57,993 nt of DNA, taken from positions 1-57,993 of the forward strand of contig CAYVKP010000005.1 in assembly GCA_964452165.1 (NCBI GenBank). Reading direction: 5' to 3'. Source of the stretch: an uncultured Gammaproteobacteria bacterium. Lineage in GTDB: Bacteria > Patescibacteriota > Microgenomatia > Levybacterales > GWA1-39-11. Within the stretch, counting starts at the first letter, position 1. The number at the start of each line of letters is the position of its first letter. The position numbers were made by a program, and so were the translations under genes. Below are positions 1-57,993 of the stretch, one piece after another. The notes beneath the pieces were generated by a model. That model ran no database searches. It was not told where the DNA came from and was given only the letters and a program-made list of their open reading frames with translations.

Positions 1-18
1 CCCGCACGGTAAGCGGAT
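1..18 (+). repeat. Block-A intergenic motif, copy 1 (CCCGCACGGTAAGCGGAT), cut by the window edge
   Basis: The same 18-20 nt sequence recurs at 471, 839, 1437 and 2801. Each copy ends 18-24 nt before a start codon. It contains a CCGC-N6-8-GCGG mini-hairpin. Confidence 0.8.
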
Positions 19-41
19 AATCAAGTCCAAGGAGGACTCTG

Positions 42-482
42 GTGAAAAACATCGGCAAATTCATGACCGCCATCATCACGATCACACTGCTCGGCCTCAC
101 CATGGCCTGCGGCAGCAGCGACAAGACGGTCTTCGAATCGGGCAAGCACGAACCCGGCCAAGTCGGCGGGACTCACATATCACTTACCTACCTGGTGGAC
201 GGCGACTACCTGGTGGTCTACACCGATATGGATTTCTTAAGCCGGAGCGCCCTAGAGAAAGGCCTGACCATCAGGTATCTGGATGAGCTCCAAAAACGAG
301 GAATCCCGAACCGGAAGGAGTTCGACAAAGCGGTAGCAGAGCTTGCTGCTGGCGCGTTGACTGTCACGGAGACCACCCCTTTCCGCCACGTCAAGGTGGA
401 GATTCGGTCCGTGGACAAACCAGGTGGAGGTCAGCAGGCCGTTCGCCTGAACACCCAAGCATCTACCACACCCGCACGGTAA
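42..482 (+). CDS. Hypothetical secreted or lipoprotein-like protein (146 aa)
   Basis: GTG start 5 nt after AAGGAGGA (29-36). The N-terminal hydrophobic segment ends in LTMAC, which is lipobox-like. Codon usage is high-GC. The stop TAA (480-482) lies inside motif copy 2. Confidence 0.75.
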   Translation: MKNIGKFMTAIITITLLGLTMACGSSDKTVFESGKHEPGQVGGTHISLTYLVDGDYLVVYTDMDFLSRSALEKGLTIRYLDELQKRGIPNRKEFDKAVAELAAGALTVTETTPFRHVKVEIRSVDKPGGGQQAVRLNTQASTTPAR

Positions 483-488
483 GCGGAT
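471..488 (+). repeat. Block-A intergenic motif, copy 2
   Basis: CCCGCACGGTAAGCGGAT, identical to copy 1. It ends 23 nt before the ATG at 512. Confidence 0.85.
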
Positions 489-511
489 AGTTCAGTCACA
501 GGAGGAGACTG

Positions 512-838
512 ATGCTCTATAAGCTAACCCATCCTGAGCCCATTCTGGACGTAATCTCGCTCGGCTTTCAAGTCGTGCAAGGTCGTCCGTCAGGCGAACT
601 GGGCAAGCTCAAGATGGGCAACTGTTATGGCGCGCTGATCGTGACCTACCCCGCGCCTCACAAGCGCTCCTACGAGCTCTGGGTTGTGCCTGGACCGGAC
701 TCGCACAAGGATCTTCCTCACCTACTGGAGCTGCACGCCCGCGACCACCGCATCAACGGCATCTGGGACATAAGCAGCATCACGTTCGAAGAGGCCAAGA
801 AGAAGCAGGAGGCGCTCGACAGCACCTTCGCACCCTGA
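512..838 (+). CDS. Hypothetical protein (108 aa)
   Basis: ATG preceded by GGAGGAG (501-507). Sits in a same-strand array of tightly spaced high-GC ORFs. No domain recognised. Confidence 0.7.
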   Translation: MLYKLTHPEPILDVISLGFQVVQGRPSGELGKLKMGNCYGALIVTYPAPHKRSYELWVVPGPDSHKDLPHLLELHARDHRINGIWDISSITFEEAKKKQEALDSTFAP

Positions 839-856
839 CCCCGCACGGTAGCGGAT
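839..856 (+). repeat. Block-A intergenic motif, copy 3
   Basis: CCCCGCACGGTAGCGGAT starts directly after the stop at 836-838 and ends 18 nt before the ATG at 875. Confidence 0.85.
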
Positions 857-874
857 TAGTAAAGGAGGCCAGAA

Positions 875-1432
875 ATGGCTAACAACACGGGCAGGAGGAG
901 TTCGCCCATCACGGCTATCGTCGCGCTCCTTGCGCTCATCGTCCTCGGCCTGGCTGTGGGAATCACCTACTACTCGTCTCGCGACGCAAAGCCGAGTGCC
1001 AAGGTGGTCAAAGCCGTCAACTCCTCAGACATCAGCTTCGGGCCGACACCCAGCGCAGGGGAATGTCTGGATCGGTTCGAACGGAGTAAGGTTCAAGTCG
1101 GCGACACAATACGGGTTAAGACTCAGGGGAAGAACCCGGAGTACGTCGATCTCAGGACCGGTTCAACCGTCGTGGATGTCATACCGTTTTTCCTCTTGGG
1201 AATCGGTGATCGACCAAGCGGCGTAAACCTCGACAGAGAGAGCCTACCCGCAGGAGCTCAGGCGCGCGTGATACACGTCCAGTGTCGCGACGCGGAGGCA
1301 CACCTCATTCTGCTCTACCAGATCAAAGATCTGTGTGGGCTCAAAAACCCCACCAGGGTCCTTGAGTACTTCGGCGAAGAACCGATCCAGCAGGAGTTCA
1401 ATCGCTCTTATGGGGTAGACCCCTGCAGCTAA
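875..1432 (+). CDS. Membrane-anchored Cys-containing protein, paralog of 1475..2113 (185 aa)
   Basis: AAAGGAGG SD. N-terminal TM segment (ITAIVALLALIVLGLAVGITYY). Shares blocks with the next ORF, including GDTIRV, E.VD.RTG, V.C...H..L.Y..D.C and F..YGV..C near the C-terminus. Confidence 0.8.
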   Translation: MANNTGRRSSPITAIVALLALIVLGLAVGITYYSSRDAKPSAKVVKAVNSSDISFGPTPSAGECLDRFERSKVQVGDTIRVKTQGKNPEYVDLRTGSTVVDVIPFFLLGIGDRPSGVNLDRESLPAGAQARVIHVQCRDAEAHLILLYQIKDLCGLKNPTRVLEYFGEEPIQQEFNRSYGVDPCS

Positions 1433-1436
1433 ACGA

Positions 1437-1456
1437 CCCCGCATGGTAAAGCGGCT
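1437..1456 (+). repeat. Block-A intergenic motif, copy 4 (variant CCCCGCATGGTAAAGCGGCT)
   Basis: Lies 4 nt after the stop at 1432 and ends 18 nt before the ATG at 1475. Followed by TAGTAAAGGAGG, as in copy 3. Confidence 0.8.
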
Positions 1457-1474
1457 TAGTAAAGGAGGACTGAA

Positions 1475-2113
1475 ATGACTAAGGACAACATCATAAGGGG
1501 TGGCCGGATCGGGCTCCTGGTTGCAATCCTGCTAATCGTGGGTCTCGTGATCCGCGGAGGCAACCGGGAAACCAGGCCTAACACAACCCTGGAGACCACC
1601 CCCTCGGGTACTGTGACCGTCACGCTGACGGGCTCAGTCAACCCCGCAGCTCTCAAGGCCGCGGAGGACACCAGGAGGGTCGGCATCGCGGGCGACAAGG
1701 ATGACACCTCTTGCTGGAGCTCTGACCAGCTCAAGCAGGCTCCACAGCGCGGTGACACTATGCGCGTTACGTCCGTGATGACCTACGATACGCCTGGCGA
1801 GCTGGTCGACACAAGGACTGGCGTCGTCGCCAAGTTCAATGAGACCGGATCGCCTGGCTTCGTGCCTCTGTTGGGTTCGGGCAAGTTCCTGGCTATCCAA
1901 ATTCAGGGACCGTCCATTCCGGTCGGCCTCGAGCTCAAGGTAGCGGAAGTATCCTGTCAGGCTTACGTGAACGAGAGGCACCCTACGGTGACTCTGGTCT
2001 ACGATTTCGTCGACTACTGCCGCGATAAGCCGAGGATCACGAACGTGGTCAACCCATCCCAGACCGCCGGCGGGGCTTTCAGGGAGCGCTTCGGCGTCAA
2101 CCTCTGCGCCTAA
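1475..2113 (+). CDS. Membrane-anchored Cys-containing protein, paralog of 875..1432 (212 aa)
   Basis: AAAGGAGG SD. N-terminal TM segment (IGLLVAILLIVGLVI). Conserved Cys pattern shared with 875..1432. Confidence 0.8.
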   Translation: MTKDNIIRGGRIGLLVAILLIVGLVIRGGNRETRPNTTLETTPSGTVTVTLTGSVNPAALKAAEDTRRVGIAGDKDDTSCWSSDQLKQAPQRGDTMRVTSVMTYDTPGELVDTRTGVVAKFNETGSPGFVPLLGSGKFLAIQIQGPSIPVGLELKVAEVSCQAYVNERHPTVTLVYDFVDYCRDKPRITNVVNPSQTAGGAFRERFGVNLCA

Positions 2114-2234
2114 GCTGGCATGAAGCAAAGGTAAGCTGATACCTTTAAGCATGGAGCTTCAGCAGGTGCGTGCAGCATCTTAAGCCAACGCACTGCACGA
2201 AACGGCAGGCACGCATTCAGTCAGGAGGCCAGAA

Positions 2235-2786
2235 ATGGCAATCGCAACACAGGCTTTGGCAGGACAGAACCACACGATGAAGATCTCCCTCCCCTGGAGG
2301 AAGATTGCCATCGCCATCGTGGGACTGACCATGCTCGGTGCCGGCGCCTTCTTCCTGCACACGATCGGCAGCAAGAACGCTCAGATCACGCTTCTTGAGA
2401 AGAACCAGGCTCACACTGTGGAGGCACCCTACCGGCCGTTCTTCACGTTTATGACCAAGGGCGAGATCTACACGAATCCGATCTACGTCATGCCTGGTGA
2501 TACAACTGAGCCTGTCAGATTCGATTCGACGGACTTCGTGGTCCTTCGGGTTCGTCCGGACCCTACGGTGGAGAACGCTCTCGCCGGCGGATACATGGTC
2601 AACATCGGCCTAACCCAGCACTACCAATGGGATGGAGGACTCGCACCCACCACCGAGGCACAAATCGCCGAGGAGTACCAGCGCGTCTGCCTGACATACG
2701 GCATGTGCAACTGGATCGAGGCCGAAGCCGTTGGAAGAGAGGTCATCAAGACCCCGATCGGCCGGCGCGACGACCTACTGAAGTAG
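2235..2786 (+). CDS. Hypothetical membrane-anchored protein (183 aa)
   Basis: The SD and start context GGAGGCCAGAAATGGC is identical to that of 875. TM segment IAIAIVGLTMLGAGAFFL. Confidence 0.75.
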   Translation: MAIATQALAGQNHTMKISLPWRKIAIAIVGLTMLGAGAFFLHTIGSKNAQITLLEKNQAHTVEAPYRPFFTFMTKGEIYTNPIYVMPGDTTEPVRFDSTDFVVLRVRPDPTVENALAGGYMVNIGLTQHYQWDGGLAPTTEAQIAEEYQRVCLTYGMCNWIEAEAVGREVIKTPIGRRDDLLK

Positions 2787-2800
2787 CGCAAGCTACACGA

Positions 2801-2820
2801 CCCCGCACGGTAGAGCGGAT
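2801..2820 (+). repeat. Block-A intergenic motif, copy 5 (CCCCGCACGGTAGAGCGGAT)
   Basis: Ends 24 nt before the ATG at 2845. Preceded by a GTAGC-GCAA-GCTAC tetraloop hairpin at 2783-2796. Confidence 0.8.
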
Positions 2821-2844
2821 ATTCAGATCGGGAGGAAAACGATC

Positions 2845-3234
2845 ATGATGAAGCAAGCGGAAATCCTGGTTTACGTCGGCGAAAAGGACTTCGCCTCGCT
2901 CTCGGACCGCAAGCGCGACGAACTCCGGGCAGAGTTCGCTCAGATGGCCGCCTTCTTCTGGGACGCACAGTTCACGGATATCGAGGTGGAGCTTCAGCTT
3001 CACCCTATCCTCAGGACAGGAGAGCTGCCAGAACACGGCTTCCGCGCTGAGCTGCGCTATGACCCACTCTTCAACCGGGTCCTCGACGAAGGGGCAACCG
3101 ACCCCAAGTACGCCGGGAAACGGGAACAGCCGAGCCTGAAGACGCAGCTTGAGGAACGCCTCAACCAGCTCTTCCCTCGGGAGGACCGCCCGTACCACAG
3201 GGATAACCGCGTGGTGGTACGCGTCCTCGACTAG
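2845..3234 (+). CDS. Hypothetical acidic protein (129 aa)
   Basis: GGGAGG SD. High-GC ORF and the last gene before the composition drops. Confidence 0.7.
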   Translation: MMKQAEILVYVGEKDFASLSDRKRDELRAEFAQMAAFFWDAQFTDIEVELQLHPILRTGELPEHGFRAELRYDPLFNRVLDEGATDPKYAGKREQPSLKTQLEERLNQLFPREDRPYHRDNRVVVRVLD

Positions 3235-3678
3235 GCCAGCCACAAGCCGGCCAAGGCAAGCTATTGCCGCTCAATTAAGAGCAAATAGTAGGATTGCAGA
3301 ATCCTTCAAGCCCTGAGGCTAACGCCGAATGGGGGAAAATCCTCTGCAAACGCTGATGAGCGTAACTCATTAAGGTTCCATTGTAGGAAACCTTGGCTTC
3401 ATCTGAGGCTAAAAAGCTCTGCTTGTCGGAGAAAATACACGCGGTAGACGCTTCTATCAAACATGAACTGTCTTGGAAGACATAACCGGTCCCGGAGAGG
3501 AAAAAATACTAGCTATTTTGCTATGTACTATTTCTCTCCGGGCCGACACACTTCTCCTACTATGTGGGATCAGTGCAGGCACATTACGAGACTACAATTA
3601 ACGAAAACAACAAATTGACAATTTAATGTGTGAATTAGTTAATTTTGTTAATTGTTGCCAGGGCTAGCCTTGGCTGGC
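3235..3678. other. Non-coding, hairpin-rich element closed by imperfect inverted repeats (candidate structured RNA or non-autonomous element)
   Basis: The left arm 3235-3278 (GCCAGCC..AAGGCAAGC..CAATTAA) is complementary to the right arm 3647-3678 (TTAATTG..GCTAGCCTT GGCTGGC). Internal hairpins include 3290-3305, 3372-3395 (AAGGTTCC/GGAACCTT) and CCCGGAGAG/CTCTCCGGG at about 3501-3545. I see no credible ORF. Confidence 0.5.
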
Positions 3679-3952
3679 AGGAAGCTGCCTACGAGTGAAT
3701 TTATTGCAAAGGAGGACAGGACCTTTGTTTATTTTGAGCTCGTGGGTAGCTTTCTGCCTTTTTTCATGCCCAAAATGGGTCAAAAACGGCCCAAATTGAC
3801 GTTTTTACCCCTCCACTCTCTCTTACACAACTCTTACGCTTAGCCCTATAATAATGACGTATAAAGGTGCTAGGATACTCTATCTGGCTACAGGTCTTGC
3901 CAACTGTCAATTACTACTTGCCGATCATCAATTATTGAGCGGCCTATAGGAC

Positions 3953-3981
3953 TTGACAAATGCTTAACCATATGCTAGAAT
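3953..3981 (+). promoter_or_regulatory. Sigma70-like promoter (TTGACA-N17-TAGAAT)
   Basis: The consensus-like -35 and -10 boxes lie 19 nt upstream of the ATG at 4001. Confidence 0.5.
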
Positions 3982-4000
3982 TCCAAAATCTCATAAAAAT

Positions 4001-4690
4001 ATGAAGAAATTATTTGCTATTGCAGCAGCCACATTAATTGCACTAACAACCGCAAGTGCCGCCTACGCAGGTGGAACTTCAAATTGCCAAATAATCTACG
4101 GTGGAGGACAAGTTTGCCAAAAGAATCTTAAATTCACAATCAACAAATTAGTCCAAAAACCTGGAAAAGGTGGAGGAGATTTTGTTGAGAACCTTACTAT
4201 AAATGACCCACGTTTTGCTCCGGGTCAATCTGTTCAATTTAAAATCGTTGTTGAAAACACAGGCGATACTGACATCACAAATCTTAACGTAGTTGATACA
4301 TTCCCACAATTTGTAACCTTCATGTCCGGTGTTGGAAACGCATCTGCCGGAAACACACAAGATACATTTGTTGTTGGAAGCTTGCCAAAAGGAAAGAAAG
4401 CAGAATTTGTAATTACTGCTAAAATTGCTGACGCAGCAAATCTTCCTTCAGACCAAACTATAACTTGTGTCACTAACAATGTTGTTGCAACAGCACAAGA
4501 CGGATCACAGGGATCTGATAATGCACAACTTTGTATTGAAAAGCCAATAGTTAATGTCCAACCTACACCTCAAATTCTTGAGAAACCATTTGTTAAAAAC
4601 ATTCCTTCAACAGGACCTGAAACCGACGTCCTCTTTGGACTAGTCTCAACAGGCGCACTCGGATACTTTCTCAAGAGAAAAGTAAGCTAA
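4001..4690 (+). CDS. Surface protein with a DUF11-type repeat domain and an LPXTG-like (IPSTG) C-terminal sorting signal
   Basis: Signal peptide MKKLFAIAAATLIALTTASAAYA. The segment GQSVQFKIVVENTGDTDITNLNVVDTFP resembles the conserved repeat domain. The C-terminus has IPSTGPE, then a hydrophobic stretch, then KRKVS. Confidence 0.75.
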   Translation: MKKLFAIAAATLIALTTASAAYAGGTSNCQIIYGGGQVCQKNLKFTINKLVQKPGKGGGDFVENLTINDPRFAPGQSVQFKIVVENTGDTDITNLNVVDTFPQFVTFMSGVGNASAGNTQDTFVVGSLPKGKKAEFVITAKIADAANLPSDQTITCVTNNVVATAQDGSQGSDNAQLCIEKPIVNVQPTPQILEKPFVKNIPSTGPETDVLFGLVSTGALGYFLKRKVS

Positions 4691-5186
4691 ACCCCTTCTT
4701 TAAGGCAGGAGGGAGCAGTTTCAAGCAGTTTCAAATTTCCTCAAAATACTTCCAAATAATTTTTAGTCTTGAAACCACTCTCCCCGACCTTAATTCGGCC
4801 ATGCAAATTTTTTGTGTGTGTCCGTTTTGTTAGGGACGGCTTTATTTCTAATTTTAAACAAAAATTCGAACTCGATTTTAAAAGCATAAGTCGAGAGAGA
4901 TATTTTTGCGAGAAATTAGTTGTTCATTAACAAAGGTATACGAGAAAAATTACTTGTCCACGTAATCCGCTTAATTCGGCGAAAGTCGAACAAAAGGGTG
5001 AGGGACATTTAATATTCCAATAGGTAAACTCCGTCTAAAAAACGGAGATATTACGATGTTATAACGCAAGTTATGACATAGAATTTATCAAACCGATTTT
5101 AAGAATCGGTAATTTGCGTAATTATAGTAATTACGTTGTTTTTATTACAATCTTCTGAACCTAACCTACATATATATAGACTTTAG

Positions 5187-5243
5187 TAGTCGAGATCCGC
5201 GTACCATGGTATGAAACTGCACATGGTGCGCGAGCCTCGACTA
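5187..5243. other. Long imperfect hairpin at the left edge of high-GC block B
   Basis: 5187-5194 (TAGTCGAG) pairs with 5236-5243. 5198-5208 pairs with 5222-5232 with one G-T wobble. The loop is 13 nt. Confidence 0.6.
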
Positions 5244-5286
5244 TTATTGTTCGATTGGTAAGTAGATTTAAGGAAGGAAGAAAGAA

Positions 5287-5490
5287 ATGTCTCACGACAT
5301 CAAGCTCGCGTTTGCGATCTGGCTCATCTTGGTAGCGTTAATTGCTCTGGGAATCTATCTCGTTACTGGGATAATCCCTCTGCTTACAACAACTATCTTG
5401 ATAGTCGGTTCCGCCATCGCTTGGTTTGTGGCCTCGATTCTATCGGCCGGCATCATTAACGCCGCCCGGAGGATCTTCTGGCATAAGTAG
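5287..5490 (+). CDS. Small multi-TM membrane protein (67 aa)
   Basis: Purine-rich AAGGAAGGAAG lies upstream. Two or three hydrophobic helices. High-GC codon usage. Confidence 0.65.
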   Translation: MSHDIKLAFAIWLILVALIALGIYLVTGIIPLLTTTILIVGSAIAWFVASILSAGIINAARRIFWHK

Positions 5491-5535
5491 CCTTCTCAGG
5501 AGTGAGAAACCTGGGATTGTAAAGAGGAGGTCTCA

Positions 5536-5790
5536 ATGGCAAACCGCACTGTCAAATCGACCAAGGCTCAGCGAGACGCAAAGGTGGCCGAACTCAAGGA
5601 AAGTGGCACTATCACCCTCATGGATGATGGCGACTACGACTTGATGAAAGCCGTCATAAGCGCCGCAAAGCCCGGTAACTGGATCTTCTTCCAGACAGCA
5701 CGTTGTGTCAAACCGACAAAGCGTGAGGTCAGCAAGAAGGGGATCAAGGTCGGCTTGGCCGGAGTTTGCACTCCATTCGTAGCGGCTTAG
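5536..5790 (+). CDS. Hypothetical protein (84 aa)
   Basis: AGAGGAGG SD 6 nt upstream of the ATG. Confidence 0.65.
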   Translation: MANRTVKSTKAQRDAKVAELKESGTITLMDDGDYDLMKAVISAAKPGNWIFFQTARCVKPTKREVSKKGIKVGLAGVCTPFVAA

Positions 5791-5880
5791 TCCAACACCC
5801 TGAAAGGAGGTGAGCTGAACTACAAAAAAGTGGTAGGATCAGGCAAGGATTGCCTTAGTTAGGTTTCGTAAGGAGGAACC

Positions 5881-5991
5881 ATGATCGCTATCAAGCCCCG
5901 TCACCTTTTGGCCTCGCAAGTCATGAAGCGCCCCGAAAAGCGCTGGCAGGACGAGCGGCCCAACAGGAAGCGCGGCACCAAGAAGCGCTGA
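5881..5991 (+). CDS. Tiny, highly basic protein (36 aa; below the ORF-track cutoff)
   Basis: TAAGGAGG SD. Hand translation: MIAIKPRHLLASQVMKRPEKRWQDERPNRKRGTKKR. Its stop overlaps the next start (ATGA-type overlap). Confidence 0.5.
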   Translation: MIAIKPRHLLASQVMKRPEKRWQDERPNRKRGTKKR

Positions 5992-6098
5992 TGCGGTTCA
6001 TTCGCAACAACGCCATCTATGCGTACGCGGTAGTCATGATCCTGATTTTTCTCGCGATCATCGTGGGAGGAGTCGGCAAGGCCTGCGGCGCATTCTGA
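5991..6098 (+). CDS. Tiny single-TM protein (35 aa)
   Basis: Start overlaps the previous stop. Hand translation: MRFIRNNAIYAYAVVMILIFLAIIVGGVGKACGAF. Confidence 0.45.
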   Translation: MRFIRNNAIYAYAVVMILIFLAIIVGGVGKACGAF

Positions 6099-6111
6099 AA
6101 CAGGAGGACAG

Positions 6112-6264
6112 ATGGCTAAAGAGCCAAAAATCCGTTCGCCTGACAGCGGCTGGGAGTTCGTCATCAAAAAAGGGCGAATGGCTCCCAAGAAGAAGCGGCC
6201 ACATCCGCAGAAACATCGGAAATGGAAGCAAATCCCGGCCCGCAAGGACAGGACCATAAAGTAG
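6112..6264 (+). CDS. Tiny, highly basic protein (50 aa)
   Basis: CAGGAGGACAG then ATG. Hand translation: MAKEPKIRSPDSGWEFVIKKGRMAPKKKRPHPQKHRKWKQIPARKDRTIK. Confidence 0.5.
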   Translation: MAKEPKIRSPDSGWEFVIKKGRMAPKKKRPHPQKHRKWKQIPARKDRTIK

Positions 6265-6405
6265 CTACCAAGGAGGCAGAATGAAATTGATGGTCTAGCG
6301 GAAGTAGTGCTAGTCTGATGAAAATCGGATAGGAATGAAGCACCCACTGCTTTCGCGATATAAAACTCAAGCTTCACGTTTACGGTTAGTCTTCGGAGGA
6401 AGACA

Positions 6406-8928
6406 TTGCCAGTTAACACTAAAGTGGAATGGCTCACGCGCATTCCCTCATGGACAGTTCCTCAACTGAGGGCTGGCTTAGCCACTCTGGGTCGACCCAC
6501 TACGGGCCTCAAAGCTGCTCTCGTGGCTAACCTGACGGCGTACGTCAGCGGCCGGCCGGCAACTTGGACTCACACATTCGACCCGACCGCCATCGGTGGT
6601 GGCACTCCGCCCCCGCCGCCCGCGAACCCGCCGCACATCACGAACGTCACGCCATCGCCCATCAACCCGATTCGGGAAGGTGACAGCGTTGGAATCGACG
6701 TTACCGTGACGAACGGCGTGGGCACTCGTGTCTTCTCGCTTCAGGCAGGTGCAAACCCTGTCCCGGCGTGGGCCACGATTCACGCGGCTTCCGGCCACGG
6801 CAACATCGCGCCGCCGGCTGGTAGTCACGGTCACTATGACCTGCGGCTCCGCGTCGAGGATGACAACCACGACACGGACGAAGCACCGCTGGTCTTCGAC
6901 GTCTACGCGCCCATGCGGTTCACCAACCCTATCCCGGCCAACATTGTAGGCCGCGTAGGTGGTGCACCGCTCGATCTCGACCTGTCCATCACTGATGGTC
7001 GAGGTGCTGTGACGATCACCATCACGGGTTTCCCTGCAGGCATTAGCCGAACGGGCGATCACTTGACGGGGTCGTACACTGCGGCTGGAACCGGCACTAT
7101 CCACGTCGTTGGAGACGATGGATCAGGCACCCCGTTGACGGCGGACATCCCGTACGTCATTCACCCGCGGCTCGAGCTGGCGGCTGGCTTCACTGCCATG
7201 CCCAACGCAACCGCGAGTCTCGCCTACGACGAGCCCGTTCAGGTACAAGGTGTAGTTGGCACTGCCTCCTACTCCCTGCCTGTCGGACACCCATGGGCGA
7301 GCATCCACGCCGTCACCGGCCATGTCACGGGTACTTCCGGCACTCCCGGTTCAAACCCCTTGACGTTCCGCGTGACGGACAGTGCTGACGGCACATCTGA
7401 GGACTTCAATGTTCCACTTATGACCGTTGCGGCACCCGACTTCACGCCGGCCGCCTTCCCGCCTGTTCCCGCTGGCACTCTGCCTCCGGGTCCGCCGCCT
7501 GGGCAAATCGTGCTCACGCCGACGGTTGCGGGATCGACCATAGCGTACAACGGTGCGGCATCAACAGGGTTGACGACACCTGGCTCACCCGCCTTCATCG
7601 GTGGCATGCTGGGAACGTCCCTGCACTTCAGCCGCGCGCCGTACAACAACCACGAGGTTCAGGTTCACCACCTGGCTTTCGACGTTACGCCTCCTGGCGG
7701 TACGCCGACTCGCATCTGGCGAGACCTCGAGGTTACTCACGCCAATGTGTCTTGGTGGAGACGCATCTGGAACAGTATCCCGGTATGGATGCGCCGGTTT
7801 ATCATCGGAGGCGGTATCCTGGTACTTCTGGTGCTACTCGCCTGGGTGATCACATCACGCGGTCACGACGACAACGTGGGTAAGCCCATTCCTGCAGCAT
7901 CAGCAACGCCACAGGGCGACTCGCTCCGCACGGAAGTTCTCAACGCGCTGAAGAAGGCTGACGCGGACTCTACGTCCACGCAGATCAAAAACACCGTTGC
8001 GAAGTACGTGCCGGACGAGGACAAGGCCAAGGTAATCTCCACGGCCATCAACGACGGCCTGGACACCACCGACAAGGCCAAGATCAAGCGTGACGACGTC
8101 AAAGACGCGCTGATCGAAGCCGTAAAGGCCGACGACGACAAGGCTACCGCCAGCGACCTCGCTGACGACATGGCCAAGGCTGTCCGTAAGCTGATCGCCA
8201 GCGCGGCTGCCAAGGTCACTCCGACACCCGACGTGTCGAAGCAGCCTCCGGCAACGCAGACGCCTGGCAACCAGCCTGGCAACAACAACCCGCCGGCAAC
8301 GCCTGTCACGGGCCCGTCGAATCCACCGTCGACGCCTACGACTGGCAACAACAACCAGTCGTCTACCAACGACTGCATCACTCCTGGACCGGCCGCGACC
8401 GTCAGCCAGATCACGAGTGTGCTAGGTATCGCTATGGGGCCTTTCGTCGACAAGCCGGCTGGTCCTAGCGGTAATGCTCCTGCTCTCTCTTGCGGCACGA
8501 TGGCTCCGTCGGGATCCCTCAGGCTGCCGCCGAACCTACCGGTCAGCTGTAGCTGGTCCAGCAGTGTTCCGCTCTACTCGGGTCGGACGCTCAAGCGTGG
8601 TAGCGCTGCCATCCTGCGGCTTCTTGACCGCGGTGCTGGTACTGTTCAGGTGATGTCCATCGGGTCGCTCAACAACGACACGTACATTGGGGCGTCTCCC
8701 GGCCAGAAGGGCGTCAACCTTGATGCATGGAGCACTCCGTGCCTCAAGTCCTGGAACCACCAGTGGCAGGACGCTTGTCAGGAAGCGCTCGATGTTGCTA
8801 ACAATGGGATCGACTCGATCGACCCTCGCTCGTTGAAGATAACTCTGGACGGATACACCGTCACGGACAAAACCAACTGCGGCGAGCTCGCTCAGCAGAT
8901 CCTGAAAGATCAGCAACAGAAGCGCTAG
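6406..8928 (+). CDS. 840-aa modular protein: SAP/HeH-like N-terminus, three Ig-like repeats, one TM segment, charged and Pro/Thr linkers, Cys-containing C-terminal domain
   Basis: TTG start 5 nt after GGAGGA. WTVPQLRAGLATLGRPTTGLKAALVANL matches the SAP pattern. The TM segment is FIIGGGILVLLVLLAWVITS. The C-terminal region of about 185 aa is homologous to the C-terminus of 16416..18269. Confidence 0.85.
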   Translation: MPVNTKVEWLTRIPSWTVPQLRAGLATLGRPTTGLKAALVANLTAYVSGRPATWTHTFDPTAIGGGTPPPPPANPPHITNVTPSPINPIREGDSVGIDVTVTNGVGTRVFSLQAGANPVPAWATIHAASGHGNIAPPAGSHGHYDLRLRVEDDNHDTDEAPLVFDVYAPMRFTNPIPANIVGRVGGAPLDLDLSITDGRGAVTITITGFPAGISRTGDHLTGSYTAAGTGTIHVVGDDGSGTPLTADIPYVIHPRLELAAGFTAMPNATASLAYDEPVQVQGVVGTASYSLPVGHPWASIHAVTGHVTGTSGTPGSNPLTFRVTDSADGTSEDFNVPLMTVAAPDFTPAAFPPVPAGTLPPGPPPGQIVLTPTVAGSTIAYNGAASTGLTTPGSPAFIGGMLGTSLHFSRAPYNNHEVQVHHLAFDVTPPGGTPTRIWRDLEVTHANVSWWRRIWNSIPVWMRRFIIGGGILVLLVLLAWVITSRGHDDNVGKPIPAASATPQGDSLRTEVLNALKKADADSTSTQIKNTVAKYVPDEDKAKVISTAINDGLDTTDKAKIKRDDVKDALIEAVKADDDKATASDLADDMAKAVRKLIASAAAKVTPTPDVSKQPPATQTPGNQPGNNNPPATPVTGPSNPPSTPTTGNNNQSSTNDCITPGPAATVSQITSVLGIAMGPFVDKPAGPSGNAPALSCGTMAPSGSLRLPPNLPVSCSWSSSVPLYSGRTLKRGSAAILRLLDRGAGTVQVMSIGSLNNDTYIGASPGQKGVNLDAWSTPCLKSWNHQWQDACQEALDVANNGIDSIDPRSLKITLDGYTVTDKTNCGELAQQILKDQQQKR

Positions 8929-9015
8929 TCTCCTCAAGAGGCAAAACAGTGTCTGCGTAAAGCACTGTGATTATGGCAACATAGTCGAATACTTTACGGG
9001 CAGGAGGCTTAATAT

Positions 9016-9384
9016 TTGAGCGTAAGCTTGAATATGAGTTTAGTCGAACTCCCTCCTCAACTCCTTCGGAATTATCGGCCAGTCCTAGGAGGATTGAAAG
9101 CGGTGAACCCCGCCATGGTACGACTGAATCAACAGTTCAGGCTTAAAATTGCAAAGTTCTGGGAGAAATTCCGGCGCGACGCGAAAGAGCTTGGGCTTTG
9201 GGTCAAGGAAGAGCTAACCTACCGGTTGCACATCACGCTGTATTATCTTCGTGAATGGAAAAGCGACTGGGATGAGGACCTGGAAGGATACGAATGGTTC
9301 GTAAGATCCATCATGATCATCCTGGGAATTGTCCTAGTGCTAGTCCTTGGCAACTTGATCACAACAGGCCAGCTACCTTTCTGA
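9016..9384 (+). CDS. Hypothetical C-terminally TM-anchored protein (122 aa)
   Basis: TTG start 8 nt after AGGAGG (9002-9007). C-terminal TM segment IMIILGIVLVLVLGNLI. Intermediate GC. Confidence 0.6.
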   Translation: MSVSLNMSLVELPPQLLRNYRPVLGGLKAVNPAMVRLNQQFRLKIAKFWEKFRRDAKELGLWVKEELTYRLHITLYYLREWKSDWDEDLEGYEWFVRSIMIILGIVLVLVLGNLITTGQLPF

Positions 9385-9617
9385 GCCACCTATTGGAAAT
9401 ATTTCTGAGTTTGCTTACATCAAGCATCTTCTCGCGCGCCGCAAGGCAAACGAAATAAGATCGCTGGATGCGGGCAGATCCCAGGGAGGAAAAAGGATGC
9501 ATTGGAGCACGGTTTCGTCTAACGACGATTTATCTTGCTTCTTTGCAAGAACCTATTCCTTCATCTCGTATACCTTTTTCCTAAGCTCATCATCAGAGAT
9601 GGTGATTTTAGGAAATT

Positions 9618-10934
9618 ATGAAAAACACAATCAAACAAATGAATAAGGAAGATACAGTGCTTGTTGTTACAAGCTATCCAAATCCTGCCAACGGCCGCCT
9701 TGGTAAGCGGGAATTTAATGCCGTGGGTTGGCACAGTGAACACATCTTGCCATATCTTGCAAAACGTAGAAAAGTCTTGATTGCCGCAGAAGACATTGGT
9801 ACAAAAAAGAGCTTTTCTGTAGGCCAAAATATGCTCGTAAAACGTATTTGGCAGAAGGGAAATCCTCTCTCTTTAATAGAACTTACTAAGTTCATTTTGA
9901 AGCAGGATAAGATCAAATCCGTCATGGTTCAGTTTGAGTTTAACGTTCTGGGTGGAACTCTTCTTAATCTTATGCTTCTTGCGATGCTTGCGATTTTGAG
10001 AGTCCGCGGGAAGAAAATTACATTTGAACTTCACCAGGTTTTGACCGACATTGGTGAGCTTTCAAGACATATTAATGTCACAAATCCTGTACTACAGGCA
10101 ATCTATAACGCGGGCCTTAGAGTGTTTTATACTGCTGTTGGAATAGTCTCAAATGAGGTTATCGTATTTGAAGAGGAGCTTAAAACCAGGCTTAAAAGTT
10201 TTGTTCAATCAAAAAAAATTAACGTTCTCTGCCTTCCGGTTGAACGAGGAAAAACGCTTGCCAAGAGGGCTGCAAGGAAGAAATTGGGGCTTGCTCAAGA
10301 TGAATTCATAATGCTCCAGTTTGGATTTATCAACGGATACAAGGGAATAGATTGGATCTTGGCGGCCTTGAACGGAGCGAAAAACAAAGGACAAAGATTG
10401 CTTATTGCCGGAGGTCAAAACCCATACCTTAAAGATAGACCTTTTTATCAAAAGTACTACAACTCAATTTTGCGTGAAGCAAAAAAACATGCTCACGTAA
10501 CTTACAGTGATTTTGTTCCTGAAGACAAGGTTTATCTCTACTTTGCCGCAAGCGACTTGGTAGTCCTGCCCTACACTGCTTGTATGTCGGCGTCAGGTCC
10601 GTTCTCAAGATCTTTAGTCTTTAGAAAACCTGTAATTATTTCTGAAAAACTTGCCGATTATGCAAAGTCCGACGACTTTGCCGCAGCACTTGAAAACACT
10701 AAACTTAAGAAAGAGGATATTGTTTTTGATCTCAAACGTGAGGATTTCTTGAAAATGTTGGCGAAAGCCCGTAAAAACAAAGCTTATTACAAAAAGCTGG
10801 TTAAGTTTTCAAATGCGCTTGCGCAAGCAAGAAACATTGAGAATATTACCAAGAATCTTGATAACATATTGTTTAGGGCCATTCCAAACAAGGCTTTAAG
10901 ATTCTTACCAAGATTTTCTTTTAAATTTTCGTAA
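9618..10934 (+). CDS. Glycosyltransferase, GT1/GT4-like
   Basis: Low-GC ORF. The C-terminal half has the typical group-1 GT layout (LLIAGG...YFAASDLVVLPY). Confidence 0.6.
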   Translation: MKNTIKQMNKEDTVLVVTSYPNPANGRLGKREFNAVGWHSEHILPYLAKRRKVLIAAEDIGTKKSFSVGQNMLVKRIWQKGNPLSLIELTKFILKQDKIKSVMVQFEFNVLGGTLLNLMLLAMLAILRVRGKKITFELHQVLTDIGELSRHINVTNPVLQAIYNAGLRVFYTAVGIVSNEVIVFEEELKTRLKSFVQSKKINVLCLPVERGKTLAKRAARKKLGLAQDEFIMLQFGFINGYKGIDWILAALNGAKNKGQRLLIAGGQNPYLKDRPFYQKYYNSILREAKKHAHVTYSDFVPEDKVYLYFAASDLVVLPYTACMSASGPFSRSLVFRKPVIISEKLADYAKSDDFAAALENTKLKKEDIVFDLKREDFLKMLAKARKNKAYYKKLVKFSNALAQARNIENITKNLDNILFRAIPNKALRFLPRFSFKFS

Positions 10935-10942
10935 AATGAATC

Positions 10943-13900
10943 ATGGGTGTTTTAAAGAAATTATTTTCGCTTCTTAAGTTCAATTGGCCAATTGCTGGCA
11001 TTTGCTTAATCTGGCTAATTCTTGCCATCGCAAATTTTACTCCCGGAACATATTTATCAGGTTGGGATAGTTTACAAACCGAACTGTCGCCGGTGCTTGC
11101 TATCAAACGCGCATTCTTCTCTGCTTGGCAAGAATACCAAAGCTTTGGGCTTGCTGCAGGCATGGGACATGCCGCGGATTTGCCCCGAGCTATAATTTTG
11201 TGGGTCGCGTCTTTTGCAATACCTGCGCCGATCATTCGCTACTTTTTCAATATTTCCATGGTTCTTTTGGCAGGTGTTGGAATGTACAAGCTTATAGAAC
11301 AAAGCTTTTCTTCTAAACAACCCCACAAGTCAGCAGCATTTATTGGAGCGCTCATGTATATTTTTAACTTCTTTGTTGCCGAGTTAATGGCGCTCCCCTT
11401 TGAATCTTTCTCTGTATTTTTTGCCGCTCTTCCCTGGGAACTATGGGCATTTTTAAGAATATTAACGAATAAGAATATCAAGAAATCGGACTACTTACTT
11501 TTTGCAGTTATATTTTTACTTGCAACTCCGCAGGCAATTGCTCTTCAACTTTTTGCGGTTTTGGGTGTACTTCTGGGGCTAATGGCCCTTGGAAGAATTA
11601 TAAACACAAGATCTATTCTTGTCGCTAAACGTGCAGCAATAGGGTTTGCAATTGTTCTTGCAATTAATGCTTTTTGGATTTTACCTCAAGGGTATTTCTT
11701 AAAAACAGGCGCCGCGGTTGTAACTGAAGCCAAAGCAAATCAGCTCTCGACTCAGGACATCTTCTATAGAAACAAGGACAAAGGAAATCCAATAGACTTT
11801 TTTACAAGCACAGGATTCTTTGCTGATGGAGTAAACTCCAGTCAACAACTTATTTTTGCCGACTGGCAAAACCACAGAGCAACAATTCCCGTCGCAATAA
11901 TTTTATATCTTTTAGCAGGACTTACTATTTTTGGAATACTGGTTCCATCAAAATACAGACTGTCATTTTTGTTCTCCTATATCGTCATTTTGATTGCTCT
12001 TGCCAACAACACTTTCCCTTTTGATTTGATTAACTTAGTTATACGAAAAAGCTCTTTCGTCAATCAGGTATTCCGTTCTCCCTTTACTAAATTTGGCATT
12101 CCAGCAGCTCTGGTTAGCGCATATTTTGGTGCAAATGGGGCTGCCTTTATTTTTGAGAGAATCAGGAAAGTTGGCAAAAAAATCAACCCAGCAACCATTA
12201 TTTTTGAAATTTTAATTATTGGCGCAATTTTATATTCCGCTCTACCCGCTTTCTCCGGACACTTTTTTGCCAACAACATGAAAGTAAAAATTCCGGAATC
12301 ATATTTCTCTTTAATGAATTACTTTAAGACTGTTGACAAGAATCAAAGAATAGGGCTTTTGCCGGAATACACACACTGGGGTTGGTACGATTTGGATTGG
12401 GGTTATGACGGATCAGGATTCTTGTGGTACGGAATTGAGCAGCCGGTGATATCGAGAACTTTTGACGTTTGGAGCGCAGTTTCTGAAAATTATTATTGGG
12501 AAGTAAAACATGCAATTGAAGCAGAAAATCTTACTGAACTTGAGAATGTCTTGCAAAAATATGACGTTTCATATCTTGTTCTTGACCGCTCGGCCCAACC
12601 CCTTATTGCATCTGCCAAAGCCCTTTCTTATGACAAAATCCAAGACATGCTTTCTCAAAGCAACAACATAAAGCTTGAGAAAAACTGGGGAGAAATCTAC
12701 GTTTATAAGGTTGCTCAAAATAAAAAAGTGAACAGCTTTATGTGGGGAGTTTCAAATATCCCAAACAGTGGGCCCAGAATTCAAACAACCAATTTTGATA
12801 CTGCTTATCAAAGCCAAAAAGATTATGTAACGAACGAAAACATTCCACTTGATACTTACTATCCGTACTTGGATGTAACCTCGCAAACCGATATTACAAA
12901 AAATTGGAAATTGACCGAATCGGATTCCGGGTGGACTTTTAGCCGCCCTCTCCCTGACAATATTGGGCAAACCAAGCGTGATACCTTAAACGGTACGGTA
13001 GAGCTACCTTTTTACCAAAATGGTGAAGTGGTTAATTATCTTGTACCCTACACTATTAGTTTTCTCGAGGGAGAAATTAGAGTTGAGTTTCCAAAAATTA
13101 TAATCGATTCTTTCGTAAAAAATAAAAATCCCAATAATTGCGTCGATCAACCGGGAACCAATTATACAATCCGAGATGGAAAAATTGAGATAACCGGAAG
13201 AGATGGAGCTTACAGCTGTTTCTATTTTGACGATCAAAGCTTGTCTCAAAAATATGGCTATATTGTCAAAATTCAAAACAAAAATCTTGAGGGACAAAGA
13301 CTTTTCTTCTACATAAAAGACGCGACAAAAGAACAATCCTATGTTGAGAGTAGACTCTCAGAAGATACTCAATATTTCATTTTGGGACAAAGATTTGACT
13401 ACGGACTTGGATATTCTTTTGCTTTCCAAACTACTTCTTATAAAACTATTCAGTCCAAAAATGAGTTATCCGCTGCTGAAATTTATATTATGCCCTACGA
13501 TGTTTTGAAGAATATATTTATCAAAAAACCAGGTTTTGACGGAGTCAAAACTAAATACTACGAAGTTGACGCAAACAAACTCAACTACTATCTTTATACT
13601 GCAAGTCTTGAAAACCAAAGACCCGATTACTTGGTTTTGGACCAAGCATACCAGCCGGGTTGGTTTGCTTATAATGTGTCTGATTTTAATTTTTGGAATA
13701 GAAATTTTCCATTCCTTTTTGGTAAAAGAATTCAGAGCCATGTTGTAATCGACAACTGGGCAAACGGTTGGAAAATCAGCAATGAAAATTCTAATGTTGT
13801 TCTACTCTACTGGCCGCAATATCTTGAATACATGGGGATCTCAATTCTTGTTGGAACTTTTGTTATACTGATTTTATGGACGGCAAAACTCCCGACATTC

Positions 13901-13957
13901 CTACACTTCAAGTTAAAAAAGAAAACGAGCCACTCGCATCACCCCACCGCCAAATAA
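10943..13957 (+). CDS. Large polytopic membrane protein, GT-C-like (AftD/DUF3367- or YfhO-like), 1004 aa
   Basis: More than 12 hydrophobic helices in the N-terminal 450 aa, then a large soluble domain and a terminal TM segment. The N-terminal GWDS...W..YQSFG pattern resembles arabinofuranosyltransferase-like proteins. Confidence 0.6.
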   Translation: MGVLKKLFSLLKFNWPIAGICLIWLILAIANFTPGTYLSGWDSLQTELSPVLAIKRAFFSAWQEYQSFGLAAGMGHAADLPRAIILWVASFAIPAPIIRYFFNISMVLLAGVGMYKLIEQSFSSKQPHKSAAFIGALMYIFNFFVAELMALPFESFSVFFAALPWELWAFLRILTNKNIKKSDYLLFAVIFLLATPQAIALQLFAVLGVLLGLMALGRIINTRSILVAKRAAIGFAIVLAINAFWILPQGYFLKTGAAVVTEAKANQLSTQDIFYRNKDKGNPIDFFTSTGFFADGVNSSQQLIFADWQNHRATIPVAIILYLLAGLTIFGILVPSKYRLSFLFSYIVILIALANNTFPFDLINLVIRKSSFVNQVFRSPFTKFGIPAALVSAYFGANGAAFIFERIRKVGKKINPATIIFEILIIGAILYSALPAFSGHFFANNMKVKIPESYFSLMNYFKTVDKNQRIGLLPEYTHWGWYDLDWGYDGSGFLWYGIEQPVISRTFDVWSAVSENYYWEVKHAIEAENLTELENVLQKYDVSYLVLDRSAQPLIASAKALSYDKIQDMLSQSNNIKLEKNWGEIYVYKVAQNKKVNSFMWGVSNIPNSGPRIQTTNFDTAYQSQKDYVTNENIPLDTYYPYLDVTSQTDITKNWKLTESDSGWTFSRPLPDNIGQTKRDTLNGTVELPFYQNGEVVNYLVPYTISFLEGEIRVEFPKIIIDSFVKNKNPNNCVDQPGTNYTIRDGKIEITGRDGAYSCFYFDDQSLSQKYGYIVKIQNKNLEGQRLFFYIKDATKEQSYVESRLSEDTQYFILGQRFDYGLGYSFAFQTTSYKTIQSKNELSAAEIYIMPYDVLKNIFIKKPGFDGVKTKYYEVDANKLNYYLYTASLENQRPDYLVLDQAYQPGWFAYNVSDFNFWNRNFPFLFGKRIQSHVVIDNWANGWKISNENSNVVLLYWPQYLEYMGISILVGTFVILILWTAKLPTFLHFKLKKKTSHSHHPTAK

Positions 13958-15216
13958 GTAGGAGACTTTTTTTGCGAGGCGCGGGAGCAGGAGCCGGCGC
14001 TGCCTTATTAACAAAAACTTTTGGTGGTGAACAGCAAATTGCCGAAGCCGCTGACCCATTCCACGAAGACGGCTTGCCTCCAAGATTTTCCGATATACAT
14101 GATCCCGACGAGCCCGAAAAAGCCGAGAACTGGAATACCAACAGACTCGAACGGGAAATAAGACAAGCAATAGATAAATCGGTAGATACGGGTGAACATG
14201 TATCCGTAGAGCTTCCCCCGGGACAAATTCTGATTGATAGAAACATTGTCTGCGAGATTAAAAAAGGAGCCGATATCTCTCTTCTTGGAAACAACAATTC
14301 ATACTTAAAACTTACTCCCGAGATGTCGGATATCCCAAAAGATAGAGACTCGGAGGGCGCAAATAGCATGCTCCGATTTGTTGATGTTGAAGGATCAATA
14401 ATAATTGATGGAATAACTTTTGACGGAGGGTCAACCAGGGCTGGAAAGGGCGGTTATAAGGCCCCTGACGGGCCATGGGATTCGATAGTTATGATAACCG
14501 GAAGCGGTCCTGGCGCAGATAAAAAACCTGAGAAAAGAGATGAATCGCGTAAGGGTGAGGCAACGGTTACAAACTGCAAATTCGTAAATACTGAATCCGC
14601 CGGCTGCTTTATGAGAAACCTTTCAAAGGCAGAGATGCAGAATAGTGAAGGTAAGAATTTTGACGCGCTTTGGTGTGTTGCATGGAGTGATACCTATCGC
14701 GGCAGAAATCTTAAAGCCCAGAATTCTCTTTCTGATGGTTTGTCGTTTTTTGTTTGCGACGCCGGTACTCTTGATAATTGCCAGGTAAAAACAGCAAGAC
14801 AAGGATTTCTTACTCAGGGTTCAAAAAATTTTGATTGGAAAAATTGTTATGCGGAGGATTGCGGCAAAGGTTATGACTTCTATGATGATGGCGACTTCCA
14901 CAAACTTGACGAGAATGCGACGCTTGATAACTCCCATTCGCGAGGAAATGCACTCGCCTACTCTATGAGATTTACAAAAAATGTGAATATTAAAAATTCT
15001 TTCCACGATGAAATTGGGGCTTGGTATAACAAAGATGATTTTTTACATAAAGAAATAGCACGACCTGAAGAAATCACAAGAGTTACTGACCCTATGTGGT
15101 TTAGCGATACTGACAACGATGTTAAGTTTTCAAACGTTCAAATAAGAAAAGCGAAGAATATACAAAGAAAATATACTTCTAGGGTTCCGCGGGGAATTCA
15201 AACTTTTGGTTTCTAG
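13876..15216 (+). CDS. Secreted right-handed beta-helix (pectate-lyase-fold) protein with a Tat-type signal
   Basis: SRRLFLRGAGAGAGAALL is a twin-arginine motif. IIIDGITFDGG and NCKFVNTESAG are beta-helix-like repeats. The only canonical start that keeps the RR motif is the ATG at 13876, which overlaps the upstream gene by 82 nt. Confidence 0.65.
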   Translation: MDGKTPDIPTLQVKKENEPLASPHRQISRRLFLRGAGAGAGAALLTKTFGGEQQIAEAADPFHEDGLPPRFSDIHDPDEPEKAENWNTNRLEREIRQAIDKSVDTGEHVSVELPPGQILIDRNIVCEIKKGADISLLGNNNSYLKLTPEMSDIPKDRDSEGANSMLRFVDVEGSIIIDGITFDGGSTRAGKGGYKAPDGPWDSIVMITGSGPGADKKPEKRDESRKGEATVTNCKFVNTESAGCFMRNLSKAEMQNSEGKNFDALWCVAWSDTYRGRNLKAQNSLSDGLSFFVCDAGTLDNCQVKTARQGFLTQGSKNFDWKNCYAEDCGKGYDFYDDGDFHKLDENATLDNSHSRGNALAYSMRFTKNVNIKNSFHDEIGAWYNKDDFLHKEIARPEEITRVTDPMWFSDTDNDVKFSNVQIRKAKNIQRKYTSRVPRGIQTFGF

Positions 15217-15229
15217 CCCTCTTTTCTAT
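15217..15229 (+). repeat. 13-nt direct repeat CCCTCTTTTCTAT, copy 1 (outside the left TIR)
   Basis: An identical 13-mer occurs at 15372-15384. On its own it is near chance expectation for a 58-kb window. Confidence 0.4.
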
Positions 15230-15259
15230 CTATAAAATATTTACAAACAGAAAAAGGGG

Positions 15260-15273
15260 GACAAGGTAGTAGG
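15260..15273 (+). repeat. Left terminal inverted repeat of block C (GACAAGGTAGTAGG)
   Basis: Perfect reverse complement of 18630-18643. Followed by the GATCG-AGGA-CGATC hairpin (15286-15299) and by ACAGGAATC..ATCCC, which also occurs inverted at the right end. Confidence 0.75.
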
Positions 15274-15371
15274 AGTAGGTGTGAGGATCGAGGACGATCA
15301 GGTATTCAGCAGCAAAGCGCTGAGCCTGGTCGTAATCAATCGATTACACATGCTTCCACAGGAATCCTTAT

Positions 15372-15384
15372 CCCTCTTTTCTAT
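15372..15384 (+). repeat. 13-nt direct repeat CCCTCTTTTCTAT, copy 2 (inside the left end)
   Basis: See 15217-15229. Confidence 0.4.
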
Positions 15385-15528
15385 GCCACTTTCGTAGCAC
15401 AGTGTGTCTCATAGGAGAACTGCTTTGGCGGGACACTTTGTGTCTCTTCTTTTTCCCTAGGCGTTAAGCCATCATCGGTGTAAGTGCAGATTCTCCCTTA
15501 GAGTTTAAGCCGTCGCCGACTCAGTAGG

Positions 15529-16308
15529 TCAGCAGCGAACCGTTCCTGGCGAATAGCTAACGCCTCCGTGTTGGAACGCCCAGTCCCACGACTGCCAAGC
15601 CTGGTGTGGGTATCGCCGGTTGTTGACCGCGACACATACGTTGGCAAGCATGAAGCGCTCGGAGCTGTAATACCAGCCTACGTACTGCTTGCCACTGTTG
15701 TCGTTGGGGTGGTCAACTACGCAAAGCGAGTCAAACCAGTGGCCTTCGACGTACATCCAAGACACGTACCAAGTGCCGTAGGCGTCTTGAGCCCACTGAT
15801 CCGTTTCGAGGACACCCCAGACACCGTAGACGCAGTTCACGTAAGGTGACTTGTCGGGTACGGGAGCCCACCAGTCCGCAGTTGGAGCAGGAGCGCCGCC
15901 ACACTGAGTGATCAGATGGAAGCCGCTGGCCGGTACGTTGCGGTAGTGCGAGTCCCCCCGGTTCGCAGCAGCTTGCCGATCAGCAAGTTGTTTCGCCGCG
16001 GCATCACACGCAGCCTGAAGGTTGGGGTAATACCTCCACGCTATCCGCTGAGTTGGGCAACCGTGGTCGCAAGGTGTCCATGGGCCGGTTACGCCGCCGA
16101 AAACCGTGACGTCGATCGCTTGCCCCTGGCTGTTGAGGAGATCCTCCTCGGCAACAGCTATGATGCCGTTGATCGTAACACCGTCCGGAACGGCGTCGCC
16201 GTCGGCCGAGGCCGGAGTGACGCTGTAACCCAGGGTTGCGAACCCGGTGACGAGTACGAGAAGCAGCGCGAAGAGCCACTTCCCCCCGATAGGAATTTTG
16301 AGCACCAT
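15529..16308 (-). CDS. Secreted Cys/Trp-rich protein (259 aa)
   Basis: AAGGAGG SD 8 nt upstream. Signal or TM segment WLFALLLVLVTGFATLGYSVTPASA. Shares the C..GCP..AWRY.N module with 16416..18269. Confidence 0.8.
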   Translation of the reverse strand: MVLKIPIGGKWLFALLLVLVTGFATLGYSVTPASADGDAVPDGVTINGIIAVAEEDLLNSQGQAIDVTVFGGVTGPWTPCDHGCPTQRIAWRYYPNLQAACDAAAKQLADRQAAANRGDSHYRNVPASGFHLITQCGGAPAPTADWWAPVPDKSPYVNCVYGVWGVLETDQWAQDAYGTWYVSWMYVEGHWFDSLCVVDHPNDNSGKQYVGWYYSSERFMLANVCVAVNNRRYPHQAWQSWDWAFQHGGVSYSPGTVRC

Positions 16309-16415
16309 GTGCTCTACCTCCTTCTTCTTTGTTCAGCGCTCAACGCAAGCGCTTTGAACCCAAGTTGTAAACGTAACGCGGCCCCTTCAGAGGGAACGCG
16401 GAGGGTGCTGCGTTC

Positions 16416-18269
16416 TTATTGTCCGGTGCAGTAACCGGTCTGGGGAAGCTCGTGTTCGTTGAGCGTAACCTTGAGGCCCTTGCCTGTAATGGCCATGGCC
16501 TGGCTACAGCTGTTAGCGAACTGGCTGCCCCACGACGTACCGCATGGAGACGTCCACGCGTCCATAGTCACCAGGTCATCCGCCGGATTAGGCGAAACGC
16601 CAACCCAGAGGGCCTGGTTGAGATGCTCGAGAACGAAGAACTGGACGGTCCCGTCCGACACGTTGGTCAGACGAAGGATCGCCGCGACTCCGGCATCGAG
16701 CGTAGTGCCACGCGTGACACGTGCCATACCCTGGTTGCAGTCGGTTGACTGGGATTCCAAGGTCCCGGCCGGCGCGACTTGACCGTAAACGATCCTGGGC
16801 GCATTGCCCGTAGGACCGGCAGGCTTTGACACGAAGGCGCCGAGTGGCGACTTCATGACCGCTTCTCTGTTTGCCGTTTGATCGACAGCCGGAGGCTGCG
16901 TGCTTACGGCAGGAGGAAGCGGACTTGCGGCCAGAGCCTGTGACGACTCGAAAGAAGCCGCGTACGTCTGCGAGACGTTCTGCGCATTAACTTGCTGTGC
17001 ACCGGGTTGAGTCGGTGTCTGAACGGGAACGCCGCCGCCACACATGCCGGGCTGTGCCGGTGTATAGGTGACAGCACTAAACGTGGCTGGATCCTCGGCC
17101 TTGCGGCGAGGTCCCAGTTCGCAGGCTTCGCGCCGTGCGGTTTCCGCTGAGTCGTGACCGATCCAGCAGTTGTTGTTGGGTCCGGCCGTGAAGGCAACGC
17201 CACTAACACCACCGTAGACGACGGCAGTGTGCTTGTCCCAGTTGATGGCCTCAAAGACACCAATGGTGTTACTTTGGACGGTCTCGCCGTTGGTGCAGGC
17301 TCGGGTCACCGATTGTGAAGGCGGAGCCGTGTTAGGCGGTACCGGAGCCTGAGGCCGAGTAGCCGGGGGCGGTGCCTGCTGTGGTTGCGAAACCACAGGT
17401 TGTTGAACCGGAGCAGGTGCAGACCTGGGCGGAGCCGGGGGGCTCTGGACAGGCTGTTGAACCGGTTGCTGAACCACCACGGGTTGCTGAACCTGAGGCT
17501 GGGCAGGGACCTGCTGTGGTGGCGGAGCCGGAGCCTGAGGCCGAGGCGGAGCCGCGGATTGCGGATTCTGCCTCATTTGTTCGGCAAGCCTGCTGCCTTG
17601 CGTGTAATGCTCGACGGTGTCATTGAGCTTTGTGGCTCTCATGTACACTGCCGGGTTGACGGAGGTCACCTGCGGGGTGCCGATCACCTGGTACCTGGCG
17701 TCGCAGATGCCGCCGGGGACGGTTTCAGCTGTACTCTGATCGTTGAGGAACATGTTCTCGTTGTAGTTGCCCGGGGTGCCTTGTACTCTCCAGCGCTGTA
17801 GTGTCACGCAACCGCCGGAGAACATCTCGCCCGGGTTGTCGTAGCGCCAGGCCAAAACCCCGAAAGGCGGACATCCTCCGAAATCGGGATGACACACCTT
17901 GACCTCCTCGGCGTTGAGGCCGACGAAGATTTTGGTGGTGCTGTACCTTCCTGGTGCCCAGTTGGTTACGGCTATCACGGCAAGGTCGCCAGGGTTGACG
18001 TCATGGCCTTCCGTGATTTCTTCGAACTTGCCATCCGGTATTCCAGAGTCCTTGAGAGCATCGTTAACGGACGTCCTCAGCTGCGTGAACTGTTCGCGCA
18101 GAAGAGCGTCGTTGGTGCTCGATGCGGCTGATGGTTCGGCGGTTTGGCCGAGTGGCGACTGCTGCTGTTGGGTAGCTTTCGCTTCCTTTGATGATACGCT
18201 CAGCGCTCCGACGACAATGATCGCCAAAAGCATGAGACCACCGAAGGACGCGAGCAGTTTCAATGGCAT
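16416..18269 (-). CDS. Secreted 617-aa protein with a Pro/Gln-rich low-complexity core and a C-terminal domain shared with the 840-aa protein
   Basis: AAGGAGGAGG SD. Signal or TM segment LLASFGGLMLLAIIVVGALSV. C-terminal blocks KPAGPTGNAP, AAILRL, GTVQ, MDAWTSPC and LKVTL match 6406..8928. Confidence 0.85.
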   Translation of the reverse strand: MPLKLLASFGGLMLLAIIVVGALSVSSKEAKATQQQQSPLGQTAEPSAASSTNDALLREQFTQLRTSVNDALKDSGIPDGKFEEITEGHDVNPGDLAVIAVTNWAPGRYSTTKIFVGLNAEEVKVCHPDFGGCPPFGVLAWRYDNPGEMFSGGCVTLQRWRVQGTPGNYNENMFLNDQSTAETVPGGICDARYQVIGTPQVTSVNPAVYMRATKLNDTVEHYTQGSRLAEQMRQNPQSAAPPRPQAPAPPPQQVPAQPQVQQPVVVQQPVQQPVQSPPAPPRSAPAPVQQPVVSQPQQAPPPATRPQAPVPPNTAPPSQSVTRACTNGETVQSNTIGVFEAINWDKHTAVVYGGVSGVAFTAGPNNNCWIGHDSAETARREACELGPRRKAEDPATFSAVTYTPAQPGMCGGGVPVQTPTQPGAQQVNAQNVSQTYAASFESSQALAASPLPPAVSTQPPAVDQTANREAVMKSPLGAFVSKPAGPTGNAPRIVYGQVAPAGTLESQSTDCNQGMARVTRGTTLDAGVAAILRLTNVSDGTVQFFVLEHLNQALWVGVSPNPADDLVTMDAWTSPCGTSWGSQFANSCSQAMAITGKGLKVTLNEHELPQTGYCTGQ

Positions 18270-18629
18270 TTCGTGCCTCCTCCTTGGGTTAGTCTAAAAA
18301 CACTACCTTCATTTACGCATGCAAGCGGTATCGACATACCTATCTACGCTCTCTGGCGAAGACAACTATTCTTGCATTTTATCGTGCGCTGCTGAAGGTG
18401 ACTCCATCTGTTTTAACGTCTTTTCGAGTATTTCTACTTATAGACCACTTTGGTCAGACGTTGTTCCAGGACGGATAACACCCGCTGTACATGAACTTGC
18501 CTTGCGGCTCGTCCACAATTTCTATGAGTCCTCTGCCCTTGGGCTCATAAATACGCACAGCAGGTAGTACCCGTCCTGGATATTGGGATAAAAATGATTC
18601 CTGTAAGAAATCCCGATCAAATCGGGATC

Positions 18630-18643
18630 CCTACTACCTTGTC
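18630..18643 (-). repeat. Right terminal inverted repeat of block C (CCTACTACCTTGTC)
   Basis: Reverse complement of 15260-15273. Preceded by the ATCCCGAT-CAA-ATCGGGAT hairpin at 18610-18628. Confidence 0.75.
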
Positions 18644-19193
18644 AAAGAACAAAACGTTGGATTTGAGAACTGAGCAATATGCAAAAATTGCTGTTCTAAA
18701 ATGCAACTTCCTGAATCTAAATTAAGATCAGGGAAGGTAGCTTTTTGAGGGGATTGAGAGGAAAAAAGAGGCAAAAAAAGGGCAACGTAGCAGGCATAAC
18801 GGGCAAAAGCTACTATCTCTACTCTTAATTTTTTCTACTTATATCAGGTGGGCAGCGTTTTCTTGTGTGATTCTTGCAAGAAATCAAACAAAAATCTGAT
18901 AATTGGGACAGGAAAAAGCATTATAGCACCACAAATTGAGGCTGTCAAATATTATAGGTTTATAAAATCACTACGTTCGCTTTTTCTTAAAAATAGTTGC
19001 TAACAAAGTCTTATCATATGATGCAATTTGTAATAAAAAAATGCAGAAAATATGGTATGTCAATACGCAAAATAAAAATCCCAAAGTTATCCACATATTT
19101 TTTTACTATTTTATTTTAGCTTGTAAAATCAATCAAAATTGCTCTGCAAATAACTCTAGGCCTATCACTTTTTGAGGCTAAAAATGCTATAGG

Positions 19194-19222
19194 TTGTCCA
19201 CTTCACCAAATTGTGCTATACT
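19194..19222 (+). promoter_or_regulatory. Sigma70-like promoter (TTGTCC-N17-TGcTATACT)
   Basis: Extended -10 element. It lies 11 nt upstream of the ATG at 19234. Confidence 0.45.
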
Positions 19223-19233
19223 ACAAAAAGATC

Positions 19234-19383
19234 ATGAAAATCTTAAAAATGTTCGCAAAAAAGAAAGCGGAAAGACGCAACTCCATTACGGATTTCTATC
19301 AACAGTCTGTTGAGAAGATTGGACGAGATCAGATTAAGAAAATTGTTGAACGTGGTTTGAGCATGCCGGTCGGTATGCTTTAA
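19234..19383 (+). CDS. Small basic protein (49 aa; below the ORF-track cutoff)
   Basis: Hand translation: MKILKMFAKKKAERRNSITDFYQQSVEKIGRDQIKKIVERGLSMPVGML. A promoter lies directly upstream. It is the only plausible ORF in a 1.45-kb non-coding stretch. Confidence 0.4.
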   Translation: MKILKMFAKKKAERRNSITDFYQQSVEKIGRDQIKKIVERGLSMPVGML

Positions 19384-19769
19384 ACAAAGAGCTTTGTTCT
19401 TTTAAAAAGTAGAGACTTTAGGCCCTTTTAGGAAACTTGGGGCAAGCAGGAATAGAAATTAAAACAAAAGAAAAAGAGCATCACTTTCGCTACTGTGTAA
19501 ATAAATCCTTAAGTACGAAAAGCAATGCTCTTTTAAAAAGTAAGCTTTAGTCTTTAGGCAGGAAAAGACTATGCTATTGACAGTAAAATTAACACTTGTG
19601 AAAATTATTGTCAAGAAAAGTTGATGAAGCAAAAAACATCAATTTAGCAAGTCTTAAGAGCATTTTTCATGCCAAAATTCCGAAGCTGAAGTTTTAATAC
19701 GGGTCCCCAATTTCGACGAAATTGGGGAAAACAGGGTAGTCTATCGTTAATTATTTTCTTAGCTTAGAT

Positions 19770-19828
19770 GGGTCGGACCGAGTGAAATGAGGGAGACCGG
19801 CTGCGAACAAAGTTGTCACAGCGGTGGT
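19770..19828 (+). repeat. GC-rich element of about 60 nt, copy 1 (candidate small structured RNA or miniature repeat)
   Basis: The blocks GGGTCGGACCGA, GGGAGACCGGCTGCGA and ACAGCGGTGGT are collinear with the inverted copy at 27479-27541. The segments between the blocks differ. Confidence 0.65.
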
Positions 19829-20056
19829 TCCTTTTTGGCAGGGTCCGTTAATTGTTTTTTTAATGGGGATAGGTGAGTTGGGCAGGCTTACTTATTCCCA
19901 CCTAAGGAAACAATAACGGATTCTTCGAAACAATTAACGGACCGAGATTACTTATTCCCTTTTAAACTAAGGAGCACAAGAATTTACTACGATACTCTAC
20001 CCCTTTTTGCTGTAAATTTTAACAATAAGATAACTTACTACGTTTTAAAGAGGAAA

Positions 20057-20093
20057 TGTGAAAATCGGGCCATTTTCGCTCCAAATTTTCACA
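20057..20093 (-). terminator. Possible hairpin terminator downstream of 20099..20971
   Basis: TGTGAAAAT (20057-20065) pairs with ATTTTCACA (20085-20093). The loop is 19 nt and the downstream T-tract is weak. Confidence 0.3.
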
Positions 20094-20098
20094 AGTTT

Positions 20099-20971
20099 TT
20101 ATTGTTCTGCGGTTTTTATTTTTGAGAAGAGAATTTTTCCGGCATCGGTCTGAATAATCCGCGAGACCGTAACCCCAATCGTTTTTCCAATATGGACTTT
20201 GCCTTGCTCAACAACGAGCATTGTTCCGTCCGGCAAATACCCAACTCCCTGATTTTCTCCTTTTCCGGCCTGCACAATCTTTACAAAAAATTCTTCACCC
20301 GGCAAAGCCGTAGTCTTCAAAATATTTGTCATCTCGTAAAGATCTACTGATGTCACGCCTGAAATTCTTGCCTTTTTGCTCAGATTGTAATCGCATGTAA
20401 TAATTCTTCCCTTATGTTTTTTTGCATGGTCTATAATTGCCTCATCAACCGGTTTTCCGGTCTCATCAGGCACGATTTTTACTTTCATGCCGCGAAGTTT
20501 TTTAAATTTATCAAGCGCATCCATTGCTCGTCTACCTCGTTCTTTCTTAAGCCCGTCTTTTGAGTCTGCAATATTTTTAAGCTCTGATAGGACACTTTCA
20601 AGAACAATAAAAGTTCCGTAAAGTGCTCCTATTTTTGCCAAATCAAAAGTTCTCATATCAATAATTGCCGATGTATCAAGGAACACGGGGTTCTCAAGTT
20701 TTTTGTTCGATTTGGTAGTTTTTCTTCTCCTGATAAGAACTTTTTGAGTGACAACTTTTCCCACTTCATCGGCAATTTGGCGAACAACTCGTGGTGGAAG
20801 CATTATGTTGTGAAGTATCATCTCAGCTGCCTGCTCTGCTTGCCCGGAGACAGCACTTAATGCTCTTGCTCCTCTAGATTTTCTTCCTGTTAAACTTTTC
20901 TTGCCACTTTTGCTCTTTTTCTTTGCAGGTGTTGCCATTGCATATACGGGAATTTTGACCTGGTCTTTCAT
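20099..20971 (-). CDS. PIN/TRAM-domain protein (YacL-like)
   Basis: VFLDTSAIIDMR is a PIN-type motif. The C-terminal TRAM-like beta segment is GVGYLPDGTMLVVEQG. Overlaps the radA stop by 4 nt, which is the usual radA-yacL neighbourhood. Confidence 0.6.
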   Translation of the reverse strand: MKDQVKIPVYAMATPAKKKSKSGKKSLTGRKSRGARALSAVSGQAEQAAEMILHNIMLPPRVVRQIADEVGKVVTQKVLIRRRKTTKSNKKLENPVFLDTSAIIDMRTFDLAKIGALYGTFIVLESVLSELKNIADSKDGLKKERGRRAMDALDKFKKLRGMKVKIVPDETGKPVDEAIIDHAKKHKGRIITCDYNLSKKARISGVTSVDLYEMTNILKTTALPGEEFFVKIVQAGKGENQGVGYLPDGTMLVVEQGKVHIGKTIGVTVSRIIQTDAGKILFSKIKTAEQ

Positions 20972-22284
20972 AAGTTTTTCATTATATCATTTAAATGTCC
21001 GCCGGAAGCTTTTGAAATTATATTTTTAAAACCAAGCCTTTTTGCTTCCTTAATTCTCACACTTTCATTTAAAACATTTTTAAGTTCTGCAAGAAGTCCC
21101 ACTTCTCCTATCGCCACTGCCGATCTTAGGGGCACGTTTTTAAACGATGATACAACTGCCATACAAACTGCCAAGTCTACAGCAGTTTCAGTGATTTTAA
21201 GTCCGCCAACAACATTTACAAAAACGTCCATGCGGTCCAAGGGCAATTTCAGGTGCTTTTGCATAACCGCCAGCAGTAGCTCGAGTCTCTTATCAACAAT
21301 TCCACTTGAAACTCTTCTTGCGAAGGATAAATTAGTTGGAACGGTTAAAGCTTGGATTTCAACAATTATAGGCCGGGATCCTTCCATTACAACCGTGAGA
21401 CACGATCCAGGGACGGCTTTTTTATCTCGCTCTATGAAGAAATTGGCAGTGTCTGAAATTTCTGCAAGTCCCTTCTCTTCCATTGTAAAAATACCGACTT
21501 CTGATGTATCTCCAAAACGATTCTTAAAAGCACGCAGAATTTTTGTACCAGTGAGCTCCTGCCCTTCAAGATATAAAACACAATCTACCATATGTGCCAA
21601 AAGCTGAGGGCCGGCAACAACTCCTTCTTTTGTAACGTGCCCGATTATAAATACCGGAACCCCTTCTCTTTTGGCAAAAGAAACGATTCGTGAAGTCGCA
21701 TGACGCAGTTGGGGAAGTGATCCGGCAAAACCGGGAAATTCTACCGAAGACATGGTTTGAATAGAATCAATTATCAAAAGGTCCGGCTTGGTATTTTCCG
21801 CTGCATTTATGACCTGATCGATATCTCCGTTTGAAAAAATTAGTAGGTCGCTTACTGCACTGCTTTTACCAATTCTCTCAGCTCTGATTTTAATCTGCCC
21901 CTCCGATTCTTCTCCCGAGACATAAAGCACCTTCTTTTTTTTGGCAAAATTCATTGCAACCTGAAGCAAAAGCGTTGATTTGCCAATTCCCGGATCTCCC
22001 GAGAGAAGAACAGCAGAACCGGCGACTATTCCACCTCCCAAAACCCTATCGAACTCAGCAAGACCCGTTGTAGAGCGCGAGATTCCTGAGCTTTTTACCT
22101 TGGCCAAACTTACGGGAGCAGCGGATGTTGCCAAGTCAATTATTGGAGATGATTTTTTGCTAGGTGAGGGCGGGGCTGCAACCTCTGTGAAAGTGTTCCA
22201 AGAAGAACAATCAGGACACCGGCCAAGCCATTTACCTGATTCGTAACCGCAGGAAGAACAAACAAATTTGGTTTTTGAAGCCAT
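20968..22284 (-). CDS. radA: DNA repair protein RadA/Sms
   Basis: N-terminal zinc ribbon CSSCGYESGKWLGRCPDCSSWNTF. Walker A GDPGIGKST. KNRFG motif. Lon-like C-terminal domain. Confidence 0.95.
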   Translation of the reverse strand: MASKTKFVCSSCGYESGKWLGRCPDCSSWNTFTEVAAPPSPSKKSSPIIDLATSAAPVSLAKVKSSGISRSTTGLAEFDRVLGGGIVAGSAVLLSGDPGIGKSTLLLQVAMNFAKKKKVLYVSGEESEGQIKIRAERIGKSSAVSDLLIFSNGDIDQVINAAENTKPDLLIIDSIQTMSSVEFPGFAGSLPQLRHATSRIVSFAKREGVPVFIIGHVTKEGVVAGPQLLAHMVDCVLYLEGQELTGTKILRAFKNRFGDTSEVGIFTMEEKGLAEISDTANFFIERDKKAVPGSCLTVVMEGSRPIIVEIQALTVPTNLSFARRVSSGIVDKRLELLLAVMQKHLKLPLDRMDVFVNVVGGLKITETAVDLAVCMAVVSSFKNVPLRSAVAIGEVGLLAELKNVLNESVRIKEAKRLGFKNIISKASGGHLNDIMKNL

Positions 22285-22316
22285 AAATAATACCTAATTA
22301 GATAATCTGACTCAAA

Positions 22317-23390
22317 TTAGCGGTAACCTATTGGTACAGCCTTCAGAACCGGCGAGAGGAGAATAACACGGCGGCGAGAATCTATATCAACAACCTCTGC
22401 TTGGAGAGTTTGTCCGGGAGTATAAGTTGCGCCTGTCGGAATCTTATCTGATGGAATAAGACCCTTAATTCCTTCTTCAATCATAACGTTGACGCCGCGT
22501 GCCTTTACATCAACAACGGTTACGCTAATCTTGTCTTCCGGCTTGTATTTCTCGCGTATTGTTTCAAAAACGTCTTTGAGGGTTTTCTTAATTGAAAGAT
22601 TCACACGTTTGCTTGTCTCGTCCAACGCGAGTACCTCAGCCTTTACCTTTTCTCCTACCTTAAAACGAGACGCAAGATCCTCAACTCGCTCAAAAGCAAT
22701 CTCTGAGATGTGAATAAAACCTTCAATCTTAACGTCTTTCTCGGGCGTTATCAAAACGTAAAGTCCATACGGCGTAATTGATGAAATCTCAACTTCTATA
22801 ACCTGACCGGACTTAATGTGCTTTTGGATACTTGCAGGGCTTGTCGTGAAAGTAACGGCTTTCTGGGAGAAAACTACTCTTTTTTTAGCGCGATCAAATT
22901 CGATTATCTTTACCTTTATCTTCTGGCCTACCAAATCCTGTCCATCAACAACTTGGGAAGTAGGTAAAAATCCTTTTATACCTACGCTTGTCTGCGCAAA
23001 ATATCCGCCGCGGGTCTGCTCTACTATCTCAACCTCAAAAGCCTCTTCATTCTTAACAAATGTTTCAAATTTCTTGAAAATTATGTCGTCGAGTGTTCGG
23101 CGAAGTGAAACAACCGGAAATCCTTCCTCGGCTTCAGGCGAAATGACTGAGGCCTGAACTCGGTCTCCGACTTTAAGAAATGAAAGAAGATTTTCAAGAT
23201 TTTGCCTATCATATTCAATAACCAGAGCATCTGCCTTGCCGTCGATGTCCATGAGAATCTCTTTTGAAGTAAGTTTTTTGATTGTTCCTTCAATAATTTG
23301 TCCTTTTTTAAGAACGTTGAGGGATTGACCTGACCGCGCCATAAGCTCGGCCATTGATTGTGCGGGTTTATTTGAAGTTGAATTTGCCAC
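22317..23390 (-). CDS. S1 RNA-binding-domain repeat protein (ribosomal protein S1-like)
   Basis: Four tandem S1-like units (G..I.G.V......G..V.L...G..GL/F.P.S). GTG start with a GAAGGT SD-like element. Confidence 0.75.
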   Translation of the reverse strand: MANSTSNKPAQSMAELMARSGQSLNVLKKGQIIEGTIKKLTSKEILMDIDGKADALVIEYDRQNLENLLSFLKVGDRVQASVISPEAEEGFPVVSLRRTLDDIIFKKFETFVKNEEAFEVEIVEQTRGGYFAQTSVGIKGFLPTSQVVDGQDLVGQKIKVKIIEFDRAKKRVVFSQKAVTFTTSPASIQKHIKSGQVIEVEISSITPYGLYVLITPEKDVKIEGFIHISEIAFERVEDLASRFKVGEKVKAEVLALDETSKRVNLSIKKTLKDVFETIREKYKPEDKISVTVVDVKARGVNVMIEEGIKGLIPSDKIPTGATYTPGQTLQAEVVDIDSRRRVILLSPVLKAVPIGYR

Positions 23391-23503
23391 TCATTGTTAC
23401 CTTCTTTCTATTTAAGCTGGCTCTATTTTAACACAACTTGAGCCCACGATCAATCTAAGCTATTGAAATGGCCTAGATTTTGCCTGTGCTGAAAAATTCG
23501 AAG

Positions 23504-23533
23504 TTTACACTGAGATTTTCGAAGTGCTATAAT
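23504..23533 (+). promoter_or_regulatory. Promoter TTTACA-N18-TATAAT, 6 nt upstream of the ATG at 23540 (implies a leaderless mRNA)
   Basis: The consensus -10 box lies inside the longer track ORF (23480). This argues for the internal ATG as the true start. Confidence 0.5.
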
Positions 23534-23539
23534 CGGTTT

Positions 23540-24091
23540 ATGGCTGACAGTTTGAAACTTGAGGATATAAACGAGGAGAGCCGCGGCAAAATCTACATTC
23601 AGGATTATTCAGCAAAACCGCAGATTTCTGGAGTAAAGATTATTCCGGTTAAAAATTTTGTCGGGGAGGACGGGGATTTTTCAGAGATAATCCGAATGGA
23701 AAATGGGAAAATTGAGGGGTTTGAGACCTTCAACGTTGAACAGGTAAACCGCTCCAAGCTTCTTGCTAATGCAATTAAGGGCTGGCATCTCCACTTTGGT
23801 CAGGACGATATTTTCTATTTGCCTCCGTCTGATTCTTTACTCGTAGGACTTTGGGATTTGAGGAAAAATTCCGAGACCAACGGCGTATCAATGAAAATTA
23901 CTCTTGGCGCAGGTCAGTCTTCTCTGCTCTTCATTCCAAGAGGAGTTGCGCACGGAATGACAAATGTATCCGGTGAATCCATTGATCTTTTCTACTTTGT
24001 TAATCAGCAATTCAACACAAGTGATCCTGACGAACGAAGACTTCCCTGGGACTGCCTAGGCGCAGATTTTTGGACCCCTCAAAAAGATTAA
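23540..24091 (+). CDS. dTDP-4-dehydrorhamnose 3,5-epimerase-like cupin (RmlC family)
   Basis: The blocks KGWHLH...Q.D and IPRGVAHG are typical of RmlC-type epimerases. The start is moved to the ATG at 23540 on promoter evidence. Confidence 0.7.
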   Translation: MADSLKLEDINEESRGKIYIQDYSAKPQISGVKIIPVKNFVGEDGDFSEIIRMENGKIEGFETFNVEQVNRSKLLANAIKGWHLHFGQDDIFYLPPSDSLLVGLWDLRKNSETNGVSMKITLGAGQSSLLFIPRGVAHGMTNVSGESIDLFYFVNQQFNTSDPDERRLPWDCLGADFWTPQKD

Positions 24092-24143
24092 ATTCCTGTC
24101 ACATTCCGCAGACGCTTGTTATAATAGGCGCAATTGAAAGACC

Positions 24144-25112
24144 ATGGGTGTAAAAGCTGAAAGATCTATCTATTCGTTCCGAGGACGACTACCTTCGGTA
24201 GTTGAATCCCGCGGAAATTTTGAACAAATTTTTGCCGGACAAACGGCCAATATCACAGCACAGGATCCCAAAAGAGATGCTATGGTAGCTCGTGGGAGAG
24301 CCGCAATGGACAGTCTTTGGGCAGAAGCAAGAAGAGCGGCGGGAGTCAACCCTAATGATGAAACGGGAGGAATGTCACCCCAAGAAACTCTTCTATACCG
24401 GCAGGTCCCAGAAGACAAAACTATAAAACAACAGGTGCTTTTGGATACCCTTTTCCCAGAAAAAGATTTATTCGCTCAAAGAAAGATTTTCGGCGTTGTG
24501 AAAAACAAGCTTAACAAAAAGCTTGCTGAAATAGGAAAAGTCATCGTGAACGTAGGAGCAATTGGGGATGCCGAGTTTATCAAAATACCGCTTGACCAAT
24601 TAGAGACTGTGATAGAAAAATACAAAACGGAAAGAGAAGCTGCTGCGGCAGCAGCAAGTGAAAGAGCAAGACAAGAAGCAGAAAGTTTAAAACCCGGCGT
24701 ACGTCTTATTTCTTATTTACCACAAGACGTCCACGTGCCAGAAGTTGCCGCAGCAGAATTAGCGACATTAATGTTTCCCGATCATAAACTTGATACAGCA
24801 AGAAGCATGTTAAGCCGTTCGGCTAATGAGGCACGAACCAATTTGACAGCAATAGGCAGAACAGTAATATCAGTTGCAGTTGGGGGGTCTTATTTTTACG
24901 CGATAGTGAGAATCGAAGATGCCGAAAAAAGGCGCCGGGAAATATTTGAAAGACAGTATTGGAGACAAAAAAATGGTTGGCAAGATCATAAGAAAGACGC
25001 TTACATCAATGGAAAATATGGCGATCTAAGAGTCCCCGAGAATATGGAAGCCTACAAAAATGCTGCTGCTGAGGTAAGTAGAAGACTTAATGTTGCTGCG
25101 TCAAAAAAGTAA
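24144..25112 (+). CDS. Hypothetical protein with an internal duplication (322 aa)
   Basis: Long ORF. Two similar segments: LLDTLFPEKDL...LAEIGKVIVNVGA and LATLMFPDHKL...LTAIGRTVISVAV. Confidence 0.7.
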   Translation: MGVKAERSIYSFRGRLPSVVESRGNFEQIFAGQTANITAQDPKRDAMVARGRAAMDSLWAEARRAAGVNPNDETGGMSPQETLLYRQVPEDKTIKQQVLLDTLFPEKDLFAQRKIFGVVKNKLNKKLAEIGKVIVNVGAIGDAEFIKIPLDQLETVIEKYKTEREAAAAAASERARQEAESLKPGVRLISYLPQDVHVPEVAAAELATLMFPDHKLDTARSMLSRSANEARTNLTAIGRTVISVAVGGSYFYAIVRIEDAEKRRREIFERQYWRQKNGWQDHKKDAYINGKYGDLRVPENMEAYKNAAAEVSRRLNVAASKK

Positions 25113-25157
25113 TTTTGCTTACTGAATTGCTACGGATTAGTGATATGATTTTGCTAT

Positions 25158-26189
25158 ATGACAGCAATTCGTCATGAAGCTCCATCGGCCGGAATTCAAC
25201 CTCCCGAACCCTTAGTAAAACTCGGTGTTCCTTTAAAAAGATCTGAAGAACTTCAACAAATAAGGCTGGCAATGGTATCTTTAAACAAAGGCGAAGTTCT
25301 GGAGCTGGAATGCCAAGGTGCGGATGATTTCAGTCGTTCTGCCGCTAATGTAATACAAATACAGAAAGAGCTTTCAGCTAGGTGGGTAACCTGGGAGGTT
25401 GGTGAAAGTATATTTACAAAACCCCACCTTAGAAACAGGAAAGCAAAAACAGCAACAACCAATCAAACCGGAATTAACTTGATAAATGAAGACTCCCCTC
25501 TAGATACTGTAGCTGAGCCGAAAGTCGAAACAAATGGCAATCATCCCCCCGGCGATGCTTCATATACAAACGGGACGCCACTAAAAAACGAACACGTTAT
25601 TTTAGAACCCGCTGTAGAAACGCCGGTTGTCTTAACTCCTGAGCAAGAAAAACAAGAAGTGCTAATTCAAGAATTTACGGCAGAAAAACCTCTCTCTGTC
25701 CCTGAGATCGATGCACTTTTTGCAACAGCACTTCAGGCAGGACTGGTTCTAAATGAAGAAGTTGCCCAGAAACTCTTAGCCAATAACCCGCGGTCTTTCC
25801 TAGATATATTAATAGCTAGTGAGCTTAGAGCTGTAGTAAGGAACTTAGGAAAAGATGTATCGCTGGAAAGGGATGGGATTCACTGGGTGGAGAAGTCCGT
25901 TGAGGAAGATGAAGACGGAGAAAAACCCGGGAGGCACGAAAAAACAGGAGGAGAAGCCGGTCCAGATGAAGATTTAGATTCGAAAGTCACAAGAGCAATG
26001 CACCCAGAATTCGGGGACCTGAATGATCCTAAAAACAGAGAAAGGCTTGAACGAGAATGGAATCCCAGCAAAAAACCCCGTCCCGCATTTAATCCGAGGT
26101 ACGTAGCCGGCCAGCAGAAACCTCCCGTTCGGCAGAAACCTGTACGCACACAGGGTCGTGCACGACACGGCAGGACTCGCCTCAGCTAA
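25158..26189 (+). CDS. Hypothetical protein with a basic, disordered C-terminus (343 aa)
   Basis: Long ORF. No domain recognised. Confidence 0.65.
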   Translation: MTAIRHEAPSAGIQPPEPLVKLGVPLKRSEELQQIRLAMVSLNKGEVLELECQGADDFSRSAANVIQIQKELSARWVTWEVGESIFTKPHLRNRKAKTATTNQTGINLINEDSPLDTVAEPKVETNGNHPPGDASYTNGTPLKNEHVILEPAVETPVVLTPEQEKQEVLIQEFTAEKPLSVPEIDALFATALQAGLVLNEEVAQKLLANNPRSFLDILIASELRAVVRNLGKDVSLERDGIHWVEKSVEEDEDGEKPGRHEKTGGEAGPDEDLDSKVTRAMHPEFGDLNDPKNRERLEREWNPSKKPRPAFNPRYVAGQQKPPVRQKPVRTQGRARHGRTRLS

Positions 26190-26235
26190 TCAATGGACTC
26201 TTTATAAAACAAGCCTGATGATATATTATTGAATC

Positions 26236-26847
26236 ATGGAAATTTTGCTTCCAATTGTAATCCTGGTATTCTCGGCTATCTTGCATGAGATTATGCACGG
26301 GGTTGTTGCAGAAAAACTAGGCGACTCCACTGCAAGAATTATGGGCCGTCTAACGCTCAATCCTATCCCTCATCTTGATCCTATCGGAAGTATTCTATTG
26401 CCGCTTTTGGCAATTTTTGGAAATACCGGGATCTTTTTTGCCTGGGCAAAACCGGTTCCAATCAATCCACTTCACTTTAAGGATCCCAAAAAAGATATGG
26501 CATTGACCGCACTGGCAGGACCGCTAACCAATCTTTTGATTGCCATTGTTGCGGCGCAACTTTTGCGGTTTGCAAAAGCCGACGACATAATTCAAGCAAT
26601 TTTATTTGTAACGGTAAGACTGAATTTAGCGCTTGCTGTAATTAACTTAATTCCTATTCCCCCGCTTGACGGAAGCAAGGTTTTGGCGTCAATTCTACCA
26701 AATGACTTGGCCCGTTCTTACTTATCAATTGAAAGATTCGGTATATTTATTTTACTCGCTCTACTGCTCTTTCCAATTGGTGGATTTTCTCTTTCAGAAC
26801 TGATTAATAATCTTACGATTTTCTCCTTAAAATTTTTAGGGGTTTAA
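26236..26847 (+). CDS. Site-2 protease family (M50) membrane metalloprotease
   Basis: HEIMHG zinc motif in the first TM segment. The second motif is NLIPIPPLDGSKV. Confidence 0.85.
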   Translation: MEILLPIVILVFSAILHEIMHGVVAEKLGDSTARIMGRLTLNPIPHLDPIGSILLPLLAIFGNTGIFFAWAKPVPINPLHFKDPKKDMALTALAGPLTNLLIAIVAAQLLRFAKADDIIQAILFVTVRLNLALAVINLIPIPPLDGSKVLASILPNDLARSYLSIERFGIFILLALLLFPIGGFSLSELINNLTIFSLKFLGV

Positions 26848-27453
26848 CTACTTATTGTAGTTACTCATGTAGCGATCTATTCCGTGTTCTAAAATTAATT
26901 CGATACTTCGAATTGCCTCGCGAATCATAGTTTTGACTTTACCGCGATCGGCCGAAGAGATATTTCCAAGTACGTACTCGTCAACATTCTGGTAATTCTT
27001 GCTCTTAATCTCTTTACCCTCCACTCTTCTAGGATTACCTATACCTAGTCTTACACGCAGGAACTTATCGTTGTTTAAAGTATTTATTATTGACTCAACG
27101 CCGTGATGACCTCCGCCGCTTCCCCCAAAGCGCACCCTAATTTTGCCGAATGGTAAATCAAGATCATCGTGTACAACCACCAAATCAACGGGATCAATTT
27201 TATAGAAGTTTAGGATTTTGGTGACTGCAAATCCCGAATTGTTCATAAAAGTTGTGGGTTTTGCAAGCATAACGTCTCCGAATTTTGACTTTATTTTCTT
27301 AAGATCTGCTTTAAGGTCTTTATTCTCTTCCCAGAAGGTCTTCTCAAGTGGCTCAAGTTTTTCAATAAGCACATCAAGCGCCATAAATCCAACGTTGTGG
27401 CGTGTTTTAGTATATTTATCACCGGGATTTCCGAGTCCTACAATCAATTTCAT
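26848..27453 (-). CDS. pth: Peptidyl-tRNA hydrolase
   Basis: MKLIVGLGNPGDKYTKTRHNVGF plus the HDDLD and GG.GGHHG blocks. Confidence 0.95.
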   Translation of the reverse strand: MKLIVGLGNPGDKYTKTRHNVGFMALDVLIEKLEPLEKTFWEENKDLKADLKKIKSKFGDVMLAKPTTFMNNSGFAVTKILNFYKIDPVDLVVVHDDLDLPFGKIRVRFGGSGGGHHGVESIINTLNNDKFLRVRLGIGNPRRVEGKEIKSKNYQNVDEYVLGNISSADRGKVKTMIREAIRSIELILEHGIDRYMSNYNK

Positions 27454-27458
27454 TTTAA
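27422..27458. repeat. 37-bp perfect direct repeat, copy 1 (covers pth codons 1-11 and the TAAA junction)
   Basis: CCGGGATTTCCGAGTCCTACAATCAATTTCATTTTAA is identical to 27540-27576. Confidence 0.95.
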
Positions 27459-27478
27459 TACCTCTTTTTCTTCAAAGT

Positions 27479-27541
27479 ACCACCGCTGTCTTCGCTTCGC
27501 TCGCAGCCGGTCTCCCTTCGCTTTTGCGATCGGTCCGACCC
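27479..27541 (-). repeat. GC-rich element of about 60 nt, copy 2 (inverted relative to 19770-19828)
   Basis: The reverse complement reads GGGTCGGACCGA..GGGAGACCGGCTGCGA..ACAGCGGTGGT. It lies between the two 37-bp repeats. Confidence 0.65.
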
Positions 27542-27576
27542 GGGATTTCCGAGTCCTACAATCAATTTCATTTTAA
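27540..27576. repeat. 37-bp perfect direct repeat, copy 2 (a duplicated pth 5' end abutting the gpmA stop)
   Basis: Identical to 27422-27458. Confidence 0.95.
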
Positions 27577-28202
27577 ACTTTCCCTTTCTGCGAGTTTTCA
27601 GACCTAATTTGCTTTGAAACAATTTTACCATTACTGTCTATTTCGTAGACATACGCTTCTCCGGTCCCAATCTCAAGCTCTGAAATCTTATCATCTGGAA
27701 TATTATCTAGATATTTTACGAGTGCCCTAAGAGAATTGCTGTGAGCGGCTATCAAAATATTTTTTCCTTCCCTAATCTTGGGTTCGATTTCAGATTTATA
27801 GTAAGGGACAGCACGGTCATACACCATTTTGAGGCTCTCTCCATTTGGGAGCGGGTAATCCCAGCTTCTTCTAATTTTTTGAAACTGCTCTTCCCCCACT
27901 TCTTTCTCAACCTGCCACTTATTTTTTTCGGTATAGTCACCATAATTCTTTTCATTTAATGCAGCATCGCGAACAATGGGTGGTGCCTGATTTATCACTT
28001 TAAGGATTTCATCAAGTGTTTGTTGGGCACGAATCAACGCTGAGGTATAGGCATAATCAAATTTAATATCCGCGAGTTCCTCTCCTGTTTTTCTTGCCTC
28101 CTCAAATCCTGAAACTGCCAGTGGGATGTCTGTCCAGCCCGTCCAAAGACCCTTTTCATTCCATTCGGATTTTCCGTGACGAACAAGCACAAGGTATGCC
28201 AT
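27573..28202 (-). CDS. gpmA: 2,3-bisphosphoglycerate-dependent phosphoglycerate mutase
   Basis: The LVRHGKSEWN catalytic His motif plus the histidine-phosphatase layout. Confidence 0.9.
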   Translation of the reverse strand: MAYLVLVRHGKSEWNEKGLWTGWTDIPLAVSGFEEARKTGEELADIKFDYAYTSALIRAQQTLDEILKVINQAPPIVRDAALNEKNYGDYTEKNKWQVEKEVGEEQFQKIRRSWDYPLPNGESLKMVYDRAVPYYKSEIEPKIREGKNILIAAHSNSLRALVKYLDNIPDDKISELEIGTGEAYVYEIDSNGKIVSKQIRSENSQKGKV

Positions 28203-28257
28203 ATCTTGCTATCGAGTATAAAGTATTAAACAAGCGGTATCAAGCGATTGGAAAAGC

Positions 28258-30339
28258 TTACGGCGCAACCTCACGCCATCGTGTGAGTGGAACTTTGTAA
28301 AAGTCAGTCAGTTGCGCTATGAAGTCCGGGCGATATGAAACAGCCAAAGATGGATATGAGTCGTCATTTACGCAAAGTGATCTTTGATTGTCCACTTTAC
28401 CGCCGGATCCGTTGATTGCCAAAGGCTTTAAGGAGTTGGCAACCAAATTGCCGCCGATATTCAACCTAAAATCAGAGGTAACTCCGTCAACGCATTTATT
28501 CCCTTGAACTACTATGTTTCTTTCTGCGGTAAGCATGGCTTGAATGTCGTCGGTTGTTGAGGCTGCACTGTTCTCTCCTACCGCCGGATCAACTAGAATA
28601 TCCCGTTTTGCGGCCAAAATCAAAAGATTACCGGCACCGGTTGGTACGGTATTGATCTTACTTTTGATGGTCAAGTCTCCGTTGGCAAGTATAGTAACGT
28701 GGGTTCCGGCTCTGTGAGTGTAGGAAGTTATATTTAAGCTTCCATTTGCTTTGTAGATTCCAGTTTGTAAGTTGGAGATTGCGCAGTCTCCACCCGCAGC
28801 ACAATTGGGAAGATCCTGTATGGTAAGACTCTTTACTCTTGCGCGGGACAAGAAGAAGGAATAGGAAAAGACTCCGTTGGTTGATTTTGCATCGTCATAG
28901 GAATACTCATCGTTAACAACCCAACCCTGAGTTGAACATGCACCGCTTCCAAAGCTTGCGGGGAAGCTTGATGAGAAACAGACTCCGGGATTTGATCCGT
29001 CTGCACACAGATTTTGACCAGCGGGCATTGAATCTATCAGGCTTGGAGTTCTGATATCTCCGCATACTGGGAGTTGCAGCCAGGCAATTTTGTCGCTTAT
29101 ACAATAGTCTAAAGTGTGGTCTGCTGAGAAATTAAAAGGACCGTACGTAAATCCTGACATATTACTGGTAGTCCAGCCGGCGCTGTCAGGGTTAACACGT
29201 CTCAAATGATAAGCACCGATTCCTGAGATAACGGCCGTTTTTGATCCGCAAGTGGTTTGATCCCGAACGGCATAGACACCTGACCCGTTGGAATTGGCAG
29301 TCGCAGTCTGCGCTCCTCCGCTGTAAACAGATACTGTTGCACCACCTGTGTATGGTGTCGCGCCGCTTGCACAATTATTTCCCCCCGTATCAAGATATAC
29401 TGTCCCGGACAAAGTATTTAGAGGTGTCACCGTAAGATCTGTGGTATAGCTGTTGGATCCGCCCGAATTTGAGACTGTTACGCCTTGACGGACCGTTGTT
29501 GTAGAACAAATATTGGCAGGAGCAGTATAAGTAGTTGATGCTGCTGCGCCGTCTGAATTGGACCCGGCGGAGGACCCGGCAGGAACGGTCTGAGGTGCCG
29601 GCCAAGTGTAAGCCGGAGCAGGACTACACCCTGAAACTGTGACAGTTGAAGCTGCACCTGACACAACCGTTGAGGGATTTGCCGACATTGACGTACAGGT
29701 TGGAGGAATATAGTTAATGCCAAAATTTGCTATTCCTCCTCCTCCACCTATTGGAATCGTTAGGATAATTGGATTATTGACCGTCGTTAGGACATGGTCG
29801 GACGGGACAGATAATGTAACTGAGTATGTACCTGCGAGTAGATTTGCAAAGTTATAAGACCCATCAAATCCTGAGGCTCTTTGTGCGCCTCCTGAAAGAG
29901 TTAATACTGCTCCGGGATAGCCGGTTTCTCCAGGGTCTTGAGCTCCGTTGCTGTTAGCATCATAGAAAACAACTCCGCTAATAGGATATCTATTTGGCGC
30001 CTGAGTAGGAGTGGGGGTAAATGTTGGAGTTGGGCCACCTATTGTTGGCGTGGGAGTTGGAGCATCACCACATACTCCCGAGCAGTAGGCAGAACAACAC
30101 TGACCGGACGAGCTACACGATGTTCCGTTTGTAAAACAGCCAACAAAAGGCGTGGGGGTGGGGGTTGCACAGATCCCGCAATCCTCAGCACAGGAATTAC
30201 AATCCTCACCAATTGAGGAGCTACAGTAAAAATCTCCACAATAGGGATACTGCGCAAGAGCTCTTGAGGGGCTTATTAAAAATAAGAAAAACGCTACCAA
30301 GAGTGGCAATAAAAGGAATAATTTGGGAGAATTTCTCAC
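28258..30339 (-). CDS. Large secreted protein with a Cys-rich N-terminus, Pro/Thr linkers and an SdrD-B/Cna-B-like domain
   Basis: GTG start. Signal peptide LFLLLPLLVAFFLFLISPSRALA. ISGVVFYDANSNGAQDPGETGYPG...GSYNFANLLAGTYSV resembles the SdrD B-type fold. Confidence 0.75.
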   Translation of the reverse strand: MRNSPKLFLLLPLLVAFFLFLISPSRALAQYPYCGDFYCSSSIGEDCNSCAEDCGICATPTPTPFVGCFTNGTSCSSSGQCCSAYCSGVCGDAPTPTPTIGGPTPTFTPTPTQAPNRYPISGVVFYDANSNGAQDPGETGYPGAVLTLSGGAQRASGFDGSYNFANLLAGTYSVTLSVPSDHVLTTVNNPIILTIPIGGGGGIANFGINYIPPTCTSMSANPSTVVSGAASTVTVSGCSPAPAYTWPAPQTVPAGSSAGSNSDGAAASTTYTAPANICSTTTVRQGVTVSNSGGSNSYTTDLTVTPLNTLSGTVYLDTGGNNCASGATPYTGGATVSVYSGGAQTATANSNGSGVYAVRDQTTCGSKTAVISGIGAYHLRRVNPDSAGWTTSNMSGFTYGPFNFSADHTLDYCISDKIAWLQLPVCGDIRTPSLIDSMPAGQNLCADGSNPGVCFSSSFPASFGSGACSTQGWVVNDEYSYDDAKSTNGVFSYSFFLSRARVKSLTIQDLPNCAAGGDCAISNLQTGIYKANGSLNITSYTHRAGTHVTILANGDLTIKSKINTVPTGAGNLLILAAKRDILVDPAVGENSAASTTDDIQAMLTAERNIVVQGNKCVDGVTSDFRLNIGGNLVANSLKPLAINGSGGKVDNQRSLCVNDDSYPSLAVSYRPDFIAQLTDFYKVPLTRWREVAP

Positions 30340-30348
30340 CTTGGTTTA

Positions 30349-30378
30349 ATCTTAGCAATGGTTAAAAGAGTAAGTCAA
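30349..30378 (-). promoter_or_regulatory. Promoter TTGACT-N18-TAAGAT, 9 nt upstream of the GTG at 30339
   Basis: Read on the minus strand. The -35 box is embedded in GGGGTTGAC, a sequence also found upstream of 31710..32453. Confidence 0.4.
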
Positions 30379-30531
30379 CCCCGTTTAGAAGTGTCGAACT
30401 CAAAAAAAGAATTTTCGTTGCGAATTTTAAACTAAATATGTCACTGTAAGTAAAAATTATTTTTTCAAACTTCTAACGGGGTCAAGGAGCAAGGACTTGT
30501 GGTAAGGAGAGATTATCTCTAAACTTATTTC

Positions 30532-31713
30532 ATGGCAATGTTCTTACTACTTCTGTTGATATTGGCGGTGGCTACTGAAGGATTGGGAATAGATACTTAC
30601 AGGTTGGTACCCTACATATTAATCGCTACTACTGCAGTTTTGGCGTTAATTGTTAGCTTGCCAAATCTAAAAATCAAAATCTCAAGGCTCTCTTTCCTAA
30701 TAAGTATGTTTTTTCTGGTTTCGATTGCAACTGTGCTAGTCTCAAAAATAGTCCGTATCTCAATTTTGTATCTACTACTCTACTTCTCGATTGCTGCCAT
30801 CTCTTTTTTTATTTATTCAAACAAACAAGTATTTTCCAAACTATTGGTGAATGTTGTATTGGCGCTCGGAGTTTTTTTTTCAATCTACTCTACTTTTCTT
30901 GCTAGTTTTGCCTCAAAAATGCGCCTTCTGATACCAAAAACCGGCTATCAGTTCGTCTCATCAAGGTATGGATCACATAACCATCTTGGCGATTTTCTGG
31001 TTTTACCGCTAATCGCTTGCTTTTACTTCCTGCTAAACAAAAAGTATTCGGGGAAATCTAATTTTGTGTACTTGATGCTTACCCTCTTTTTTGTCCCTTT
31101 TTTCTTATTTTCGTATTCAAGAAGCGCTTATGCTGCTCTAATTTTAGCTTCAGTATTGATGGTATTTGATTTTGCCAAAAACAAAACTCTCAAAATATCA
31201 AAAATTGCCATCATAGCATTGATTTTAATGATCAGTATAGCCGGACTTTTTCTTTTCTCGATTGGAAAAACACCCGACAAGTCTTTCCTGAGTCAAATAA
31301 ATCGGCAGCTTACCAAGAGAAATGAGCTCTCATACAAAAGCGTCTGGGGAGAAAGAAACGAATATTTGAGCCAGGCAATTTATTCTATCAGAGACTATCC
31401 AGTCTTGGGTGTTGGCCCAGGTAATTTTGGCTATTCCTCAAGAAAATACATGGAGAAGAAGAGAGAGTTGACAGAAAGCGCGCACAATATATTTTTTGAT
31501 ACTTTCGTTGAAAACGGCATACCGGCGACGATTCTTTTTATATTAATAATTGCCGAACTTCTTATTAAAAGCCGAAAGAATGTTTATTTATATATGGCAA
31601 TTGGTGCTCTTATCAATTTCCAGACTGATTACACTTACCGAATCTACACTTTTGTCCTACTTTTCTTTGTGTTGTTGGCGCTGAGCTACGAAGATCGATC
31701 TGAAAATACTTAA
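30532..31713 (+). CDS. O-antigen ligase/polymerase-like membrane protein (Wzy_C-like)
   Basis: About 10 TM helices. The YSRSAYAALILASVLM block is typical of the family. Confidence 0.5.
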   Translation: MAMFLLLLLILAVATEGLGIDTYRLVPYILIATTAVLALIVSLPNLKIKISRLSFLISMFFLVSIATVLVSKIVRISILYLLLYFSIAAISFFIYSNKQVFSKLLVNVVLALGVFFSIYSTFLASFASKMRLLIPKTGYQFVSSRYGSHNHLGDFLVLPLIACFYFLLNKKYSGKSNFVYLMLTLFFVPFFLFSYSRSAYAALILASVLMVFDFAKNKTLKISKIAIIALILMISIAGLFLFSIGKTPDKSFLSQINRQLTKRNELSYKSVWGERNEYLSQAIYSIRDYPVLGVGPGNFGYSSRKYMEKKRELTESAHNIFFDTFVENGIPATILFILIIAELLIKSRKNVYLYMAIGALINFQTDYTYRIYTFVLLFFVLLALSYEDRSENT

Positions 31714-32453
31714 TACTGGTAGTAAAGGCCGTAGATATCAAGCTCAGAGTGAGGTGCTATCTGAACGCTTGAATTCATCACTTTCCCCGAATCATAGAGG
31801 GAATCAGCAAGTACAATTGTCTTGTTCCTTTTTCCCGCAACGAGAAGAGTTACAGATTTACCCGAAGGATTTACAATCAGTCCAACTTTTGCAAAATTGG
31901 GTCCTTTTGCATTTTCCTTCTTTAACGTAAAGAACTGAGATTTATTTTTAGACCTCGCTTCAAGAATCCAAACTTTATTTTTGGGATAGTAAAAAACTCT
32001 CAGATGTCTGTACTTTGAATCCTGATATTTAAAACTGTTTCTAAATACAAGACTACTACCCTGCGTGGCAGAACTTCCCTGCACATTGGTAAGCTCCATA
32101 TCTATCCTAATATTGTCTTTTATCTTGACTGAACTACTTGCGATTGGGGCGAATAAAAAATTATCAGTCCCATTGACAAGTTTTTTTGGCTCAATCGGCC
32201 TGACAAGGACTCTTGTGACTACGTTTGAAAGTGCATTATTGCCGCGCTTACCTACACCGGAATTTGGAGAAAGAAACAGAGAGGAAGATTTTGTTTGAGT
32301 CGGAAGAAAAGAGAGAAATTTAAAGTTAGAAGACAAAGGAAGAATACCAAAATAGTTGAGTGTGGACAAAATCAGGATAATAAGGACACCCGCTACCCCA
32401 ACCTCTACCAGTGTCGATCCTAAAGATGAAGCCTTCTTTGAATTATTATCCAT
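31710..32453 (-). CDS. Hypothetical membrane-anchored protein
   Basis: The start is moved from the TTG at 32477 to the ATG at 32453 (MDNNSKK). A TTGACA box lies at 32484-32489 on the minus strand. One TM segment. Confidence 0.6.
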   Translation of the reverse strand: MDNNSKKASSLGSTLVEVGVAGVLIILILSTLNYFGILPLSSNFKFLSFLPTQTKSSSLFLSPNSGVGKRGNNALSNVVTRVLVRPIEPKKLVNGTDNFLFAPIASSSVKIKDNIRIDMELTNVQGSSATQGSSLVFRNSFKYQDSKYRHLRVFYYPKNKVWILEARSKNKSQFFTLKKENAKGPNFAKVGLIVNPSGKSVTLLVAGKRNKTIVLADSLYDSGKVMNSSVQIAPHSELDIYGLYYQY

Positions 32454-32526
32454 AAATTTATGGTAGGTAAAAAGCAAACGATTGTCAACCCCGCGCTTAA
32501 AATAAAGTCCTTTGTTGAATAAACAA

Positions 32527-32555
32527 TTGACAATTTGAAGCCACGGAAGTAAGAT
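32527..32555 (+). promoter_or_regulatory. Promoter TTGACA-N17-TAAGAT, 8 nt upstream of the ATG at 32564
   Basis: Consensus -35 box with exact 17-nt spacing. Confidence 0.5.
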
Positions 32556-32563
32556 AAATCGCT

Positions 32564-33361
32564 ATGGCAGGCAAAAGTTCCCCTATTGGTTTTATTAAAA
32601 AACTCAAACTCTTAGACTATCTAATCATTATCCTGGTTCTGCTTGCCGCTGTAATTTTTTACAAATTTGTCCACCACAAACAAAAATGGATTAATGTTAC
32701 TGCTCTTGCCTACTCTAACGTCTTCCTGGCAAATTCTATGCAACCTCAAGACTACGAGGTTGATTCGTCAGGAAAAAAAATTGCACTCGTTAGAAGTTTT
32801 GAAACCGTTGATACGCCAGCTTTAAATGGGAATCAATTCGTCAACAAGCTCTTAATAATGAATATAAGTATGCTCGTTGACACCAATTCACGCTCCACCG
32901 TTCTTCAATATAAAAATCAGCCCCTGGCAGTAGGATCGCAGATTGATTTAAATTTTAACTCGGCAAAAATTCAAGCTTACATATCCGAAATTGAAGGAAG
33001 CATTCCCAAGAAAATGGAGGAACGGATTCTAACCGTTATCATTTACAATCAGTGGCCTTGGTTTGCAGATTCAATTAACATAGGAGACTCACAAACAGAT
33101 ACATCAGGTAAAAAAATAATTGAGGTTATCTCAAAAGAAGTACGTCCCACTCAAGTAGTAAATGTTGTTTCTCCGGGAGAGGTTGTGGACTATACGGGCT
33201 CCACAAAAGTAGATATAACACTCAAATTGAAAACACAAGTAGAAAAAATTAATGATAAATACATATTTCGGGGATACAATAACATTTTCGTTGGCAAGGC
33301 AATCCCCTTCACATTAGGAAACGTTCAGATAAATAGTGCTGCTATAACAAATATTGAATAG
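32564..33361 (+). CDS. Hypothetical N-terminally anchored protein (265 aa)
   Basis: Long low-GC ORF. TM segment LLDYLIIILVLLAAVIFY. Confidence 0.7.
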   Translation: MAGKSSPIGFIKKLKLLDYLIIILVLLAAVIFYKFVHHKQKWINVTALAYSNVFLANSMQPQDYEVDSSGKKIALVRSFETVDTPALNGNQFVNKLLIMNISMLVDTNSRSTVLQYKNQPLAVGSQIDLNFNSAKIQAYISEIEGSIPKKMEERILTVIIYNQWPWFADSINIGDSQTDTSGKKIIEVISKEVRPTQVVNVVSPGEVVDYTGSTKVDITLKLKTQVEKINDKYIFRGYNNIFVGKAIPFTLGNVQINSAAITNIE

Positions 33362-33364
33362 GAG

Positions 33365-34915
33365 ATGCCCCAAAGCATAATTCTCACTTATACCTCAGGA
33401 CTTCTCAAGGAAAGCGAGCTACTCAAGTGGGCCTACAAACAGGTAGATCCGGACGAAGAGTTTAAATACCAAAGCGTTATTACCGCGAGCCTTCAGGAGC
33501 CCGTTTTGGCCTTAAATAAAATTGTGAGTTGGGTTGCTAATCAAAGTTATGTTTCAAGAATCACGAGCAGAATAGATCTTAAGTCTGTCATTCTCTTTAT
33601 ATTCATCGTGTCCCAGGTTATCTTTCCGGGGTATGGAACCGAAGACACGGGGATTGCCCTACTTCCTGGGAGCCCAACTGGCAGTATTGCTCATGGAACA
33701 GGATTTGCTTTAAACCTCATGGTTTTTGCTTTATCTTTTGGGGCAGTTTTATTAGTCTTTATAAAAGATTTAGCAAAAAATCCTAGAGCATTCAGGTTGT
33801 CTAAGTTTGAAATTATTTTGGTATTTTTCCTGATGAGCCTTGTTGTATCGTCAATTTTTAGCACATATACAGGTATTTCTTTTGTTTGGCTTATAAAGGT
33901 TTTGCGAGGAGTCTCAGTGTATTTTATTTTTTCAAGGCTAATTTTGAAGAAAGGCAATTTTATCAGTGTTTGTTTCGCTTTCTTGGTTTCAATATATATA
34001 GAAGGAGCTCTTGCTATAATTCAATATCTCCACGGGGGGTTTATAGGTTTACCAATTGAAAGCGCAAACAACACTACAACTGTCACTCAACTTTATACCG
34101 TACTGAATAATACACCCATTTTCAGACCCACAGGTACTCTTTCTCAAGAAAATGTTTTGTCTTTCTTTATTGCATTTTCAATTCCATTCGTGCTTGTTTT
34201 ATTCCTAAGCAAAAAATCTATCACAAAAATTTTCGCAGGGGCTGGTTTGATTTTGGGAATCCTCACCACTCTTTTGACATTATCACGGTGGGGTTTTATA
34301 ACAATAATATTCTCCTCTGTAACTTTTATTTTTCTAAACTACGTTGTAAAACCTAAAAAATTAGACACAAGACCCCTGCTGTGGGTTGCAGGAACTATTA
34401 CAATCCTACTCTTTGTTGTATTCGCTTACAAAGCTGATTTTTCTACTCGTTTCTTGGCCTTATCCGGAAATGATGGAAGCCTGACAAGCAGAATGCAGCT
34501 TATTATTCAATCCATTTATGTTGTTGCTTACAAACCTCTCTTGGGCACAGGAGGAGGGACTTTTTCACAGTATTTAGTGGCTAATGACTACACCCCATTA
34601 AACATCGCCGGAACATTTCCTGCACCGGTTCATAACATTTTTTTACTTTTGCTTTCCGAGTCAGGAAGTATAGCGTCCTTATTTTTCGCATCACTTATTC
34701 TCTACTTAATCTTGACATTTATTAGAAACTCCCTTGTCAAAAAAACAAATATAAGTCCGTTCATAGTAGCGCTCTTTGTATCATTTCTAACCTATATATT
34801 TAGTGGACTTTGGACCATCAAGGGACTGGACGAACACCTAATTATCGTTTTCTGGATAGTTATTGGTCAATATTTTAACGAAAACAAAAAATTAGCTACA
34901 GATTTAACTATTTGA
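33365..34915 (+). CDS. O-antigen ligase/polymerase-like membrane protein (516 aa)
   Basis: Polytopic protein. The LTLSRWGFITIIFSSV block is Wzy_C-like. Confidence 0.5.
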   Translation: MPQSIILTYTSGLLKESELLKWAYKQVDPDEEFKYQSVITASLQEPVLALNKIVSWVANQSYVSRITSRIDLKSVILFIFIVSQVIFPGYGTEDTGIALLPGSPTGSIAHGTGFALNLMVFALSFGAVLLVFIKDLAKNPRAFRLSKFEIILVFFLMSLVVSSIFSTYTGISFVWLIKVLRGVSVYFIFSRLILKKGNFISVCFAFLVSIYIEGALAIIQYLHGGFIGLPIESANNTTTVTQLYTVLNNTPIFRPTGTLSQENVLSFFIAFSIPFVLVLFLSKKSITKIFAGAGLILGILTTLLTLSRWGFITIIFSSVTFIFLNYVVKPKKLDTRPLLWVAGTITILLFVVFAYKADFSTRFLALSGNDGSLTSRMQLIIQSIYVVAYKPLLGTGGGTFSQYLVANDYTPLNIAGTFPAPVHNIFLLLLSESGSIASLFFASLILYLILTFIRNSLVKKTNISPFIVALFVSFLTYIFSGLWTIKGLDEHLIIVFWIVIGQYFNENKKLATDLTI

Positions 34916-35845
34916 ATTATCCTGTGTATGGTTCCGACTGAAGTAAAGTGTGTATCTACCAGCTATCGTTGATATACGTTCAATTATAAAAAGTGGCAAA
35001 ATTTTTATTGATTTTGAAAAGTACTTATTTCGAATTAAAAAGCCTAAGAGATTCAAGAACCTTATAGACCACCAAAACGTATTTCTCTTAGGAAAAAGGT
35101 GGGGCCATCTGAGTTGGGCCCTCATTACTTCGCTTCCTGCTCCGAATCTTTGCTCTATAAACTTTGGCAAGGTAGGCCTTTCCCAATGATAAACTTTGAT
35201 TCCCGGGTCGAAGAGAATTTTTTTACCTTTATCAAGAAGCCTTTTTGAGTATTCAAGATCTTCCCCGTGTTTCCAAGAAACACTATAAAGAAGTTTCATT
35301 TTTTTCAACTCTTTTAATTTAAACGACGAGTTTTTAGCATCTGCATAAAAAATGGGACTTATACTATCAAGGAATGATTCACCAAAATGATAAATAAGAC
35401 CTTTTTCCGCTATAATATTTTCCTTAAAAGCGCTCTCTTGTATCAATTGTCCTATTATGCCTATTGAGTTATTTTTTGGTCTGCTTATAGCCCACCCCAC
35501 AACAACTAAAACGTCGGGGTGATCATGGTGGCTTTTTAAAACGTTTGATACCAAGGTCGGAAAAGCTTCACAATCATCATCAAGTGTAACCAAAATATCA
35601 CCTGTTACTTCCCTTAAAACCCTGTTTCTGGCGTTTGAACGACCTATTTTAGGTTCAAAAACGTATCTTATGTTCAGTTTATCTTTGAATGATAGAACCG
35701 TTTCTTTTGTATTGTCGGTTGAGTTGTTGTCAACTACTAAAACCTTGAAGTCCTTGTGAGTTTGTTTAGTCAAAGACTTAAGACATCTTTTTAGTTGATC
35801 TGCTCTATCCTTAGTTATAATCGCAACTGTTACTTTCATCACCAA
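34904..35845 (-). CDS. Family 2 glycosyltransferase
   Basis: VTVAIITKDRADQLKRCLKSL..Q, then VVDNNSTD, then LDDDCE (DXD). Confidence 0.85.
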   Translation of the reverse strand: MVMKVTVAIITKDRADQLKRCLKSLTKQTHKDFKVLVVDNNSTDNTKETVLSFKDKLNIRYVFEPKIGRSNARNRVLREVTGDILVTLDDDCEAFPTLVSNVLKSHHDHPDVLVVVGWAISRPKNNSIGIIGQLIQESAFKENIIAEKGLIYHFGESFLDSISPIFYADAKNSSFKLKELKKMKLLYSVSWKHGEDLEYSKRLLDKGKKILFDPGIKVYHWERPTLPKFIEQRFGAGSEVMRAQLRWPHLFPKRNTFWWSIRFLNLLGFLIRNKYFSKSIKILPLFIIERISTIAGRYTLYFSRNHTQDNSNS

Positions 35846-37869
35846 TAACCTAACTTTCTCAAATTCTCCATGAGTTTTTCTTTGTCTCGTTCTCTTCCCG
35901 ATCGCTCTCCCCCACCTTTTGTAGCCTTCTTTGTAAAGGGTTTTTCTCCAAGTGATCTATATCCTTTTTTATATAAACTTACATATGGAACTCCAAAGTG
36001 CTCGATATATTCCCAAATGTCTTTCTCAGTAAATTGCAGGATTGGATGAACTCGCCCGTGGTCTTTCCTTTTTGAAAAATAAGTTTCTTTTGAACGTGAT
36101 TCATGTTCATCCCAACGAATTCCGGCAACAAGAGCTTTCAGTTTGTATTTTTTAACGACAGTATTTATTGCTGTGATCTTCATAAGCCTAGACAGTTCTT
36201 TTTGACGATCCCGATCTCTTGTGTTTTTAAACTCTTCAAGCTCTTTTTTTGAATGTTTAATAGTAATTACATCAAGATTCCAAAGTCTCTTCATCTTCTC
36301 AATAAACTTATAAATTTCGTCAAACTCCATTGTTGAATCATTAAAGATTATTCTGAATGGAACTTTTCCATTAAATGCAAGGCGGATTAAATGCAAAAGA
36401 ACGGTTGAATCTTTGCCACCAGTCCAGGCAATGCCAATTTTATCTGCGGGATATTTCTTGGCAGCTTTGCGAATCACTCCTAGGCTTTTTTTTACCTTTT
36501 TTTGAAGATCAGGATTTGTACTTAGCCTTTTAAAGTTGAGCTCCTGAATTAAATTGTGAAGTTTTTCTTCAAGCTCTTTTGCGAGTTTTGGTTTTTTATT
36601 AACGAGATTATTTTTTTCCTTGGGATCAGCTTTTAGATTATAAAGCTCACGGTTAATAATCTTTAAATTTTCTGAAGGCATTATTTTGGTCAATTCTTCT
36701 TTTTTGCCGGCAATCGTCTCAATAAATTTATAGTTCCTTACCCTAATCCCCCTCCTTCTAGTTTTTTTCAAAGTATTAAATCTTTTTTTCTTCAATATGT
36801 CTTCAAAATAAATCGATCTATTCTTTCCTCCCAATATTTCTTTTCTGTTCAGGTCAAAAGAAATACCATCAATACCCGAGGGCGTCTTAATGTTCAAGGC
36901 TCGCAACAAAGTGGGAAAAATGTCTAAATTATTAACTAAATTTTCTACTTCCTGATTTTCAATTTTGGGACTGCTGAAAAACAGGGGAATTTTGACAACG
37001 TTTTCATATAGTAAATCGTGTGCAAACGGTGACCCACTCTCATAAAAATTTTCGCCGTGGTCCGAGGTAAAAATGATAATGGAGTCATTTATTTGATTCG
37101 TTTTTTTTAGGTAATCAATTAATCTTCCCATTTGGGTATCAATATGTTTTATCTCCGCTTCATAAGTACGATCAACAGTATCAAGTAAATAAGAGGCAAA
37201 CCCTTTTGGATTCACATGAGGTTCATGAGTATCCCATAAATGCAGGTATAAAAATACTTTCTCTTCCAAATTTTTATTTAAGAGATTAATCGCTTTATCG
37301 AAGACTTTCTCCGCTGTATCATATGGGTAATGTGGGTTCTTTGAAAAACAAAAGTAAGCCCTGGTAAAAATTTCTCTTCGGAAAATACGTACTGTCAAGC
37401 TTTTTAGAGAATTTAGGTAAAACAGGATGGGACGCGCCTCAAATCTAAACTCAAGGGGTTTAAAATCTCCCAAAGGGCCAGAATAATAATCAAAACCTCT
37501 TTTGAACCATAAACCTAACCAGTCTATTGCTAGAGTTTTATAACCATTTTCTTTTAATATCTCTGGGAGAAATTTGTTGTTTTTAACATTGAGTTCTTCC
37601 TCTTTTGATATCAGATATTCACTGTCTACGTTTGCATGATTTACTAATCCCAGATGCAAAGGATAATAACCGCTCATAATAGCAGCGATCGAGGGGAAAG
37701 TTTTAGTTACCGTTGCATAGGCGTTTTTGAAATCCACGCCATTTTTCTTGAGATAGTTTACGTTAGGAAAATTCTTTATACTGTCTTTTTTTTCCAAATT
37801 TATCTGCCTTAACGTATCGGCAACTATGAAAATTACTTTCTTAAATTTAGGGGTTTTTTGCTTTGACAT
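35839..37869 (-). CDS. Fusion protein: sulfatase (alkaline-phosphatase superfamily) N-terminal domain plus a PAPS-reductase-like PP-loop C-terminal domain
   Basis: FIVADTLR and FTSDHGENF are sulfatase blocks. IGIAWTGGKDSTVLLHL is a PP-loop. The start is moved to the ATG at 37869 (MSKQKTPKF) to remove a 200-nt overlap with the upstream gene. Confidence 0.7.
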   Translation of the reverse strand: MSKQKTPKFKKVIFIVADTLRQINLEKKDSIKNFPNVNYLKKNGVDFKNAYATVTKTFPSIAAIMSGYYPLHLGLVNHANVDSEYLISKEEELNVKNNKFLPEILKENGYKTLAIDWLGLWFKRGFDYYSGPLGDFKPLEFRFEARPILFYLNSLKSLTVRIFRREIFTRAYFCFSKNPHYPYDTAEKVFDKAINLLNKNLEEKVFLYLHLWDTHEPHVNPKGFASYLLDTVDRTYEAEIKHIDTQMGRLIDYLKKTNQINDSIIIFTSDHGENFYESGSPFAHDLLYENVVKIPLFFSSPKIENQEVENLVNNLDIFPTLLRALNIKTPSGIDGISFDLNRKEILGGKNRSIYFEDILKKKRFNTLKKTRRRGIRVRNYKFIETIAGKKEELTKIMPSENLKIINRELYNLKADPKEKNNLVNKKPKLAKELEEKLHNLIQELNFKRLSTNPDLQKKVKKSLGVIRKAAKKYPADKIGIAWTGGKDSTVLLHLIRLAFNGKVPFRIIFNDSTMEFDEIYKFIEKMKRLWNLDVITIKHSKKELEEFKNTRDRDRQKELSRLMKITAINTVVKKYKLKALVAGIRWDEHESRSKETYFSKRKDHGRVHPILQFTEKDIWEYIEHFGVPYVSLYKKGYRSLGEKPFTKKATKGGGERSGRERDKEKLMENLRKLGYW

Positions 37870-38614
37870 GTGTTGAATTATACAAAATTCTCCACCCGAC
37901 TCTACATAGGAAAATCGTATTGCCAATAAGATATCTTTTCCATAGTCTCCCAGGTTCCTTATAAGCTCTGTAGACCCACTCAAAACCAATTCCCCTAACC
38001 CATCTAGGAGCTCTTGGTATTTCGCCCGCAATAATATCAATCGCTCCACCTACTCCAAAAAATGCGCTAGCATCAATATCTTTCATATTCTGATCTATCC
38101 AAAGCTCTTGCTTCGGCATACCCATAGCGACGAACAATATTTTGGGCTTAGCTTTGTTAATTTCTGATATGACCCCACTCGCCTCTTGTTCATTAAAGTA
38201 TCCATCACGTCCGTTGACTTTAAGTCTTGGGAATCTTTTTTTAAGATTTTCCACAGCTCTTTTTGATACATTCTTCGTGCCCCCCAAAATATACAAAGAC
38301 CACTTTTTTGATTGGGCGTACTCGAGGACCTTAAAGATGAAATCCAACAAATTGGTCCTCTCTTTAAGGGGCTTTCTCAGTATTCTTGAGGCTATAACTG
38401 TACCTATCCCTTCCGGAAAAATAAAGGAGGCCCTATTAATTGCTCTCCTAAAATTCTTATTTGTTTGATAAAGATTGATTGTCTGAGGGTTGGCACAAAG
38501 AAAAGATTTTTTTTTGCCAGTTTTAATAAGATCAAGGACTATACTAGCTATGTTATTAAGATCAACATTTGCAACGGGGACTCCCAGAATGTTCCTCCTT
38601 AGATACTTGGTCAT
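37847..38614 (-). CDS. WecB/TagA/CpsF-family (GT26) glycosyltransferase
   Basis: The FPEGIGTVIASRIL and LFVAMGMPKQELWI blocks. Confidence 0.85.
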   Translation of the reverse strand: MTKYLRRNILGVPVANVDLNNIASIVLDLIKTGKKKSFLCANPQTINLYQTNKNFRRAINRASFIFPEGIGTVIASRILRKPLKERTNLLDFIFKVLEYAQSKKWSLYILGGTKNVSKRAVENLKKRFPRLKVNGRDGYFNEQEASGVISEINKAKPKILFVAMGMPKQELWIDQNMKDIDASAFFGVGGAIDIIAGEIPRAPRWVRGIGFEWVYRAYKEPGRLWKRYLIGNTIFLCRVGWRILYNSTHVKAKNP

Positions 38615-38615
38615 A

Positions 38616-39611
38616 TTAAAAAAGTGAGGCCCAAATTCTCATCGCGTCTCCCAGTTTCTTCCAGTATCCACCTTTTGTAGCAATTTGAACTCCCAGCTCT
38701 TGATAACAATCTTTCACTGTATTTCCCTTCAAGGAAAAGTCCCTGACGCTTTTCCATAACCATTCATTGTCAACCATTCCAGATTTTTCCTTTGCGATGT
38801 TTACGTCAACATTTGATGCTCTTGAGTGTAGAATAGAAGGCCCACCTGACGAGACGGCAAGACCCAAATGATCACAAATCTTCTTCATAAAAATTCCTGC
38901 CCAAATATCATCAAACCTATCGTATGGCCATTTCTTTCCATTTGAATCTTGTCCCATTAACATAAAATATAAAGCAGGAATAATTTCTCTTCTGAAGGCA
39001 AGATTCATCCCACACATTGGAAAAAACTTACCATATGGGACCTTGGCTATCTCCGAGAACTGCGGTGTTCTAAAGCGAGGGTTCTTTTTTTGAGTTAGAC
39101 CATCAAGATCTGGAATATTAGACCAAAGCCCGTGATGAATCACTGTTTTTTGATTTTGTTTTCTTATTTCATAAGGGTATCCCCGTGGAAAAACCGGTAA
39201 ATCTTCAATTGTGTTGAACCAAGAGTCATTGCCCCACTCTTTCTGTAAATTCTGAAAAATTTGACGAAGATATCCGCCTTTTGTAAACCTTGTTTCTGGC
39301 AAACAATCATCATCGAGAGTCAATATGTAGTCCTCCTTTGTCTTCCAGGCTTTATAAAATCCAAACGAGCGAATGGCTGATGTCCGCCTTGGAATAATCC
39401 ATGATCTTTCACCCAATTCCTTGTCTATCTCTTTCCATGAATAATGCTCTACCCACTCCGGCAATTCAAATGTCTTTTCAGGATTATCCTCAACTATAAT
39501 AACGCGGCTATTTTTAAACTCTTTCTCCCAGGCTCCCATGAATGGAGTAATTGATTCTTGACGAATCGTAGGAATGACAATAACAAAACGACGAGGATCA
39601 AACCTGCCCAT
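38616..39611 (-). CDS. Reversibly-glycosylated-polypeptide (RGP)/UDP-arabinopyranose-mutase-like protein
   Basis: IVIPTIRQ near the N-terminus and LDDDCLP resemble the plant RGP family. Recalled from memory, not searched. Confidence 0.45.
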   Translation of the reverse strand: MGRFDPRRFVIVIPTIRQESITPFMGAWEKEFKNSRVIIVEDNPEKTFELPEWVEHYSWKEIDKELGERSWIIPRRTSAIRSFGFYKAWKTKEDYILTLDDDCLPETRFTKGGYLRQIFQNLQKEWGNDSWFNTIEDLPVFPRGYPYEIRKQNQKTVIHHGLWSNIPDLDGLTQKKNPRFRTPQFSEIAKVPYGKFFPMCGMNLAFRREIIPALYFMLMGQDSNGKKWPYDRFDDIWAGIFMKKICDHLGLAVSSGGPSILHSRASNVDVNIAKEKSGMVDNEWLWKSVRDFSLKGNTVKDCYQELGVQIATKGGYWKKLGDAMRIWASLF

Positions 39612-39683
39612 ATTAGCTTCCTATCTTACAGTATTTTTATTCCTGTGTGAAGAAGCTCTAGGCTATTCGCTAAATACTATTGG

Positions 39684-40667
39684 CTATTTGCTAGTATCGC
39701 AGGGGATAATTTTGTTTTTAGTCAAATAATTGAATAGATCATTAACAATCACCGTATACCCTTCCTTCGTTGGATGATTATCGTTGAGATGATAGAGATC
39801 GTCGCTATATATATCAGGGACTTTCTTATAGAAATAGGTATCCTTTCTAGCTTTTGAGAATTTGAGGATAAGCTCTTCATATTGCTTATTTAGTAAAGGA
39901 CTGGAAAACAGTACCAGTTTATTTTTGAAGTAATCATTTATTGAGGTCAGATGGTTATACTGGAGTGTCAAAAGATTTTTCTCCCCTCCGAGGGAATTTA
40001 TAACATTAGATTGCATTTTGGAATACAGATCGTTGAATAAACCAAAATTTTTCGGAGCCACATACTTTGAAAGGAAATCTTTCTGAGGCTGCTGTAATTC
40101 ATTAATTCTTCTAAAATCATCGCCTATAAGAAGCCAGAGAACTAAATCCGGATTATATTTTTGACCCCTCAACCTATATCTTTCAACAGTGTATTGTATA
40201 TCATAACCTTGAAGTCCAAGGTTTATTATTTCGAATTTAGAAATCTTTTTCGATGTGCATAATCTATTAAGTAATACTTCTAGCTGTGAGGGATAATTAT
40301 CTTTGGTATTAACATTTAACCCAAACGTGAAGGAGTCTCCAATTGTAGCTATTCTATATATACCTTTCTGCTTTTCTGTAGGGTAATTTTTTTCCTGGTT
40401 GAGACTATCTTTGTTTATGTGGAAGGATACATTTGAACCATAAGAATACCCTAGCGTCTGCAAGAATTTTGGATCTACACTCCATACAATATTAGGTTTT
40501 GGTTCGTAAAAATGCTTTAGGCCATAAACAGGGTTGTTAACTAAATATGCTAGGTTTAGAGGATTTAAGGATACCGTTGGTTCATTCTTTTTAAATATCG
40601 CAAAAACAAATGCAACAATGATTACTAACTCAAAGATAACAAGGTAGACAATAATTCTCTTCTTCAT
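39684..40667 (-). CDS. SGNH/GDSL-like membrane-anchored protein, paralog of 44718..45686
   Basis: N-terminal TM segment. IATIGDSFTFG (GDS block). The C-terminal block HPTKEGYTVIVNDLFNYLTKNKIIPC matches the paralog. Confidence 0.55.
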   Translation of the reverse strand: MKKRIIVYLVIFELVIIVAFVFAIFKKNEPTVSLNPLNLAYLVNNPVYGLKHFYEPKPNIVWSVDPKFLQTLGYSYGSNVSFHINKDSLNQEKNYPTEKQKGIYRIATIGDSFTFGLNVNTKDNYPSQLEVLLNRLCTSKKISKFEIINLGLQGYDIQYTVERYRLRGQKYNPDLVLWLLIGDDFRRINELQQPQKDFLSKYVAPKNFGLFNDLYSKMQSNVINSLGGEKNLLTLQYNHLTSINDYFKNKLVLFSSPLLNKQYEELILKFSKARKDTYFYKKVPDIYSDDLYHLNDNHPTKEGYTVIVNDLFNYLTKNKIIPCDTSK

Positions 40668-40772
40668 TTCTGCCTAGAGCTTACGTGAACAGAAGCAACT
40701 CTAGGCAAGTATTTATTATACAGGTTAAGGACTTAGCTATTTACCGGCTTTTGCCGCTCTATCCTCGAGGAT

Positions 40773-42500
40773 TTATTTTTGACGTGCGTTTACCCAGGCT
40801 TTCAGGACTTCCAAAACTGCAAAGAGTGCTGGTTTTGGTTTCAAATTATCATCAAACATGGTAGCATCAGCATCTGGAGAGTACAGTTTTGCGGTTTTTT
40901 GCGATTCTAGCCATGAATACTTATCTCCGGGAGTCCAAAAATCAATACTTTTTACTCCAAAGTCCAAAGCAAGTTGAGTTACCATTCTATAGACTTCTGC
41001 CTGCTTCTTGAGTCTATCCAGATCATCTTTTGGAAGGTATTTCAAGCTCACATCCATTTCTTTGATTCGAATAGGTCGCCCATAAGACTTCCATGTAGCA
41101 AGAAGTTCATCTGCTGAAGGTGGATTTGCTCCATCAAGATGCATCTCCAACCCCACTGTATCTACTAAAGGCCTGCCTTTATATGGTTGATTTAACTTAT
41201 CAACTACAGCTTTCGTACGTGCGTATCCTGCTCCCGATCTAGTCTCATTCTCTATGTCCATATATATCAACTCTATATCCGGATCAGTGTCCCTAGCCTC
41301 TTTGAAAAGTATCTCTGCAAGTTCCGGACCAATCGTACTTCGTAAAACGTCTGAACTGGAGTTGTTCAGATATTGAAACTCGCTTAATATGACCCACGAG
41401 CTTATTCTACCTTTGAAGTGAGTTATCGTATCGCGTACCCGTGCTTTCGTAATATCTATTAATTGGTCGCGAGAAATTTTTCCCTCCCTTACACCCTTAG
41501 TTACCCAATCAGGAACATCTTGACTGTATATCAGTGAGTGCCCATTAATTTTCATCCCATGTGCAATTAAGTAATCAACTGTTTTATCAGCTAAACCATA
41601 GTCTATAACCCCTGGTTGTTTTTCAACATTCTTCCAAGAAATATCATCAGCTAATGATCCAGACGTAAATTCCTTAGTCTTCATCGTGGCCAAATCTGGA
41701 AGAGTTGAGATGTTCTGATTGCTTATACTTGTTCCCATTTCTACTCCTCCTTTATTTGCCCAATAAGGAATGTGATTAGCTGGGTCGTCCTCTTCTTTTT
41801 TAGCGGGAGTCTCATTTTTTGCGGCTGGAGTCGGCTCTGCTGCTTTTGCTGCGGTGGGAGGAATCTGTGAGACATCGGGTTTGGCTGCTGCAGCCTGCGT
41901 TTGAACTATAGCGGGACTATCCGGCGTAGCAACTGCTTTGTTATCTGCTGCTCCACCAGCACAACCAACAAGAAAGGTTGTAGCTACTACTGGCCCTGCA
42001 TATTTTCCTACCCTTTTAAATTGGCGTTCTGCCCACTCGGCTATTCTATTTTGTTCTCTTCTATCTTTTTCCGAGGTTTTAGATTCAGTCTCAGCCGGTT
42101 TAGTGTTAGGCGCAAAAACTGTACCTTCGGGATATGGTTCTCTTCTGAAATCTTCCGTAGAAGGCTTGGCATTTGTTTGTGAATCTGGTCGATTGGTTTT
42201 AAGACCTGAGGCGGGAAATACCTCTTCTAACGCTTGCCCTAGCTTTATTCTGGCAAATTCTGCATTTGTATTTCTAATGATCTCATCTCTTATGGATTCT
42301 GGGCCATCCTGTGTGGGTTTTCGCTGGGCAAGAGCCTCGTTAAAATCAATAATATCGGCTGAAGGCCCATCTTTAAGGCCTCTCCTTTGGGATATAACAG
42401 ACTCTCTTCGCGCGTATTTTCTACCTGGACCTTCTATTTTACGGCCACCTATTGGAACTGCTCCCAAACCTGTTTCTTGTGGTGTTCTTTCTGCTGCCAT
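40773..42500 (-). CDS. Membrane-anchored GH10-like glycoside hydrolase with a long disordered N-terminus
   Basis: TM segment at about aa 170-190. The C-terminal TIM-barrel-like region carries the WVILSEF and IKEMDVS blocks, at positions analogous to WDVVNE and ITELD in GH10. Confidence 0.45.
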   Translation of the reverse strand: MAAERTPQETGLGAVPIGGRKIEGPGRKYARRESVISQRRGLKDGPSADIIDFNEALAQRKPTQDGPESIRDEIIRNTNAEFARIKLGQALEEVFPASGLKTNRPDSQTNAKPSTEDFRREPYPEGTVFAPNTKPAETESKTSEKDRREQNRIAEWAERQFKRVGKYAGPVVATTFLVGCAGGAADNKAVATPDSPAIVQTQAAAAKPDVSQIPPTAAKAAEPTPAAKNETPAKKEEDDPANHIPYWANKGGVEMGTSISNQNISTLPDLATMKTKEFTSGSLADDISWKNVEKQPGVIDYGLADKTVDYLIAHGMKINGHSLIYSQDVPDWVTKGVREGKISRDQLIDITKARVRDTITHFKGRISSWVILSEFQYLNNSSSDVLRSTIGPELAEILFKEARDTDPDIELIYMDIENETRSGAGYARTKAVVDKLNQPYKGRPLVDTVGLEMHLDGANPPSADELLATWKSYGRPIRIKEMDVSLKYLPKDDLDRLKKQAEVYRMVTQLALDFGVKSIDFWTPGDKYSWLESQKTAKLYSPDADATMFDDNLKPKPALFAVLEVLKAWVNARQK

Positions 42501-42805
42501 GTTTTTAGCTTAAAAACTATAAGCTGTTACCCTGATTTTCTCACTTTTCACAGCGTTTGTCAACAAAAACTCTGTAAGAAATCGAGGCTAAATTCATATG
42601 GTATACTAAATTCATGCTCAATAAGCTTGCCGAGGCAAAAGACTTGATAATTTTCTTCAAAAAGACCAACAAGCTTTACTTTATTCCCTTCATATTACTG
42701 CTCGTAATTTTTGGTCTTCTAGCTCTTTACGCCAGCATTTCCCCTGTCCCAATCTTCCTCTACCCTCTAATCTAACCCTGAGTAATATTGTGCTAAAATT
42801 ACGCT

Positions 42806-43399
42806 ATGAATTTATTGCTTCAAAGGGTCATTGCCTTGGTTGGATTAATACTTGCCTCTCCCCTACTTACCCTTCTCTTCTTCTTGGTAAAACTAGGCTC
42901 AAAGGGGCCTTTCATTTTTAAGCAAAAACGGGCCGGAAAGAATAAAAAACCGTTCACGATGTATAAAATCCGTACAATGGTTGAAGGAGCGGAAAAGCAT
43001 CAAACAAAATATCAGGGAATGAATGAAGCAGATGGACCCGTTTTTAAGATCAAAAATGACCCCCGTTACACTAAGATTGGCAAATTCTTGGCAAAGTCAG
43101 CAATTGACGAACTCCCGCAGCTTTGGAATGTGGCTCGCGGTGAAATGGCACTTGTTGGTCCGCGTCCCCTACCTATAAACGAGGCCAAAAAAGTTCCAAG
43201 CGAGTATAACAAACGCTTTTCTACTCTCCCTGGTATGACCTCCTTGTGGGTGGTTGGGGGACTGCACACGCTCAAATTCAAAAGGTGGATGGAGCTTGAC
43301 ACTGAGTATGCAAAGAGCAAATCTACGCTTCTTGATGCCAAGATTTTATTTCGGACCTTTATATTAGTACTGAAAATGGTTTTTGGCAGGAAGATCTAA
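42806..43399 (+). CDS. Polyprenyl-phosphate sugar phosphotransferase (bacterial sugar transferase family)
   Basis: FKQKRAGKNKKPFTMYKIRTM, then GPVFKIKNDPRYTKIGKFL, then DELPQLWNV..GEMALVGPRP. Confidence 0.9.
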   Translation: MNLLLQRVIALVGLILASPLLTLLFFLVKLGSKGPFIFKQKRAGKNKKPFTMYKIRTMVEGAEKHQTKYQGMNEADGPVFKIKNDPRYTKIGKFLAKSAIDELPQLWNVARGEMALVGPRPLPINEAKKVPSEYNKRFSTLPGMTSLWVVGGLHTLKFKRWMELDTEYAKSKSTLLDAKILFRTFILVLKMVFGRKI

Positions 43400-43908
43400 A
43401 TTTTGGTGATTTTGACTTCCACGGGAAGTTTGGTGGCGTTTTTAGCTAAATCAAATGTAGTTGTAAAAAGAATTGAGTCGCCGGCCTTTAGCTCGTCAAA
43501 ATCCATACTCTCCTCGTGATCCTTAACCAGCTTTGTGACGGTGACTTTTGTTGAAGCAGGAAAGTACCAAGTTGAGGAATAGCCTTCCAGCTTTATGCCT
43601 TTTTTGTAAAAAAAGCTTACCAATGCCATATCAGACCCTTTTATCACCTCTTGTATTTTTGTCTTGTCGGTAATAACCACTCGGGCAAATGTAACGTTAC
43701 GGTCTTTGTAGTTTTTATTGAGATAGGATAATTTGTCGGGATTTATACCGACAACTTTCGGTCCTTTTTTTGATGGAGTTGGTACGGTAATAGATTCTTC
43801 ATTGTTGGAAACCAAAGGCGTTGCTGGGTGATAAAATAAGAAAAAGACCTCAAGACCGATTACTGCAACCAAAGTTATAAACAGGGCAGTCAGAATTGTT
43901 TTGAGCAT
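43396..43908 (-). CDS. Hypothetical N-terminally anchored protein (170 aa)
   Basis: ORF with one TM segment. No domain recognised. Confidence 0.6.
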   Translation of the reverse strand: MLKTILTALFITLVAVIGLEVFFLFYHPATPLVSNNEESITVPTPSKKGPKVVGINPDKLSYLNKNYKDRNVTFARVVITDKTKIQEVIKGSDMALVSFFYKKGIKLEGYSSTWYFPASTKVTVTKLVKDHEESMDFDELKAGDSILFTTTFDLAKNATKLPVEVKITKI

Positions 43909-43911
43909 AAA

Positions 43912-44730
43912 TTAAGTATAAGCTTGTCGGGCAGAATCAGTCAACCTTTTCTTTTTTGAAGCGTAGAATATCAATGCTATAAGAAGAATTATAATTCCAA
44001 CCGAGTTTTCGATTCGTGAAGTAAGAAAAGAGGTCCTGAAAACAAATTCCTGGGTAAAATTCCAGGCCGCGTGAAAGCCGAAAATTCCCCACAGACTTCC
44101 CTGATCGATGTTAAGCCTGTAAAGTCCGCAAAAAATACCGAACAATATCATGGCCGTAAAAAGCGGAAGGTCAAGTCTGCCGGTAAAAAAATGGTAGAGA
44201 CCAAACAGTACCGCCGAGATAATAATCGCGGTACCGGACTTTACATAGGGGGTCAAAACCTTATTAAGGTAGCCTCGGAAAAGGATTTCTTCGCTTGCTG
44301 CCTGAACACTTGTTATAATAATGCCAGATAAAAATAATCTCAAGACCCCGCTGAAACTGAAGTTTTCCGTAAACTTAACATGGAAGACGATAGAATAAAA
44401 TACGATTAGTAAGCTTAAGCCGATTACTCCAACAGCAAATCCTCGTACCCATTTGATAATCCATTTTTGAGAGAACGAAATACCCAATCCCGAGAGTGTA
44501 AGCCCGTCCCAAAATTTTGCGAGTAGAAGCATGAATACGACACCTACAATTCTAGGTAAAATACGCAACATTATCCTCGTCAAGAAGTTGTTGTGAAGCT
44601 GTAAATGTACCACCCTAAAAACAAGAATTAGCAGGCTATCAACCCAGAAAAGAATAAGAACATAGATCAGGATCAATATGAGAATCTGGAGCGATAAATG
44701 AATTATGTCTTTTAACCTTAATTGGTGCAC
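43912..44730 (-). CDS. CPBP-family intramembrane glutamic endopeptidase (CAAX protease-like)
   Basis: The EEILFRGYL, FGLYH and HAAWN motifs. Confidence 0.8.
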   Translation of the reverse strand: MHQLRLKDIIHLSLQILILILIYVLILFWVDSLLILVFRVVHLQLHNNFLTRIMLRILPRIVGVVFMLLLAKFWDGLTLSGLGISFSQKWIIKWVRGFAVGVIGLSLLIVFYSIVFHVKFTENFSFSGVLRLFLSGIIITSVQAASEEILFRGYLNKVLTPYVKSGTAIIISAVLFGLYHFFTGRLDLPLFTAMILFGIFCGLYRLNIDQGSLWGIFGFHAAWNFTQEFVFRTSFLTSRIENSVGIIILLIALIFYASKKKRLTDSARQAYT

Positions 44731-45686
44731 GGTATTATTCTATTTTTAGATAAATAATTTGATATATCCTCAGCAATTATACTCTGCCCCTTTTCGTTGG
44801 GGTGGGCATCGGCTTTAAAGACTCCTCCAAATTGATATATGTCTCTTAGAGTATCTACGAGGAAAGAATTTTTTCGAGCGTCGATGAGATTTTTAACCTG
44901 TTTCTTCTCCTCAACTGAGACAGTCCTGGGATCTAAAATAAATCCCAGTTTTCCCTTATATGTATTGTCTAAATTTTTAATTTCGGTTAGCTGATAATTG
45001 AAGATATTTGCATCTCCCAAGCTTTGTCTGACAGCATTTTTACCCATATCCCACTCTACAAAATATTTTGCTTCGCTCCACTCTTCCTTGAGTCTCCCGT
45101 TTTTCTCAGCTGCTGAAAGACGGGAGAAATATATGGGCATAGTCGCCTCCGTTATTTTTTTAAATTCCGTTTGATACCATAACACAAGGTCCGGATTATA
45201 TTTTACTCCCCTTATTCTGAATCTTTCCGCCTCGTAAACAGCATCGTAACCGGGCACTCCTAAATTTATGACCTCAACTTGACTGATGTTACTGCATTTC
45301 AAATTTTGATTCAGCCTGGTCTCAAGAAGTGCGGGCCAGATCTTGTCCGTATTAACATAGATTCCAGCGGTAAAAGAGTTTCCCAAAACAGCTATCCTAA
45401 ACGTTTTATCAGGTTTTTTAATTGAGAAATTCTTAACTGAATAAAGAGTATCCTGGTTTACCATATATTTTACGGGTCCTGGGCCGTCAAGCGGAACACT
45501 TTCTGAAATATTTATGCCGGGTTTAGGCTCGTAGTAATACTTAAACTTAGAGCTGTTGCCAAAAGTGTAATCCTTGGCCCAAAGGGGGTCAATAGATATG
45601 GAAGTCTTGTGATATATCTTGTATCCAATAACTGCCATAACAAAAAGTTCGAAGGCTACGAGGTATATAAATATTCGCTTTCTCAT
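44718..45686 (-). CDS. SGNH/GDSL-like membrane-anchored protein, paralog of 39684..40667
   Basis: IAVLGNSFTAG. C-terminal block HPNEKGQSIIAEDISNYLSKNRIIPC. Confidence 0.55.
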   Translation of the reverse strand: MRKRIFIYLVAFELFVMAVIGYKIYHKTSISIDPLWAKDYTFGNSSKFKYYYEPKPGINISESVPLDGPGPVKYMVNQDTLYSVKNFSIKKPDKTFRIAVLGNSFTAGIYVNTDKIWPALLETRLNQNLKCSNISQVEVINLGVPGYDAVYEAERFRIRGVKYNPDLVLWYQTEFKKITEATMPIYFSRLSAAEKNGRLKEEWSEAKYFVEWDMGKNAVRQSLGDANIFNYQLTEIKNLDNTYKGKLGFILDPRTVSVEEKKQVKNLIDARKNSFLVDTLRDIYQFGGVFKADAHPNEKGQSIIAEDISNYLSKNRIIPCTN

Positions 45687-45709
45687 GATATTATGTTAGC
45701 AAAATTACG

Positions 45710-46519
45710 ATGGATATTCTTTACGTTAAAATCGGTGGTTTCAACATCAAAATTACACTTACAAAAAGGCATGACGTTGAAGCGAATTTTGCATTTCTAC
45801 GTAACCGAGTTGAGATGGATCTACTGGTATATCTGCGAAGTTTTCTAGTTTTTGAAAAACCAAAAAGAATAGATTTTGAGATTGTTTTTGTGGACGAACC
45901 GGAAGTAAAACTTATAAGATTGCCAAAAACAAAGACGGAATACACCCCTCTTCTTGAACGAGTTTCAAATAAAAAAATTGTAACTTATTCACTAATCTCT
46001 TCATACCAGTTTGAAAGAATTTTAAAAAATGTAATATTTGATCTTTTGAAAACAAATGGCGGATTCGCCATACACGCATCAGCGGCCAGCGTTAAGGGAA
46101 AAGCCTATCTTTTTTTAGCAGAAAGTGGCGGCGGAAAATCAACGACAGTTGAATTACTAAATAACAAGTACCATATATTGAGCGATGACATAACTGCTAT
46201 TCGAAAGCTAAAATCGCGCTACTATGTATTTCAAACTCCTTTTGTAGAAAAAGCCTGGTGGATTAAGAAAAAACAAGATCTCTACGAAGTTGATAAGATC
46301 TTCTTCCTTAATAAATCTAAGGAATTTGATATTGTAAAAATTAATGATCAGGATAGAGCAAATGAGACTGTTCTTAATCAAATATATGCTGCTCAAGAAC
46401 CTGACGAGCGCACTCTTAAAAATGTGCTCGGATTTGTGAAGAAATTTAATAAATATCACGATCTTTATTTTGATAAGGATAGTAAGAAACTGGAGAAAGT
46501 AATTGAAAAATCAAAATGA
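45710..46519 (+). CDS. HPr-kinase-like (HprK-related) P-loop protein
   Basis: GGFAIHASAASVKGKAYLFLAESGGGKSTTV resembles the HprK C-terminal P-loop. Overlaps the PqqD-like gene by 4 nt. Confidence 0.55.
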   Translation: MDILYVKIGGFNIKITLTKRHDVEANFAFLRNRVEMDLLVYLRSFLVFEKPKRIDFEIVFVDEPEVKLIRLPKTKTEYTPLLERVSNKKIVTYSLISSYQFERILKNVIFDLLKTNGGFAIHASAASVKGKAYLFLAESGGGKSTTVELLNNKYHILSDDITAIRKLKSRYYVFQTPFVEKAWWIKKKQDLYEVDKIFFLNKSKEFDIVKINDQDRANETVLNQIYAAQEPDERTLKNVLGFVKKFNKYHDLYFDKDSKKLEKVIEKSK

Positions 46520-46767
46520 AGGTTAAAAAAGGCATTGTAACTCAAAAAAATGGTGCAAAGATTACGATTTTTGACGGTGAACATTCGGCGTTTTACAAGT
46601 TTAACGAAACCGCATCTTTGATTTTTGAAAAATTAAAGAAAGGATTAAGCAGGCAAGAAATCTTGGACATGATGGTTAACAAATACGATATTGCAAGAAA
46701 AACTGCTGAGAAAGACTTTGACCAACTCGTGAAAGAGATGAAATTACGTGGGATTATCTCAGATTAA
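46516..46767 (+). CDS. PqqD-family protein (candidate stand-alone RiPP recognition element)
   Basis: 83 aa. The FYKFNETASLIFEKLKKGLSRQEILDMMVNKYDI...DFDQLVKEMKLRGII pattern is typical of PqqD. Confidence 0.65.
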   Translation: MKVKKGIVTQKNGAKITIFDGEHSAFYKFNETASLIFEKLKKGLSRQEILDMMVNKYDIARKTAEKDFDQLVKEMKLRGIISD

Positions 46768-47975
46768 TTTTTTTTAATACTTCGGATAGTTACAAATACT
46801 ATTGCAGCCAGTACTTTTGGGTTCAAAAAGATAGTCATCTTACGCCAGAGAGGGCTTGGCGACAGAGAAAAAAGAAGCTCGAAGTGCTTACCTTTTTTTT
46901 CCGGATCATCGCTTCTGAAGATATCCAAACCCCTAAGGTAACTTTGAATTTGTTTAAGACTACTCTTCCCGGGTCTTATGCTTTCTATAAATTTACGATC
47001 AAAACTCAGGCTATAATATTTTTCCAAAATAAGGAAAACCGGATATACAAAATTTTTTAAATTGAACTCGGAAACGGTTTGCTCAACTTTTGCATAATCA
47101 ACGCCTCCAGCAATTATTTGGGCTATAAAGTCAAAGCGGTAGGTACCTTTGAAATGGTGTTTAAAAAGATGTAAACATAAAAAGATTAATAAATTTTCCT
47201 TGCTTGGAATGGCGAAATTCTCACCATTTACGTTGATCTCCACTCTCTCATTAAGGATCTTACGGGTAAGCCGGTCGACCAAATTGCCCGGATAGAGACT
47301 GTCCACGTTTCCCAGATGACTCATCAGAAAAGATGCCTGAGCGTGAATATCGAATATTATCAGGAAGCCTTTGAAGAATTTGTAGTAAGAAATCTCGGGA
47401 CTTTCCCTCACCTTTGTCCCGGTAACCGAAATCTCTTCTATCTGTTTGTAACCAAGTCGAGACATAATCCTGGCTACCTTGCTTAGGCTATTTTTATGAG
47501 TCAAGATATCGCAATCACGATAAACTCTACTGGGTTGTTTTCCGGCAAAATATAAATATAGAGGTAAGCCCTTTAAGAAAAGGTGGTTAATTTTCTGTCT
47601 TTCGAGCGCTTTTTTGACTTTTAGTATTTCTCCAAAATATAACGTTGACTGAATTAAATAAAAGCCTTCGATATCTATAATTTGCCCTTCTCTTTTTACT
47701 TTATAGACAGTTCCGATTACATTTCTTGGATAAATTTTTCCATCAGAGAAATAATTACTGTCGCCCCGAGTTATAAGGTATTTTTTTGTCTTGTAGATGA
47801 CTCTGTGGGTGAATACTCTCCTCTTTTTTTTAGCGCAAATAATATCGTTTACTTTAATACTGTCGAACTTTTTTTTCTTAAAATAAATTACATCCCCATC
47901 GGAAAAAAGAGGAGTCATGCTATTTCCGTATGTCTTGAGAACTGAAGTTTTTAATAGCCTGGACGTAACATTCAC
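46764..47975 (-). CDS. Fusion: S24/S26-type serine peptidase N-terminal domain plus an uncharacterised-nucleotidyltransferase-family domain
   Basis: YGNSMTPLFSDGDVIYFKK is a signal-peptidase/LexA-type GNSM block. The rest resembles the nucleotidyltransferase family found in lasso-type clusters (RDCDILTHKNSL..RLGY). Confidence 0.5.
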   Translation of the reverse strand: MNVTSRLLKTSVLKTYGNSMTPLFSDGDVIYFKKKKFDSIKVNDIICAKKKRRVFTHRVIYKTKKYLITRGDSNYFSDGKIYPRNVIGTVYKVKREGQIIDIEGFYLIQSTLYFGEILKVKKALERQKINHLFLKGLPLYLYFAGKQPSRVYRDCDILTHKNSLSKVARIMSRLGYKQIEEISVTGTKVRESPEISYYKFFKGFLIIFDIHAQASFLMSHLGNVDSLYPGNLVDRLTRKILNERVEINVNGENFAIPSKENLLIFLCLHLFKHHFKGTYRFDFIAQIIAGGVDYAKVEQTVSEFNLKNFVYPVFLILEKYYSLSFDRKFIESIRPGKSSLKQIQSYLRGLDIFRSDDPEKKGKHFELLFSLSPSPLWRKMTIFLNPKVLAAIVFVTIRSIKKN

Positions 47976-48007
47976 AGGGCTATTCTAACACAAAGTTTCG
48001 GAGAATC

Positions 48008-48187
48008 TTAAGTTGTGCAGCTATCGGAACTTGAGCAACCCGATCCGGTACATGATGTACAACTAGCCACAAAAGCGGGTGGTACAATTGCTAAACCGTC
48101 AAAAGAATCCATCATTCTCTTGTTTAAAAAGAAATTAATTTTTATTTTACTCACTTTAATCTCAGGCTTAACATATTTTTTTTTCAT
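48008..48187 (-). CDS. RiPP precursor peptide (59 aa) with a Cys/Ser/Thr-rich C-terminal core
   Basis: MKKKYVKPEIKVSKIKINFFLNKRMMDSFDGLAIVPPAFVASCTSCTGSGCSSSDSCTT. Lies directly downstream of the YcaO and SagB genes on the same strand. ATG at 48187 preferred over the TTG at 48202. Confidence 0.75.
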   Translation of the reverse strand: MKKKYVKPEIKVSKIKINFFLNKRMMDSFDGLAIVPPAFVASCTSCTGSGCSSSDSCTT

Positions 48188-48236
48188 ATTTTTTGAGTTC
48201 AAATCTATTTTATGATATGTAGAGTTTTTAAGTCAA

Positions 48237-49007
48237 TCACTTCTTTCTTTCACTCCTCTGCCCTACAGCAGCCAGATAAATTACTGTCTCCTCAGATGAA
48301 TTAACATCAATTAAACCGTTAACGTAATCATCTATATAATCGCCTATTGCGCACATCCCAAGATTGAGGGCCGATGCGAGTAGGTAAAAGTTTTGTGCAA
48401 GATGACCCGCCTCCTCAAGTATGAACCTATAGCCGCGTTCGCCGTATTTATTGGTATTTCTTTTAAAAATTGTTGTGATTATTATTAGACAAGCTGCTTG
48501 TCTGGCCCAGGGAAGAGATGTTATTTTTTTAACGGCTTCTTTGTCAAAATCAGCCAAATACTCTAGACTGTTATTCTTAACATAATAATGATATATTCCT
48601 TGAGTAAGCTTCGTATTCTGCGAGATCACGTAAACTTCCAGGGGGAATCTTGCTCCTCCTGAGGGGTAGAATCTCCTCTCCTTAAAATTATGTTTTGGAT
48701 TTATTCCGGCCGAATAATAAAGAAAACTGCTTAATTTTTTAAGATCAACTGGTTTTCTTGAAAACTTTCTTATCGACTCTCTGTTACCAAGAGCGTCTTT
48801 AATGGTCACATTTGGTAATTCCGGTTTTGGAAGTTTTATCTCGGGGAGTCTTGCATAGCCCTTGTAAAAAACCGTCTTCCATTCTTTCGGCCAAAAACGG
48901 CGATCCGCATTCTTATTTAATTTACTAAACTTAGTTTTAGGATGAAATTTCTCATAATCAAAGATGGGCTTTCCTAAAAGTTTCTCAAGATAATTATCGC
49001 GTTTCAT
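48237..49007 (-). CDS. SagB-type (nitroreductase-fold, FMN) azoline dehydrogenase
   Basis: RESIRKFSRKPV, then RFYPSGGARFPLEVYV, then GYRFILEEAGHLAQN. Overlaps the YcaO gene by 4 nt. Confidence 0.8.
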   Translation of the reverse strand: MKRDNYLEKLLGKPIFDYEKFHPKTKFSKLNKNADRRFWPKEWKTVFYKGYARLPEIKLPKPELPNVTIKDALGNRESIRKFSRKPVDLKKLSSFLYYSAGINPKHNFKERRFYPSGGARFPLEVYVISQNTKLTQGIYHYYVKNNSLEYLADFDKEAVKKITSLPWARQAACLIIITTIFKRNTNKYGERGYRFILEEAGHLAQNFYLLASALNLGMCAIGDYIDDYVNGLIDVNSSEETVIYLAAVGQRSERKK

Positions 49008-50263
49008 AAGAATGGGTGAGGAACAGGATTTACGTCTTGAAGTTTTTCACCAAAAAATGAGGCGACCTGTCTCAGTCTTTCCATGTTTAGAGACTTTTCT
49101 TTTTCACTTTCATACAAATATAGGGGCTCAAGATTTGGTATCAAAACCTTAACTGCAAAAAAATTAAACTTCTTCAGTTCATCAAGTGTTATGTCGATTG
49201 AGTAGACAGATCGATCGGTTTTTTTTAGTTTTTTTATTACTTCTGCGAGTTCTGTTTCAGTTGTGCCATTGAATGAGTCCAATTTAGCTGTAAAGTCTCC
49301 CGTGATCAAAAAGTTGATGTTCTCTATTGCGGGAGGCGCAATCCAAAGAGGTCCCCTTATCAGCGCGAAATTCTTGGGTTTGGGTTTATTTTCAAAGATG
49401 TCACCATTTTTTATCATATATTTCAAGACTATTCTCATCATAAAAGATTCGGTTATTGCACCTATAACAGCGTCTATTGCCCGCAGGCTGGTTTTAGCAC
49501 CAACTGAGACAGCGGGTCCTACTCCGGTCCTATCAATAACAACAGAGAGGAAAGACGGAACACCAATGTCTGTTGTTATATCAAGGACGTAGAGTTCAAG
49601 TTTATATCGTAAGCACTTATTGACGATTGCATTTATTGTTTTATTGTTAAGTTTATCGAGTCTAACCCTGGGGGGAGTAATACCTGCAAGATATATACTG
49701 GTGAATGAATCACGTTCAATAGCCTCGTAAATGGCGTTAAGTGTTGCGTGGTTGTGAGAAGAACCTCCCGCTGCCCCCGTACTATTTCTTGGATAATCAA
49801 GTGTTGGTTCGCCCTTAAAGAGTTTGTAACGCAAATAAATAAGCTGTGCCGGAAGCAGAACTTTTTTACCGTTCGTCAGATTCTGTCCCCAGACCCAACT
49901 CATTTTTTTATCTTTAATCTGATTGTCCTTTGAAAAATCCAGCAGGTTAATAAAATCTGAAGGATTTTTGGAAGATGGACGCTTCACGATTTGTTTTTTT
50001 TTGTAAAGTGCGAGAGAGAGTCTTTCCATGAGCTCAAATAAGCATTTTGAGAGTGCTGCTTCCGGTGAATCAAAGGAAAAGCCTCCACCTTCTGAGAATT
50101 TACCCCCCACATAACCCTTAAACTTTTTTTTGTCGGGCACAAGTCTTCCATCGAAGCGGAAAAATCCCGGCTCATCATAAAACTCTCCTCCTCGACGTAT
50201 ATCAACCTTTATTCCTTCTCTTGAGAGTTTGTTAATTAGAGATTTTATTTTAGAATAGTCCAT
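49004..50263 (-). CDS. YcaO-domain cyclodehydratase
   Basis: The LFELMERLSL and NSTGAAGGSSHNHATLNAIYEAIERDSF blocks are typical of YcaO. Confidence 0.8.
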   Translation of the reverse strand: MDYSKIKSLINKLSREGIKVDIRRGGEFYDEPGFFRFDGRLVPDKKKFKGYVGGKFSEGGGFSFDSPEAALSKCLFELMERLSLALYKKKQIVKRPSSKNPSDFINLLDFSKDNQIKDKKMSWVWGQNLTNGKKVLLPAQLIYLRYKLFKGEPTLDYPRNSTGAAGGSSHNHATLNAIYEAIERDSFTSIYLAGITPPRVRLDKLNNKTINAIVNKCLRYKLELYVLDITTDIGVPSFLSVVIDRTGVGPAVSVGAKTSLRAIDAVIGAITESFMMRIVLKYMIKNGDIFENKPKPKNFALIRGPLWIAPPAIENINFLITGDFTAKLDSFNGTTETELAEVIKKLKKTDRSVYSIDITLDELKKFNFFAVKVLIPNLEPLYLYESEKEKSLNMERLRQVASFFGEKLQDVNPVPHPFL

Positions 50264-50318
50264 GCAGATTGGTTAACTATATTACTATCCCAGACAGCAA
50301 AAGTAAACCGGGACTAGT

Positions 50319-52055
50319 TCAGTTTTCGCAGATATATTTTGGCAGCTTAATTGCATAGGATTTTGTATTTATTTTCGCATTATCCGGTGGAGGTATTTTT
50401 TTGTATATAATTCTTGCCTCAATGGTTTTAATTTTTTTGCTTCCATTGTGGTTGCCATTCCAAGTTTGACACAGGAAATAGGCGTAACCTCTTTGGACAT
50501 TAAATCTTTGTTGGGGACCAAAACTTAAGAAGAAATTTGCCCTGAGATAATTTCTCTGCATATAAGATGGGGTCGCGAGTACGTTTATTTTTGTTCCATC
50601 ATCAAACTCACCCTGAGCTTCATAAGACCAATTATATACCGGTGGAGCCGGAGCAAACATAGTCCATTTCTGGTTAACACCCAATGCGTATGTCAGAGTA
50701 AGGGGTGGCTTGTAACCAAAGTTTACACTATTAAGATTAACTAAGAAAATATATATGATAAAAAATAAAGCGATTAGGTTGAGTGGCCACGAAAAATCTA
50801 TCAACGTGTTTCTCTTGTTTTCATCTTGAGGAATAGAACAAATAGAATGCCTTCTCTTGGAAATAAAATTGTAAAATAGGTCGCCAAACTTAAATATTCC
50901 TGGAATGAAAGTGACCGGAAGAAAAATGAAAAGCATTGGCGAGGCTTTAAAAATGGGCACGAGTGCAGCAGAACGGAGAAATCGTCTACCCTTCCCGTCT
51001 TCTACGATCCAGGATTGTTCTTTATCCATAAGTTTTGAAAGTTTTGGGTCTTTCTGAGCCGGAATTATCTGGGCAGAGGGAAGGAGAAAGAATGTTTTAA
51101 GAACCCGGCACACCCAATGACATAATCCGCAGTCATGGTCGTAATATATTTTTAACTTAGGAACCTTATTTTCCAGAAAGTTGAATAAACGATCCCAAAA
51201 TAAGGTGGGGAGCAACCCAAAAAGTGAGACTATATCAATAAAAGGGAATATACCAAGTGCCATAGCTGCCTTAAAACCGAGATGCATGCCAGTCAAGAGA
51301 AATATAGCTAAAAGTCTTAGGTATGGAGTGTAAAAAGGGCTCAAAATAAGGAAGGGAGCTAAAATCTCAAGAAGACGAGTTGAATAGGTAATAAGAGACA
51401 GAACGTTTAGTGGTAAGTAGGCCAAGATACCTGCAAAGGGGGTTGCTAGAAGTTGAAAATGTACAGCGTAGTAAACTGCGCTATAGTCTTTATTCCACGC
51501 CGCACCAGTCTTAAGCATTGCGGCGAAAAAGTAGATAAAACAGATTTGCAGAATATATCCTGCAATCCCCAGGGAAAAAACTCTGTTTGGAAGACTTTTC
51601 AAACGAATACTATTCATGCTATCCAAAGAAAACCTTGCATTCCAGGGAACAAACATTCCCCAGAATAATAAAAGTCTCAATATATAATCTCCTCCCAAAA
51701 GAACCACTAAATTACGGTTTTGCAGTGAAAGAAGAAGAAGGAAAGATACAATTGTGACCAGCTTTGTTTTATACCCCACGAGAAGAAGGAGCGCAAAAAA
51801 AGCGGCGACACCAAAAAGAAACGCTTCAAATTGCCAAGATCCACTTAAGGCATGAAGTGATATTGGATGCCAACCGTATGAGGCAAAGATATATTTTCTA
51901 GGTAGGAATCCTTGATCCGTATAAAACTCCACAATAGATGTAGCGCGAAGCCCAAGGTCTGCCAAAATAAGGAGAGCCACGCCTACCCTCATTATCGCCA
52001 GAGACCTGAGATCTGTTGAGAACATATCTTTAAGCTTAGCCTTCAATAAACTCAT
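50319..52055 (-). CDS. Fusion: HTTM (vitamin-K-carboxylase-like) polytopic domain plus a DCC-type thiol-disulfide oxidoreductase motif
   Basis: The N-terminal DLRSLAIMRVGVALLILADL and following TM helices are HTTM-like. YYDHDCGLCHWVCRVL is a DCC (DUF393)-type CxxC motif at about aa 305. Confidence 0.6.
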   Translation of the reverse strand: MSLLKAKLKDMFSTDLRSLAIMRVGVALLILADLGLRATSIVEFYTDQGFLPRKYIFASYGWHPISLHALSGSWQFEAFLFGVAAFFALLLLVGYKTKLVTIVSFLLLLSLQNRNLVVLLGGDYILRLLLFWGMFVPWNARFSLDSMNSIRLKSLPNRVFSLGIAGYILQICFIYFFAAMLKTGAAWNKDYSAVYYAVHFQLLATPFAGILAYLPLNVLSLITYSTRLLEILAPFLILSPFYTPYLRLLAIFLLTGMHLGFKAAMALGIFPFIDIVSLFGLLPTLFWDRLFNFLENKVPKLKIYYDHDCGLCHWVCRVLKTFFLLPSAQIIPAQKDPKLSKLMDKEQSWIVEDGKGRRFLRSAALVPIFKASPMLFIFLPVTFIPGIFKFGDLFYNFISKRRHSICSIPQDENKRNTLIDFSWPLNLIALFFIIYIFLVNLNSVNFGYKPPLTLTYALGVNQKWTMFAPAPPVYNWSYEAQGEFDDGTKINVLATPSYMQRNYLRANFFLSFGPQQRFNVQRGYAYFLCQTWNGNHNGSKKIKTIEARIIYKKIPPPDNAKINTKSYAIKLPKYICEN

Positions 52056-52120
52056 TTATAAATTAGTATAACCAAAACCCACGCATTCATGGTAATTAAA
52101 GTGATAAAATCTACCAGCGA

Positions 52121-53935
52121 ATGGAAAAAATCATAGAAAAAATTAGAGATACAAGAGAGACTATCGGGGTTGCAAAAAGACTCCTTGCGCTTGTCTGGCA
52201 ATACGATAAAAGGGTTTTCTTATTGCATGCTGTTGCAATTGCCGCTCCCGCAGTCATCCCCTTCATCAATGCCTACATTTATAAGCTAATAATCGATTTG
52301 ATTGTCCATGCTGCAACAACTCACGCGTTCAATTATCATGCGCTGTATATTCTTCTTGCCGCAAGATTTATTACTCTTCTTGTCCAATACTCCGCTTTCT
52401 CGCTTCAATCTTTTACCGAACTTCTTATTTGGTCCAGAATTCCAATTTTTCTTTACCAATTAGTGCTCAACAAGCTTGCAAATCTTGACGTTGAGTATTT
52501 TGAAAACAGCGCGTTCCGGGACAACCTGCAGAAGGTAAAGGAGAGCTATGTTTGGATGCCGCTTAATATGTTCTCTGCTCTTTTCTACACTTTTCAGAGC
52601 TTACTTCAGATGACCGTTGCTTTTGTTGCCATTGCAACGCTTAATCTTGGACTTGCGGTTGGAATAATTGTTGCCGCTCTTCCCTCTTTTATCAACCAGG
52701 TTTACTATTCAAAAACCTTGTGGGGGGTTTGGAGCGAACATTCACCGGATCGTAAAAAATTCTGGTATCTATCGGAGCTAATTCAAGACAGAAATGGAAT
52801 AAAGGAGACTAAAATTTTTGGAACTGCCAAAAAATTCCTCTCAGAAATTGTTGGCATTCAGAAAAAACTTGCAAATGAAAATCTACTAGTTGGGAGAAAG
52901 AGGCTTAGAAATTCCGTGCTACTCAACTTTGTAGCAACTTTTATCTATATCTTTATTGAGGGATTTGTTGCGTTTTTGACTATTGCTGGAAGAATTACTC
53001 TTGGAAGTCTTTCCTACTTCACCTTCGTTATATGGAATTTTGAAAACGGAGTTTCAGGATTCTTTAACAATGTCTCAAGAGTATTTGACCAAAGCCTTTA
53101 TGTAAAAGATATTTTTACAGTTCTTGATATGCCAGCCAAAATCCAATTACCCAAAAGTGGTATCAAAATCAAAGCGAGTAAGCCACCAAAGATTGAATTT
53201 GTGGGTGTTACATTTGCTTATCCAGGTGCCTCCTCTCCTACTCTCCGAGACTTTTCATTAACCATAGAACCGGGTGAAAAAATTGCATTTGTTGGAGAAA
53301 ACGGCGCCGGAAAAACAACGATAATAAAACTTTTAGCTCGTTTTTATGATGTTACGGAAGGACAAATTTTAGTCAATGGAAATGATATTCGGCAGCTTGA
53401 TCTTGTCTCTTGGCACCAATCATTGGGCGTAATCTTCCAAGACTTTTTAAAGTACGAATATACGCTGGCTGAAAATATTCATTTTGGAAAAGTTTATGAA
53501 GACTTCAATCTATCAAAAATCAAAGAGGCCGCCGGATTTGCCGGTGTTGATAAATTTGCGAATGACTTTCCGCAAGGCTATCAACAAATGCTGGGACTTA
53601 CTTTTGAAGGAGGGCGGGAATTGTCTTTGGGCCAGTGGCAAAAAGTAGCTTTGGCAAGAGCTTTCCTGCGGGACGCACCAGTTTTAGTTTTGGACGAACC
53701 AACCGCATCAATTGACGCAAAAGCTGAGAAAGAAATATTTGATAAGGTTGAAAAGCTTGGACGCGACAAAACCGTTATCATCATCTCCCACCGCTTCTCA
53801 ACGGTCAGGAATGCGGACAAAATCTATGTGATTGATCAAGGAAAAGTTGTTGAATCAGGAAGTCACAAATCATTACTTACCGAAAAGGGAATCTACGCAA
53901 AGTTATTCAACTTGCAAGCCGAAAGATACAAATAA
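52121..53935 (+). CDS. ABC exporter, fused permease and ATPase (MsbA/ABCB-like)
   Basis: Six TM helices. Walker A GENGAGKTT. Signature LSLGQWQ. Walker B VLVLDEPT. Confidence 0.9.
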   Translation: MEKIIEKIRDTRETIGVAKRLLALVWQYDKRVFLLHAVAIAAPAVIPFINAYIYKLIIDLIVHAATTHAFNYHALYILLAARFITLLVQYSAFSLQSFTELLIWSRIPIFLYQLVLNKLANLDVEYFENSAFRDNLQKVKESYVWMPLNMFSALFYTFQSLLQMTVAFVAIATLNLGLAVGIIVAALPSFINQVYYSKTLWGVWSEHSPDRKKFWYLSELIQDRNGIKETKIFGTAKKFLSEIVGIQKKLANENLLVGRKRLRNSVLLNFVATFIYIFIEGFVAFLTIAGRITLGSLSYFTFVIWNFENGVSGFFNNVSRVFDQSLYVKDIFTVLDMPAKIQLPKSGIKIKASKPPKIEFVGVTFAYPGASSPTLRDFSLTIEPGEKIAFVGENGAGKTTIIKLLARFYDVTEGQILVNGNDIRQLDLVSWHQSLGVIFQDFLKYEYTLAENIHFGKVYEDFNLSKIKEAAGFAGVDKFANDFPQGYQQMLGLTFEGGRELSLGQWQKVALARAFLRDAPVLVLDEPTASIDAKAEKEIFDKVEKLGRDKTVIIISHRFSTVRNADKIYVIDQGKVVESGSHKSLLTEKGIYAKLFNLQAERYK

Positions 53936-54760
53936 TTAACCTATCGCCAAATCTAAAAGCAAAGCCCTAACATGCACCTGATGTGAATGTGGATTAAACT
54001 TCGTATGAGTTCTTTCTCTGACATCTTTTACATGAGCTGGGACGGACTTATCTTCCATTACTACTTCTGCCACTAACCTATCGAGCGCAGAGGGAGAGCT
54101 ACCCGAATCCAACCTCCTGCTATAAAATCCTCTGAGAACAGCAACCTCGTATGGTGGCAGTGTCCGAAGAGTATAACCTCCATTTACATGCCTCTCAAAA
54201 CTTTCGTAAAAGCTTGCTATGGTCTGCCCGTCCCACTCAGACCTAACTTTTGCAAGGGATTCGGGTTGTCCATGTCCACGTGAATAATCGGAGAGATAAT
54301 CTTTCATCGAAACAGCAAAATGGGCAACAAGCTCAGGGTCTTCCTCTCCCTTTTCAGCCATTACTATCTCTGCTCTCATGGCATTAAAACACTCTTCAAC
54401 TGCAGTTATACTCGCTGAAAATGGTTTACCCAAATCTTCCATAAAACTGGTGGATCTCATGCGGCCGGTTTTTTGATTTTGTCTTCTCGAGCTTTCCCCG
54501 AGTGAAACGAGTCTAAAATAAAAATAATCCTTATCCATAACCGTTCCGCCTTCAATAACCGCGGCCATTTGAATTCTTCTTTCAATAAGTTCTCCTTTAT
54601 AAGTTCCGTCTGCGATTTGATCTATGGCTTTAAAACTGACACTAACTCCTCTTGCCGCATATTGGGCGGAGCGAGTTCTAGAGTCAACTGAACTATCGGG
54701 TATTGGTAACCCAAACTTTCTTGACGTCTCTGAAATTGACATAGAAGCTGATTCTAGCAA
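53936..54760 (-). CDS. Hypothetical protein (274 aa)
   Basis: Long ORF with intermediate GC. No domain recognised. Confidence 0.6.
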   Translation of the reverse strand: MLESASMSISETSRKFGLPIPDSSVDSRTRSAQYAARGVSVSFKAIDQIADGTYKGELIERRIQMAAVIEGGTVMDKDYFYFRLVSLGESSRRQNQKTGRMRSTSFMEDLGKPFSASITAVEECFNAMRAEIVMAEKGEEDPELVAHFAVSMKDYLSDYSRGHGQPESLAKVRSEWDGQTIASFYESFERHVNGGYTLRTLPPYEVAVLRGFYSRRLDSGSSPSALDRLVAEVVMEDKSVPAHVKDVRERTHTKFNPHSHQVHVRALLLDLAIG

Positions 54761-54842
54761 AAACTGAAGCTATATTCAACTATAGGATTGTTTTAAACTT
54801 TGTAATGGGCGCTACATACGGGTTATGGTATAATTGCCGCAA

Positions 54843-55538
54843 ATGCAAGGAAACAACCTAAACCTTCGCAAAAGATTGGATCGAATTTGGGAAGAACCCA
54901 ACTTCTCATCCTTTTTTCAAAAATATACCAAGCGCTCTCCTATGTCTATAAAGGCCGGAAGAACGGTGTTTTTTGAAGAAGACGAACCCAGAAAACTTTA
55001 TTTCATAAAAAAGGGTTTCATAAAACTTTTCAGAACCTCGCCTGAAGGAAGAAGTACGGTAGTCTATCTTTACGGTCCGGGGAGCATTCTGGCGCTCCGC
55101 GCTCTAACGTCCCACGATAAAAAACTTAAACACACGGCTGAGGCGATGACAAACGTTGAGATCATAACAATTCCTGAAGGATCTTACTTTGACACAATTT
55201 CAGAAAATCCGGAATATATAATCGATCTACTCCACGCCTTCATTGAAAGACTCAACTTTACAGAGAGAAAGCTTGAGGGATTTATTTTAACCGATGCAAC
55301 CGCCCGAACCGCCAATTTTCTATTCGACGTCACCGAAAGATTTGGTGTAAAAAGAGAAAAGGGAATTGAAATTCCTCTACCCCTCACTCATCAAACAATA
55401 GCAGAGTTTGTTGGAGCATTCAGAGAGACTGTAACCGTTGCGATGAACAGACTCCGCAAAGAGGGAATTTTGGACGATAAACGGGGCAAAATAACGGTTT
55501 TGAGTCTTAAGAAGCTTAAGCAACAGGCATTGATTTAA
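54843..55538 (+). CDS. Crp/Fnr-family transcriptional regulator
   Basis: cNMP-binding-like beta-roll (FFEEDEPRKLYFIKKGFIKLF) and a C-terminal HTH (THQTIAEFVGAFRETVTVAMNRLRKEGIL). TGgTATAAT lies at 54826-54834, so the ATG at 54843 is preferred over the TTG at 54834. Confidence 0.8.
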   Translation: MQGNNLNLRKRLDRIWEEPNFSSFFQKYTKRSPMSIKAGRTVFFEEDEPRKLYFIKKGFIKLFRTSPEGRSTVVYLYGPGSILALRALTSHDKKLKHTAEAMTNVEIITIPEGSYFDTISENPEYIIDLLHAFIERLNFTERKLEGFILTDATARTANFLFDVTERFGVKREKGIEIPLPLTHQTIAEFVGAFRETVTVAMNRLRKEGILDDKRGKITVLSLKKLKQQALI

Positions 55539-55565
55539 AAAACTGCTTACGATATAATCGCGACA

Positions 55566-56063
55566 ATGAACGAACAACCCAGACCAAGAAGAGAAGCAAC
55601 CGGCCCATCTCAAGGCCCAAGAACCCCACAAGAGGGTACGAGTCCGACGAGAAAAACTCCCGAAGGTCCTGATAGAAAAGAGGTATTTGGAGCCCTACCG
55701 GGTAATCTGGAACCGGCCGCTCAAGAAGTTGCCGCCGAATTGCAATCTGACGGACTTGACGTAAGAGTAACACGGCTCAGTTCAAGAAGTGATAGATTGG
55801 GGCCGGTTCAAAAGTTGGCTCGAAGCAAAGGCCTACGTCCATTTATGATAAAGGGAAGTACCTATGGTATTAAAGTTTTCACTAGTATAATTGAGCTGGC
55901 AACGGAACAGGCCAAAGACAAACTTAAAAAACATCCAAAAACAACCCTGACTGCTGTTGCCGGCACAGTAGCTTTCACTGCAGCAGCTATTAAGCTCATA
56001 GAAAAGAGACGTCAAGGCAAACAATTGGATGAAAATCCCCGACCTAGATATCCCATAGAATAA
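55566..56063 (+). CDS. Hypothetical protein with a disordered N-terminus and a C-terminal TM segment (165 aa)
   Basis: ORF with intermediate GC. TM segment LTAVAGTVAFTAAAIKLI. Confidence 0.55.
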   Translation: MNEQPRPRREATGPSQGPRTPQEGTSPTRKTPEGPDRKEVFGALPGNLEPAAQEVAAELQSDGLDVRVTRLSSRSDRLGPVQKLARSKGLRPFMIKGSTYGIKVFTSIIELATEQAKDKLKKHPKTTLTAVAGTVAFTAAAIKLIEKRRQGKQLDENPRPRYPIE

Positions 56064-56434
56064 GATCTTCGCATTCTAAATCCCCCAGAGCCTAACAAGT
56101 AAGCAATATTACAAAATTAGTGTATTTACTCTTACTGAAGCATTTATGAATTGCTGTTTTAATTGTATTATGAAAACTTTTATAAAAACAAAAACAGCAA
56201 AAGCGGTTTACAGATCACTAATTTCTTTTATATCCTGGCCCACGACAACTGTTAAAGCATTCTCTGAAGTTTTAAAATCCAATGAATAAAATGGGAAATT
56301 TATGTAACTCACCATAGATAACAACCTTATGAAAATTTACTTATTTTGCACAAAATTAATATACAATCTTCTAATCCACCCTGAATACTTTTTCCCAGCA
56401 CTACTTACAGCATTTTCAAGGAGTTCTATCAAAA

Positions 56435-56539
56435 ATGAAATCTGAAGAAAAACCACCGCTCTCCCCTCTTTTTCTTTTACCAGTTGTGTTGGTTATGAAA
56501 TTAATTTTATTGCTATTGATGATCTTGCGCTCTAGATAA
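56435..56539 (+). CDS. Possible small hydrophobic peptide (34 aa)
   Basis: AAGGAG lies 9 nt upstream. Hand translation: MKSEEKPPLSPLFLLPVVLVMKLILLLLMILRSR. Below the track cutoff. Confidence 0.3.
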   Translation: MKSEEKPPLSPLFLLPVVLVMKLILLLLMILRSR

Positions 56540-56950
56540 TTTAGCTTGACGTTGTAATAATGCTTACAAAAAATAGGTATTGATTGTTACTGAAGCAATT
56601 CGGATTTACTGTTTAAATAAGCCTATATGAGAATTATAAAACAGCTTATCGAGATAATTAAAATAATGTTTGATTCAAGAGAATATATTCTCTTGGCAGC
56701 CTTGAGAAGCAGAGCTTAATTAATATGGTTAAACTAATTGCACTACTGGCAAGATCAGATAAATACAGAATGGTTCTTGAAAAATATAGAGCAAGTGATG
56801 ATTATCGCGAAAGAAGAGAAGCTTATTTGGCCAGGAGAAGACGAAAAAATTCTGATGATAATATTACTCAAAATTGAGCTCGGGTATTAAAGCGGCCAAA
56901 AAGGGGTTACTTAAACACTTAACAATTGGGGTGCCCTACTTTCGTAGGGC

Positions 56951-56966
56951 TAGTTTTGCTCTTAAG
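56951..56966. repeat. 16-bp perfect inverted repeat flanking the 5S rRNA (arm 1)
   Basis: TAGTTTTGCTCTTAAG is the reverse complement of 57084-57099. Confidence 0.9.
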
Positions 56967-56967
56967 T

Positions 56968-57083
56968 CCCCCGGCCTCGACTTATTGTCCCGGGTCCTCC
57001 CCAGTATCGTGGGCGCTGGCATGTTTCACTTCTCTGTTCGGAATGGGAAGAGGTGGTACCATGACGCTCTAAAGACCGAAAGG
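56968..57083 (-). rRNA. rrf: 5S ribosomal RNA
   Basis: The reverse complement contains CCCATTCCGAACAGAGAAGTGAAAC and the rest of the 5S layout. Helix I closes between the two ends. The ends are approximate to within a few nt. Confidence 0.85.
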
Positions 57084-57099
57084 CTTAAGAGCAAAACTA
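57084..57099. repeat. 16-bp perfect inverted repeat flanking the 5S rRNA (arm 2)
   Basis: CTTAAGAGCAAAACTA. Confidence 0.9.
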
Positions 57100-57139
57100 A
57101 AAATAAAATATGTTTCTACAACTAAGCGTTGATTTTCTA

Positions 57140-57993
<854 letters not shown>

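Follow-up and report, generated by a model that had tools for sequence, protein, structure and literature searches.

GC-rich blocks in an AT-rich Patescibacteria chromosome as probable copies of a clade-endemic, hypervariable locus for putative surface proteins

Hypervariable islands devoted to surface structures are known from the O-antigen and capsule loci and from the marine "metagenomic islands"; they are usually richer in AT, and their cargo consists of glycan-synthesis genes. The vls locus of Borrelia, which serves the antigenic variation of a surface lipoprotein, has a raised GC content and silent cassettes that are highly similar to one another. With regard to translation, the Bacteroidota are poor in Shine-Dalgarno sites and sequester their anti-Shine-Dalgarno sequence, with rpsU among the few genes that are Shine-Dalgarno-led. 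Leaderless-rich bacteria appear among the GeneMarkS-2 classes (PMC6028130), and in a Gracilibacterium a hypervariable gene with Pro-Thr-Asp repeats has been described (PMC6851277).

The locus presented here lies in a window (the whole stretch of DNA analyzed, 57,993 nucleotides) whose backbone is a CPR/Patescibacteria chromosome, as the original prediction had assigned it. The GC-rich blocks then pointed out are real (58–60% against 39% GC): a two-state segmentation finds 1–3272 (58.6%), 5404–8942 (59.2%) and 15509–18288 (60.4%), with 39.6–40.4% in the DNA between them and 39.4% over 18289–57993, and the limits first proposed (1–3234, about 5280–9390 and 15260–18643) give 58.5, 57.5 and 57.8% against 39.3–39.9% elsewhere. 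One of the accompanying hand counts of G+C was exact (23/60 at 10021–10080), while the other, at 61–120, is 38/60 and not 39. The blocks are as follows.

1–3272, + strand: block 1, 58.6% GC, the 3′ portion of a GC-rich array that measures at least 6.4 kb
5287–8942 (5404–8942 by segmentation), + strand: block 2, 59% GC, a clade-wide syntenic island
15509–18288, − strand: block 3, 60.4% GC, two genes

The contrast between blocks and backbone is one of the nucleotide level, with GC3 values of 0.66–0.78 in block genes and 0.25–0.39 in backbone genes, 65% against 34% GC at four-fold degenerate sites (65% also in the islands of sibling loci), and spacers of 52–58% GC within the blocks and 35–46% in the backbone. 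The dinucleotide signature distance between blocks and backbone is 124–180, against 33–88 within the backbone and 38–140 between the blocks and the sibling islands. The blocks look foreign by composition, as had been claimed, and also by dinucleotide signature and by the translation-initiation signal. The proteins that they encode are indeed enriched in Ala, Gly and Pro, and also in Thr and Val, but the enrichment claimed for Arg does not hold (4.8% vs 4.5%); a signal peptide or membrane anchor in "nearly all" of them becomes a hydrophobic segment in 9 of 12. The genes and spacers of block 1 are these.

42–482, + strand: 146-aa protein with a lipoprotein-like signal (LTMAC); Shine-Dalgarno site upstream
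512–838, + strand: 108-aa protein, hydrophobic segment absent; Shine-Dalgarno site upstream
875–1432, + strand: 185-aa protein, N-terminal membrane anchor, 4 Cys
1435–1487, + strand: example of the conserved block 1 spacer, GACCCCGCAYGGTAR(N)GCGG, then AAGGAGG and the start codon
1475–2113, + strand: 212-aa protein, N-terminal membrane anchor, 4 Cys
2235–2786, + strand: 183-aa protein, membrane anchor; paralog at L006:465–992 (30% identity)
2845–3234, + strand: 129-aa protein, hydrophobic segment absent

The spacer contains a small CCGC/GCGG hairpin (repeat families D1, D3, D8 and D15), with further copies at 1–44, 471–514, 837–887 and 2799–2844. The gene at 875–1432 is a paralog of 1475–2113 and of L006:2483–3088, the Logan contig L006 being the one that prolongs block 1 upstream, beyond the start of the window, by at least 3093 nt, at 52–64% GC and with five further ORFs. 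Blocks 2 and 3 and the genes around them, among which the DUF11, GT1 glycosyltransferase and beta-helix proteins were correctly recognized from the outset, are arranged in this way.

4001–4690, + strand: DUF11 surface protein (Pfam PF01345), backbone, GC3 0.25
5287–5490, + strand: block 2, 67-aa protein, 2 TM
5536–5790, + strand: block 2, 84-aa protein
5791–6405: block 2 spacer of 615 nt, without a + strand ORF of 60 aa or more
6406–8928, + strand: block 2, 840-aa protein with SAP domain, repeats and a TM at about residue 458
9103–9384, + strand: borderline ORF at the right edge of block 2, 93 aa, Shine-Dalgarno-led, 49% GC, C-terminal TM
9618–10934, + strand: GT1 glycosyltransferase, backbone, the conserved right flank of the island
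10943–13957, + strand: 1004-aa polytopic membrane protein, backbone, syntenic in relatives
13972–15216, + strand: beta-helix protein with Tat-like signal, backbone; relatives have a GT2 gene here
15529–16308, − strand: block 3, 259-aa protein, signal peptide, 8 Cys
16416–18269, − strand: block 3, 617-aa protein, signal/anchor, N-domain at residues 326–411, Pro/Gln linker
18920–18948, − strand: perfect match to the sigma-70 consensus (TTGACA-17-TATAAT, with TG), AT-rich surroundings

In the 840-aa protein a Pro/Thr linker is followed by a Cys-containing C-terminal domain, of which the C-terminal domain of the 617-aa protein is a paralog. The block 3 operon has a candidate promoter in the sigma-70 match, its first gene lying about 650 nt downstream. 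In contig gene tables the DUF11 gene at 4001–4690 carries the label CLIPPER.

As regards initiation, all 16 of the block genes tested have a Shine-Dalgarno pairing energy of −8.3 or lower, and just 3 of 37 backbone genes reach −6 (Fisher 6.5e-11), the organism's own 16S anti-Shine-Dalgarno sequence lying outside the window. A TANNNT box at −18 to −4 precedes 24 of the 37 backbone genes and none of the 16 block genes; from their sequences, the backbone genes look mostly leaderless and devoid of Shine-Dalgarno sites. The same division is found in sibling loci, where 15 of the 18 island genes tested are Shine-Dalgarno-led, against 3 of 42 in the backbone.

The sibling loci were found with GT1 as the anchor, in relatives belonging to the Patescibacteria and probably to the Microgenomates group, and only those with enough upstream sequence were counted. 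The original prediction had proposed asking whether sibling genomes lack the blocks at the same sites: at the block 2 position a GC-rich island is present in 15/15 informative relatives (15 distinct organisms, several independent data sources). It persists down to 37% GT1 identity, and in the most distant loci, L001 and L002, the membrane protein is 28–31% identical. The DUF11 gene is the conserved left flank in all relatives, the order being DUF11, island, GT1 in the window, L009, L001 and L002, and DUF11, VirD4-like, island, GT1 in L010–L012; a segment of 53–63% GC lies 0.3–2.7 kb upstream of GT1 in L013/23, L014, L017, L019, L021, L025, L026 and L027. No Rfam RNA was found in the GC-rich segments upstream of GT1 of the sibling loci. 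Among the relatives only L013 has another island, in a position like that of block 3.

The siblings' island proteins have homologs in blocks 2 and 3. The C-terminal domain is carried by both blocks, by P0003 (L009) and by L021, and an exhaustive HMMER search of 1.84 billion representative proteins, a library drawing on the same collection that indexes the assemblies of the source runs, finds it in 3 proteins, all of them in such islands; its AlphaFold model is poor (pLDDT 45). The N-domain is shared, among the fetched loci, by block 3, L009, L011, L012 (two copies), L013/23, L014 and L017, although its profile search of a large database returned nothing, seed proteins included. Other common domains connect L010–L014, and L019, L025, L026 and L027. 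The products are lipoproteins or membrane-anchored proteins made of Pro/Thr/Ala-rich linkers and a few shuffled, Cys/Trp-containing orphan domains, and we infer their surface location and function from signal, lipobox and TM features. Paralogs here are 22–35% identical.

Between L010 and L012 the flanks are 71–85% identical and the island proteins unrelated; the island content does not follow the phylogeny of the flanks. L026 and L027 are near-clonal, with about 10 differing positions in 10.3 kb, but in the first 900 nt of GT1 they accumulate 57–93 mismatches per 300 nt, and their islands are without DNA homology (proteins 40% identical); L027 is nearer to L025 in both GT1 and island. Since the replaced segment comprises the island and some 900 nt of the flanking gene, turnover proceeds via homologous recombination. 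The imported tract includes ordinary AT-rich GT1 sequence, with 89% protein identity to the GT1 of another member of the clade, so that a clade relative, a related CPR bacterium, was most likely the donor.

The explanation that we favor, and hold to be probable, is that the blocks are copies and expansions of a hypervariable surface-protein locus endemic to this clade of Patescibacteria (probably of the Microgenomates group). The island products would be surface proteins under diversifying selection from contact with host, phage or competitor, and the family would have been amplified in this genome, block 3 through paralogy with block 2, block 1 as small anchored paralogs arranged in tandem; both blocks, 1 and 3, seem to be expansions specific to this genome. 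The operons would be transcribed from promoters in the AT-rich flanks, and their mRNAs would be translated from Shine-Dalgarno sites, whereas the backbone would be largely leaderless. The high GC would be a long-maintained trait of the gene pool, a separate "dialect," rather than the mark of a recent transfer out of some high-GC organism. What keeps the islands GC-rich may be selection on the transcripts or their expression, a biased process confined to the locus, or a reservoir as yet unsampled. Against this reading, ordinary AT-biased mutation should have ameliorated a resident gene pool.

Originally the composition, taken as not yet ameliorated, had been read as the sign that a high-GC donor, which might be the host or, in another form, its phage, had recently supplied the blocks. 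GC, GC3, dinucleotides and Shine-Dalgarno usage are in fact typical of a Shine-Dalgarno-using organism of about 60% GC and alien to the backbone, and blocks 1 and 3 have no counterpart at the corresponding positions of L010–L012; a gene of the block 1 extension outside the window (L006:1942–2433) has distant homologs in 7 viral contigs, 6 of them of 59–70% GC. Given these viral homologs and the absence from L010–L012, block 1 may have had a separate origin, from a phage-related or high-GC source, even though the best-characterized phage homolog sits in DNA of 41–44% GC and the plasmids searched with block 1 proteins gave no match. For the blocks as a whole recent import is nevertheless unlikely: an island with homologous proteins occupies the block 2 site in every informative relative, the C-terminal domain of blocks 2 and 3 occurs nowhere else in the representative library, and the sole replacement directly observed carried an AT-rich GT1 of clade type. 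The window contains no integrase or transposase, as stated from the beginning, nor any reverse transcriptase or tRNA, and no flanking repeats border the blocks. The block 2 and 3 families had no match in a JGI metagenome scan, IMG/VR or phages, and no high-GC cellular donor is visible in the sequences searched.

More doubtful still is that an originally ordinary locus owes its high GC to GC-biased gene conversion at a long-lived recombination hotspot, a proposal that concerns the cause of the composition only and is compatible with a clade-endemic locus. The island is demonstrably a recombination hotspot, and synonymous sites and short block spacers are both GC-elevated. Conversion tracts, however, end in the flanks, so that a bias linked to them should enrich these too, and at the stop codon and terminator a span of about 100 nt takes the GC from about 60% down to about 29%, while the L026/L027 tract runs 900 nt into a GT1 that is still AT-rich. 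The effects reported for this process in bacteria are of a few percentage points, not 25–30.

Very improbable is a by-product of amino-acid composition, that is, of low-complexity linkers rich in Ala, Gly, Pro and Thr; these residues and Val are enriched, and GC1 and GC2 are somewhat raised, but block GC3 exceeds both, block spacers are GC-rich as well, the small linker-free proteins of block 1 have the same GC3, and the four-fold-site counts refute it.

As to the assembly, Logan single-run contigs of SRR9179560 and SRR9179563 reproduce 1753–4729, 4700–13487 and 11228–19493 at 100% identity and cross all five in-window junctions, that at about 3272 being spanned by L007 and L008. A chimera of a CPR genome and pieces from a high-GC organism, in whose favor stand the abrupt composition steps and a contig that ends inside block 1, has next to no probability and is effectively refuted by these independent contigs of two runs, by junctions that are intergenic and have promoter-like sequences in their flanks, and by the same architecture in 15 other organisms (JGI, ENA, NCBI and GTDB data).

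Among known systems, a classical genomic or pathogenicity island likewise has atypical GC, codon usage and dinucleotides, and orphan and surface-related genes, but here integrase, transposase, tRNA, direct-repeat borders and an identifiable donor are missing, and block 2 is universal, not sporadic, among relatives. Block 1 resembles integron cassette arrays in its small ORFs of one direction, separated by short spacers with a conserved inverted-repeat motif; unlike integrons, there is no IntI in the window or L006, and the spacers (29–121 nt) have a 4-bp stem and a Shine-Dalgarno site without attC-like R/L boxes. As several block 1 ORFs are paralogous, tandem duplication explains the common spacers. 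With Borrelia vls the locus shares variable surface lipoproteins, a GC-rich locus in an AT-rich genome and change driven by recombination; it differs in lacking an expression site with arrayed silent cassettes of high similarity, and in varying by exchange between genomes, not by gene conversion within one.

As in Bacteroidota and the leaderless-rich bacteria, the bulk of the genes is without Shine-Dalgarno sites and a minority class has strong ones, which implies two initiation regimes; the difference is that here the Shine-Dalgarno-led class falls together with a compositionally distinct, hypervariable island for putative surface proteins. The Gracilibacterium gene offers another CPR case of one extremely variable locus, a probable surface protein with Pro/Thr-rich repeats at which assemblies fragment, with the difference that its variation is of repeat number and sequence inside one gene; neither a compositional island nor a Shine-Dalgarno dichotomy is reported there (PMC6851277).

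The likeness to the O-antigen, capsule and metagenomic islands extends to a fixed site between conserved flanking genes, an atypical composition and products that would be surface-exposed. It also covers the swapping of content between close strains through homologous recombination whose breakpoints lie in the flanks, and the tendency of metagenome assemblies to stop at such a locus (8 of the 16 fetched contigs end less than 1.2 kb upstream of GT1). Unlike in those islands, the cargo here consists of lipoproteins and anchored modular proteins, the GC deviates upward by about 20 points, the initiation signal differs from that of the backbone, and the anomaly has been kept across a deep clade.

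Two-state segmentation of the window separates three GC-rich blocks from an AT-rich backbone, and these lie among their neighbouring genes as follows:

1–3272: block 1, 58.6% GC
4001–4690: DUF11 gene
5404–8942: block 2, 59.2% GC
9618–10934: GT1 gene
10943–13957: gene of a 1004-aa membrane protein
15509–18288, minus strand: block 3, 60.4% GC
18289–57993: uniform backbone, 39.4% GC

The DNA between the blocks has 39.6–40.4% GC. The three GC-rich blocks of the original prediction were recovered, with 57.5–58.5% GC against 39.3–39.9% within its own boundaries; its hand count of 23/60 G+C at 10021–10080 is exact, while that of 39 at 61–120 should read 38/60. GC3 is 0.66–0.78 in block genes and 0.25–0.39 in backbone genes, the spacers within the blocks have 52–58% GC, and four-fold degenerate sites have 65% GC in the blocks as against 34% in the backbone, which rules out amino-acid composition as the driver. 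With base composition normalised, the dinucleotide signature of the blocks lies at a distance of 124–180 from their own backbone and of 38–140 from the GC-rich islands of relatives described below (33–88 between backbone segments); that is, the blocks are nearer to the sibling islands than to the DNA that surrounds them. Structured RNA behind the GC peaks was also rejected, as there are no Rfam matches in the window (gathering score or E ≤0.1), in ten sibling loci or within the sibling islands. A stretch of 615 nt with 52% GC (5791–6405), equally without Rfam match and without a plus-strand ORF of at least 60 aa, precedes the gene of an 840-aa protein in block 2. Block 1 runs past the start of the window: the Logan contig L006, the only one found to carry the first window gene in a search for further upstream sequence, adds 3093 nt with 52–64% GC and five small ORFs, so that with the 12 ORFs in the window the three blocks amount to ~13 kb.

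That the blocks might be an assembly artefact, the alternative which the original prediction had allowed for, is ruled out by single-run Logan assemblies from two sequencing runs, which match the window at 100% identity over every junction (the junction at ~3272 in SRR9179563 and SRR9179560; 4700–13487 in SRR9179563; 4705–11136 and 11228–19493 in SRR9179560), and by the same architecture in unrelated data sets. The remainder of the window consists of cell-envelope and housekeeping genes (RadA, S1, peptidyl-tRNA hydrolase, glycosyltransferases, Wzy-like ligases, a YcaO cluster, an ABC transporter and a Crp regulator), and a 5S gene and a partial (3′) 23S gene close the window. The assignment to the CPR is reasonable, because GT1 homologues are recorded under Candidatus Levybacteria and Patescibacteria group bacterium, among other source names, and the Levybacteria are members of the Microgenomates group of Patescibacteria.

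Several backbone genes deserve mention in their own right. At 48237–50263 and 52121–53935 a YcaO cyclodehydratase and a nitroreductase-family (dehydrogenase-like) gene are neighbours, and an ABC transporter is close by; the region looks like a RiPP cluster of the azoline type, which would be unusual in a small CPR genome. A 736-aa ORF (35839–38049) carries both a sulfatase and a PAPS-reductase domain, and its overlap of ~200 nt with the next ORF (37847–38614, WecG/TagA) could reflect a wrongly placed start or a fusion of two genes. In the cluster for envelope polysaccharides, 38616–39611 strongly matches (E 2e-51) the reversibly glycosylated polypeptide family PF03214, which is known mostly from plants and archaea. 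Finally, the 1.5 kb at 18568–20098 is AT-rich (35% GC), and its sole conserved element is a small ORF (19213–19383) with homologues at the same position in the relatives L010 and L012.

Two anchors, the 1004-aa membrane protein and the GT1 gene, served to fetch sibling loci from GTDB, JGI, NCBI and ENA data; in the loci anchored on GT1, identity with the window's GT1 descends from ~61% to 37%, and two loci, L001 and L002, were anchored on the membrane protein (28–31% identity). The conserved order is Rho, T4SS pilin, DUF11, in some cases a VirD4-like gene, the island, GT1, a membrane protein of ~1000 aa, GT2, PIN/TRAM, RadA and S1. A GC-rich island occupies the position of block 2, between DUF11 and GT1, in 15/15 distinct organisms with enough upstream sequence, and no counter-example was met among these informative relatives; its GC peaks reach 54–70% in L001, L002 and L009–L012, and 53–63% in L013/23, L014, L017, L019, L021, L025, L026 and L027. 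The original prediction had proposed looking for siblings that lack the blocks at the same sites, and for block 2 the opposite was found, since all 15 are occupied; for blocks 1 and 3, the closest relatives, L010–L012, have no counterpart, and L013 carries one island resembling block 3.

The sibling island genes have 65% GC at four-fold sites and encode lipoproteins or anchored proteins with Pro/Thr/Ala linkers. Two orphan domains connect them with the window: a profile of the N-domain (residues 326–411 of a block 3 protein) detects island proteins of L009, L011, L012, L013/23, L014 and L017, and one of the C-terminal domain those of L009 and L021. The closest relatives carry T4SS-pilin, VirD4-like, Rho and GT2 genes at this locus, of which neither genes nor remnants were detected by tblastn in positions 1–20000 of the window, whose locus has been remodelled around the blocks.

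The content of the island does not follow its flanks. In L010 and L012 the VirD4-like proteins are 85% and the GT1 proteins 71% identical, yet the island proteins are unrelated, and that of L010 resembles the one in L014 (40%). The clearest case is the pair L026 and L027, metagenome contigs that differ, beyond nt 900 of GT1, at ~10 positions over 10.3 kb, as against 57–93 differences per 300 nt (19–31% divergence) in the first 900 nt of that gene, upstream of which DNA similarity is gone save for a 63-nt terminator hairpin and the island lipoproteins are 40% identical. Over the replaced segment (1–2030 in L026, 1–1600 in L027), which has a clean breakpoint inside GT1, L027 is nearer to L025 (GT1 89%, island protein 68%) than to its near-clone. 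As judged from the sequences, the island and part of its flank were imported recently and jointly by homologous recombination, an event shown in relatives of the window strain. The donor was most likely a related CPR bacterium and not a high-GC organism, because the co-imported flank is ordinary AT-rich GT1 sequence, nearer to another clade member than to the near-clone. Moreover, of the 16 metagenome contigs with GT1 (L013–L028), 8 break off within 1.2 kb upstream of that gene, inside the island or at its edge, which fits assembly fragmentation at a strain-variable locus.

The blocks also differ from the backbone in their signals for translation. A strong Shine-Dalgarno site stands 6–9 nt ahead of the start in 16/16 block genes examined, with predicted anti-Shine-Dalgarno pairing energies of −8.3 to −13.0 (the organism's own 16S sequence lies outside the window); an energy of −6 is reached by 3/37 backbone genes (Fisher 6.5e-11 against block genes) and by 14% of random 20-mers drawn from block DNA. 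Conversely, a −10-like TANNNT box is found 4–18 nt before the start codon in 24/37 backbone genes, surveyed over 20000–56000 (for example, at the starts 24144, 47975 on the minus strand, 54834 and 55566), versus 0/16 block genes, and its closeness to the start codons suggests that backbone mRNAs in this CPR genome may be largely leaderless. Promoter-like sequences for the block operons, recognised by match to the consensus, sit in the AT-rich flanks; one of them, a perfect sigma-70 consensus, TTGACA-17-TATAAT, at 18948–18920 on the minus strand, is a candidate promoter. Between it and the first block 3 gene there would be a 650-nt leader (18270–18948), which has no Rfam match and contains an inverted repeat with 24-nt arms (18465–18580). 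The same division holds in the siblings, where a strong Shine-Dalgarno site precedes 15 of the 18 island genes with sensible start codons versus 3 of 42 backbone genes. L010 has, in addition, a separate island (100–1620, 60–62% GC) with LemA and TPM-phosphatase family proteins, both Shine-Dalgarno-led; therefore, GC-rich genes of this kind are not confined to the orphan families.

As regards the proteins themselves, searches of Pfam and PHROGs gave no match for those of the blocks except an N-terminal SAP domain in the 840-aa protein, and PDB sequence searches gave artefactual or insignificant matches only. A hydrophobic anchor or signal is present in 9/12 and a lipobox in one, and most have paired cysteines; lipoboxes, N-terminal anchors, paired cysteines and Pro/Thr linkers together suggest exposure on the cell surface. 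A C-terminal domain of ~150 aa is common to the 840-aa protein (block 2) and the 617-aa protein (block 3), at 35% identity; the AlphaFold model built for it from a two-sequence alignment had a pLDDT of 45, too low to be of use. Block 1 holds at least two sets of paralogues, one formed by 875–1432, 1475–2113 and L006:2483–3088, the other by 2235–2786 and L006:465–992, and in its spacers the motif GACCCCGCAYGGTAR(N)GCGG recurs, with AAGGAGG and then the start codon after it. In view of the shared domain, the paralogues and the spacer motif, the blocks appear to be related to one another and to have grown in part by duplication.

If the blocks had been imported from outside the clade, traces of a donor might be sought among the homologues of their proteins. 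With the C-terminal domain as query, HMMER searched 1.84 billion representative proteins exhaustively and returned three, two of them the window's own and the third, P0003, in a GC-rich island adjoining DUF11 on a wastewater or river metagenome contig; the project from which L009 derives, PRJEB12083, is cited in wastewater and hospital-effluent resistome papers. The block 2 and 3 families had no match in JGI metagenomes, IMG/VR or GenBank phages, the C-terminal domain scans of the first two being empty, nor did IMG/VR scans yield a match for the N-domain, the block 1 paralogue family, L006:1024–1818 or the 259-aa protein of block 3; block 1 proteins had no match in plasmids. Against an index of 5.8 billion proteins, the whole 617-aa protein found only itself, a low-complexity Pro/Gln stretch having probably swamped the word index, and the N-domain profile gave 0 matches, missing even its own seed proteins. 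The one link outwards concerns L006:1942–2433, a 163-aa anchored protein in the extension of block 1 beyond the window, a small domain of which is common to hypothetical proteins of seven viral contigs (28–40% identity over 56–87 aa; motif [WY]TVPW[AG]M ... GGT[VLA].M). Six of these are IMG/VR contigs with 59–70% GC, and the named homologue is gp181 of Rhodococcus phage Weasels2, a large phage with 41–44% GC at the locus; no other block protein matches the seven viral loci, and the phage connection is a thin lead, for block 1 only.

The recent import from a high-GC donor, perhaps the host, that the original prediction put forward is thus not upheld, since the island is GC-rich at the block 2 site across the clade and no donor was found for blocks 2 and 3. 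The reading that we favour, and hold to be somewhat probable, is that the blocks are part of a clade-endemic, hypervariable surface-protein locus, the alleles of which are exchanged inside the clade by homologous recombination; here the surface-protein family would have expanded into three blocks. The island gene pool has stayed GC-rich and Shine-Dalgarno-led over a divergence that has long saturated synonymous sites, and this character cannot be read as un-ameliorated and hence recent.

Why the pool is GC-rich is a separate question. Selection on transcripts or on expression is a possible cause, under which GC-rich 5′ regions would be barred from the leaderless or unstructured mode of the backbone and would hence need a Shine-Dalgarno site. 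An unsampled GC-rich reservoir may have been the source of block 1; for blocks 2 and 3 it is disfavoured, because every bearer of the C-terminal domain among the 1.84 billion proteins searched lies in a CPR island. GC-biased gene conversion would fit the behaviour of the island as a recombination hotspot, but it is quite unlikely, as conversion tracts reach into the AT-rich flank and agree poorly with a fall from 60% to 29% GC within ~100 nt at a gene end.

A bolder proposal, which we regard as rather unlikely, is that a GC-rich Shine-Dalgarno “dialect” is actively maintained across this Microgenomates-group lineage, in genomes otherwise AT-rich, devoid of Shine-Dalgarno sites and largely leaderless, and gives the surface proteins that interact with the host an expression route of their own; the mechanism could be a distinct ribosome state or stabilised GC-rich mRNAs. 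If so, atypical composition would be under selection and inherited by a class of genes, and would not date a horizontal transfer. In siblings, genes for a T4SS pilin and a VirD4-like protein flank the island, and in its extreme version, which is very improbable, the genes would be tuned for a GC-rich, Shine-Dalgarno-using host cell after T4SS-like transfer.

Atypical GC is routinely taken as a sign of recent transfer and, where episymbionts are concerned, as a pointer to the host. In the present case it has been kept at one chromosomal site throughout a deep CPR clade, goes together with a different initiation signal, and belongs to an orphan family of probable surface lipoproteins that is exchanged rapidly; no earlier account of conserved GC-rich, Shine-Dalgarno-led CPR islands was found in the literature searched, most subscription journals lying outside it. 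If the reading is correct: (i) composition-based inference of transfer or of host donors, as well as bin-cleaning, would mis-handle such CPR loci; (ii) the island families would be prime candidates for determinants of host recognition or for phage receptors in an uncultured lineage; (iii) and finally, the locus would be a natural system for how a gene class resists amelioration, and for how a small genome accommodates leaderless translation next to the Shine-Dalgarno-led kind.

Among known systems, prophages or their remnants are excluded (no capsid, terminase, portal or integrase, and no meaningful PHROGs match for block proteins). An integron array has IntI, attI and an attC for each cassette, whereas block 1 has no integrase and its spacers of 29–121 nt form a 4-bp CCGC/GCGG stem only, so that a cassette array was rejected. 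A diversity-generating retroelement target was also discarded, with no reverse transcriptase in the window and no long near-repeat in 1–21000; Avd-like genes (23S_rRNA_IVP/bAvd Pfam) flank the syntenic region in L012 (5943–6635 and 16516–16884), which hints at such an element near that locus, and the window has nothing comparable. Antigenic variation of the vls, pilS or tprK kind joins an expression site to highly similar silent cassettes, in contrast to block paralogues that are only 22–35% identical as proteins and to the lack of any DNA repeat longer than 44 nt, which speaks against an intragenomic system.

With the classical horizontally acquired island the blocks share atypical composition and codon usage. 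Such islands, however, are expected to carry mobility genes, to be inserted at a tRNA or tmRNA or flanked by direct repeats, to occur sporadically in close relatives with empty sites, and to have an identifiable donor with native homologues. As the original prediction had noticed, the window shows no integrase or transposase, nor any relaxase, when every ORF of the blocks and, outside them, each ORF with 120 aa or more is scanned against Pfam and PHROGs; ARAGORN found 0 tRNA genes, no repeat pair brackets a block, the block 2 site is filled in every informative relative, and the donor search found none for blocks 2 and 3 and, for block 1, one weak link to a phage family. There is a likeness to the flexible, hypervariable surface-structure island replaced by homologous recombination, which keeps a fixed site between conserved flanks, as does the DUF11–GT1 island with or without the VirD4-like gene, and the content of which differs in close strains with breakpoints in the flanks, just as in the relatives L026 and L027.

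Follow-up and report, generated by a model that had tools for sequence, protein, structure and literature searches.

A sharply conserved, stop-associated intergenic repeat in an array of orphan genes on a GC-rich island of a soil bacterium

The DNA analysed in this work (referred to below as the window) is a stretch of 57,993 nucleotides, at the left-hand end of which six co-oriented orphan genes (block A) are found. These genes (42 to 3234) make up the right-hand part of a longer array, which comprises at least 11 orphan genes in the same orientation. A publicly available contig of this organism (L001) extends the array 3.1 kb leftward, and the array head is located on an 81,627-nt sister contig. 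Most of the array genes encode an N-terminal membrane anchor or a lipoprotein-like signal, the paralog families to which they belong are intermingled (X W Y Z Y V Z Z X U), and the island that harbours them is SD-rich and has a GC content of 58% within the SD-poor, 38% GC genome of a soil bacterium. The array is foreign-looking and appears to consist of small secreted-protein genes. Three islands of 58–62% GC were observed, made up of complete orphans with canonical SDs, whereas the host genes are mostly devoid of SDs, which makes the setting of the array an unusual one. The possibility that the GC islands result from a chimeric assembly was rejected, as three independent runs yielded contigs that cross from island A into the low-GC DNA at even depth. 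The locus was found only in four soil DNA runs and in one additional run at a low share, and three Logan contigs end leftward at one common base. The features of block A are as follows, where M1 denotes a repeated element found in the spacers and M2 the module preceding the start codons.

42-482, 512-838, 875-1432, 1475-2113, 2235-2786 and 2845-3234, + strand: six co-oriented orphan genes
1-18, + strand: M1 copy 1, CCCGCACGGTAAGCGGAT, detected by pattern and covariance model; cut by the contig start
19-41, + strand: M2 before the GTG at 42; AU-rich linker, AAGGAGG and a start-proximal arm
471-488, + strand: M1 copy 2, CCCGCACGGTAAGCGGAT, detected by pattern and covariance model; its loop holds a TAA (480-482)
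489-511, + strand: M2 before the ATG at 512; SD in the predicted loop of CAGUC/GACUG
839-856, + strand: M1 copy 3, CCCCGCACGGTAGCGGAT, detected by pattern and covariance model; shortest loop
857-874, + strand: M2 before the ATG at 875, TAGTAAAGGAGGCCAGAA; without a convincing SD hairpin
1437-1456, + strand: M1 copy 4, CCCCGCATGGTAAAGCGGCT, detected by pattern and covariance model; separated by 4 nt from the upstream TAA (1430-1432)
1457-1474, + strand: M2 before the ATG at 1475, TAGTAAAGGAGGACTGAA
2114-2210, + strand: long spacer without M1; a different hairpin, AAAGGTA-agctga-TACCTTT, at 2127-2146
2211-2234, + strand: M2 without M1, before the ATG at 2235, ATTCAGTCAGGAGGCCAGAA
2801-2820, + strand: M1 copy 5, CCCCGCACGGTAGAGCGGAT, detected by pattern and covariance model; 14 nt after the TAG at 2784-2786
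2821-2844, + strand: M2 before the ATG at 2845; SD in the predicted loop of a different stem, GAUCG/CGAUC

Our analyses have identified five copies of M1 in the window, all of them on the + strand, restricted to block A and present at each of the positions (1, 471, 839, 1437 and 2801) reported in a preliminary description of this DNA. Their best alignment is CCCGCAYGGT, followed by 0–2 nt, AGCGG and MT, usually with a semi-conserved (TAA)ACGAY on the 5' side. The pattern CCGCAYGGTA-N0-3-GCGG matches the window 5 times, compared with 0.00 matches expected from 100 dinucleotide shuffles, and a covariance model built from seven copies recovers the five window copies alone (E <= 1.4e-5; the next best match has E = 0.34). 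Since this model finds only these five in the 58-kb contig, M1 is absent from blocks B and C, as had been described, and likewise from the low-GC DNA. The placement of the copies also agrees with the earlier account, which had put them 0–15 nt past the upstream stop and 18 or 23–24 nt before the next start: the gaps to the upstream stop are 4 nt for copy 1 (read on L001, where TAAACGAC lies directly 5' of it and supplies the TAA that terminates a 201-aa gene), 0 nt for copy 3 (abutting the TGA at 836-838), 4 nt for copy 4 and 14 nt for copy 5, while copy 2 overlaps its stop, the TAA at 480-482 belonging to gene 42..482. The distances from copies 1–5 to the next start are 23, 23, 18, 18 and 24 nt, and 2114-2234 is the only block A spacer of the window that lacks the motif. 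A role of M1 as an in-frame backup stop was considered and rejected; all seven copies contain a TAA, TAG or TGA, which lies in frames 0, 0, 0, 1, 2, 2 and 2 relative to the upstream ORFs.

The leftward extension on L001 adds three M1 sequences, of which one is canonical, one a variant and one decayed (CCCGCTCGAGAG), as well as a different hairpin at the site where M1 would be expected, bringing the canonical or variant copies to seven, all on the coding strand, with 3 of the 10 junctions lacking a canonical M1. The variant, at L001 1819, directly follows its stop codon (0 nt) but is located about 105 nt before the next start, and the SD module stays with that start. M1 is therefore associated with stops and not with starts, and M1 and M2 are separable modules, of which the former belongs with the upstream stop and the latter with the start. 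The different hairpin (L001 418-464, CCGAC-cagcga-GTCGG) occupies the place of M1 ahead of M2, and by its sequence it looks like the M1 stem with one symmetric A:T pair added, which would represent a single compensatory-type event. Among strain variants, one loop change within M1 (G479T) was found, and a contig of 487 nt and lower depth carries M1 and an M2 of the copy-3 type joined to a gene whose start resembles that of gene 2235, which is not how the window is arranged.

The start-side module M2 comprises an AU-rich linker and an AGGAGG/SD region, the SD often lying in or beside a small predicted hairpin loop. The SD is mostly unpaired or sits in a hairpin loop at 5 of the 10 junctions, where M2 makes use of different stems (viz. 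GUCC/GGAC, CAGUC/GACUG and GAUCG/CGAUC), and predicted ensembles give SD accessibilities between 0.03 and 0.99, without a consistent pattern. Within the long spacer that lacks M1, the hairpin region at 2127-2146 may be an inserted small repeat, because run X3 contains a relative of 2112-2153 in other, AT-rich surroundings.

The conservation of M1 is sharply bounded. Pairwise identity per column is 0.9–1.0 within the element versus 0.1–0.4 in its flanks, 12 of the 18 core positions are invariant across the seven copies, and the paralogs surrounding it share only 18–35% amino-acid identity; M1 is a real and constrained repeat. As suggested in the preliminary description, every copy can form a CCGC/GCGG mini-hairpin (predicted at -5.3 to -6.7 kcal/mol) with a loop of 6–8 nt, the 5' part of which is fixed as A-Y-G-G-U. 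However, the stem is only 4 bp long, and the hairpin has no support from covariation, because all four of its pairs are invariant over the seven copies. The stem is part of the minimum-energy fold of the whole junction in four of seven cases, and the z-scores of the junction folds against shuffles are mixed. The loop bases are conserved as strongly as those of the stem, an observation that fits sequence-specific recognition of DNA equally well. The sole length variation (0, 1 or 2 nt) occurs between GGT and AGCGG, i.e., towards the 3' side of the predicted loop, which a hairpin would tolerate but a rigid double-stranded DNA site would not. RNA processing, translational control and protein binding, all raised earlier as possible roles of M1, are treated below as hypotheses drawn from the sequence.

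No sigma70-like promoter was detected on the + strand over 6.3 kb of the array, and no intrinsic terminator (GC-rich stem of at least 5 bp plus a U tract) on the + strand at any junction, M1 being followed by an AU-mixed linker without a T run. This lack of internal promoters and terminators fits a single transcript in need of internal punctuation. M1 itself was also assessed as a sigma70, sigma54, ECF or T7-like promoter and rejected on account of its internal indel, the missing hexamers, the absence of scan matches and the wrong spacing to the GATAAT-like linker.

No protein of island A matches Pfam, PHROGs or NCBIfam, no DNA-binding domain was detected in any island protein, and no candidate reader of M1 was found among the array proteins, of which the two non-membrane members gave predicted models with pLDDT values of 58 and 61 that were unusable. 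The matches from a word-indexed protein search were limited to the window's own proteins and their paralogs on L001, and a HMMER profile search of 1.84 billion representatives retrieved three distant relatives of one family (P0003, P0006 and P0007). Genomic context was readable for two of these and was short and without M1. On L123, unrelated and longer CCCCGC...GCGGGG hairpins are located upstream of the gene, and they are not alignable.

No similar multi-copy locus was revealed by searches of virus, phage and plasmid collections, of genomes and metagenomes, and of Rfam, which include the Rfam and phage databases that the preliminary description had proposed for scanning. The motif scans returned 50 loci from IMG/VR, 45 from JGI/ENA metagenomes and 25 from 185,579 species genomes, none of which contains a related array; these are single, taxonomically scattered matches consistent with chance, with the exception of L049, which has a second weak match. 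Multiple matches to the motif plus SD in one genome were not found among the 185,579 species, and two related MAGs have one match each. Only 5S and 23S reach the Rfam gathering threshold in the window, and no Rfam match overlaps M1 in 1-4000 at E <= 1. M1 thus matches no known family in these sequence searches. Comparisons by blastn and tblastn with 50,697 phage records gave no similarity, nor did those with plasmids and IMG/VR, and PHROG matches were absent.

The preliminary description had likened M1 to the start-associated or intergenic repeats of phages. For the start-associated (SAS) and extended (ESAS) sequences of Cluster K mycobacteriophages we know of no function assigned fifteen years after their description. 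The SAS is a 13-bp sequence (GGGATAGGAGCCC) located 3–8 bp upstream of start codons, and the ESAS consists of imperfect 17-bp inverted repeats, separated by a 4–13-bp spacer, directly upstream of the SAS (PMC3203893; PMC12699233). Like M1, these elements occur in a single orientation in arrays of small genes without known function. However, the GGGATAGGAGCCC consensus is absent from the window at up to 2 mismatches, M2 being a different SD-containing sequence; the arms of M1 are 4 bp and its spacer 6–8 nt; the ESAS accompanies the SAS and the start, whereas M1 goes with the upstream stop and parts from the start module at L001 1819; and M1 resides in a chromosomal island without phage similarity. 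The earlier proposal stands in so far as M1 is a cis-element that recurs between the genes of a co-oriented array, can form a CCGC/GCGG mini-hairpin and is analogous to such phage repeats. Its association is with stops, however, and, in view of the blank PHROG, phage, plasmid and IMG/VR searches and the missing SAS consensus, the locus is without any link to phages in these comparisons.

REP/BIME elements are, like M1, short GC-rich palindromes located past stop codons inside operons. They are 20–40 nt long, have longer stems, are often paired and linked to RAYT transposases, and number in the hundreds across a genome, in both orientations. M1 differs from these dispersed sequences in its 4-bp stem and in its restriction to block A and the + strand. 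These and other intercistronic stabiliser hairpins can shield upstream mRNA from 3' exonucleases, leading to differential expression within an operon, and cleavage of the RNase E/G/Y type classically takes place where two GC-rich hairpins flank an AU-rich single-stranded linker.

The explanation that we prefer, tentatively and as a possible rather than a probable one, is that M1 is an RNA-level intercistronic stem-loop, recognised by a factor and serving the processing, stability or insulation of each cistron. At least 11 small co-oriented genes on a foreign-type island would then form a single long polycistronic unit, of which block A would be the right-hand end and in which each junction would combine an M1, after or overlapping the upstream stop, with an M2 ahead of the next start. 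Besides transcription as one unit, we infer that M1 would fold in vivo into its GC-clamped stem and 6–8-nt loop in the mRNA, and that an RNA-binding protein or endoribonuclease would read it by sequence and shape. Mere binding, or processing by a cut within the AU-rich linker just 3' of the stem, would give the upstream cistron a protected stem-loop at its end and would free the next translation initiation region, so that neighbouring cistrons would be uncoupled in stability and translation. Against this explanation stand the shortness of the stem, the invariance of its pairs, the mixed folding results, the equally strong conservation of the loop, the missing candidate reader among the array proteins, the G479T change and the three junctions that do not carry a canonical M1.

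It is somewhat unlikely that M1 is instead an oriented DNA site, viz. a stoperator-like roadblock, where a repressor sitting between genes would halt elongation and silence the island, or a non-template signal for an elongation factor of the NusG/RfaH type, although the 'loop' is as conserved as the 'stem'. Stoperators often overlap stop codons, which M1 can also do, as seen in copy 2. Cluster A stoperators (L5 gp71-type) are fixed asymmetric 13-mers resembling GGTGGMTGTCAAG, to which a monomeric repressor binds on double-stranded DNA and of which each phage genome has more than 20, promoters included; they share with M1 the asymmetry, the short intergenic spaces and an orientation that follows transcription (7/7 on the coding strand for M1) (PMC9283540). 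However, M1 does not match the GGTGGMTGTCAAG consensus at up to 2 mismatches, and its internal indel, at variance with the fixed length given there for stoperators, would turn the half-sites by up to ~70 degrees on double-stranded DNA. The ops element, which recruits RfaH, has the sequence GGCGGTAGnnTG, with a C3:G8 pair and a T11G12 pause, and its central hexamer, CGGTAG, is found in copies 3 and 5 (PMC5995543). Both ops and M1 are small hairpin-forming non-template-strand elements in long horizontally acquired operons, but no M1 copy satisfies the full ops consensus at up to 1 mismatch, the G8 position is an A in 5 of the 7 copies (with loss of the C3:G8 pair), the pause-inducing TG is absent, and ops is a single element of the leader, once per operon, whereas M1 recurs after genes. 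Neither a repressor nor a NusG paralog was found in the available DNA.

An action of M1 on translation is unlikely. The hairpin would be melted by the terminating ribosome and refold behind it, insulating the next initiation region from the coding sequence upstream or, jointly with the AU-rich linker, providing a standby or re-initiation platform for M2. This is consistent with a 5' arm that, in 5 of the 7 copies, begins no more than 8 nt past the first base of the stop (in copy 2 ahead of the stop), and hence within the footprint of the terminating ribosome, with the spacing of 18–24 nt between M1 and the next start in 6 of the 7, and with the exposure of the SD by M2 through different stems described above. 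However, the variant at L001 1819 is too far from its next start for coupling, three junctions rely on M2 alone, and SD accessibility follows no consistent pattern.

It is likewise improbable that M1 is a DNA-level cassette junction, i.e., the site, or a hot spot, of duplication, shuffling or homogenisation by recombination or gene conversion, without a role in expression. Several observations point in this direction: the paralog families are interleaved and not in simple tandem; a 41-nt tract (22-62) is identical to L001 1922-1962, at the junction before another paralog, the genes of the two junctions sharing only 35% amino-acid identity, which indicates recent conversion; and the 487-nt contig joins M1 and M2 to a gene start in a manner unlike the window. 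There is also a general likeness to integron arrays, which are similarly promoter-less, co-oriented and of atypical composition, consist mostly of orphan small genes, vary in cassette order between relatives, and carry after each gene a conserved hairpin-forming element (attC) that can overlap the stop. However, attC sites are at least ~55 nt long, with R''/L''/L'/R' boxes and a GTTRRRY core that are absent from M1 and M2, while M1 measures 18–25 nt with 4-bp arms, whole spacers 29–58 nt including the SD, and typical tyrosine-recombinase cores 28–34 bp. Further, the cassettes of the M1 array are paralogs whereas those of integrons are unrelated captures, the M1 copies are direct repeats only, no recombinase is visible, and the 58-kb window contains no integron integrase, the array head lying on the sister contig. 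No deletion or excision joints at M1 were found in four metagenome runs, the single listed joint being a repeat artefact, and conversion tracts are not normally so sharp at the same 18–25 nt in seven contexts.

That M1 is a functionless relic, viz. an ancestral cassette 3' end with its TAA that was spread by duplication and is similar by chance or recency, is highly unlikely. The 5' extension (AGC)TAAACGAC does hold an ancestral stop, used in two copies and bypassed in the others, and one junction has the decayed copy; however, a neutral relic should decay at the rate of its flanks, which are of near-random identity around the invariant core. Least probable of all, and to be given very little weight, is the reading by analogy in which M1 and M2 would be the boundary signal of an undescribed mobile or shufflable cassette array, with integron-like logic, a minimal site and unrelated machinery, where small secreted-protein genes, each ending in a hairpin-forming site of 18–25 nt and carried on GC-rich, SD-dependent orphan islands, would be excised, reordered or duplicated by a dedicated enzyme acting on the site in the form of RNA or single-stranded DNA.

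Repeated cis-elements that punctuate long gene arrays (viz. SAS/ESAS, stoperators, REP and attC) recur in different systems and yet are poorly understood. The M1 locus represents a very compact and modular case, in which the stop-side and start-side modules are seen apart in natural variants, which is located in a chromosomal island and not in a phage, and whose neighbouring genes have diverged enough for selection on M1 to be obvious. If M1 is a signal for RNA processing or insulation, it would provide a ready-made intercistronic part of ~20 nt; if it serves recombination instead, M1 would be the defining site of a new cassette system.

The element examined here, M1, is a repeated mini-hairpin motif of 18–20 nt (CCCGCAYGGT, 0–2 nt, AGCGGMT) on the stop side of gene junctions in block A, a GC-rich array of orphan genes at window positions 1–3240. 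The pattern CCGCAYGGTA-N0-3-GCGG is matched five times in the window, at 2, 472, 841, 1439, and 2803, all on the + strand, versus 0.00 matches expected from dinucleotide shuffles of the window, and all five positions listed in a preliminary description of this DNA are confirmed by the pattern scan and by reading of the sequence. The sequence also bears out that description in that copy 2 encloses the TAA stop of gene 42..482, copies 3, 4, and 5 start 0, 4, and 14 nt after the upstream stop, copies 1–5 are followed by the next start codon at 23, 23, 18, 18, and 24 nt, and the spacer 2114–2234 is without a copy. A covariance model with seven M1 copies as input, scanned unfiltered against both strands of the whole window, recovers just the five copies (E <= 1.4e-5; next E = 0.34). 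Hence, M1 is confined to block A within the window, and its reported absence from the other GC-rich islands, blocks B and C, holds. M1 is a real, non-random, and constrained element.

The array extends beyond the window. A 5345-nt Logan contig of the same organism, L001, carries block A 3.1 kb further left (3093 is added to a window position to give the position on L001; the identity was verified), and with it the array reaches at least 11 genes, all in one orientation, joined at ten junctions. M1 is present at 7 of the 10 junctions, viz. the five in the window and two on L001. The junctions that differ from the standard window copies, or that lie at or beyond the window's left edge, are as follows (SD, Shine-Dalgarno).

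Window start, + strand: M1 copy 1, with its 5' flank TAAACGAC visible on L001
L001 2445: canonical M1 copy
L001 1819: M1 variant CCCGCACGGTGAGCGGAA
L001 990–1023: decayed junction, with CCCGC at its start and then decay
L001 418–464: non-M1 hairpin CCGAC-cagcga-GTCGG, at the same distance to the SD module as M1
Window 2114–2234: junction without M1, a 121-nt spacer with an unrelated 7-bp hairpin

The hairpin in the last of these (AAAGGTA-agctga-TACCTTT) falls within window 2112–2153, a segment of which a diverged copy is found in metagenome run X3 in a different context, one that is AT-rich (its loose ends read AAAAGAAAGGAGATAGAAATGCG... and AAGGATATGGGAGACAAGGTG...). No sigma70-like promoter is present on the + strand of window 1–3240 or of L001, and no intrinsic-terminator-like site occurs at any array junction; therefore the array looks, from its sequence, like a single transcription unit.

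Each junction consists of two separable modules, M1 on the stop side and M2, an AU-rich linker with an SD segment, on the start side, because M1 is found without a nearby start and M2 without canonical M1. The variant at L001 1819 lies directly after a stop codon, with ~105 nt between it and the next start, which retains a CAAGTCCAAGGAGGACTCTG-GTG segment identical to that before gene 42..482, and the start-proximal sequence yTCAGTC-AGGAGG-sCTGAA-ATG is kept without canonical M1 at window 2211–2234 and L001 1000–1023. In the long spacer 2114–2234, M1 may have been displaced by the insertion of a small host repeat. In whole-junction folds the SD, which is part of M2, is placed in a small hairpin loop or mostly unpaired at 5 of the 10 junctions; the M2 stems vary in sequence (GUCC/GGAC, CAGUC/GACUG, and GAUCG/CGAUC), the predicted accessibility of the SD spans 0.03 to 0.99, and the predicted M2 hairpin is suggestive only.

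In an alignment of the seven M1 copies that includes 40 nt of flank at either end, the columns of CCCGCAYGGT and AGCGG have a mean pairwise identity of 0.9–1.0, those of a 5' ACGAY and of the first bases past GCGG 0.4–0.7, and the remaining columns 0.1–0.4; twelve core positions are invariant. The genes themselves belong to paralog families, interleaved along the array as X W Y Z Y V Z Z X U, and share only 18–35% amino acid identity within a family. Gene conversion probably occurs in the array, and a tract of 41 nt (window 22–62, comprising M2 and the first seven codons, synonymous sites included) that is identical to L001 1922–1962, in front of genes with 35% amino acid identity, suggests either a recent conversion or an RNA-level constraint on the start region. 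The source soil also holds a lower-depth relative (depth 6.3 versus 21 for the main strain), whose 487-nt contig from run X1 overlaps window 850–879 and reads ...GAGCAGCTCCCCTTTGA-TCCCGCACGGTAA-GCGGATTAGTAAAGGAGGCCAGAAATGGC-AATCGCAACACAG. Its junction joins M1 and a copy-3-type M2 to a gene with a start like that of gene 2235, an order unlike that of the window; thus, cassette order varies among relatives. In one strain, G is replaced by T within the loop of M1 copy 2, which is synonymous in the overlapping codon. The locus was found in no RNA sequencing run.

Every M1 copy can form the CCGC/GCGG mini-hairpin noted previously, with a 6–8-nt loop and predicted folding energies of -5.3 to -6.7 kcal/mol. 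M1 varies in length at one place only, by 0, 1, or 2 nt after GGT and before AGCGG; this is the 3' half of the loop, where a hairpin would easily bear it. The CCGAC...GTCGG hairpin at L001 418–464 looks like an M1-like stem with a symmetric A:T insertion, a single event of the compensatory type. Covariation is uninformative since the four stem pairs never vary, and the stem, which is short, appears in the minimum-energy structure at only 4 of 7 whole-junction folds. Conservation is as strong in the loop as in the stem; recognition of M1 must therefore depend on its sequence, whether it is RNA or DNA that is read.

The anatomy of M1 and M2 is clear, and the function of M1 is what we infer. We rank first, tentatively, a role at the RNA level, in which M1 would be a protein-recognised stem-loop closing each cistron, the AU-rich linker that separates M1 from M2 would be cleaved or bound, and each cistron would thereby have its 3' end protected and its initiation region made independent. 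This role is favoured because of the loop indel, the single orientation, and the attachment to stops, and because internal promoters seem to be absent; other readings retain some probability because the stem is weak and the loop is conserved at the sequence level. The conservation of the loop speaks for a DNA site with a fixed orientation, either resembling a stoperator or recognised on the non-template strand, but a double-stranded site read by one protein would not tolerate an internal indel of 0–2 nt, and we consider this reading rather unlikely. A purely translational element (insulation, standby, or re-initiation) and a junction for cassette recombination or conversion are both unlikely. 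That M1 is a relic is improbable, because neutral sequence would have decayed along with its flanks and M1 did not; M1 is thus maintained by purifying selection or else by active homogenisation.

The genomic setting of the array is odd, with SD-rich, GC-rich orphan islands lying within the SD-poor, low-GC genome of a soil-metagenome bacterium. The window, a complete contig of 57,993 nt that ends on the right in 5S and the 3' part of 23S rRNA, is for the most part 34–44% GC, and its islands and genes have the following characteristics.

Window 1–3240: island A, 58–62% GC
Window ~5400–9400: island B, 58–62% GC
Window ~15400–18300: island C, 58–62% GC
Block A genes: GC3 0.69–0.78, SD core within 20 nt of the start in 10/10
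Low-GC (host) genes: mean GC3 0.36, SD core (even of 4 nt) within 20 nt of the start in 4/33

Genes of islands B and C have GC3 of 0.51–0.70, and the SD sites of all islands are the canonical AGGAGG (10/10 in A; B and C likewise). Except for a SAP domain on one 840-aa protein of island B, no Pfam, PHROG, or NCBIfam family is detected in the island proteins, nor any similarity to phage, plasmid, or IMG/VR sequences, and they are orphans among billions of sequences. An assembly artefact as the source of the GC mosaic is ruled out by even depth and by contigs assembled independently from three runs across the junction of island A with low-GC DNA (2223–4157, 1753–4729, and 2789–4157). Past the last island A gene, ~760 nt (window 3235–4000) contain no ORF of at least 64 aa, and GC declines gradually from 52% to 40%. 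Other features of the contig are as follows.

Window 3953–3981: strong sigma70-like promoter, TTGACA-17-TAGAAT with TG
Window 6406–8928, + strand: the 840-aa orphan protein, with N-terminal SAP domain, apparent repeat regions, and Cys-rich C-terminal part
Window 26236–26847: intramembrane HExxH protease, weak match
Window 27422–27471 and 27540–27589: 50-nt direct repeat, 88% identity
Window 35839–38049, - strand: single 736-aa ORF with sulfatase and PAPS-reductase domains, an unusual fusion
Window 46764–47975: archaeal-type signal peptidase I
Window 49004–50263: YcaO/SagD-type cyclodehydratase gene

A DUF11/sortase-signal gene starts at 4001, only ~20 nt beyond the promoter, so that its leader would be very short. 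By eye, the 840-aa protein has an apparent hydrophobic membrane-spanning stretch near residue 460, and several tiny SD-bearing ORFs precede its gene (5882–5991, 6113–6265). The 50-nt repeat spans the 5' ends and upstream regions of the adjacent minus-strand genes 26848–27453 and 27573–28202, whose start regions are thus duplicated. The host may have potential for biosynthesis of RiPPs (ribosomally synthesised, post-translationally modified peptides).

The M1 pattern gives just single, scattered matches in IMG/VR and, with an SD required, only single matches in metagenome and species-genome collections; no M1 cluster is found in these three sources outside this organism's own contigs. In Rfam, M1 has no match at the gathering threshold, nor does one appear when the cut-off is relaxed to E <= 1. 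A search of 1.84 billion representative proteins yields only three distant relatives of the Z family, and M1 is absent from those of their short contigs whose DNA could be read. One of the relatives, P0007, is a lipoprotein-like protein of 185 aa on a low-GC Logan contig of another sample, where positions 140–262, before its gene, carry three hairpins in a row, CCGCCA-cc-TGGCGG, CCCCGCC-ttt-GGCGGGG, and CCCCGC-aacg-GCGGGG, of which the final one is like the 5' arm of M1, yet not alignable by the covariance model.

The nearest analogue of M1/M2 is the SAS/ESAS pair of Cluster K mycobacteriophages, in which SAS is an SD-containing 13-mer at gene starts, of still unknown function, and inverted repeats with a variable spacer (ESAS) precede half of its copies (PMC3203893; PMC12699233). 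The likeness to phage start-associated repeats seen in the preliminary description stands to this extent, but M1/M2 lacks every defining feature of that pair: the SAS consensus is absent from the window, the M1 arms are 4 bp versus 17 bp in ESAS, M1 goes with the stop whereas SAS/ESAS go with the start, and the M1 locus is non-phage. M1 likewise does not match stoperators, which are fixed 13-mers (PMC9283540), ops (PMC5995543), REP elements, which are genome-wide and in both orientations, attC sites, in length and boxes, or intrinsic terminators. Nothing yet shows a new mechanism. Since M1/M2 fits none of the families compared, it is a new sequence family within a general class already known, the repeated intercistronic cis-element, and its interest lies in a compact junction that is split by nature into two modules and in its odd genomic setting.

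Follow-up and report, generated by a model that had tools for sequence, protein, structure and literature searches.

The window, i.e. the complete stretch of 57,993 nucleotides analysed here, derives from an uncultured ultra-small bacterium of the Microgenomates group of the CPR, in agreement with the first-pass annotation, which had recognised a CPR-like genome. The open reading frames discussed below were found at the coordinates, on the strands and with the lengths listed there, and HMM searches upheld the domain assignments made for YcaO, the SagB-type dehydrogenase, PqqD, DCC, NTP_transf_5, the S26 peptidase and the HPr-kinase-like protein. Its interpretation as a RiPP locus that encodes a YcaO of the TOMM type together with a SagB dehydrogenase is supported.

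YcaO, SagB and the precursor peptide

The YcaO protein (419 aa; 49004–50263, minus strand) is unfused and was assigned to the TOMM/azoline type from domain scores, a homologue alignment (A1) and an AF2 model. It scored 151 bits against PF02624 (cut-off 25.7) and 170 bits against TOMM_cyclo_SagD, under the 219 cut-off of the latter, as compared with 66 bits for methan_mark_1. The SagB-type FMN dehydrogenase (256 aa; 48237–49007, minus strand) scored 144 bits against TIGR03605 (cut-off 78), with CyaGox, a SagB-type dehydrogenase and McbC as its PDB relatives. The two proteins therefore pass PF02624 and TIGR03605, respectively, and TOMM_cyclo_SagD is missed by YcaO. The 4-nt overlap of their genes was confirmed (49004–49007), and SagB adjoins YcaO in 75/84 CPR loci.

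The N-terminal domain of YcaO (~65 aa) is clade-specific, and its C-terminus, PVPHPFL, is of the PxPxP type, which is canonical for YcaOs that form azolines (PMC12338566). Alignment A1 shows conservation of acidic and Arg residues and of the C-terminal PHPFL. Best structural matches of the model (pLDDT 90.9) were LynD, MusD, MjYcaO and TruD, with LynD on top; LynD is a heterocyclase and the M. jannaschii YcaO (MJ1094) forms thioamides, the latter being the nearest solved relative in a single-sequence search. Neither an E1/ThiF-like partner nor an RRE fused to YcaO was found by domain searches and in the model, as had been stated before. To our knowledge, characterised azoline-forming YcaOs require an E1-like or Ocin-ThiF-like partner, and its absence here is a point against the azoline reading of this protein.

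The precursor gene (59 aa; 48008–48187, minus strand) has a promoter-like site, TTGACT-18-TAAAAT (48207–48236, minus strand), 20 nt 5' of its ATG, which is a consensus match only (10/12 positions in a consensus scan). Within the window the precursor family HMM matched this ORF alone, and no other small C/S/T-rich ORFs were found in the cluster with the ORF list and this HMM. The proposal that it encodes the precursor is borne out: the ORF is real and conserved, the family occurs in more than 40 related loci, and homologues were recovered in 16 loci selected through YcaO and in 28 selected through the S26-nucleotidyltransferase (NTase) fusion described below.

The leader (residues 1–41; 48065–48187) carries KYVKPEI at residues 4–10 and ends with the invariant Ala41, followed by the predicted core SCTSCTGSGCSSSDSCTT (residues 42–59; 48011–48064), delimited by leader/core composition and the P1 Ala. 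Throughout the family, the leader is conserved and basic (KYxKPxI..KKIKxxFFL…[V/L/I]-x-Ala; K+R 22%, C+S+T 10%), with an invariant Tyr and a nearly invariant Pro in alignment A3, and the core is hypervariable and rich in Cys, Ser, Thr and Gly (C+S+T 45%, G 18%); in the window precursor, Cys, Ser and Thr account for 14 of the 17 residues past Ser42. At the predicted cleavage site, P1 is Ala in 15/15 precursors and P3 is aliphatic in 13/15, which would fit the signal-peptidase -3/-1 rule. Unlike paeninodin-type kinase substrates with their conserved C-terminal Ser, cores of this family have neither conserved C-termini nor a conserved Ser in that position.

Kinase, RRE, peptidase-NTase fusion and neighbouring genes

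The ScmC-family HPr-kinase-like P-loop protein (269 aa; 45710–46519, plus strand; PF27840, precomputed Pfam) and the PqqD-type RRE (83 aa; 46516–46767, plus strand; PF05402, 46 bits) are encoded by genes sharing 4 nt (46516–46519), as previously described. The former matched TIGR04249 with E = 9e-9 but, at 35 bits, stayed far below the cut-off of 125, so that it is a distant member of that family rather than an equivalog. H122, G142-K143-T145 and D159-D160 (His, P-loop and Asp-Asp) are invariant in its family, the profile of which matched the lasso kinase BsfK (48 bits), and the protein is predicted to be a precursor Ser/Thr kinase. BsfK is a characterised precursor kinase, phosphorylation by which is boosted by BsfB1 (PMC10368454). 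PqqD has lasso_PqqD as its best NCBIfam match and its profile matched BsfB1 (38 bits); the view that this stand-alone protein is the sole leader-binding candidate is supported, no other leader binder being recognisable. The BsfA leader IYKKPQL aligns with KYxKPxI, and altogether the kinase, RRE and leader motif match their counterparts in phosphorylated lasso peptides. It should be added that the KYxKPxI motif is short, which is a caveat on the leader-binding reading, and that mutating the leader motif of BsfA barely affected phosphorylation.

The S26-NTase fusion (403 aa; 46764–47975, minus strand) was delineated from domain scores, alignments, an AF2 model (pLDDT 89.9) and Foldseek. Its N-terminal peptidase domain (~47676–47975) is of the ER/archaeal SEC11/SipW type and has no membrane anchor; it scored 51.5 bits against TIGR02228 (cut-off 51.85), keeps the catalytic Ser, His and Asp positions in the alignment to human SEC11A, with little or no variation at these residues among 36 homologues, and matched LexA/SipA/SEC11A in Foldseek. 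In the C-terminal NTP_transf_5 domain (~47013–47651; PF14907, 78 bits), G-x(17)-DxD and D-x-H are invariant in the homologue alignment, and the modelled fold resembles O-nucleotidylyltransferases, with Foldseek matches to LnuA and ANT(2'')-Ia. More than 110 full-length homologues of the fusion were found, all in Patescibacteria. S26 peptidases usually work at the membrane on Sec substrates, and we know of no precedent for a cytoplasmic leader-peptidase role of such an enzyme. In pseudomycoidin, a kinase together with an ‘uncharacterised nucleotidyltransferase’ leads to phospho-glycosylation, and some lasso clusters encode the NTase and the leader peptidase as one fused protein (PMC8498205; PMC7533575).

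The ABC exporter (604 aa; 52121–53935, plus strand) consists of permease and ATPase by domain scores and is without a C39 peptidase domain, its matches beginning at ~position 150 of peptidase-containing profiles, so that a separate leader peptidase is needed; its close orthologues (E < 1e-220) occur in 8 related loci. The HTTM-DCC membrane protein (578 aa; 50319–52055, minus strand) has a DCC1-like domain (39.8 bits, CGLC motif), and the earlier HTTM call holds at family level (Pfam HTTM matched by 10/30 homologues) and not in the Pfam search with the window protein alone. The family profile matched the membrane domain of human gamma-carboxylase (GGCX) with E = 8.6e-5, sharing the conserved Lys. 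This family is very large and general (>6,600 representative clusters), is present in just 3–4 of the related loci (L001, L002, L165) and is an optional, lineage-specific cluster member. A multi-pass HTTM domain with the conserved Lys, a DCC-type CxxC thiol-disulfide oxidoreductase domain and a neighbouring gene for a Cys-containing exported peptide are shared with Bacillus subtilis SdpA/SdpB and bacterial HTTM-DCC proteins. The window protein differs in being a single fused polypeptide with an extra C-terminal domain and matches SdpB weakly (23 bits); most of the fusion family is unrelated to RiPP loci.

Further outwards, the p170 family membrane-anchored protein (170 aa; 43396–43908, minus strand; family HMM) had no match in Pfam and NCBIfam; its gene lies directly 5' of the precursor in many related loci, and the HMM detected it in 11 YcaO-selected and 19/33 fusion-selected loci. 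A small Bac_transf phosphoglycosyl transferase (197 aa; 42806–43399, plus strand; PF02397, 191 bits), present in 14/33 loci and adjoining or overlapping the PqqD or NTase gene in L001, L002, L016/17, L086, L087 and L088, possibly belongs with the cluster. The same is possible for a CRP/FNR-type regulator (54834–55538, plus strand; cNMP_binding and HTH_Crp_2), whose close orthologues flank the cluster only in L001 and L086/L090. The cluster lies within a conserved envelope-glycan neighbourhood; co-occurrence of Bac_transf and p170 may reflect synteny rather than function.

Distribution and closest known systems

The gene set was found again in 20 other YcaO-selected loci (21 with the window), and loci chosen independently via the S26-NTase fusion again carry YcaO, ScmC and PqqD, a recurrence far beyond chance. 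Relatives thus share the set and not the order of genes, which is shuffled. Frequencies were taken from 33 well-flanked species-representative loci chosen via the fusion: ScmC was present in 28, PqqD in 29, the precursor in 19, YcaO in 13 and SagB in 12. PqqD co-occurs with ScmC and the fusion in 29/33 loci; since the module without YcaO is common and most CPR YcaO-SagB pairs have no PqqD, PqqD travels with the kinase and peptidase and not with YcaO, which makes any involvement of PqqD in the YcaO reaction speculative. The genes regarded in the first-pass annotation as an accessory set (ScmC, PqqD and the S26-NTP_transf_5 fusion) are, together with the precursor, the constant Microgenomates core, and it is YcaO/SagB that occur in ~40% of loci. 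These comparisons suggest a constant, ancestral kinase/RRE/peptidase-NTase module and a YcaO/SagB plug-in that ~40% of related species have.

The lineage had been considered poor in such pathways, but 110 LAP-type YcaO and nitroreductase clusters were reported in 93 CPR genomes (Sharrar 2020, PMC7298704). Common to these clusters and the window, apart from the bacterial radiation itself, are the PxPxP-type YcaO, the adjacent SagB-type FMN dehydrogenase, the ABC exporter and a leader-core precursor with a Cys/Ser/Thr-rich core. The window differs in having no E1-like (SagC/McbB) or Ocin-ThiF-like partner and no YcaO-fused RRE, in a predicted leader peptidase of the S26 signal-peptidase type instead of M16, C39 or CPBP, and in the added kinase/RRE/NTase module and ~65-aa YcaO domain.

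Clusters for phosphorylated or phospho-glycosylated lasso peptides (paeninodin, pseudomycoidin and Bradymonas bsf with its K, B1 and N genes) share an HPr-kinase-like protein whose catalytic core is the same, the discrete PqqD RRE, Y-x-x-P-x-L/I near the leader N-terminus and, in some cases, a PF14907-type NTase fused to the leader peptidase. In contrast to them, the window has neither a lasso cyclase nor a B2 transglutaminase-type protease, its NTase-fused peptidase is a Ser/His S26 enzyme, the Gly1…Asp/Glu ring-forming pattern is missing from the core, and the place of the lasso Thr(-2) is taken by the invariant Ala at P1. The SynChlorMet cassette (TIGR04249 ScmC, a PqqD homologue and two radical SAM/SPASM enzymes) likewise combines an ScmC-family member and a PqqD-like protein for peptide maturation, with the radical SAM/SPASM enzymes missing from the window; radical SAM enzymes do adjoin the module in L088.

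Proposed pathway and alternative explanations

Every modification in the following pathway is one that we infer from sequence. PqqD would bind the leader via KYxKPxI, the counterpart of the lasso YxxPxL, and hand the peptide to the enzymes. YcaO, working without an E1/ThiF-type partner through PqqD or its own clade-specific N-terminal domain, would convert core Cys, Ser and Thr residues to azolines by ATP-dependent cyclodehydration, and SagB would oxidise the azolines to thiazoles and (methyl)oxazoles. The ScmC kinase would phosphorylate a core Ser or Thr, after which the NTase domain would attach a nucleotidyl or sugar moiety, by analogy with the phospho-glycosylated lasso peptides. The S26 domain would then cut off the leader after Ala41 and the ABC transporter would export the product, with HTTM-DCC possibly oxidising leftover thiols. 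We regard this explanation as a whole, i.e. the azole RiPP cluster with the kinase/RRE/peptidase-NTase module and this mechanism, as reasonably probable.

The most probable alternative, to which we assign a minor yet appreciable probability, is about biological role and does not conflict with the proposed chemistry: the product may be a conserved cell-envelope or host-interaction phospho- or glyco-peptide of a Microgenomates surface-glycan locus and not a secreted antibiotic. Presence of the module in at least 132 species-representative genomes of a single lineage, recurring Bac_transf, Wzy_C, GH10, GDSL, RGP, WecG and sulfatase neighbours (window, L002, L086, L088) and the contacts of Bac_transf with PqqD or NTase genes all speak for it. 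No conserved immunity gene was found either: the CPBP protease (43912–44730; PF02517, 62 bits), earlier suggested for immunity, has no homologues in any of the 167 related loci and the suggestion thus gains no comparative support. However, a hypervariable core behind a conserved leader is typical of diversifying, conflict-related RiPPs, the closest relatives carry a dedicated ABC exporter, and shared ancestry may alone explain the synteny.

It is improbable that two independent systems are merely neighbours here, the precursor serving the ScmC/PqqD/S26-NTase module and YcaO/SagB acting on another, unrecognised substrate. Such a separation would agree with the absence of YcaO from 15/28 ScmC-containing well-flanked loci and with ~60/84 CPR YcaO-SagB loci that have no module, other precursors and an M16 peptidase. 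Yet where both occur the genes are interleaved in shuffled order, the precursor usually lies directly 3' of SagB (L002, L013) or after p170 (L009, L012, L016, L028, L085), the cores are rich in the C/S/T residues used by azole synthetases, and the window cluster offers no second small ORF of this kind.

Slightly less credible still is that YcaO introduces thioamides or amidines or works as a MusD-like ATP-dependent peptidase, with the nitroreductase-fold protein doing something else. The missing E1/ThiF-type partner, the proximity to MJ1094, MusD among the top structural matches and the score under the TOMM_cyclo_SagD cut-off point that way; against them stand the lack of TfuA in the cluster, the 4-nt coupling to a bona fide SagB and the recurrence of this pairing, the PxPxP-type C-terminus, the much higher TOMM than methan_mark_1 score and LynD as the top structural match. 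That translationally coupled ScmC and PqqD replace the otherwise missing RRE-bearing E1-like partner as scaffold or activator, with no peptide kinase involved, is very improbable, as both are equally present in loci without YcaO and remain in L088, where YcaO already has a fused SagC-like domain, and the ScmC family retains the invariant HPr-kinase catalytic residues and matches a proven peptide kinase.

Returning to the azole pathway, the product is likely to be an azole peptide that is exported, may bear phosphate or nucleotidyl groups and has lost its leader by cleavage after the invariant Ala. No description of ring-forming YcaO/SagB joined to a lasso-peptide-type kinase/leader-binding/peptidase module was found in the searchable literature. 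This combination was seen in many relatives and is therefore not peculiar to the window; the region is a real biosynthetic cluster for a ribosomal peptide, the family of which is spread across CPR bacteria of the Microgenomates group.

Gene layout and surroundings of the cluster

The predicted azole peptide pathway begins on the plus strand with an HPr-kinase-like protein, ScmC (45710-46519, 269 aa), and a PqqD protein (46516-46767, 83 aa). It continues on the minus strand with a peptidase-nucleotidyltransferase fusion (46764-47975, 403 aa; S26-NTase fusion hereafter), the precursor as a small ORF (48008-48187, 59 aa), SagB (48237-49007, 256 aa), YcaO (49004-50263, 419 aa) and an HTTM-DCC protein (50319-52055, 578 aa), and closes on the plus strand with an ABC exporter (52121-53935, 604 aa). 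Every ORF coordinate of the first-pass annotation was reproduced in the ORF list of the window, the two 4-nt gene overlaps were as it described them, and most of its domain calls were confirmed by profile search, with S26, kinase and HTTM assignments requiring further work.

The exporter showed no C39 peptidase domain in the profile search and has close orthologues in 8 related loci (such loci bear L numbers below; 84 were found via YcaO and others via the S26-NTase fusion). Profile search of the HTTM-DCC protein gave a DCC1-like domain with 39.8 bits, in which CGLC forms the CxxC motif. For its HTTM part, the single sequence returned no HTTM from Pfam (E ≤ 10) or the PDB, nor did NCBIfam from the homologues in L001 and L002. 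At the family level, 10 of 30 homologues matched Pfam HTTM (PF05090) in the family alignment, and the family profile matched the membrane domain of GGCX, the human vitamin-K-dependent carboxylase (E = 8.6e-5), with K182 aligned with the Lys of vkKLDADW. The combination of an HTTM domain with conserved Lys and a DCC CxxC motif is therefore present, its HTTM part at the family level only. Since only three or four related loci have a member of this family of more than 6,600 representative clusters, the HTTM-DCC protein is a lineage-specific extra of the cluster.

The CPBP (Rce1-like) protein at 43912-44730, which scored 62 bits in the profile search, had been considered an immunity gene; this was rejected, as none of the 167 related loci carries a homologue. 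The 274-aa ORF at 53936-54760 is without homologue in the same 167 loci, and a CRP-type regulator is shared no further than with the closest two or three loci. More regular companions are p170 (43396-43908), a membrane-anchored protein frequently next to the precursor, and the small phosphoglycosyl transferase Bac_transf (42806-43399), often located beside the PqqD or NTase gene and often overlapping it. That the product is associated with the envelope, and is not an antibiotic, is a rival reading of its role, which we consider unlikely and which would be in keeping with the proposed azole chemistry.

Comparison of the window at 30532-43399 with L002, L086 and L088 revealed a recurring envelope-glycan neighbourhood around the cluster, syntenic across diverged Microgenomates and comprising two Wzy_C proteins, a sulfatase-PAPS_reduct fusion, RGP, GH10, a GDSL-like protein and Bac_transf. 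Further away, a 1004-aa ORF (10943-13957) equals a called L088 gene in length, lengths only having been compared. Three islands with GC of 58-62% (875-2786, 6406-8928 and 15529-18269) stand out from a background of 35-43%. Their products are membrane-anchored or secreted and hardly match any family; a SAP domain was seen in one of them, of 840 aa. The islands point to recent horizontal acquisition or chimeric assembly. At 20099-22284, the gene of a KaiC/RadA-like AAA ATPase, which carries an N-terminal zinc ribbon, shares 4 nt with that of a PIN-domain protein; the two may be a defence or toxin-type pair that has nothing to do with the peptide pathway. It should be added that 5S rRNA and the 3' end of 23S rRNA lie on the minus strand at the window edge (56969-57080 and 57142-57993), and that no tRNA gene occurs anywhere in the 58 kb.

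The constant module and its precursor peptides

The kinase-like protein belongs to Pfam ScmC (PF27840) according to precomputed annotation. An alignment of 25 homologues shows little or no variation at H122, G142-K143-(S)T145 and D159-D160, which represent the catalytic His, the Walker A P-loop and the Asp-Asp of the HPrK/P core. Searched singly against the PDB, the protein gave P-loop noise and a weak HPrK match (E = 0.15). The profile of the family (HMM built from alignment A2) resembled BsfK, the characterised precursor kinase of the phosphorylated lasso peptide cluster of Bradymonas, with 48 bits across the catalytic core and an aligned block of the same type (HGSAV…GRSGAGKST…ADD). PqqD (PF05402, 46 bits in the profile search) had lasso_PqqD as its best NCBIfam match, and its profile resembled BsfB1, the PqqD-type RiPP recognition element (RRE) of the same cluster, with 38 bits. 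The window leader KYVKPEI (KYxKPxI in the family) aligned with IYKKPQL of the precursor BsfA, which places a lasso B1-type RRE next to a leader motif of the YxxPxL type.

The S26 domain of the fusion scored 51.5 bits with TIGR02228, just below the cut-off of 51.85. Its boxes GNSMTP, THRV and RGDSNYFSD align with SGSMEP, VHRV and KGDNNAVDD of human SEC11A, and S19, H57, D72 and D78, which show little or no variation among 36 homologues, provide the Ser-His(-Asp) residues. The predicted fold matches LexA, SipA and SEC11A; the membrane anchor of SEC11/SipW-type enzymes is absent, there being no hydrophobic segment before the catalytic Ser (residue 19). The C-terminal domain is NTP_transf_5 (PF14907, 78 bits in the profile search), with invariant G…DxD…D-x-H residues in the alignment and a predicted fold resembling the O-nucleotidylyltransferases LnuA and ANT(2'')-Ia.

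In the bsf system, B1 boosts phosphorylation and helps leader removal (PMC10368454). Lasso clusters with PqqD also encode HPr-kinase homologues together with an "uncharacterised nucleotidyltransferase", which yield phospho-glycosylated products, the nucleotidyltransferase being at times fused to the leader peptidase (PMC8498205; PMC7533575), whereas that of the window is joined to another kind of peptidase. As neither the lasso cyclase (asparagine-synthetase-like C) nor the B2 transglutaminase-type peptidase was found among the cluster and other scanned window proteins, a lasso-peptide cluster was rejected. SynChlorMet was also compared: no Radical_SAM domain, and hence neither of its two PqqE-like radical SAM/SPASM enzymes, was detected in the scanned window proteins, and the kinase reached 35 bits with the SynChlorMet ScmC model against a cut-off of 125.

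The 59-aa ORF, proposed earlier as the precursor, proved genuine, as similar small ORFs recur in related loci. One occurs in each of the three closest YcaO loci (L001-L003), uncalled in one of them, and the HMM built from these matched a single place in the window, 16 of the 84 YcaO-selected loci, three of the four contexts retrieved via the fusion (L085, L087 and L088) and 28 of 79 loci from the genome scan with the fusion alignment. The leader follows the pattern K-Y-x-K-P-x-I-x-x-K-K-I-K-x-x-F-F-L…D-S-F…[aliphatic]-x-Ala, with invariant Tyr and nearly invariant Pro in alignment A3, and is followed by a hypervariable core. Among 15 distinct precursors from L001-L088 and the window, Lys and Arg constitute 22% of the leader and 2% of the core, Cys, Ser and Thr 10% and 45%, and Gly 3% and 18%. 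The window precursor has the leader and Cys/Ser/Thr-rich core typical of LAP/TOMM substrates, these residues making up 14 of the 17 positions after Ser42 (CTSCTGSGCSSSDSCTT). Its ATG is preceded, at a distance of 20 nt, by the promoter-like sequence TTGACT-18-TAAAAT (consensus match only).

At the leader-core junction, Ala occupies P1 in 15/15 precursors and an aliphatic residue P3 in 13/15; the junction follows the established -3/-1 rule of type I signal peptidases, in agreement with the S26 domain encoded next door. The leader being highly charged throughout and the S26 domain being without anchor, a Sec signal peptide was rejected.

Several members of the precursor family depart from this architecture. 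In L005 (5870-6904), L095 (1728-2327), L111 (3456-4037), L131 (2088-2690) and L162 (6713-7303), leader and short Cys-containing core run straight into one or two domains of Hint/intein type (C-F-x…V-H-N), with intein N- and C-terminal splicing regions found by NCBIfam in L005; such proteins could process themselves, freeing the peptide as a thioester or passing it to another molecule. L132, a locus without YcaO, has tandem precursors (137-511 and 533-925) with the family leader and cores of long GGYYGQ repeats that are not Cys/Ser/Thr-rich. A 172-aa protein of L066 (12069-12587) combines the leader, a Cys-rich core (SCSSCGSCGCAACGSCRSCPPCS) and a C-terminal extension of ~110 aa with no NCBIfam match.

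Distribution of the module, and YcaO and SagB as additions

The set of ScmC, PqqD, S26-NTase fusion and precursors of this family is confined to the closest 16-20 of the YcaO-selected loci; the others have different Cys-rich precursors alongside an M16 peptidase and radical SAM enzymes. Full-length homologues of the fusion number more than 110 and come exclusively from Patescibacteria, and all four contexts chosen through it contain YcaO, ScmC and PqqD. A scan of species-representative genomes with the fusion alignment returned at least 132 matches, in records titled Roizmanbacteria, Gottesmanbacteria, Levybacteria, Beckwithbacteria and Microgenomates. Among 33 fusion-selected loci of 18 kb or more, PqqD was present in 29, ScmC in 28, the precursor and p170 in 19 each, Bac_transf in 14, YcaO in 13, SagB in 12 and the HTTM-DCC protein in two. 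From these counts it follows that the constant module consists of kinase, RRE, peptidase-NTase fusion and leader, and that YcaO and SagB are an optional addition to it. The genes that the first-pass annotation had called an accessory set are thus present, but constitute a conserved core and are not accessory to YcaO. PqqD as a dedicated partner of YcaO was downgraded likewise, because it co-varies with ScmC and the fusion and not with YcaO. Gene content is kept between related loci but the order is shuffled, which argues for functional linkage. Two independent systems lying side by side would fit the loci in which the module occurs without YcaO; we regard this as improbable.

The module also pairs with different core-modifying enzymes, as seen in L088 (2006-4120 and neighbours; Candidatus Roizmanbacteria, GCA_012798265.1), where ScmC, PqqD, S26-NTase, Bac_transf and the same leader family adjoin a 704-aa YcaO with a fused SagC-like domain (NCBIfam) and three radical SAM enzymes, SagB being absent. 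In the YcaO/SagB locus L086, a 381-aa QueC-like PP-loop ATPase fused to a PqqD domain (5902-7047) stands beside a second, stand-alone PqqD and ScmC. A larger branch of CPR YcaO-SagB loci (L018, L021, L038, L042-L044 and others, 24 loci; L033, L034, L041, L052, L062 and L078) has an M16 (HxxEH) peptidase instead of the kinase/PqqD module, in some of its loci accompanied by radical SAM enzymes and by membrane-anchored precursors whose tails are extremely rich in Cys, Asp and Gly; it is probably the cluster type of Sharrar et al. 2020. Furthermore, 'uncultured Gammaproteobacteria bacterium' is the title of many public MAG records with this CPR-specific module (L090, L094, L096 and many others). 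L090 and L086 are one contig (CAZYWG010000004.1), whose gene context is typical of Microgenomates; these titles look like placeholder or erroneous taxonomy.

Both predicted azole-forming enzymes called in the first pass stood up to profile search, YcaO with 151 bits (PF02624, positions 6-325 of 325) and SagB with 144 bits (TIGR03605, cut-off 78.4). SagB, for which the solved relatives in the PDB are the azoline oxidases CyaGox and McbC, adjoins YcaO in 75 of 84 loci and accords with an azoline dehydrogenase. YcaO has invariant Glu and Arg residues in an alignment of 26 homologues, in accordance with the ATP-binding residues of a LAP cyclodehydratase. Its clade consists of ~100 proteins, mostly metagenomic, with named members from Patescibacteria; a genome scan with the single window protein gave no confirmed relative. 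The closest structure to its AF2 model (pLDDT 90.9) is the cyanobactin heterocyclase LynD, followed by MusD, the M. jannaschii YcaO and TruD, with McbD also matched. The C-terminus, PVPHPFL, contains PxPxP, the canonical motif of azoline-forming YcaOs (PMC12338566), and x-P-H-P-F-L is nearly invariant in the clade. Thioamide or amidine chemistry, for which the match to the M. jannaschii enzyme might speak, appears scarcely probable next to this motif and the adjacent SagB, and we keep to azole formation.

The earlier statement that there is neither an E1/ThiF partner nor an RRE fused to YcaO is supported by profiles, an E1-like HMM and the N-terminal fold. None of ten cluster proteins matched TIGR03603, TIGR03882 or any ThiF family for an E1-like (C) or Ocin-ThiF-like (F) partner. 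An E1-like HMM from fused TOMM proteins, covering one partner type only, gave a best window E of 1, and detected a partner in L037 with E = 8e-13. YcaO residues 1-65 form one helix and four strands with an invariant D-E-P in the AF2 model and are not a winged-helix RRE. The RRE-bearing partner of LAP/TOMM systems, separate or fused, was thus not found in the window. ScmC as its surrogate is very improbable.

The proposed pathway and its meaning

Building on what the sequences show, namely the gene identities, catalytic-residue conservation, precursor architecture and co-occurrence, we propose that PqqD would bind the KYxKPxI leader, that YcaO and SagB would turn core Cys/Ser/Thr into azoles without an E1-type partner, that a Ser or Thr of the core would be phosphorylated by ScmC and decorated by the NTase domain, and that the S26 domain would cleave after Ala41. 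The ABC transporter would export the product, and the HTTM-DCC protein may oxidise thiols of the exported peptide. We consider this overall mechanism probable, azole formation and leader cleavage being its best supported steps, and kinase/NTase chemistry and the service of PqqD to YcaO the least supported.

More tentatively, the ScmC kinase, PqqD RRE, anchor-less S26-NTase and KYxKPxI-leader precursor may together represent a RiPP class that has not been described before and is widespread in Microgenomates, with at least 132 species representatives. The defining steps of this class would be leader-guided Ser/Thr phosphorylation, nucleotidyl or glycosyl transfer, and then leader removal by a cytoplasmic signal-peptidase-type enzyme, with lineage-specific modifiers plugged in: partner-less YcaO and SagB in the window, fused E1-YcaO with radical SAM enzymes, or Hint-domain fusions. 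If this holds, the window YcaO would form azolines without an E1/ThiF partner, by means of a discrete lasso-type RRE or its own novel N-terminal domain.

A LAP-like locus as such is not new for the CPR lineage, because clusters of YcaO and nitroreductase (with or without peptidase) have been published there (PMC7298704). Our literature search, the coverage of which was incomplete so that an earlier description is possible, yielded no paper pairing PqqD with CPR and none combining YcaO, HPr kinase and PqqD. Within that same coverage we found no published account of the partner-less YcaO, of an S26-type leader peptidase fused to NTase, of a lasso-type kinase/RRE/leader module on a non-lasso scaffold, or of its Microgenomates-wide spread. 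Three testable departures for RiPP enzymology would follow, namely an azoline-type YcaO without E1/ThiF partner, a signal-peptidase fold as cytoplasmic leader peptidase with matching -3/-1 motif, and a lasso kinase/RRE/NTase tailoring set moved to a non-lasso scaffold. Since the genes are few and small, reconstitution of the whole pathway in E. coli would be feasible.

The genomes of CPR/Patescibacteria are tiny, and these bacteria are regarded as poor in secondary metabolism. A maturation system that well over 100 Microgenomates species have retained, and whose cores are hypervariable, probably bears on epibiont competition or host interaction.
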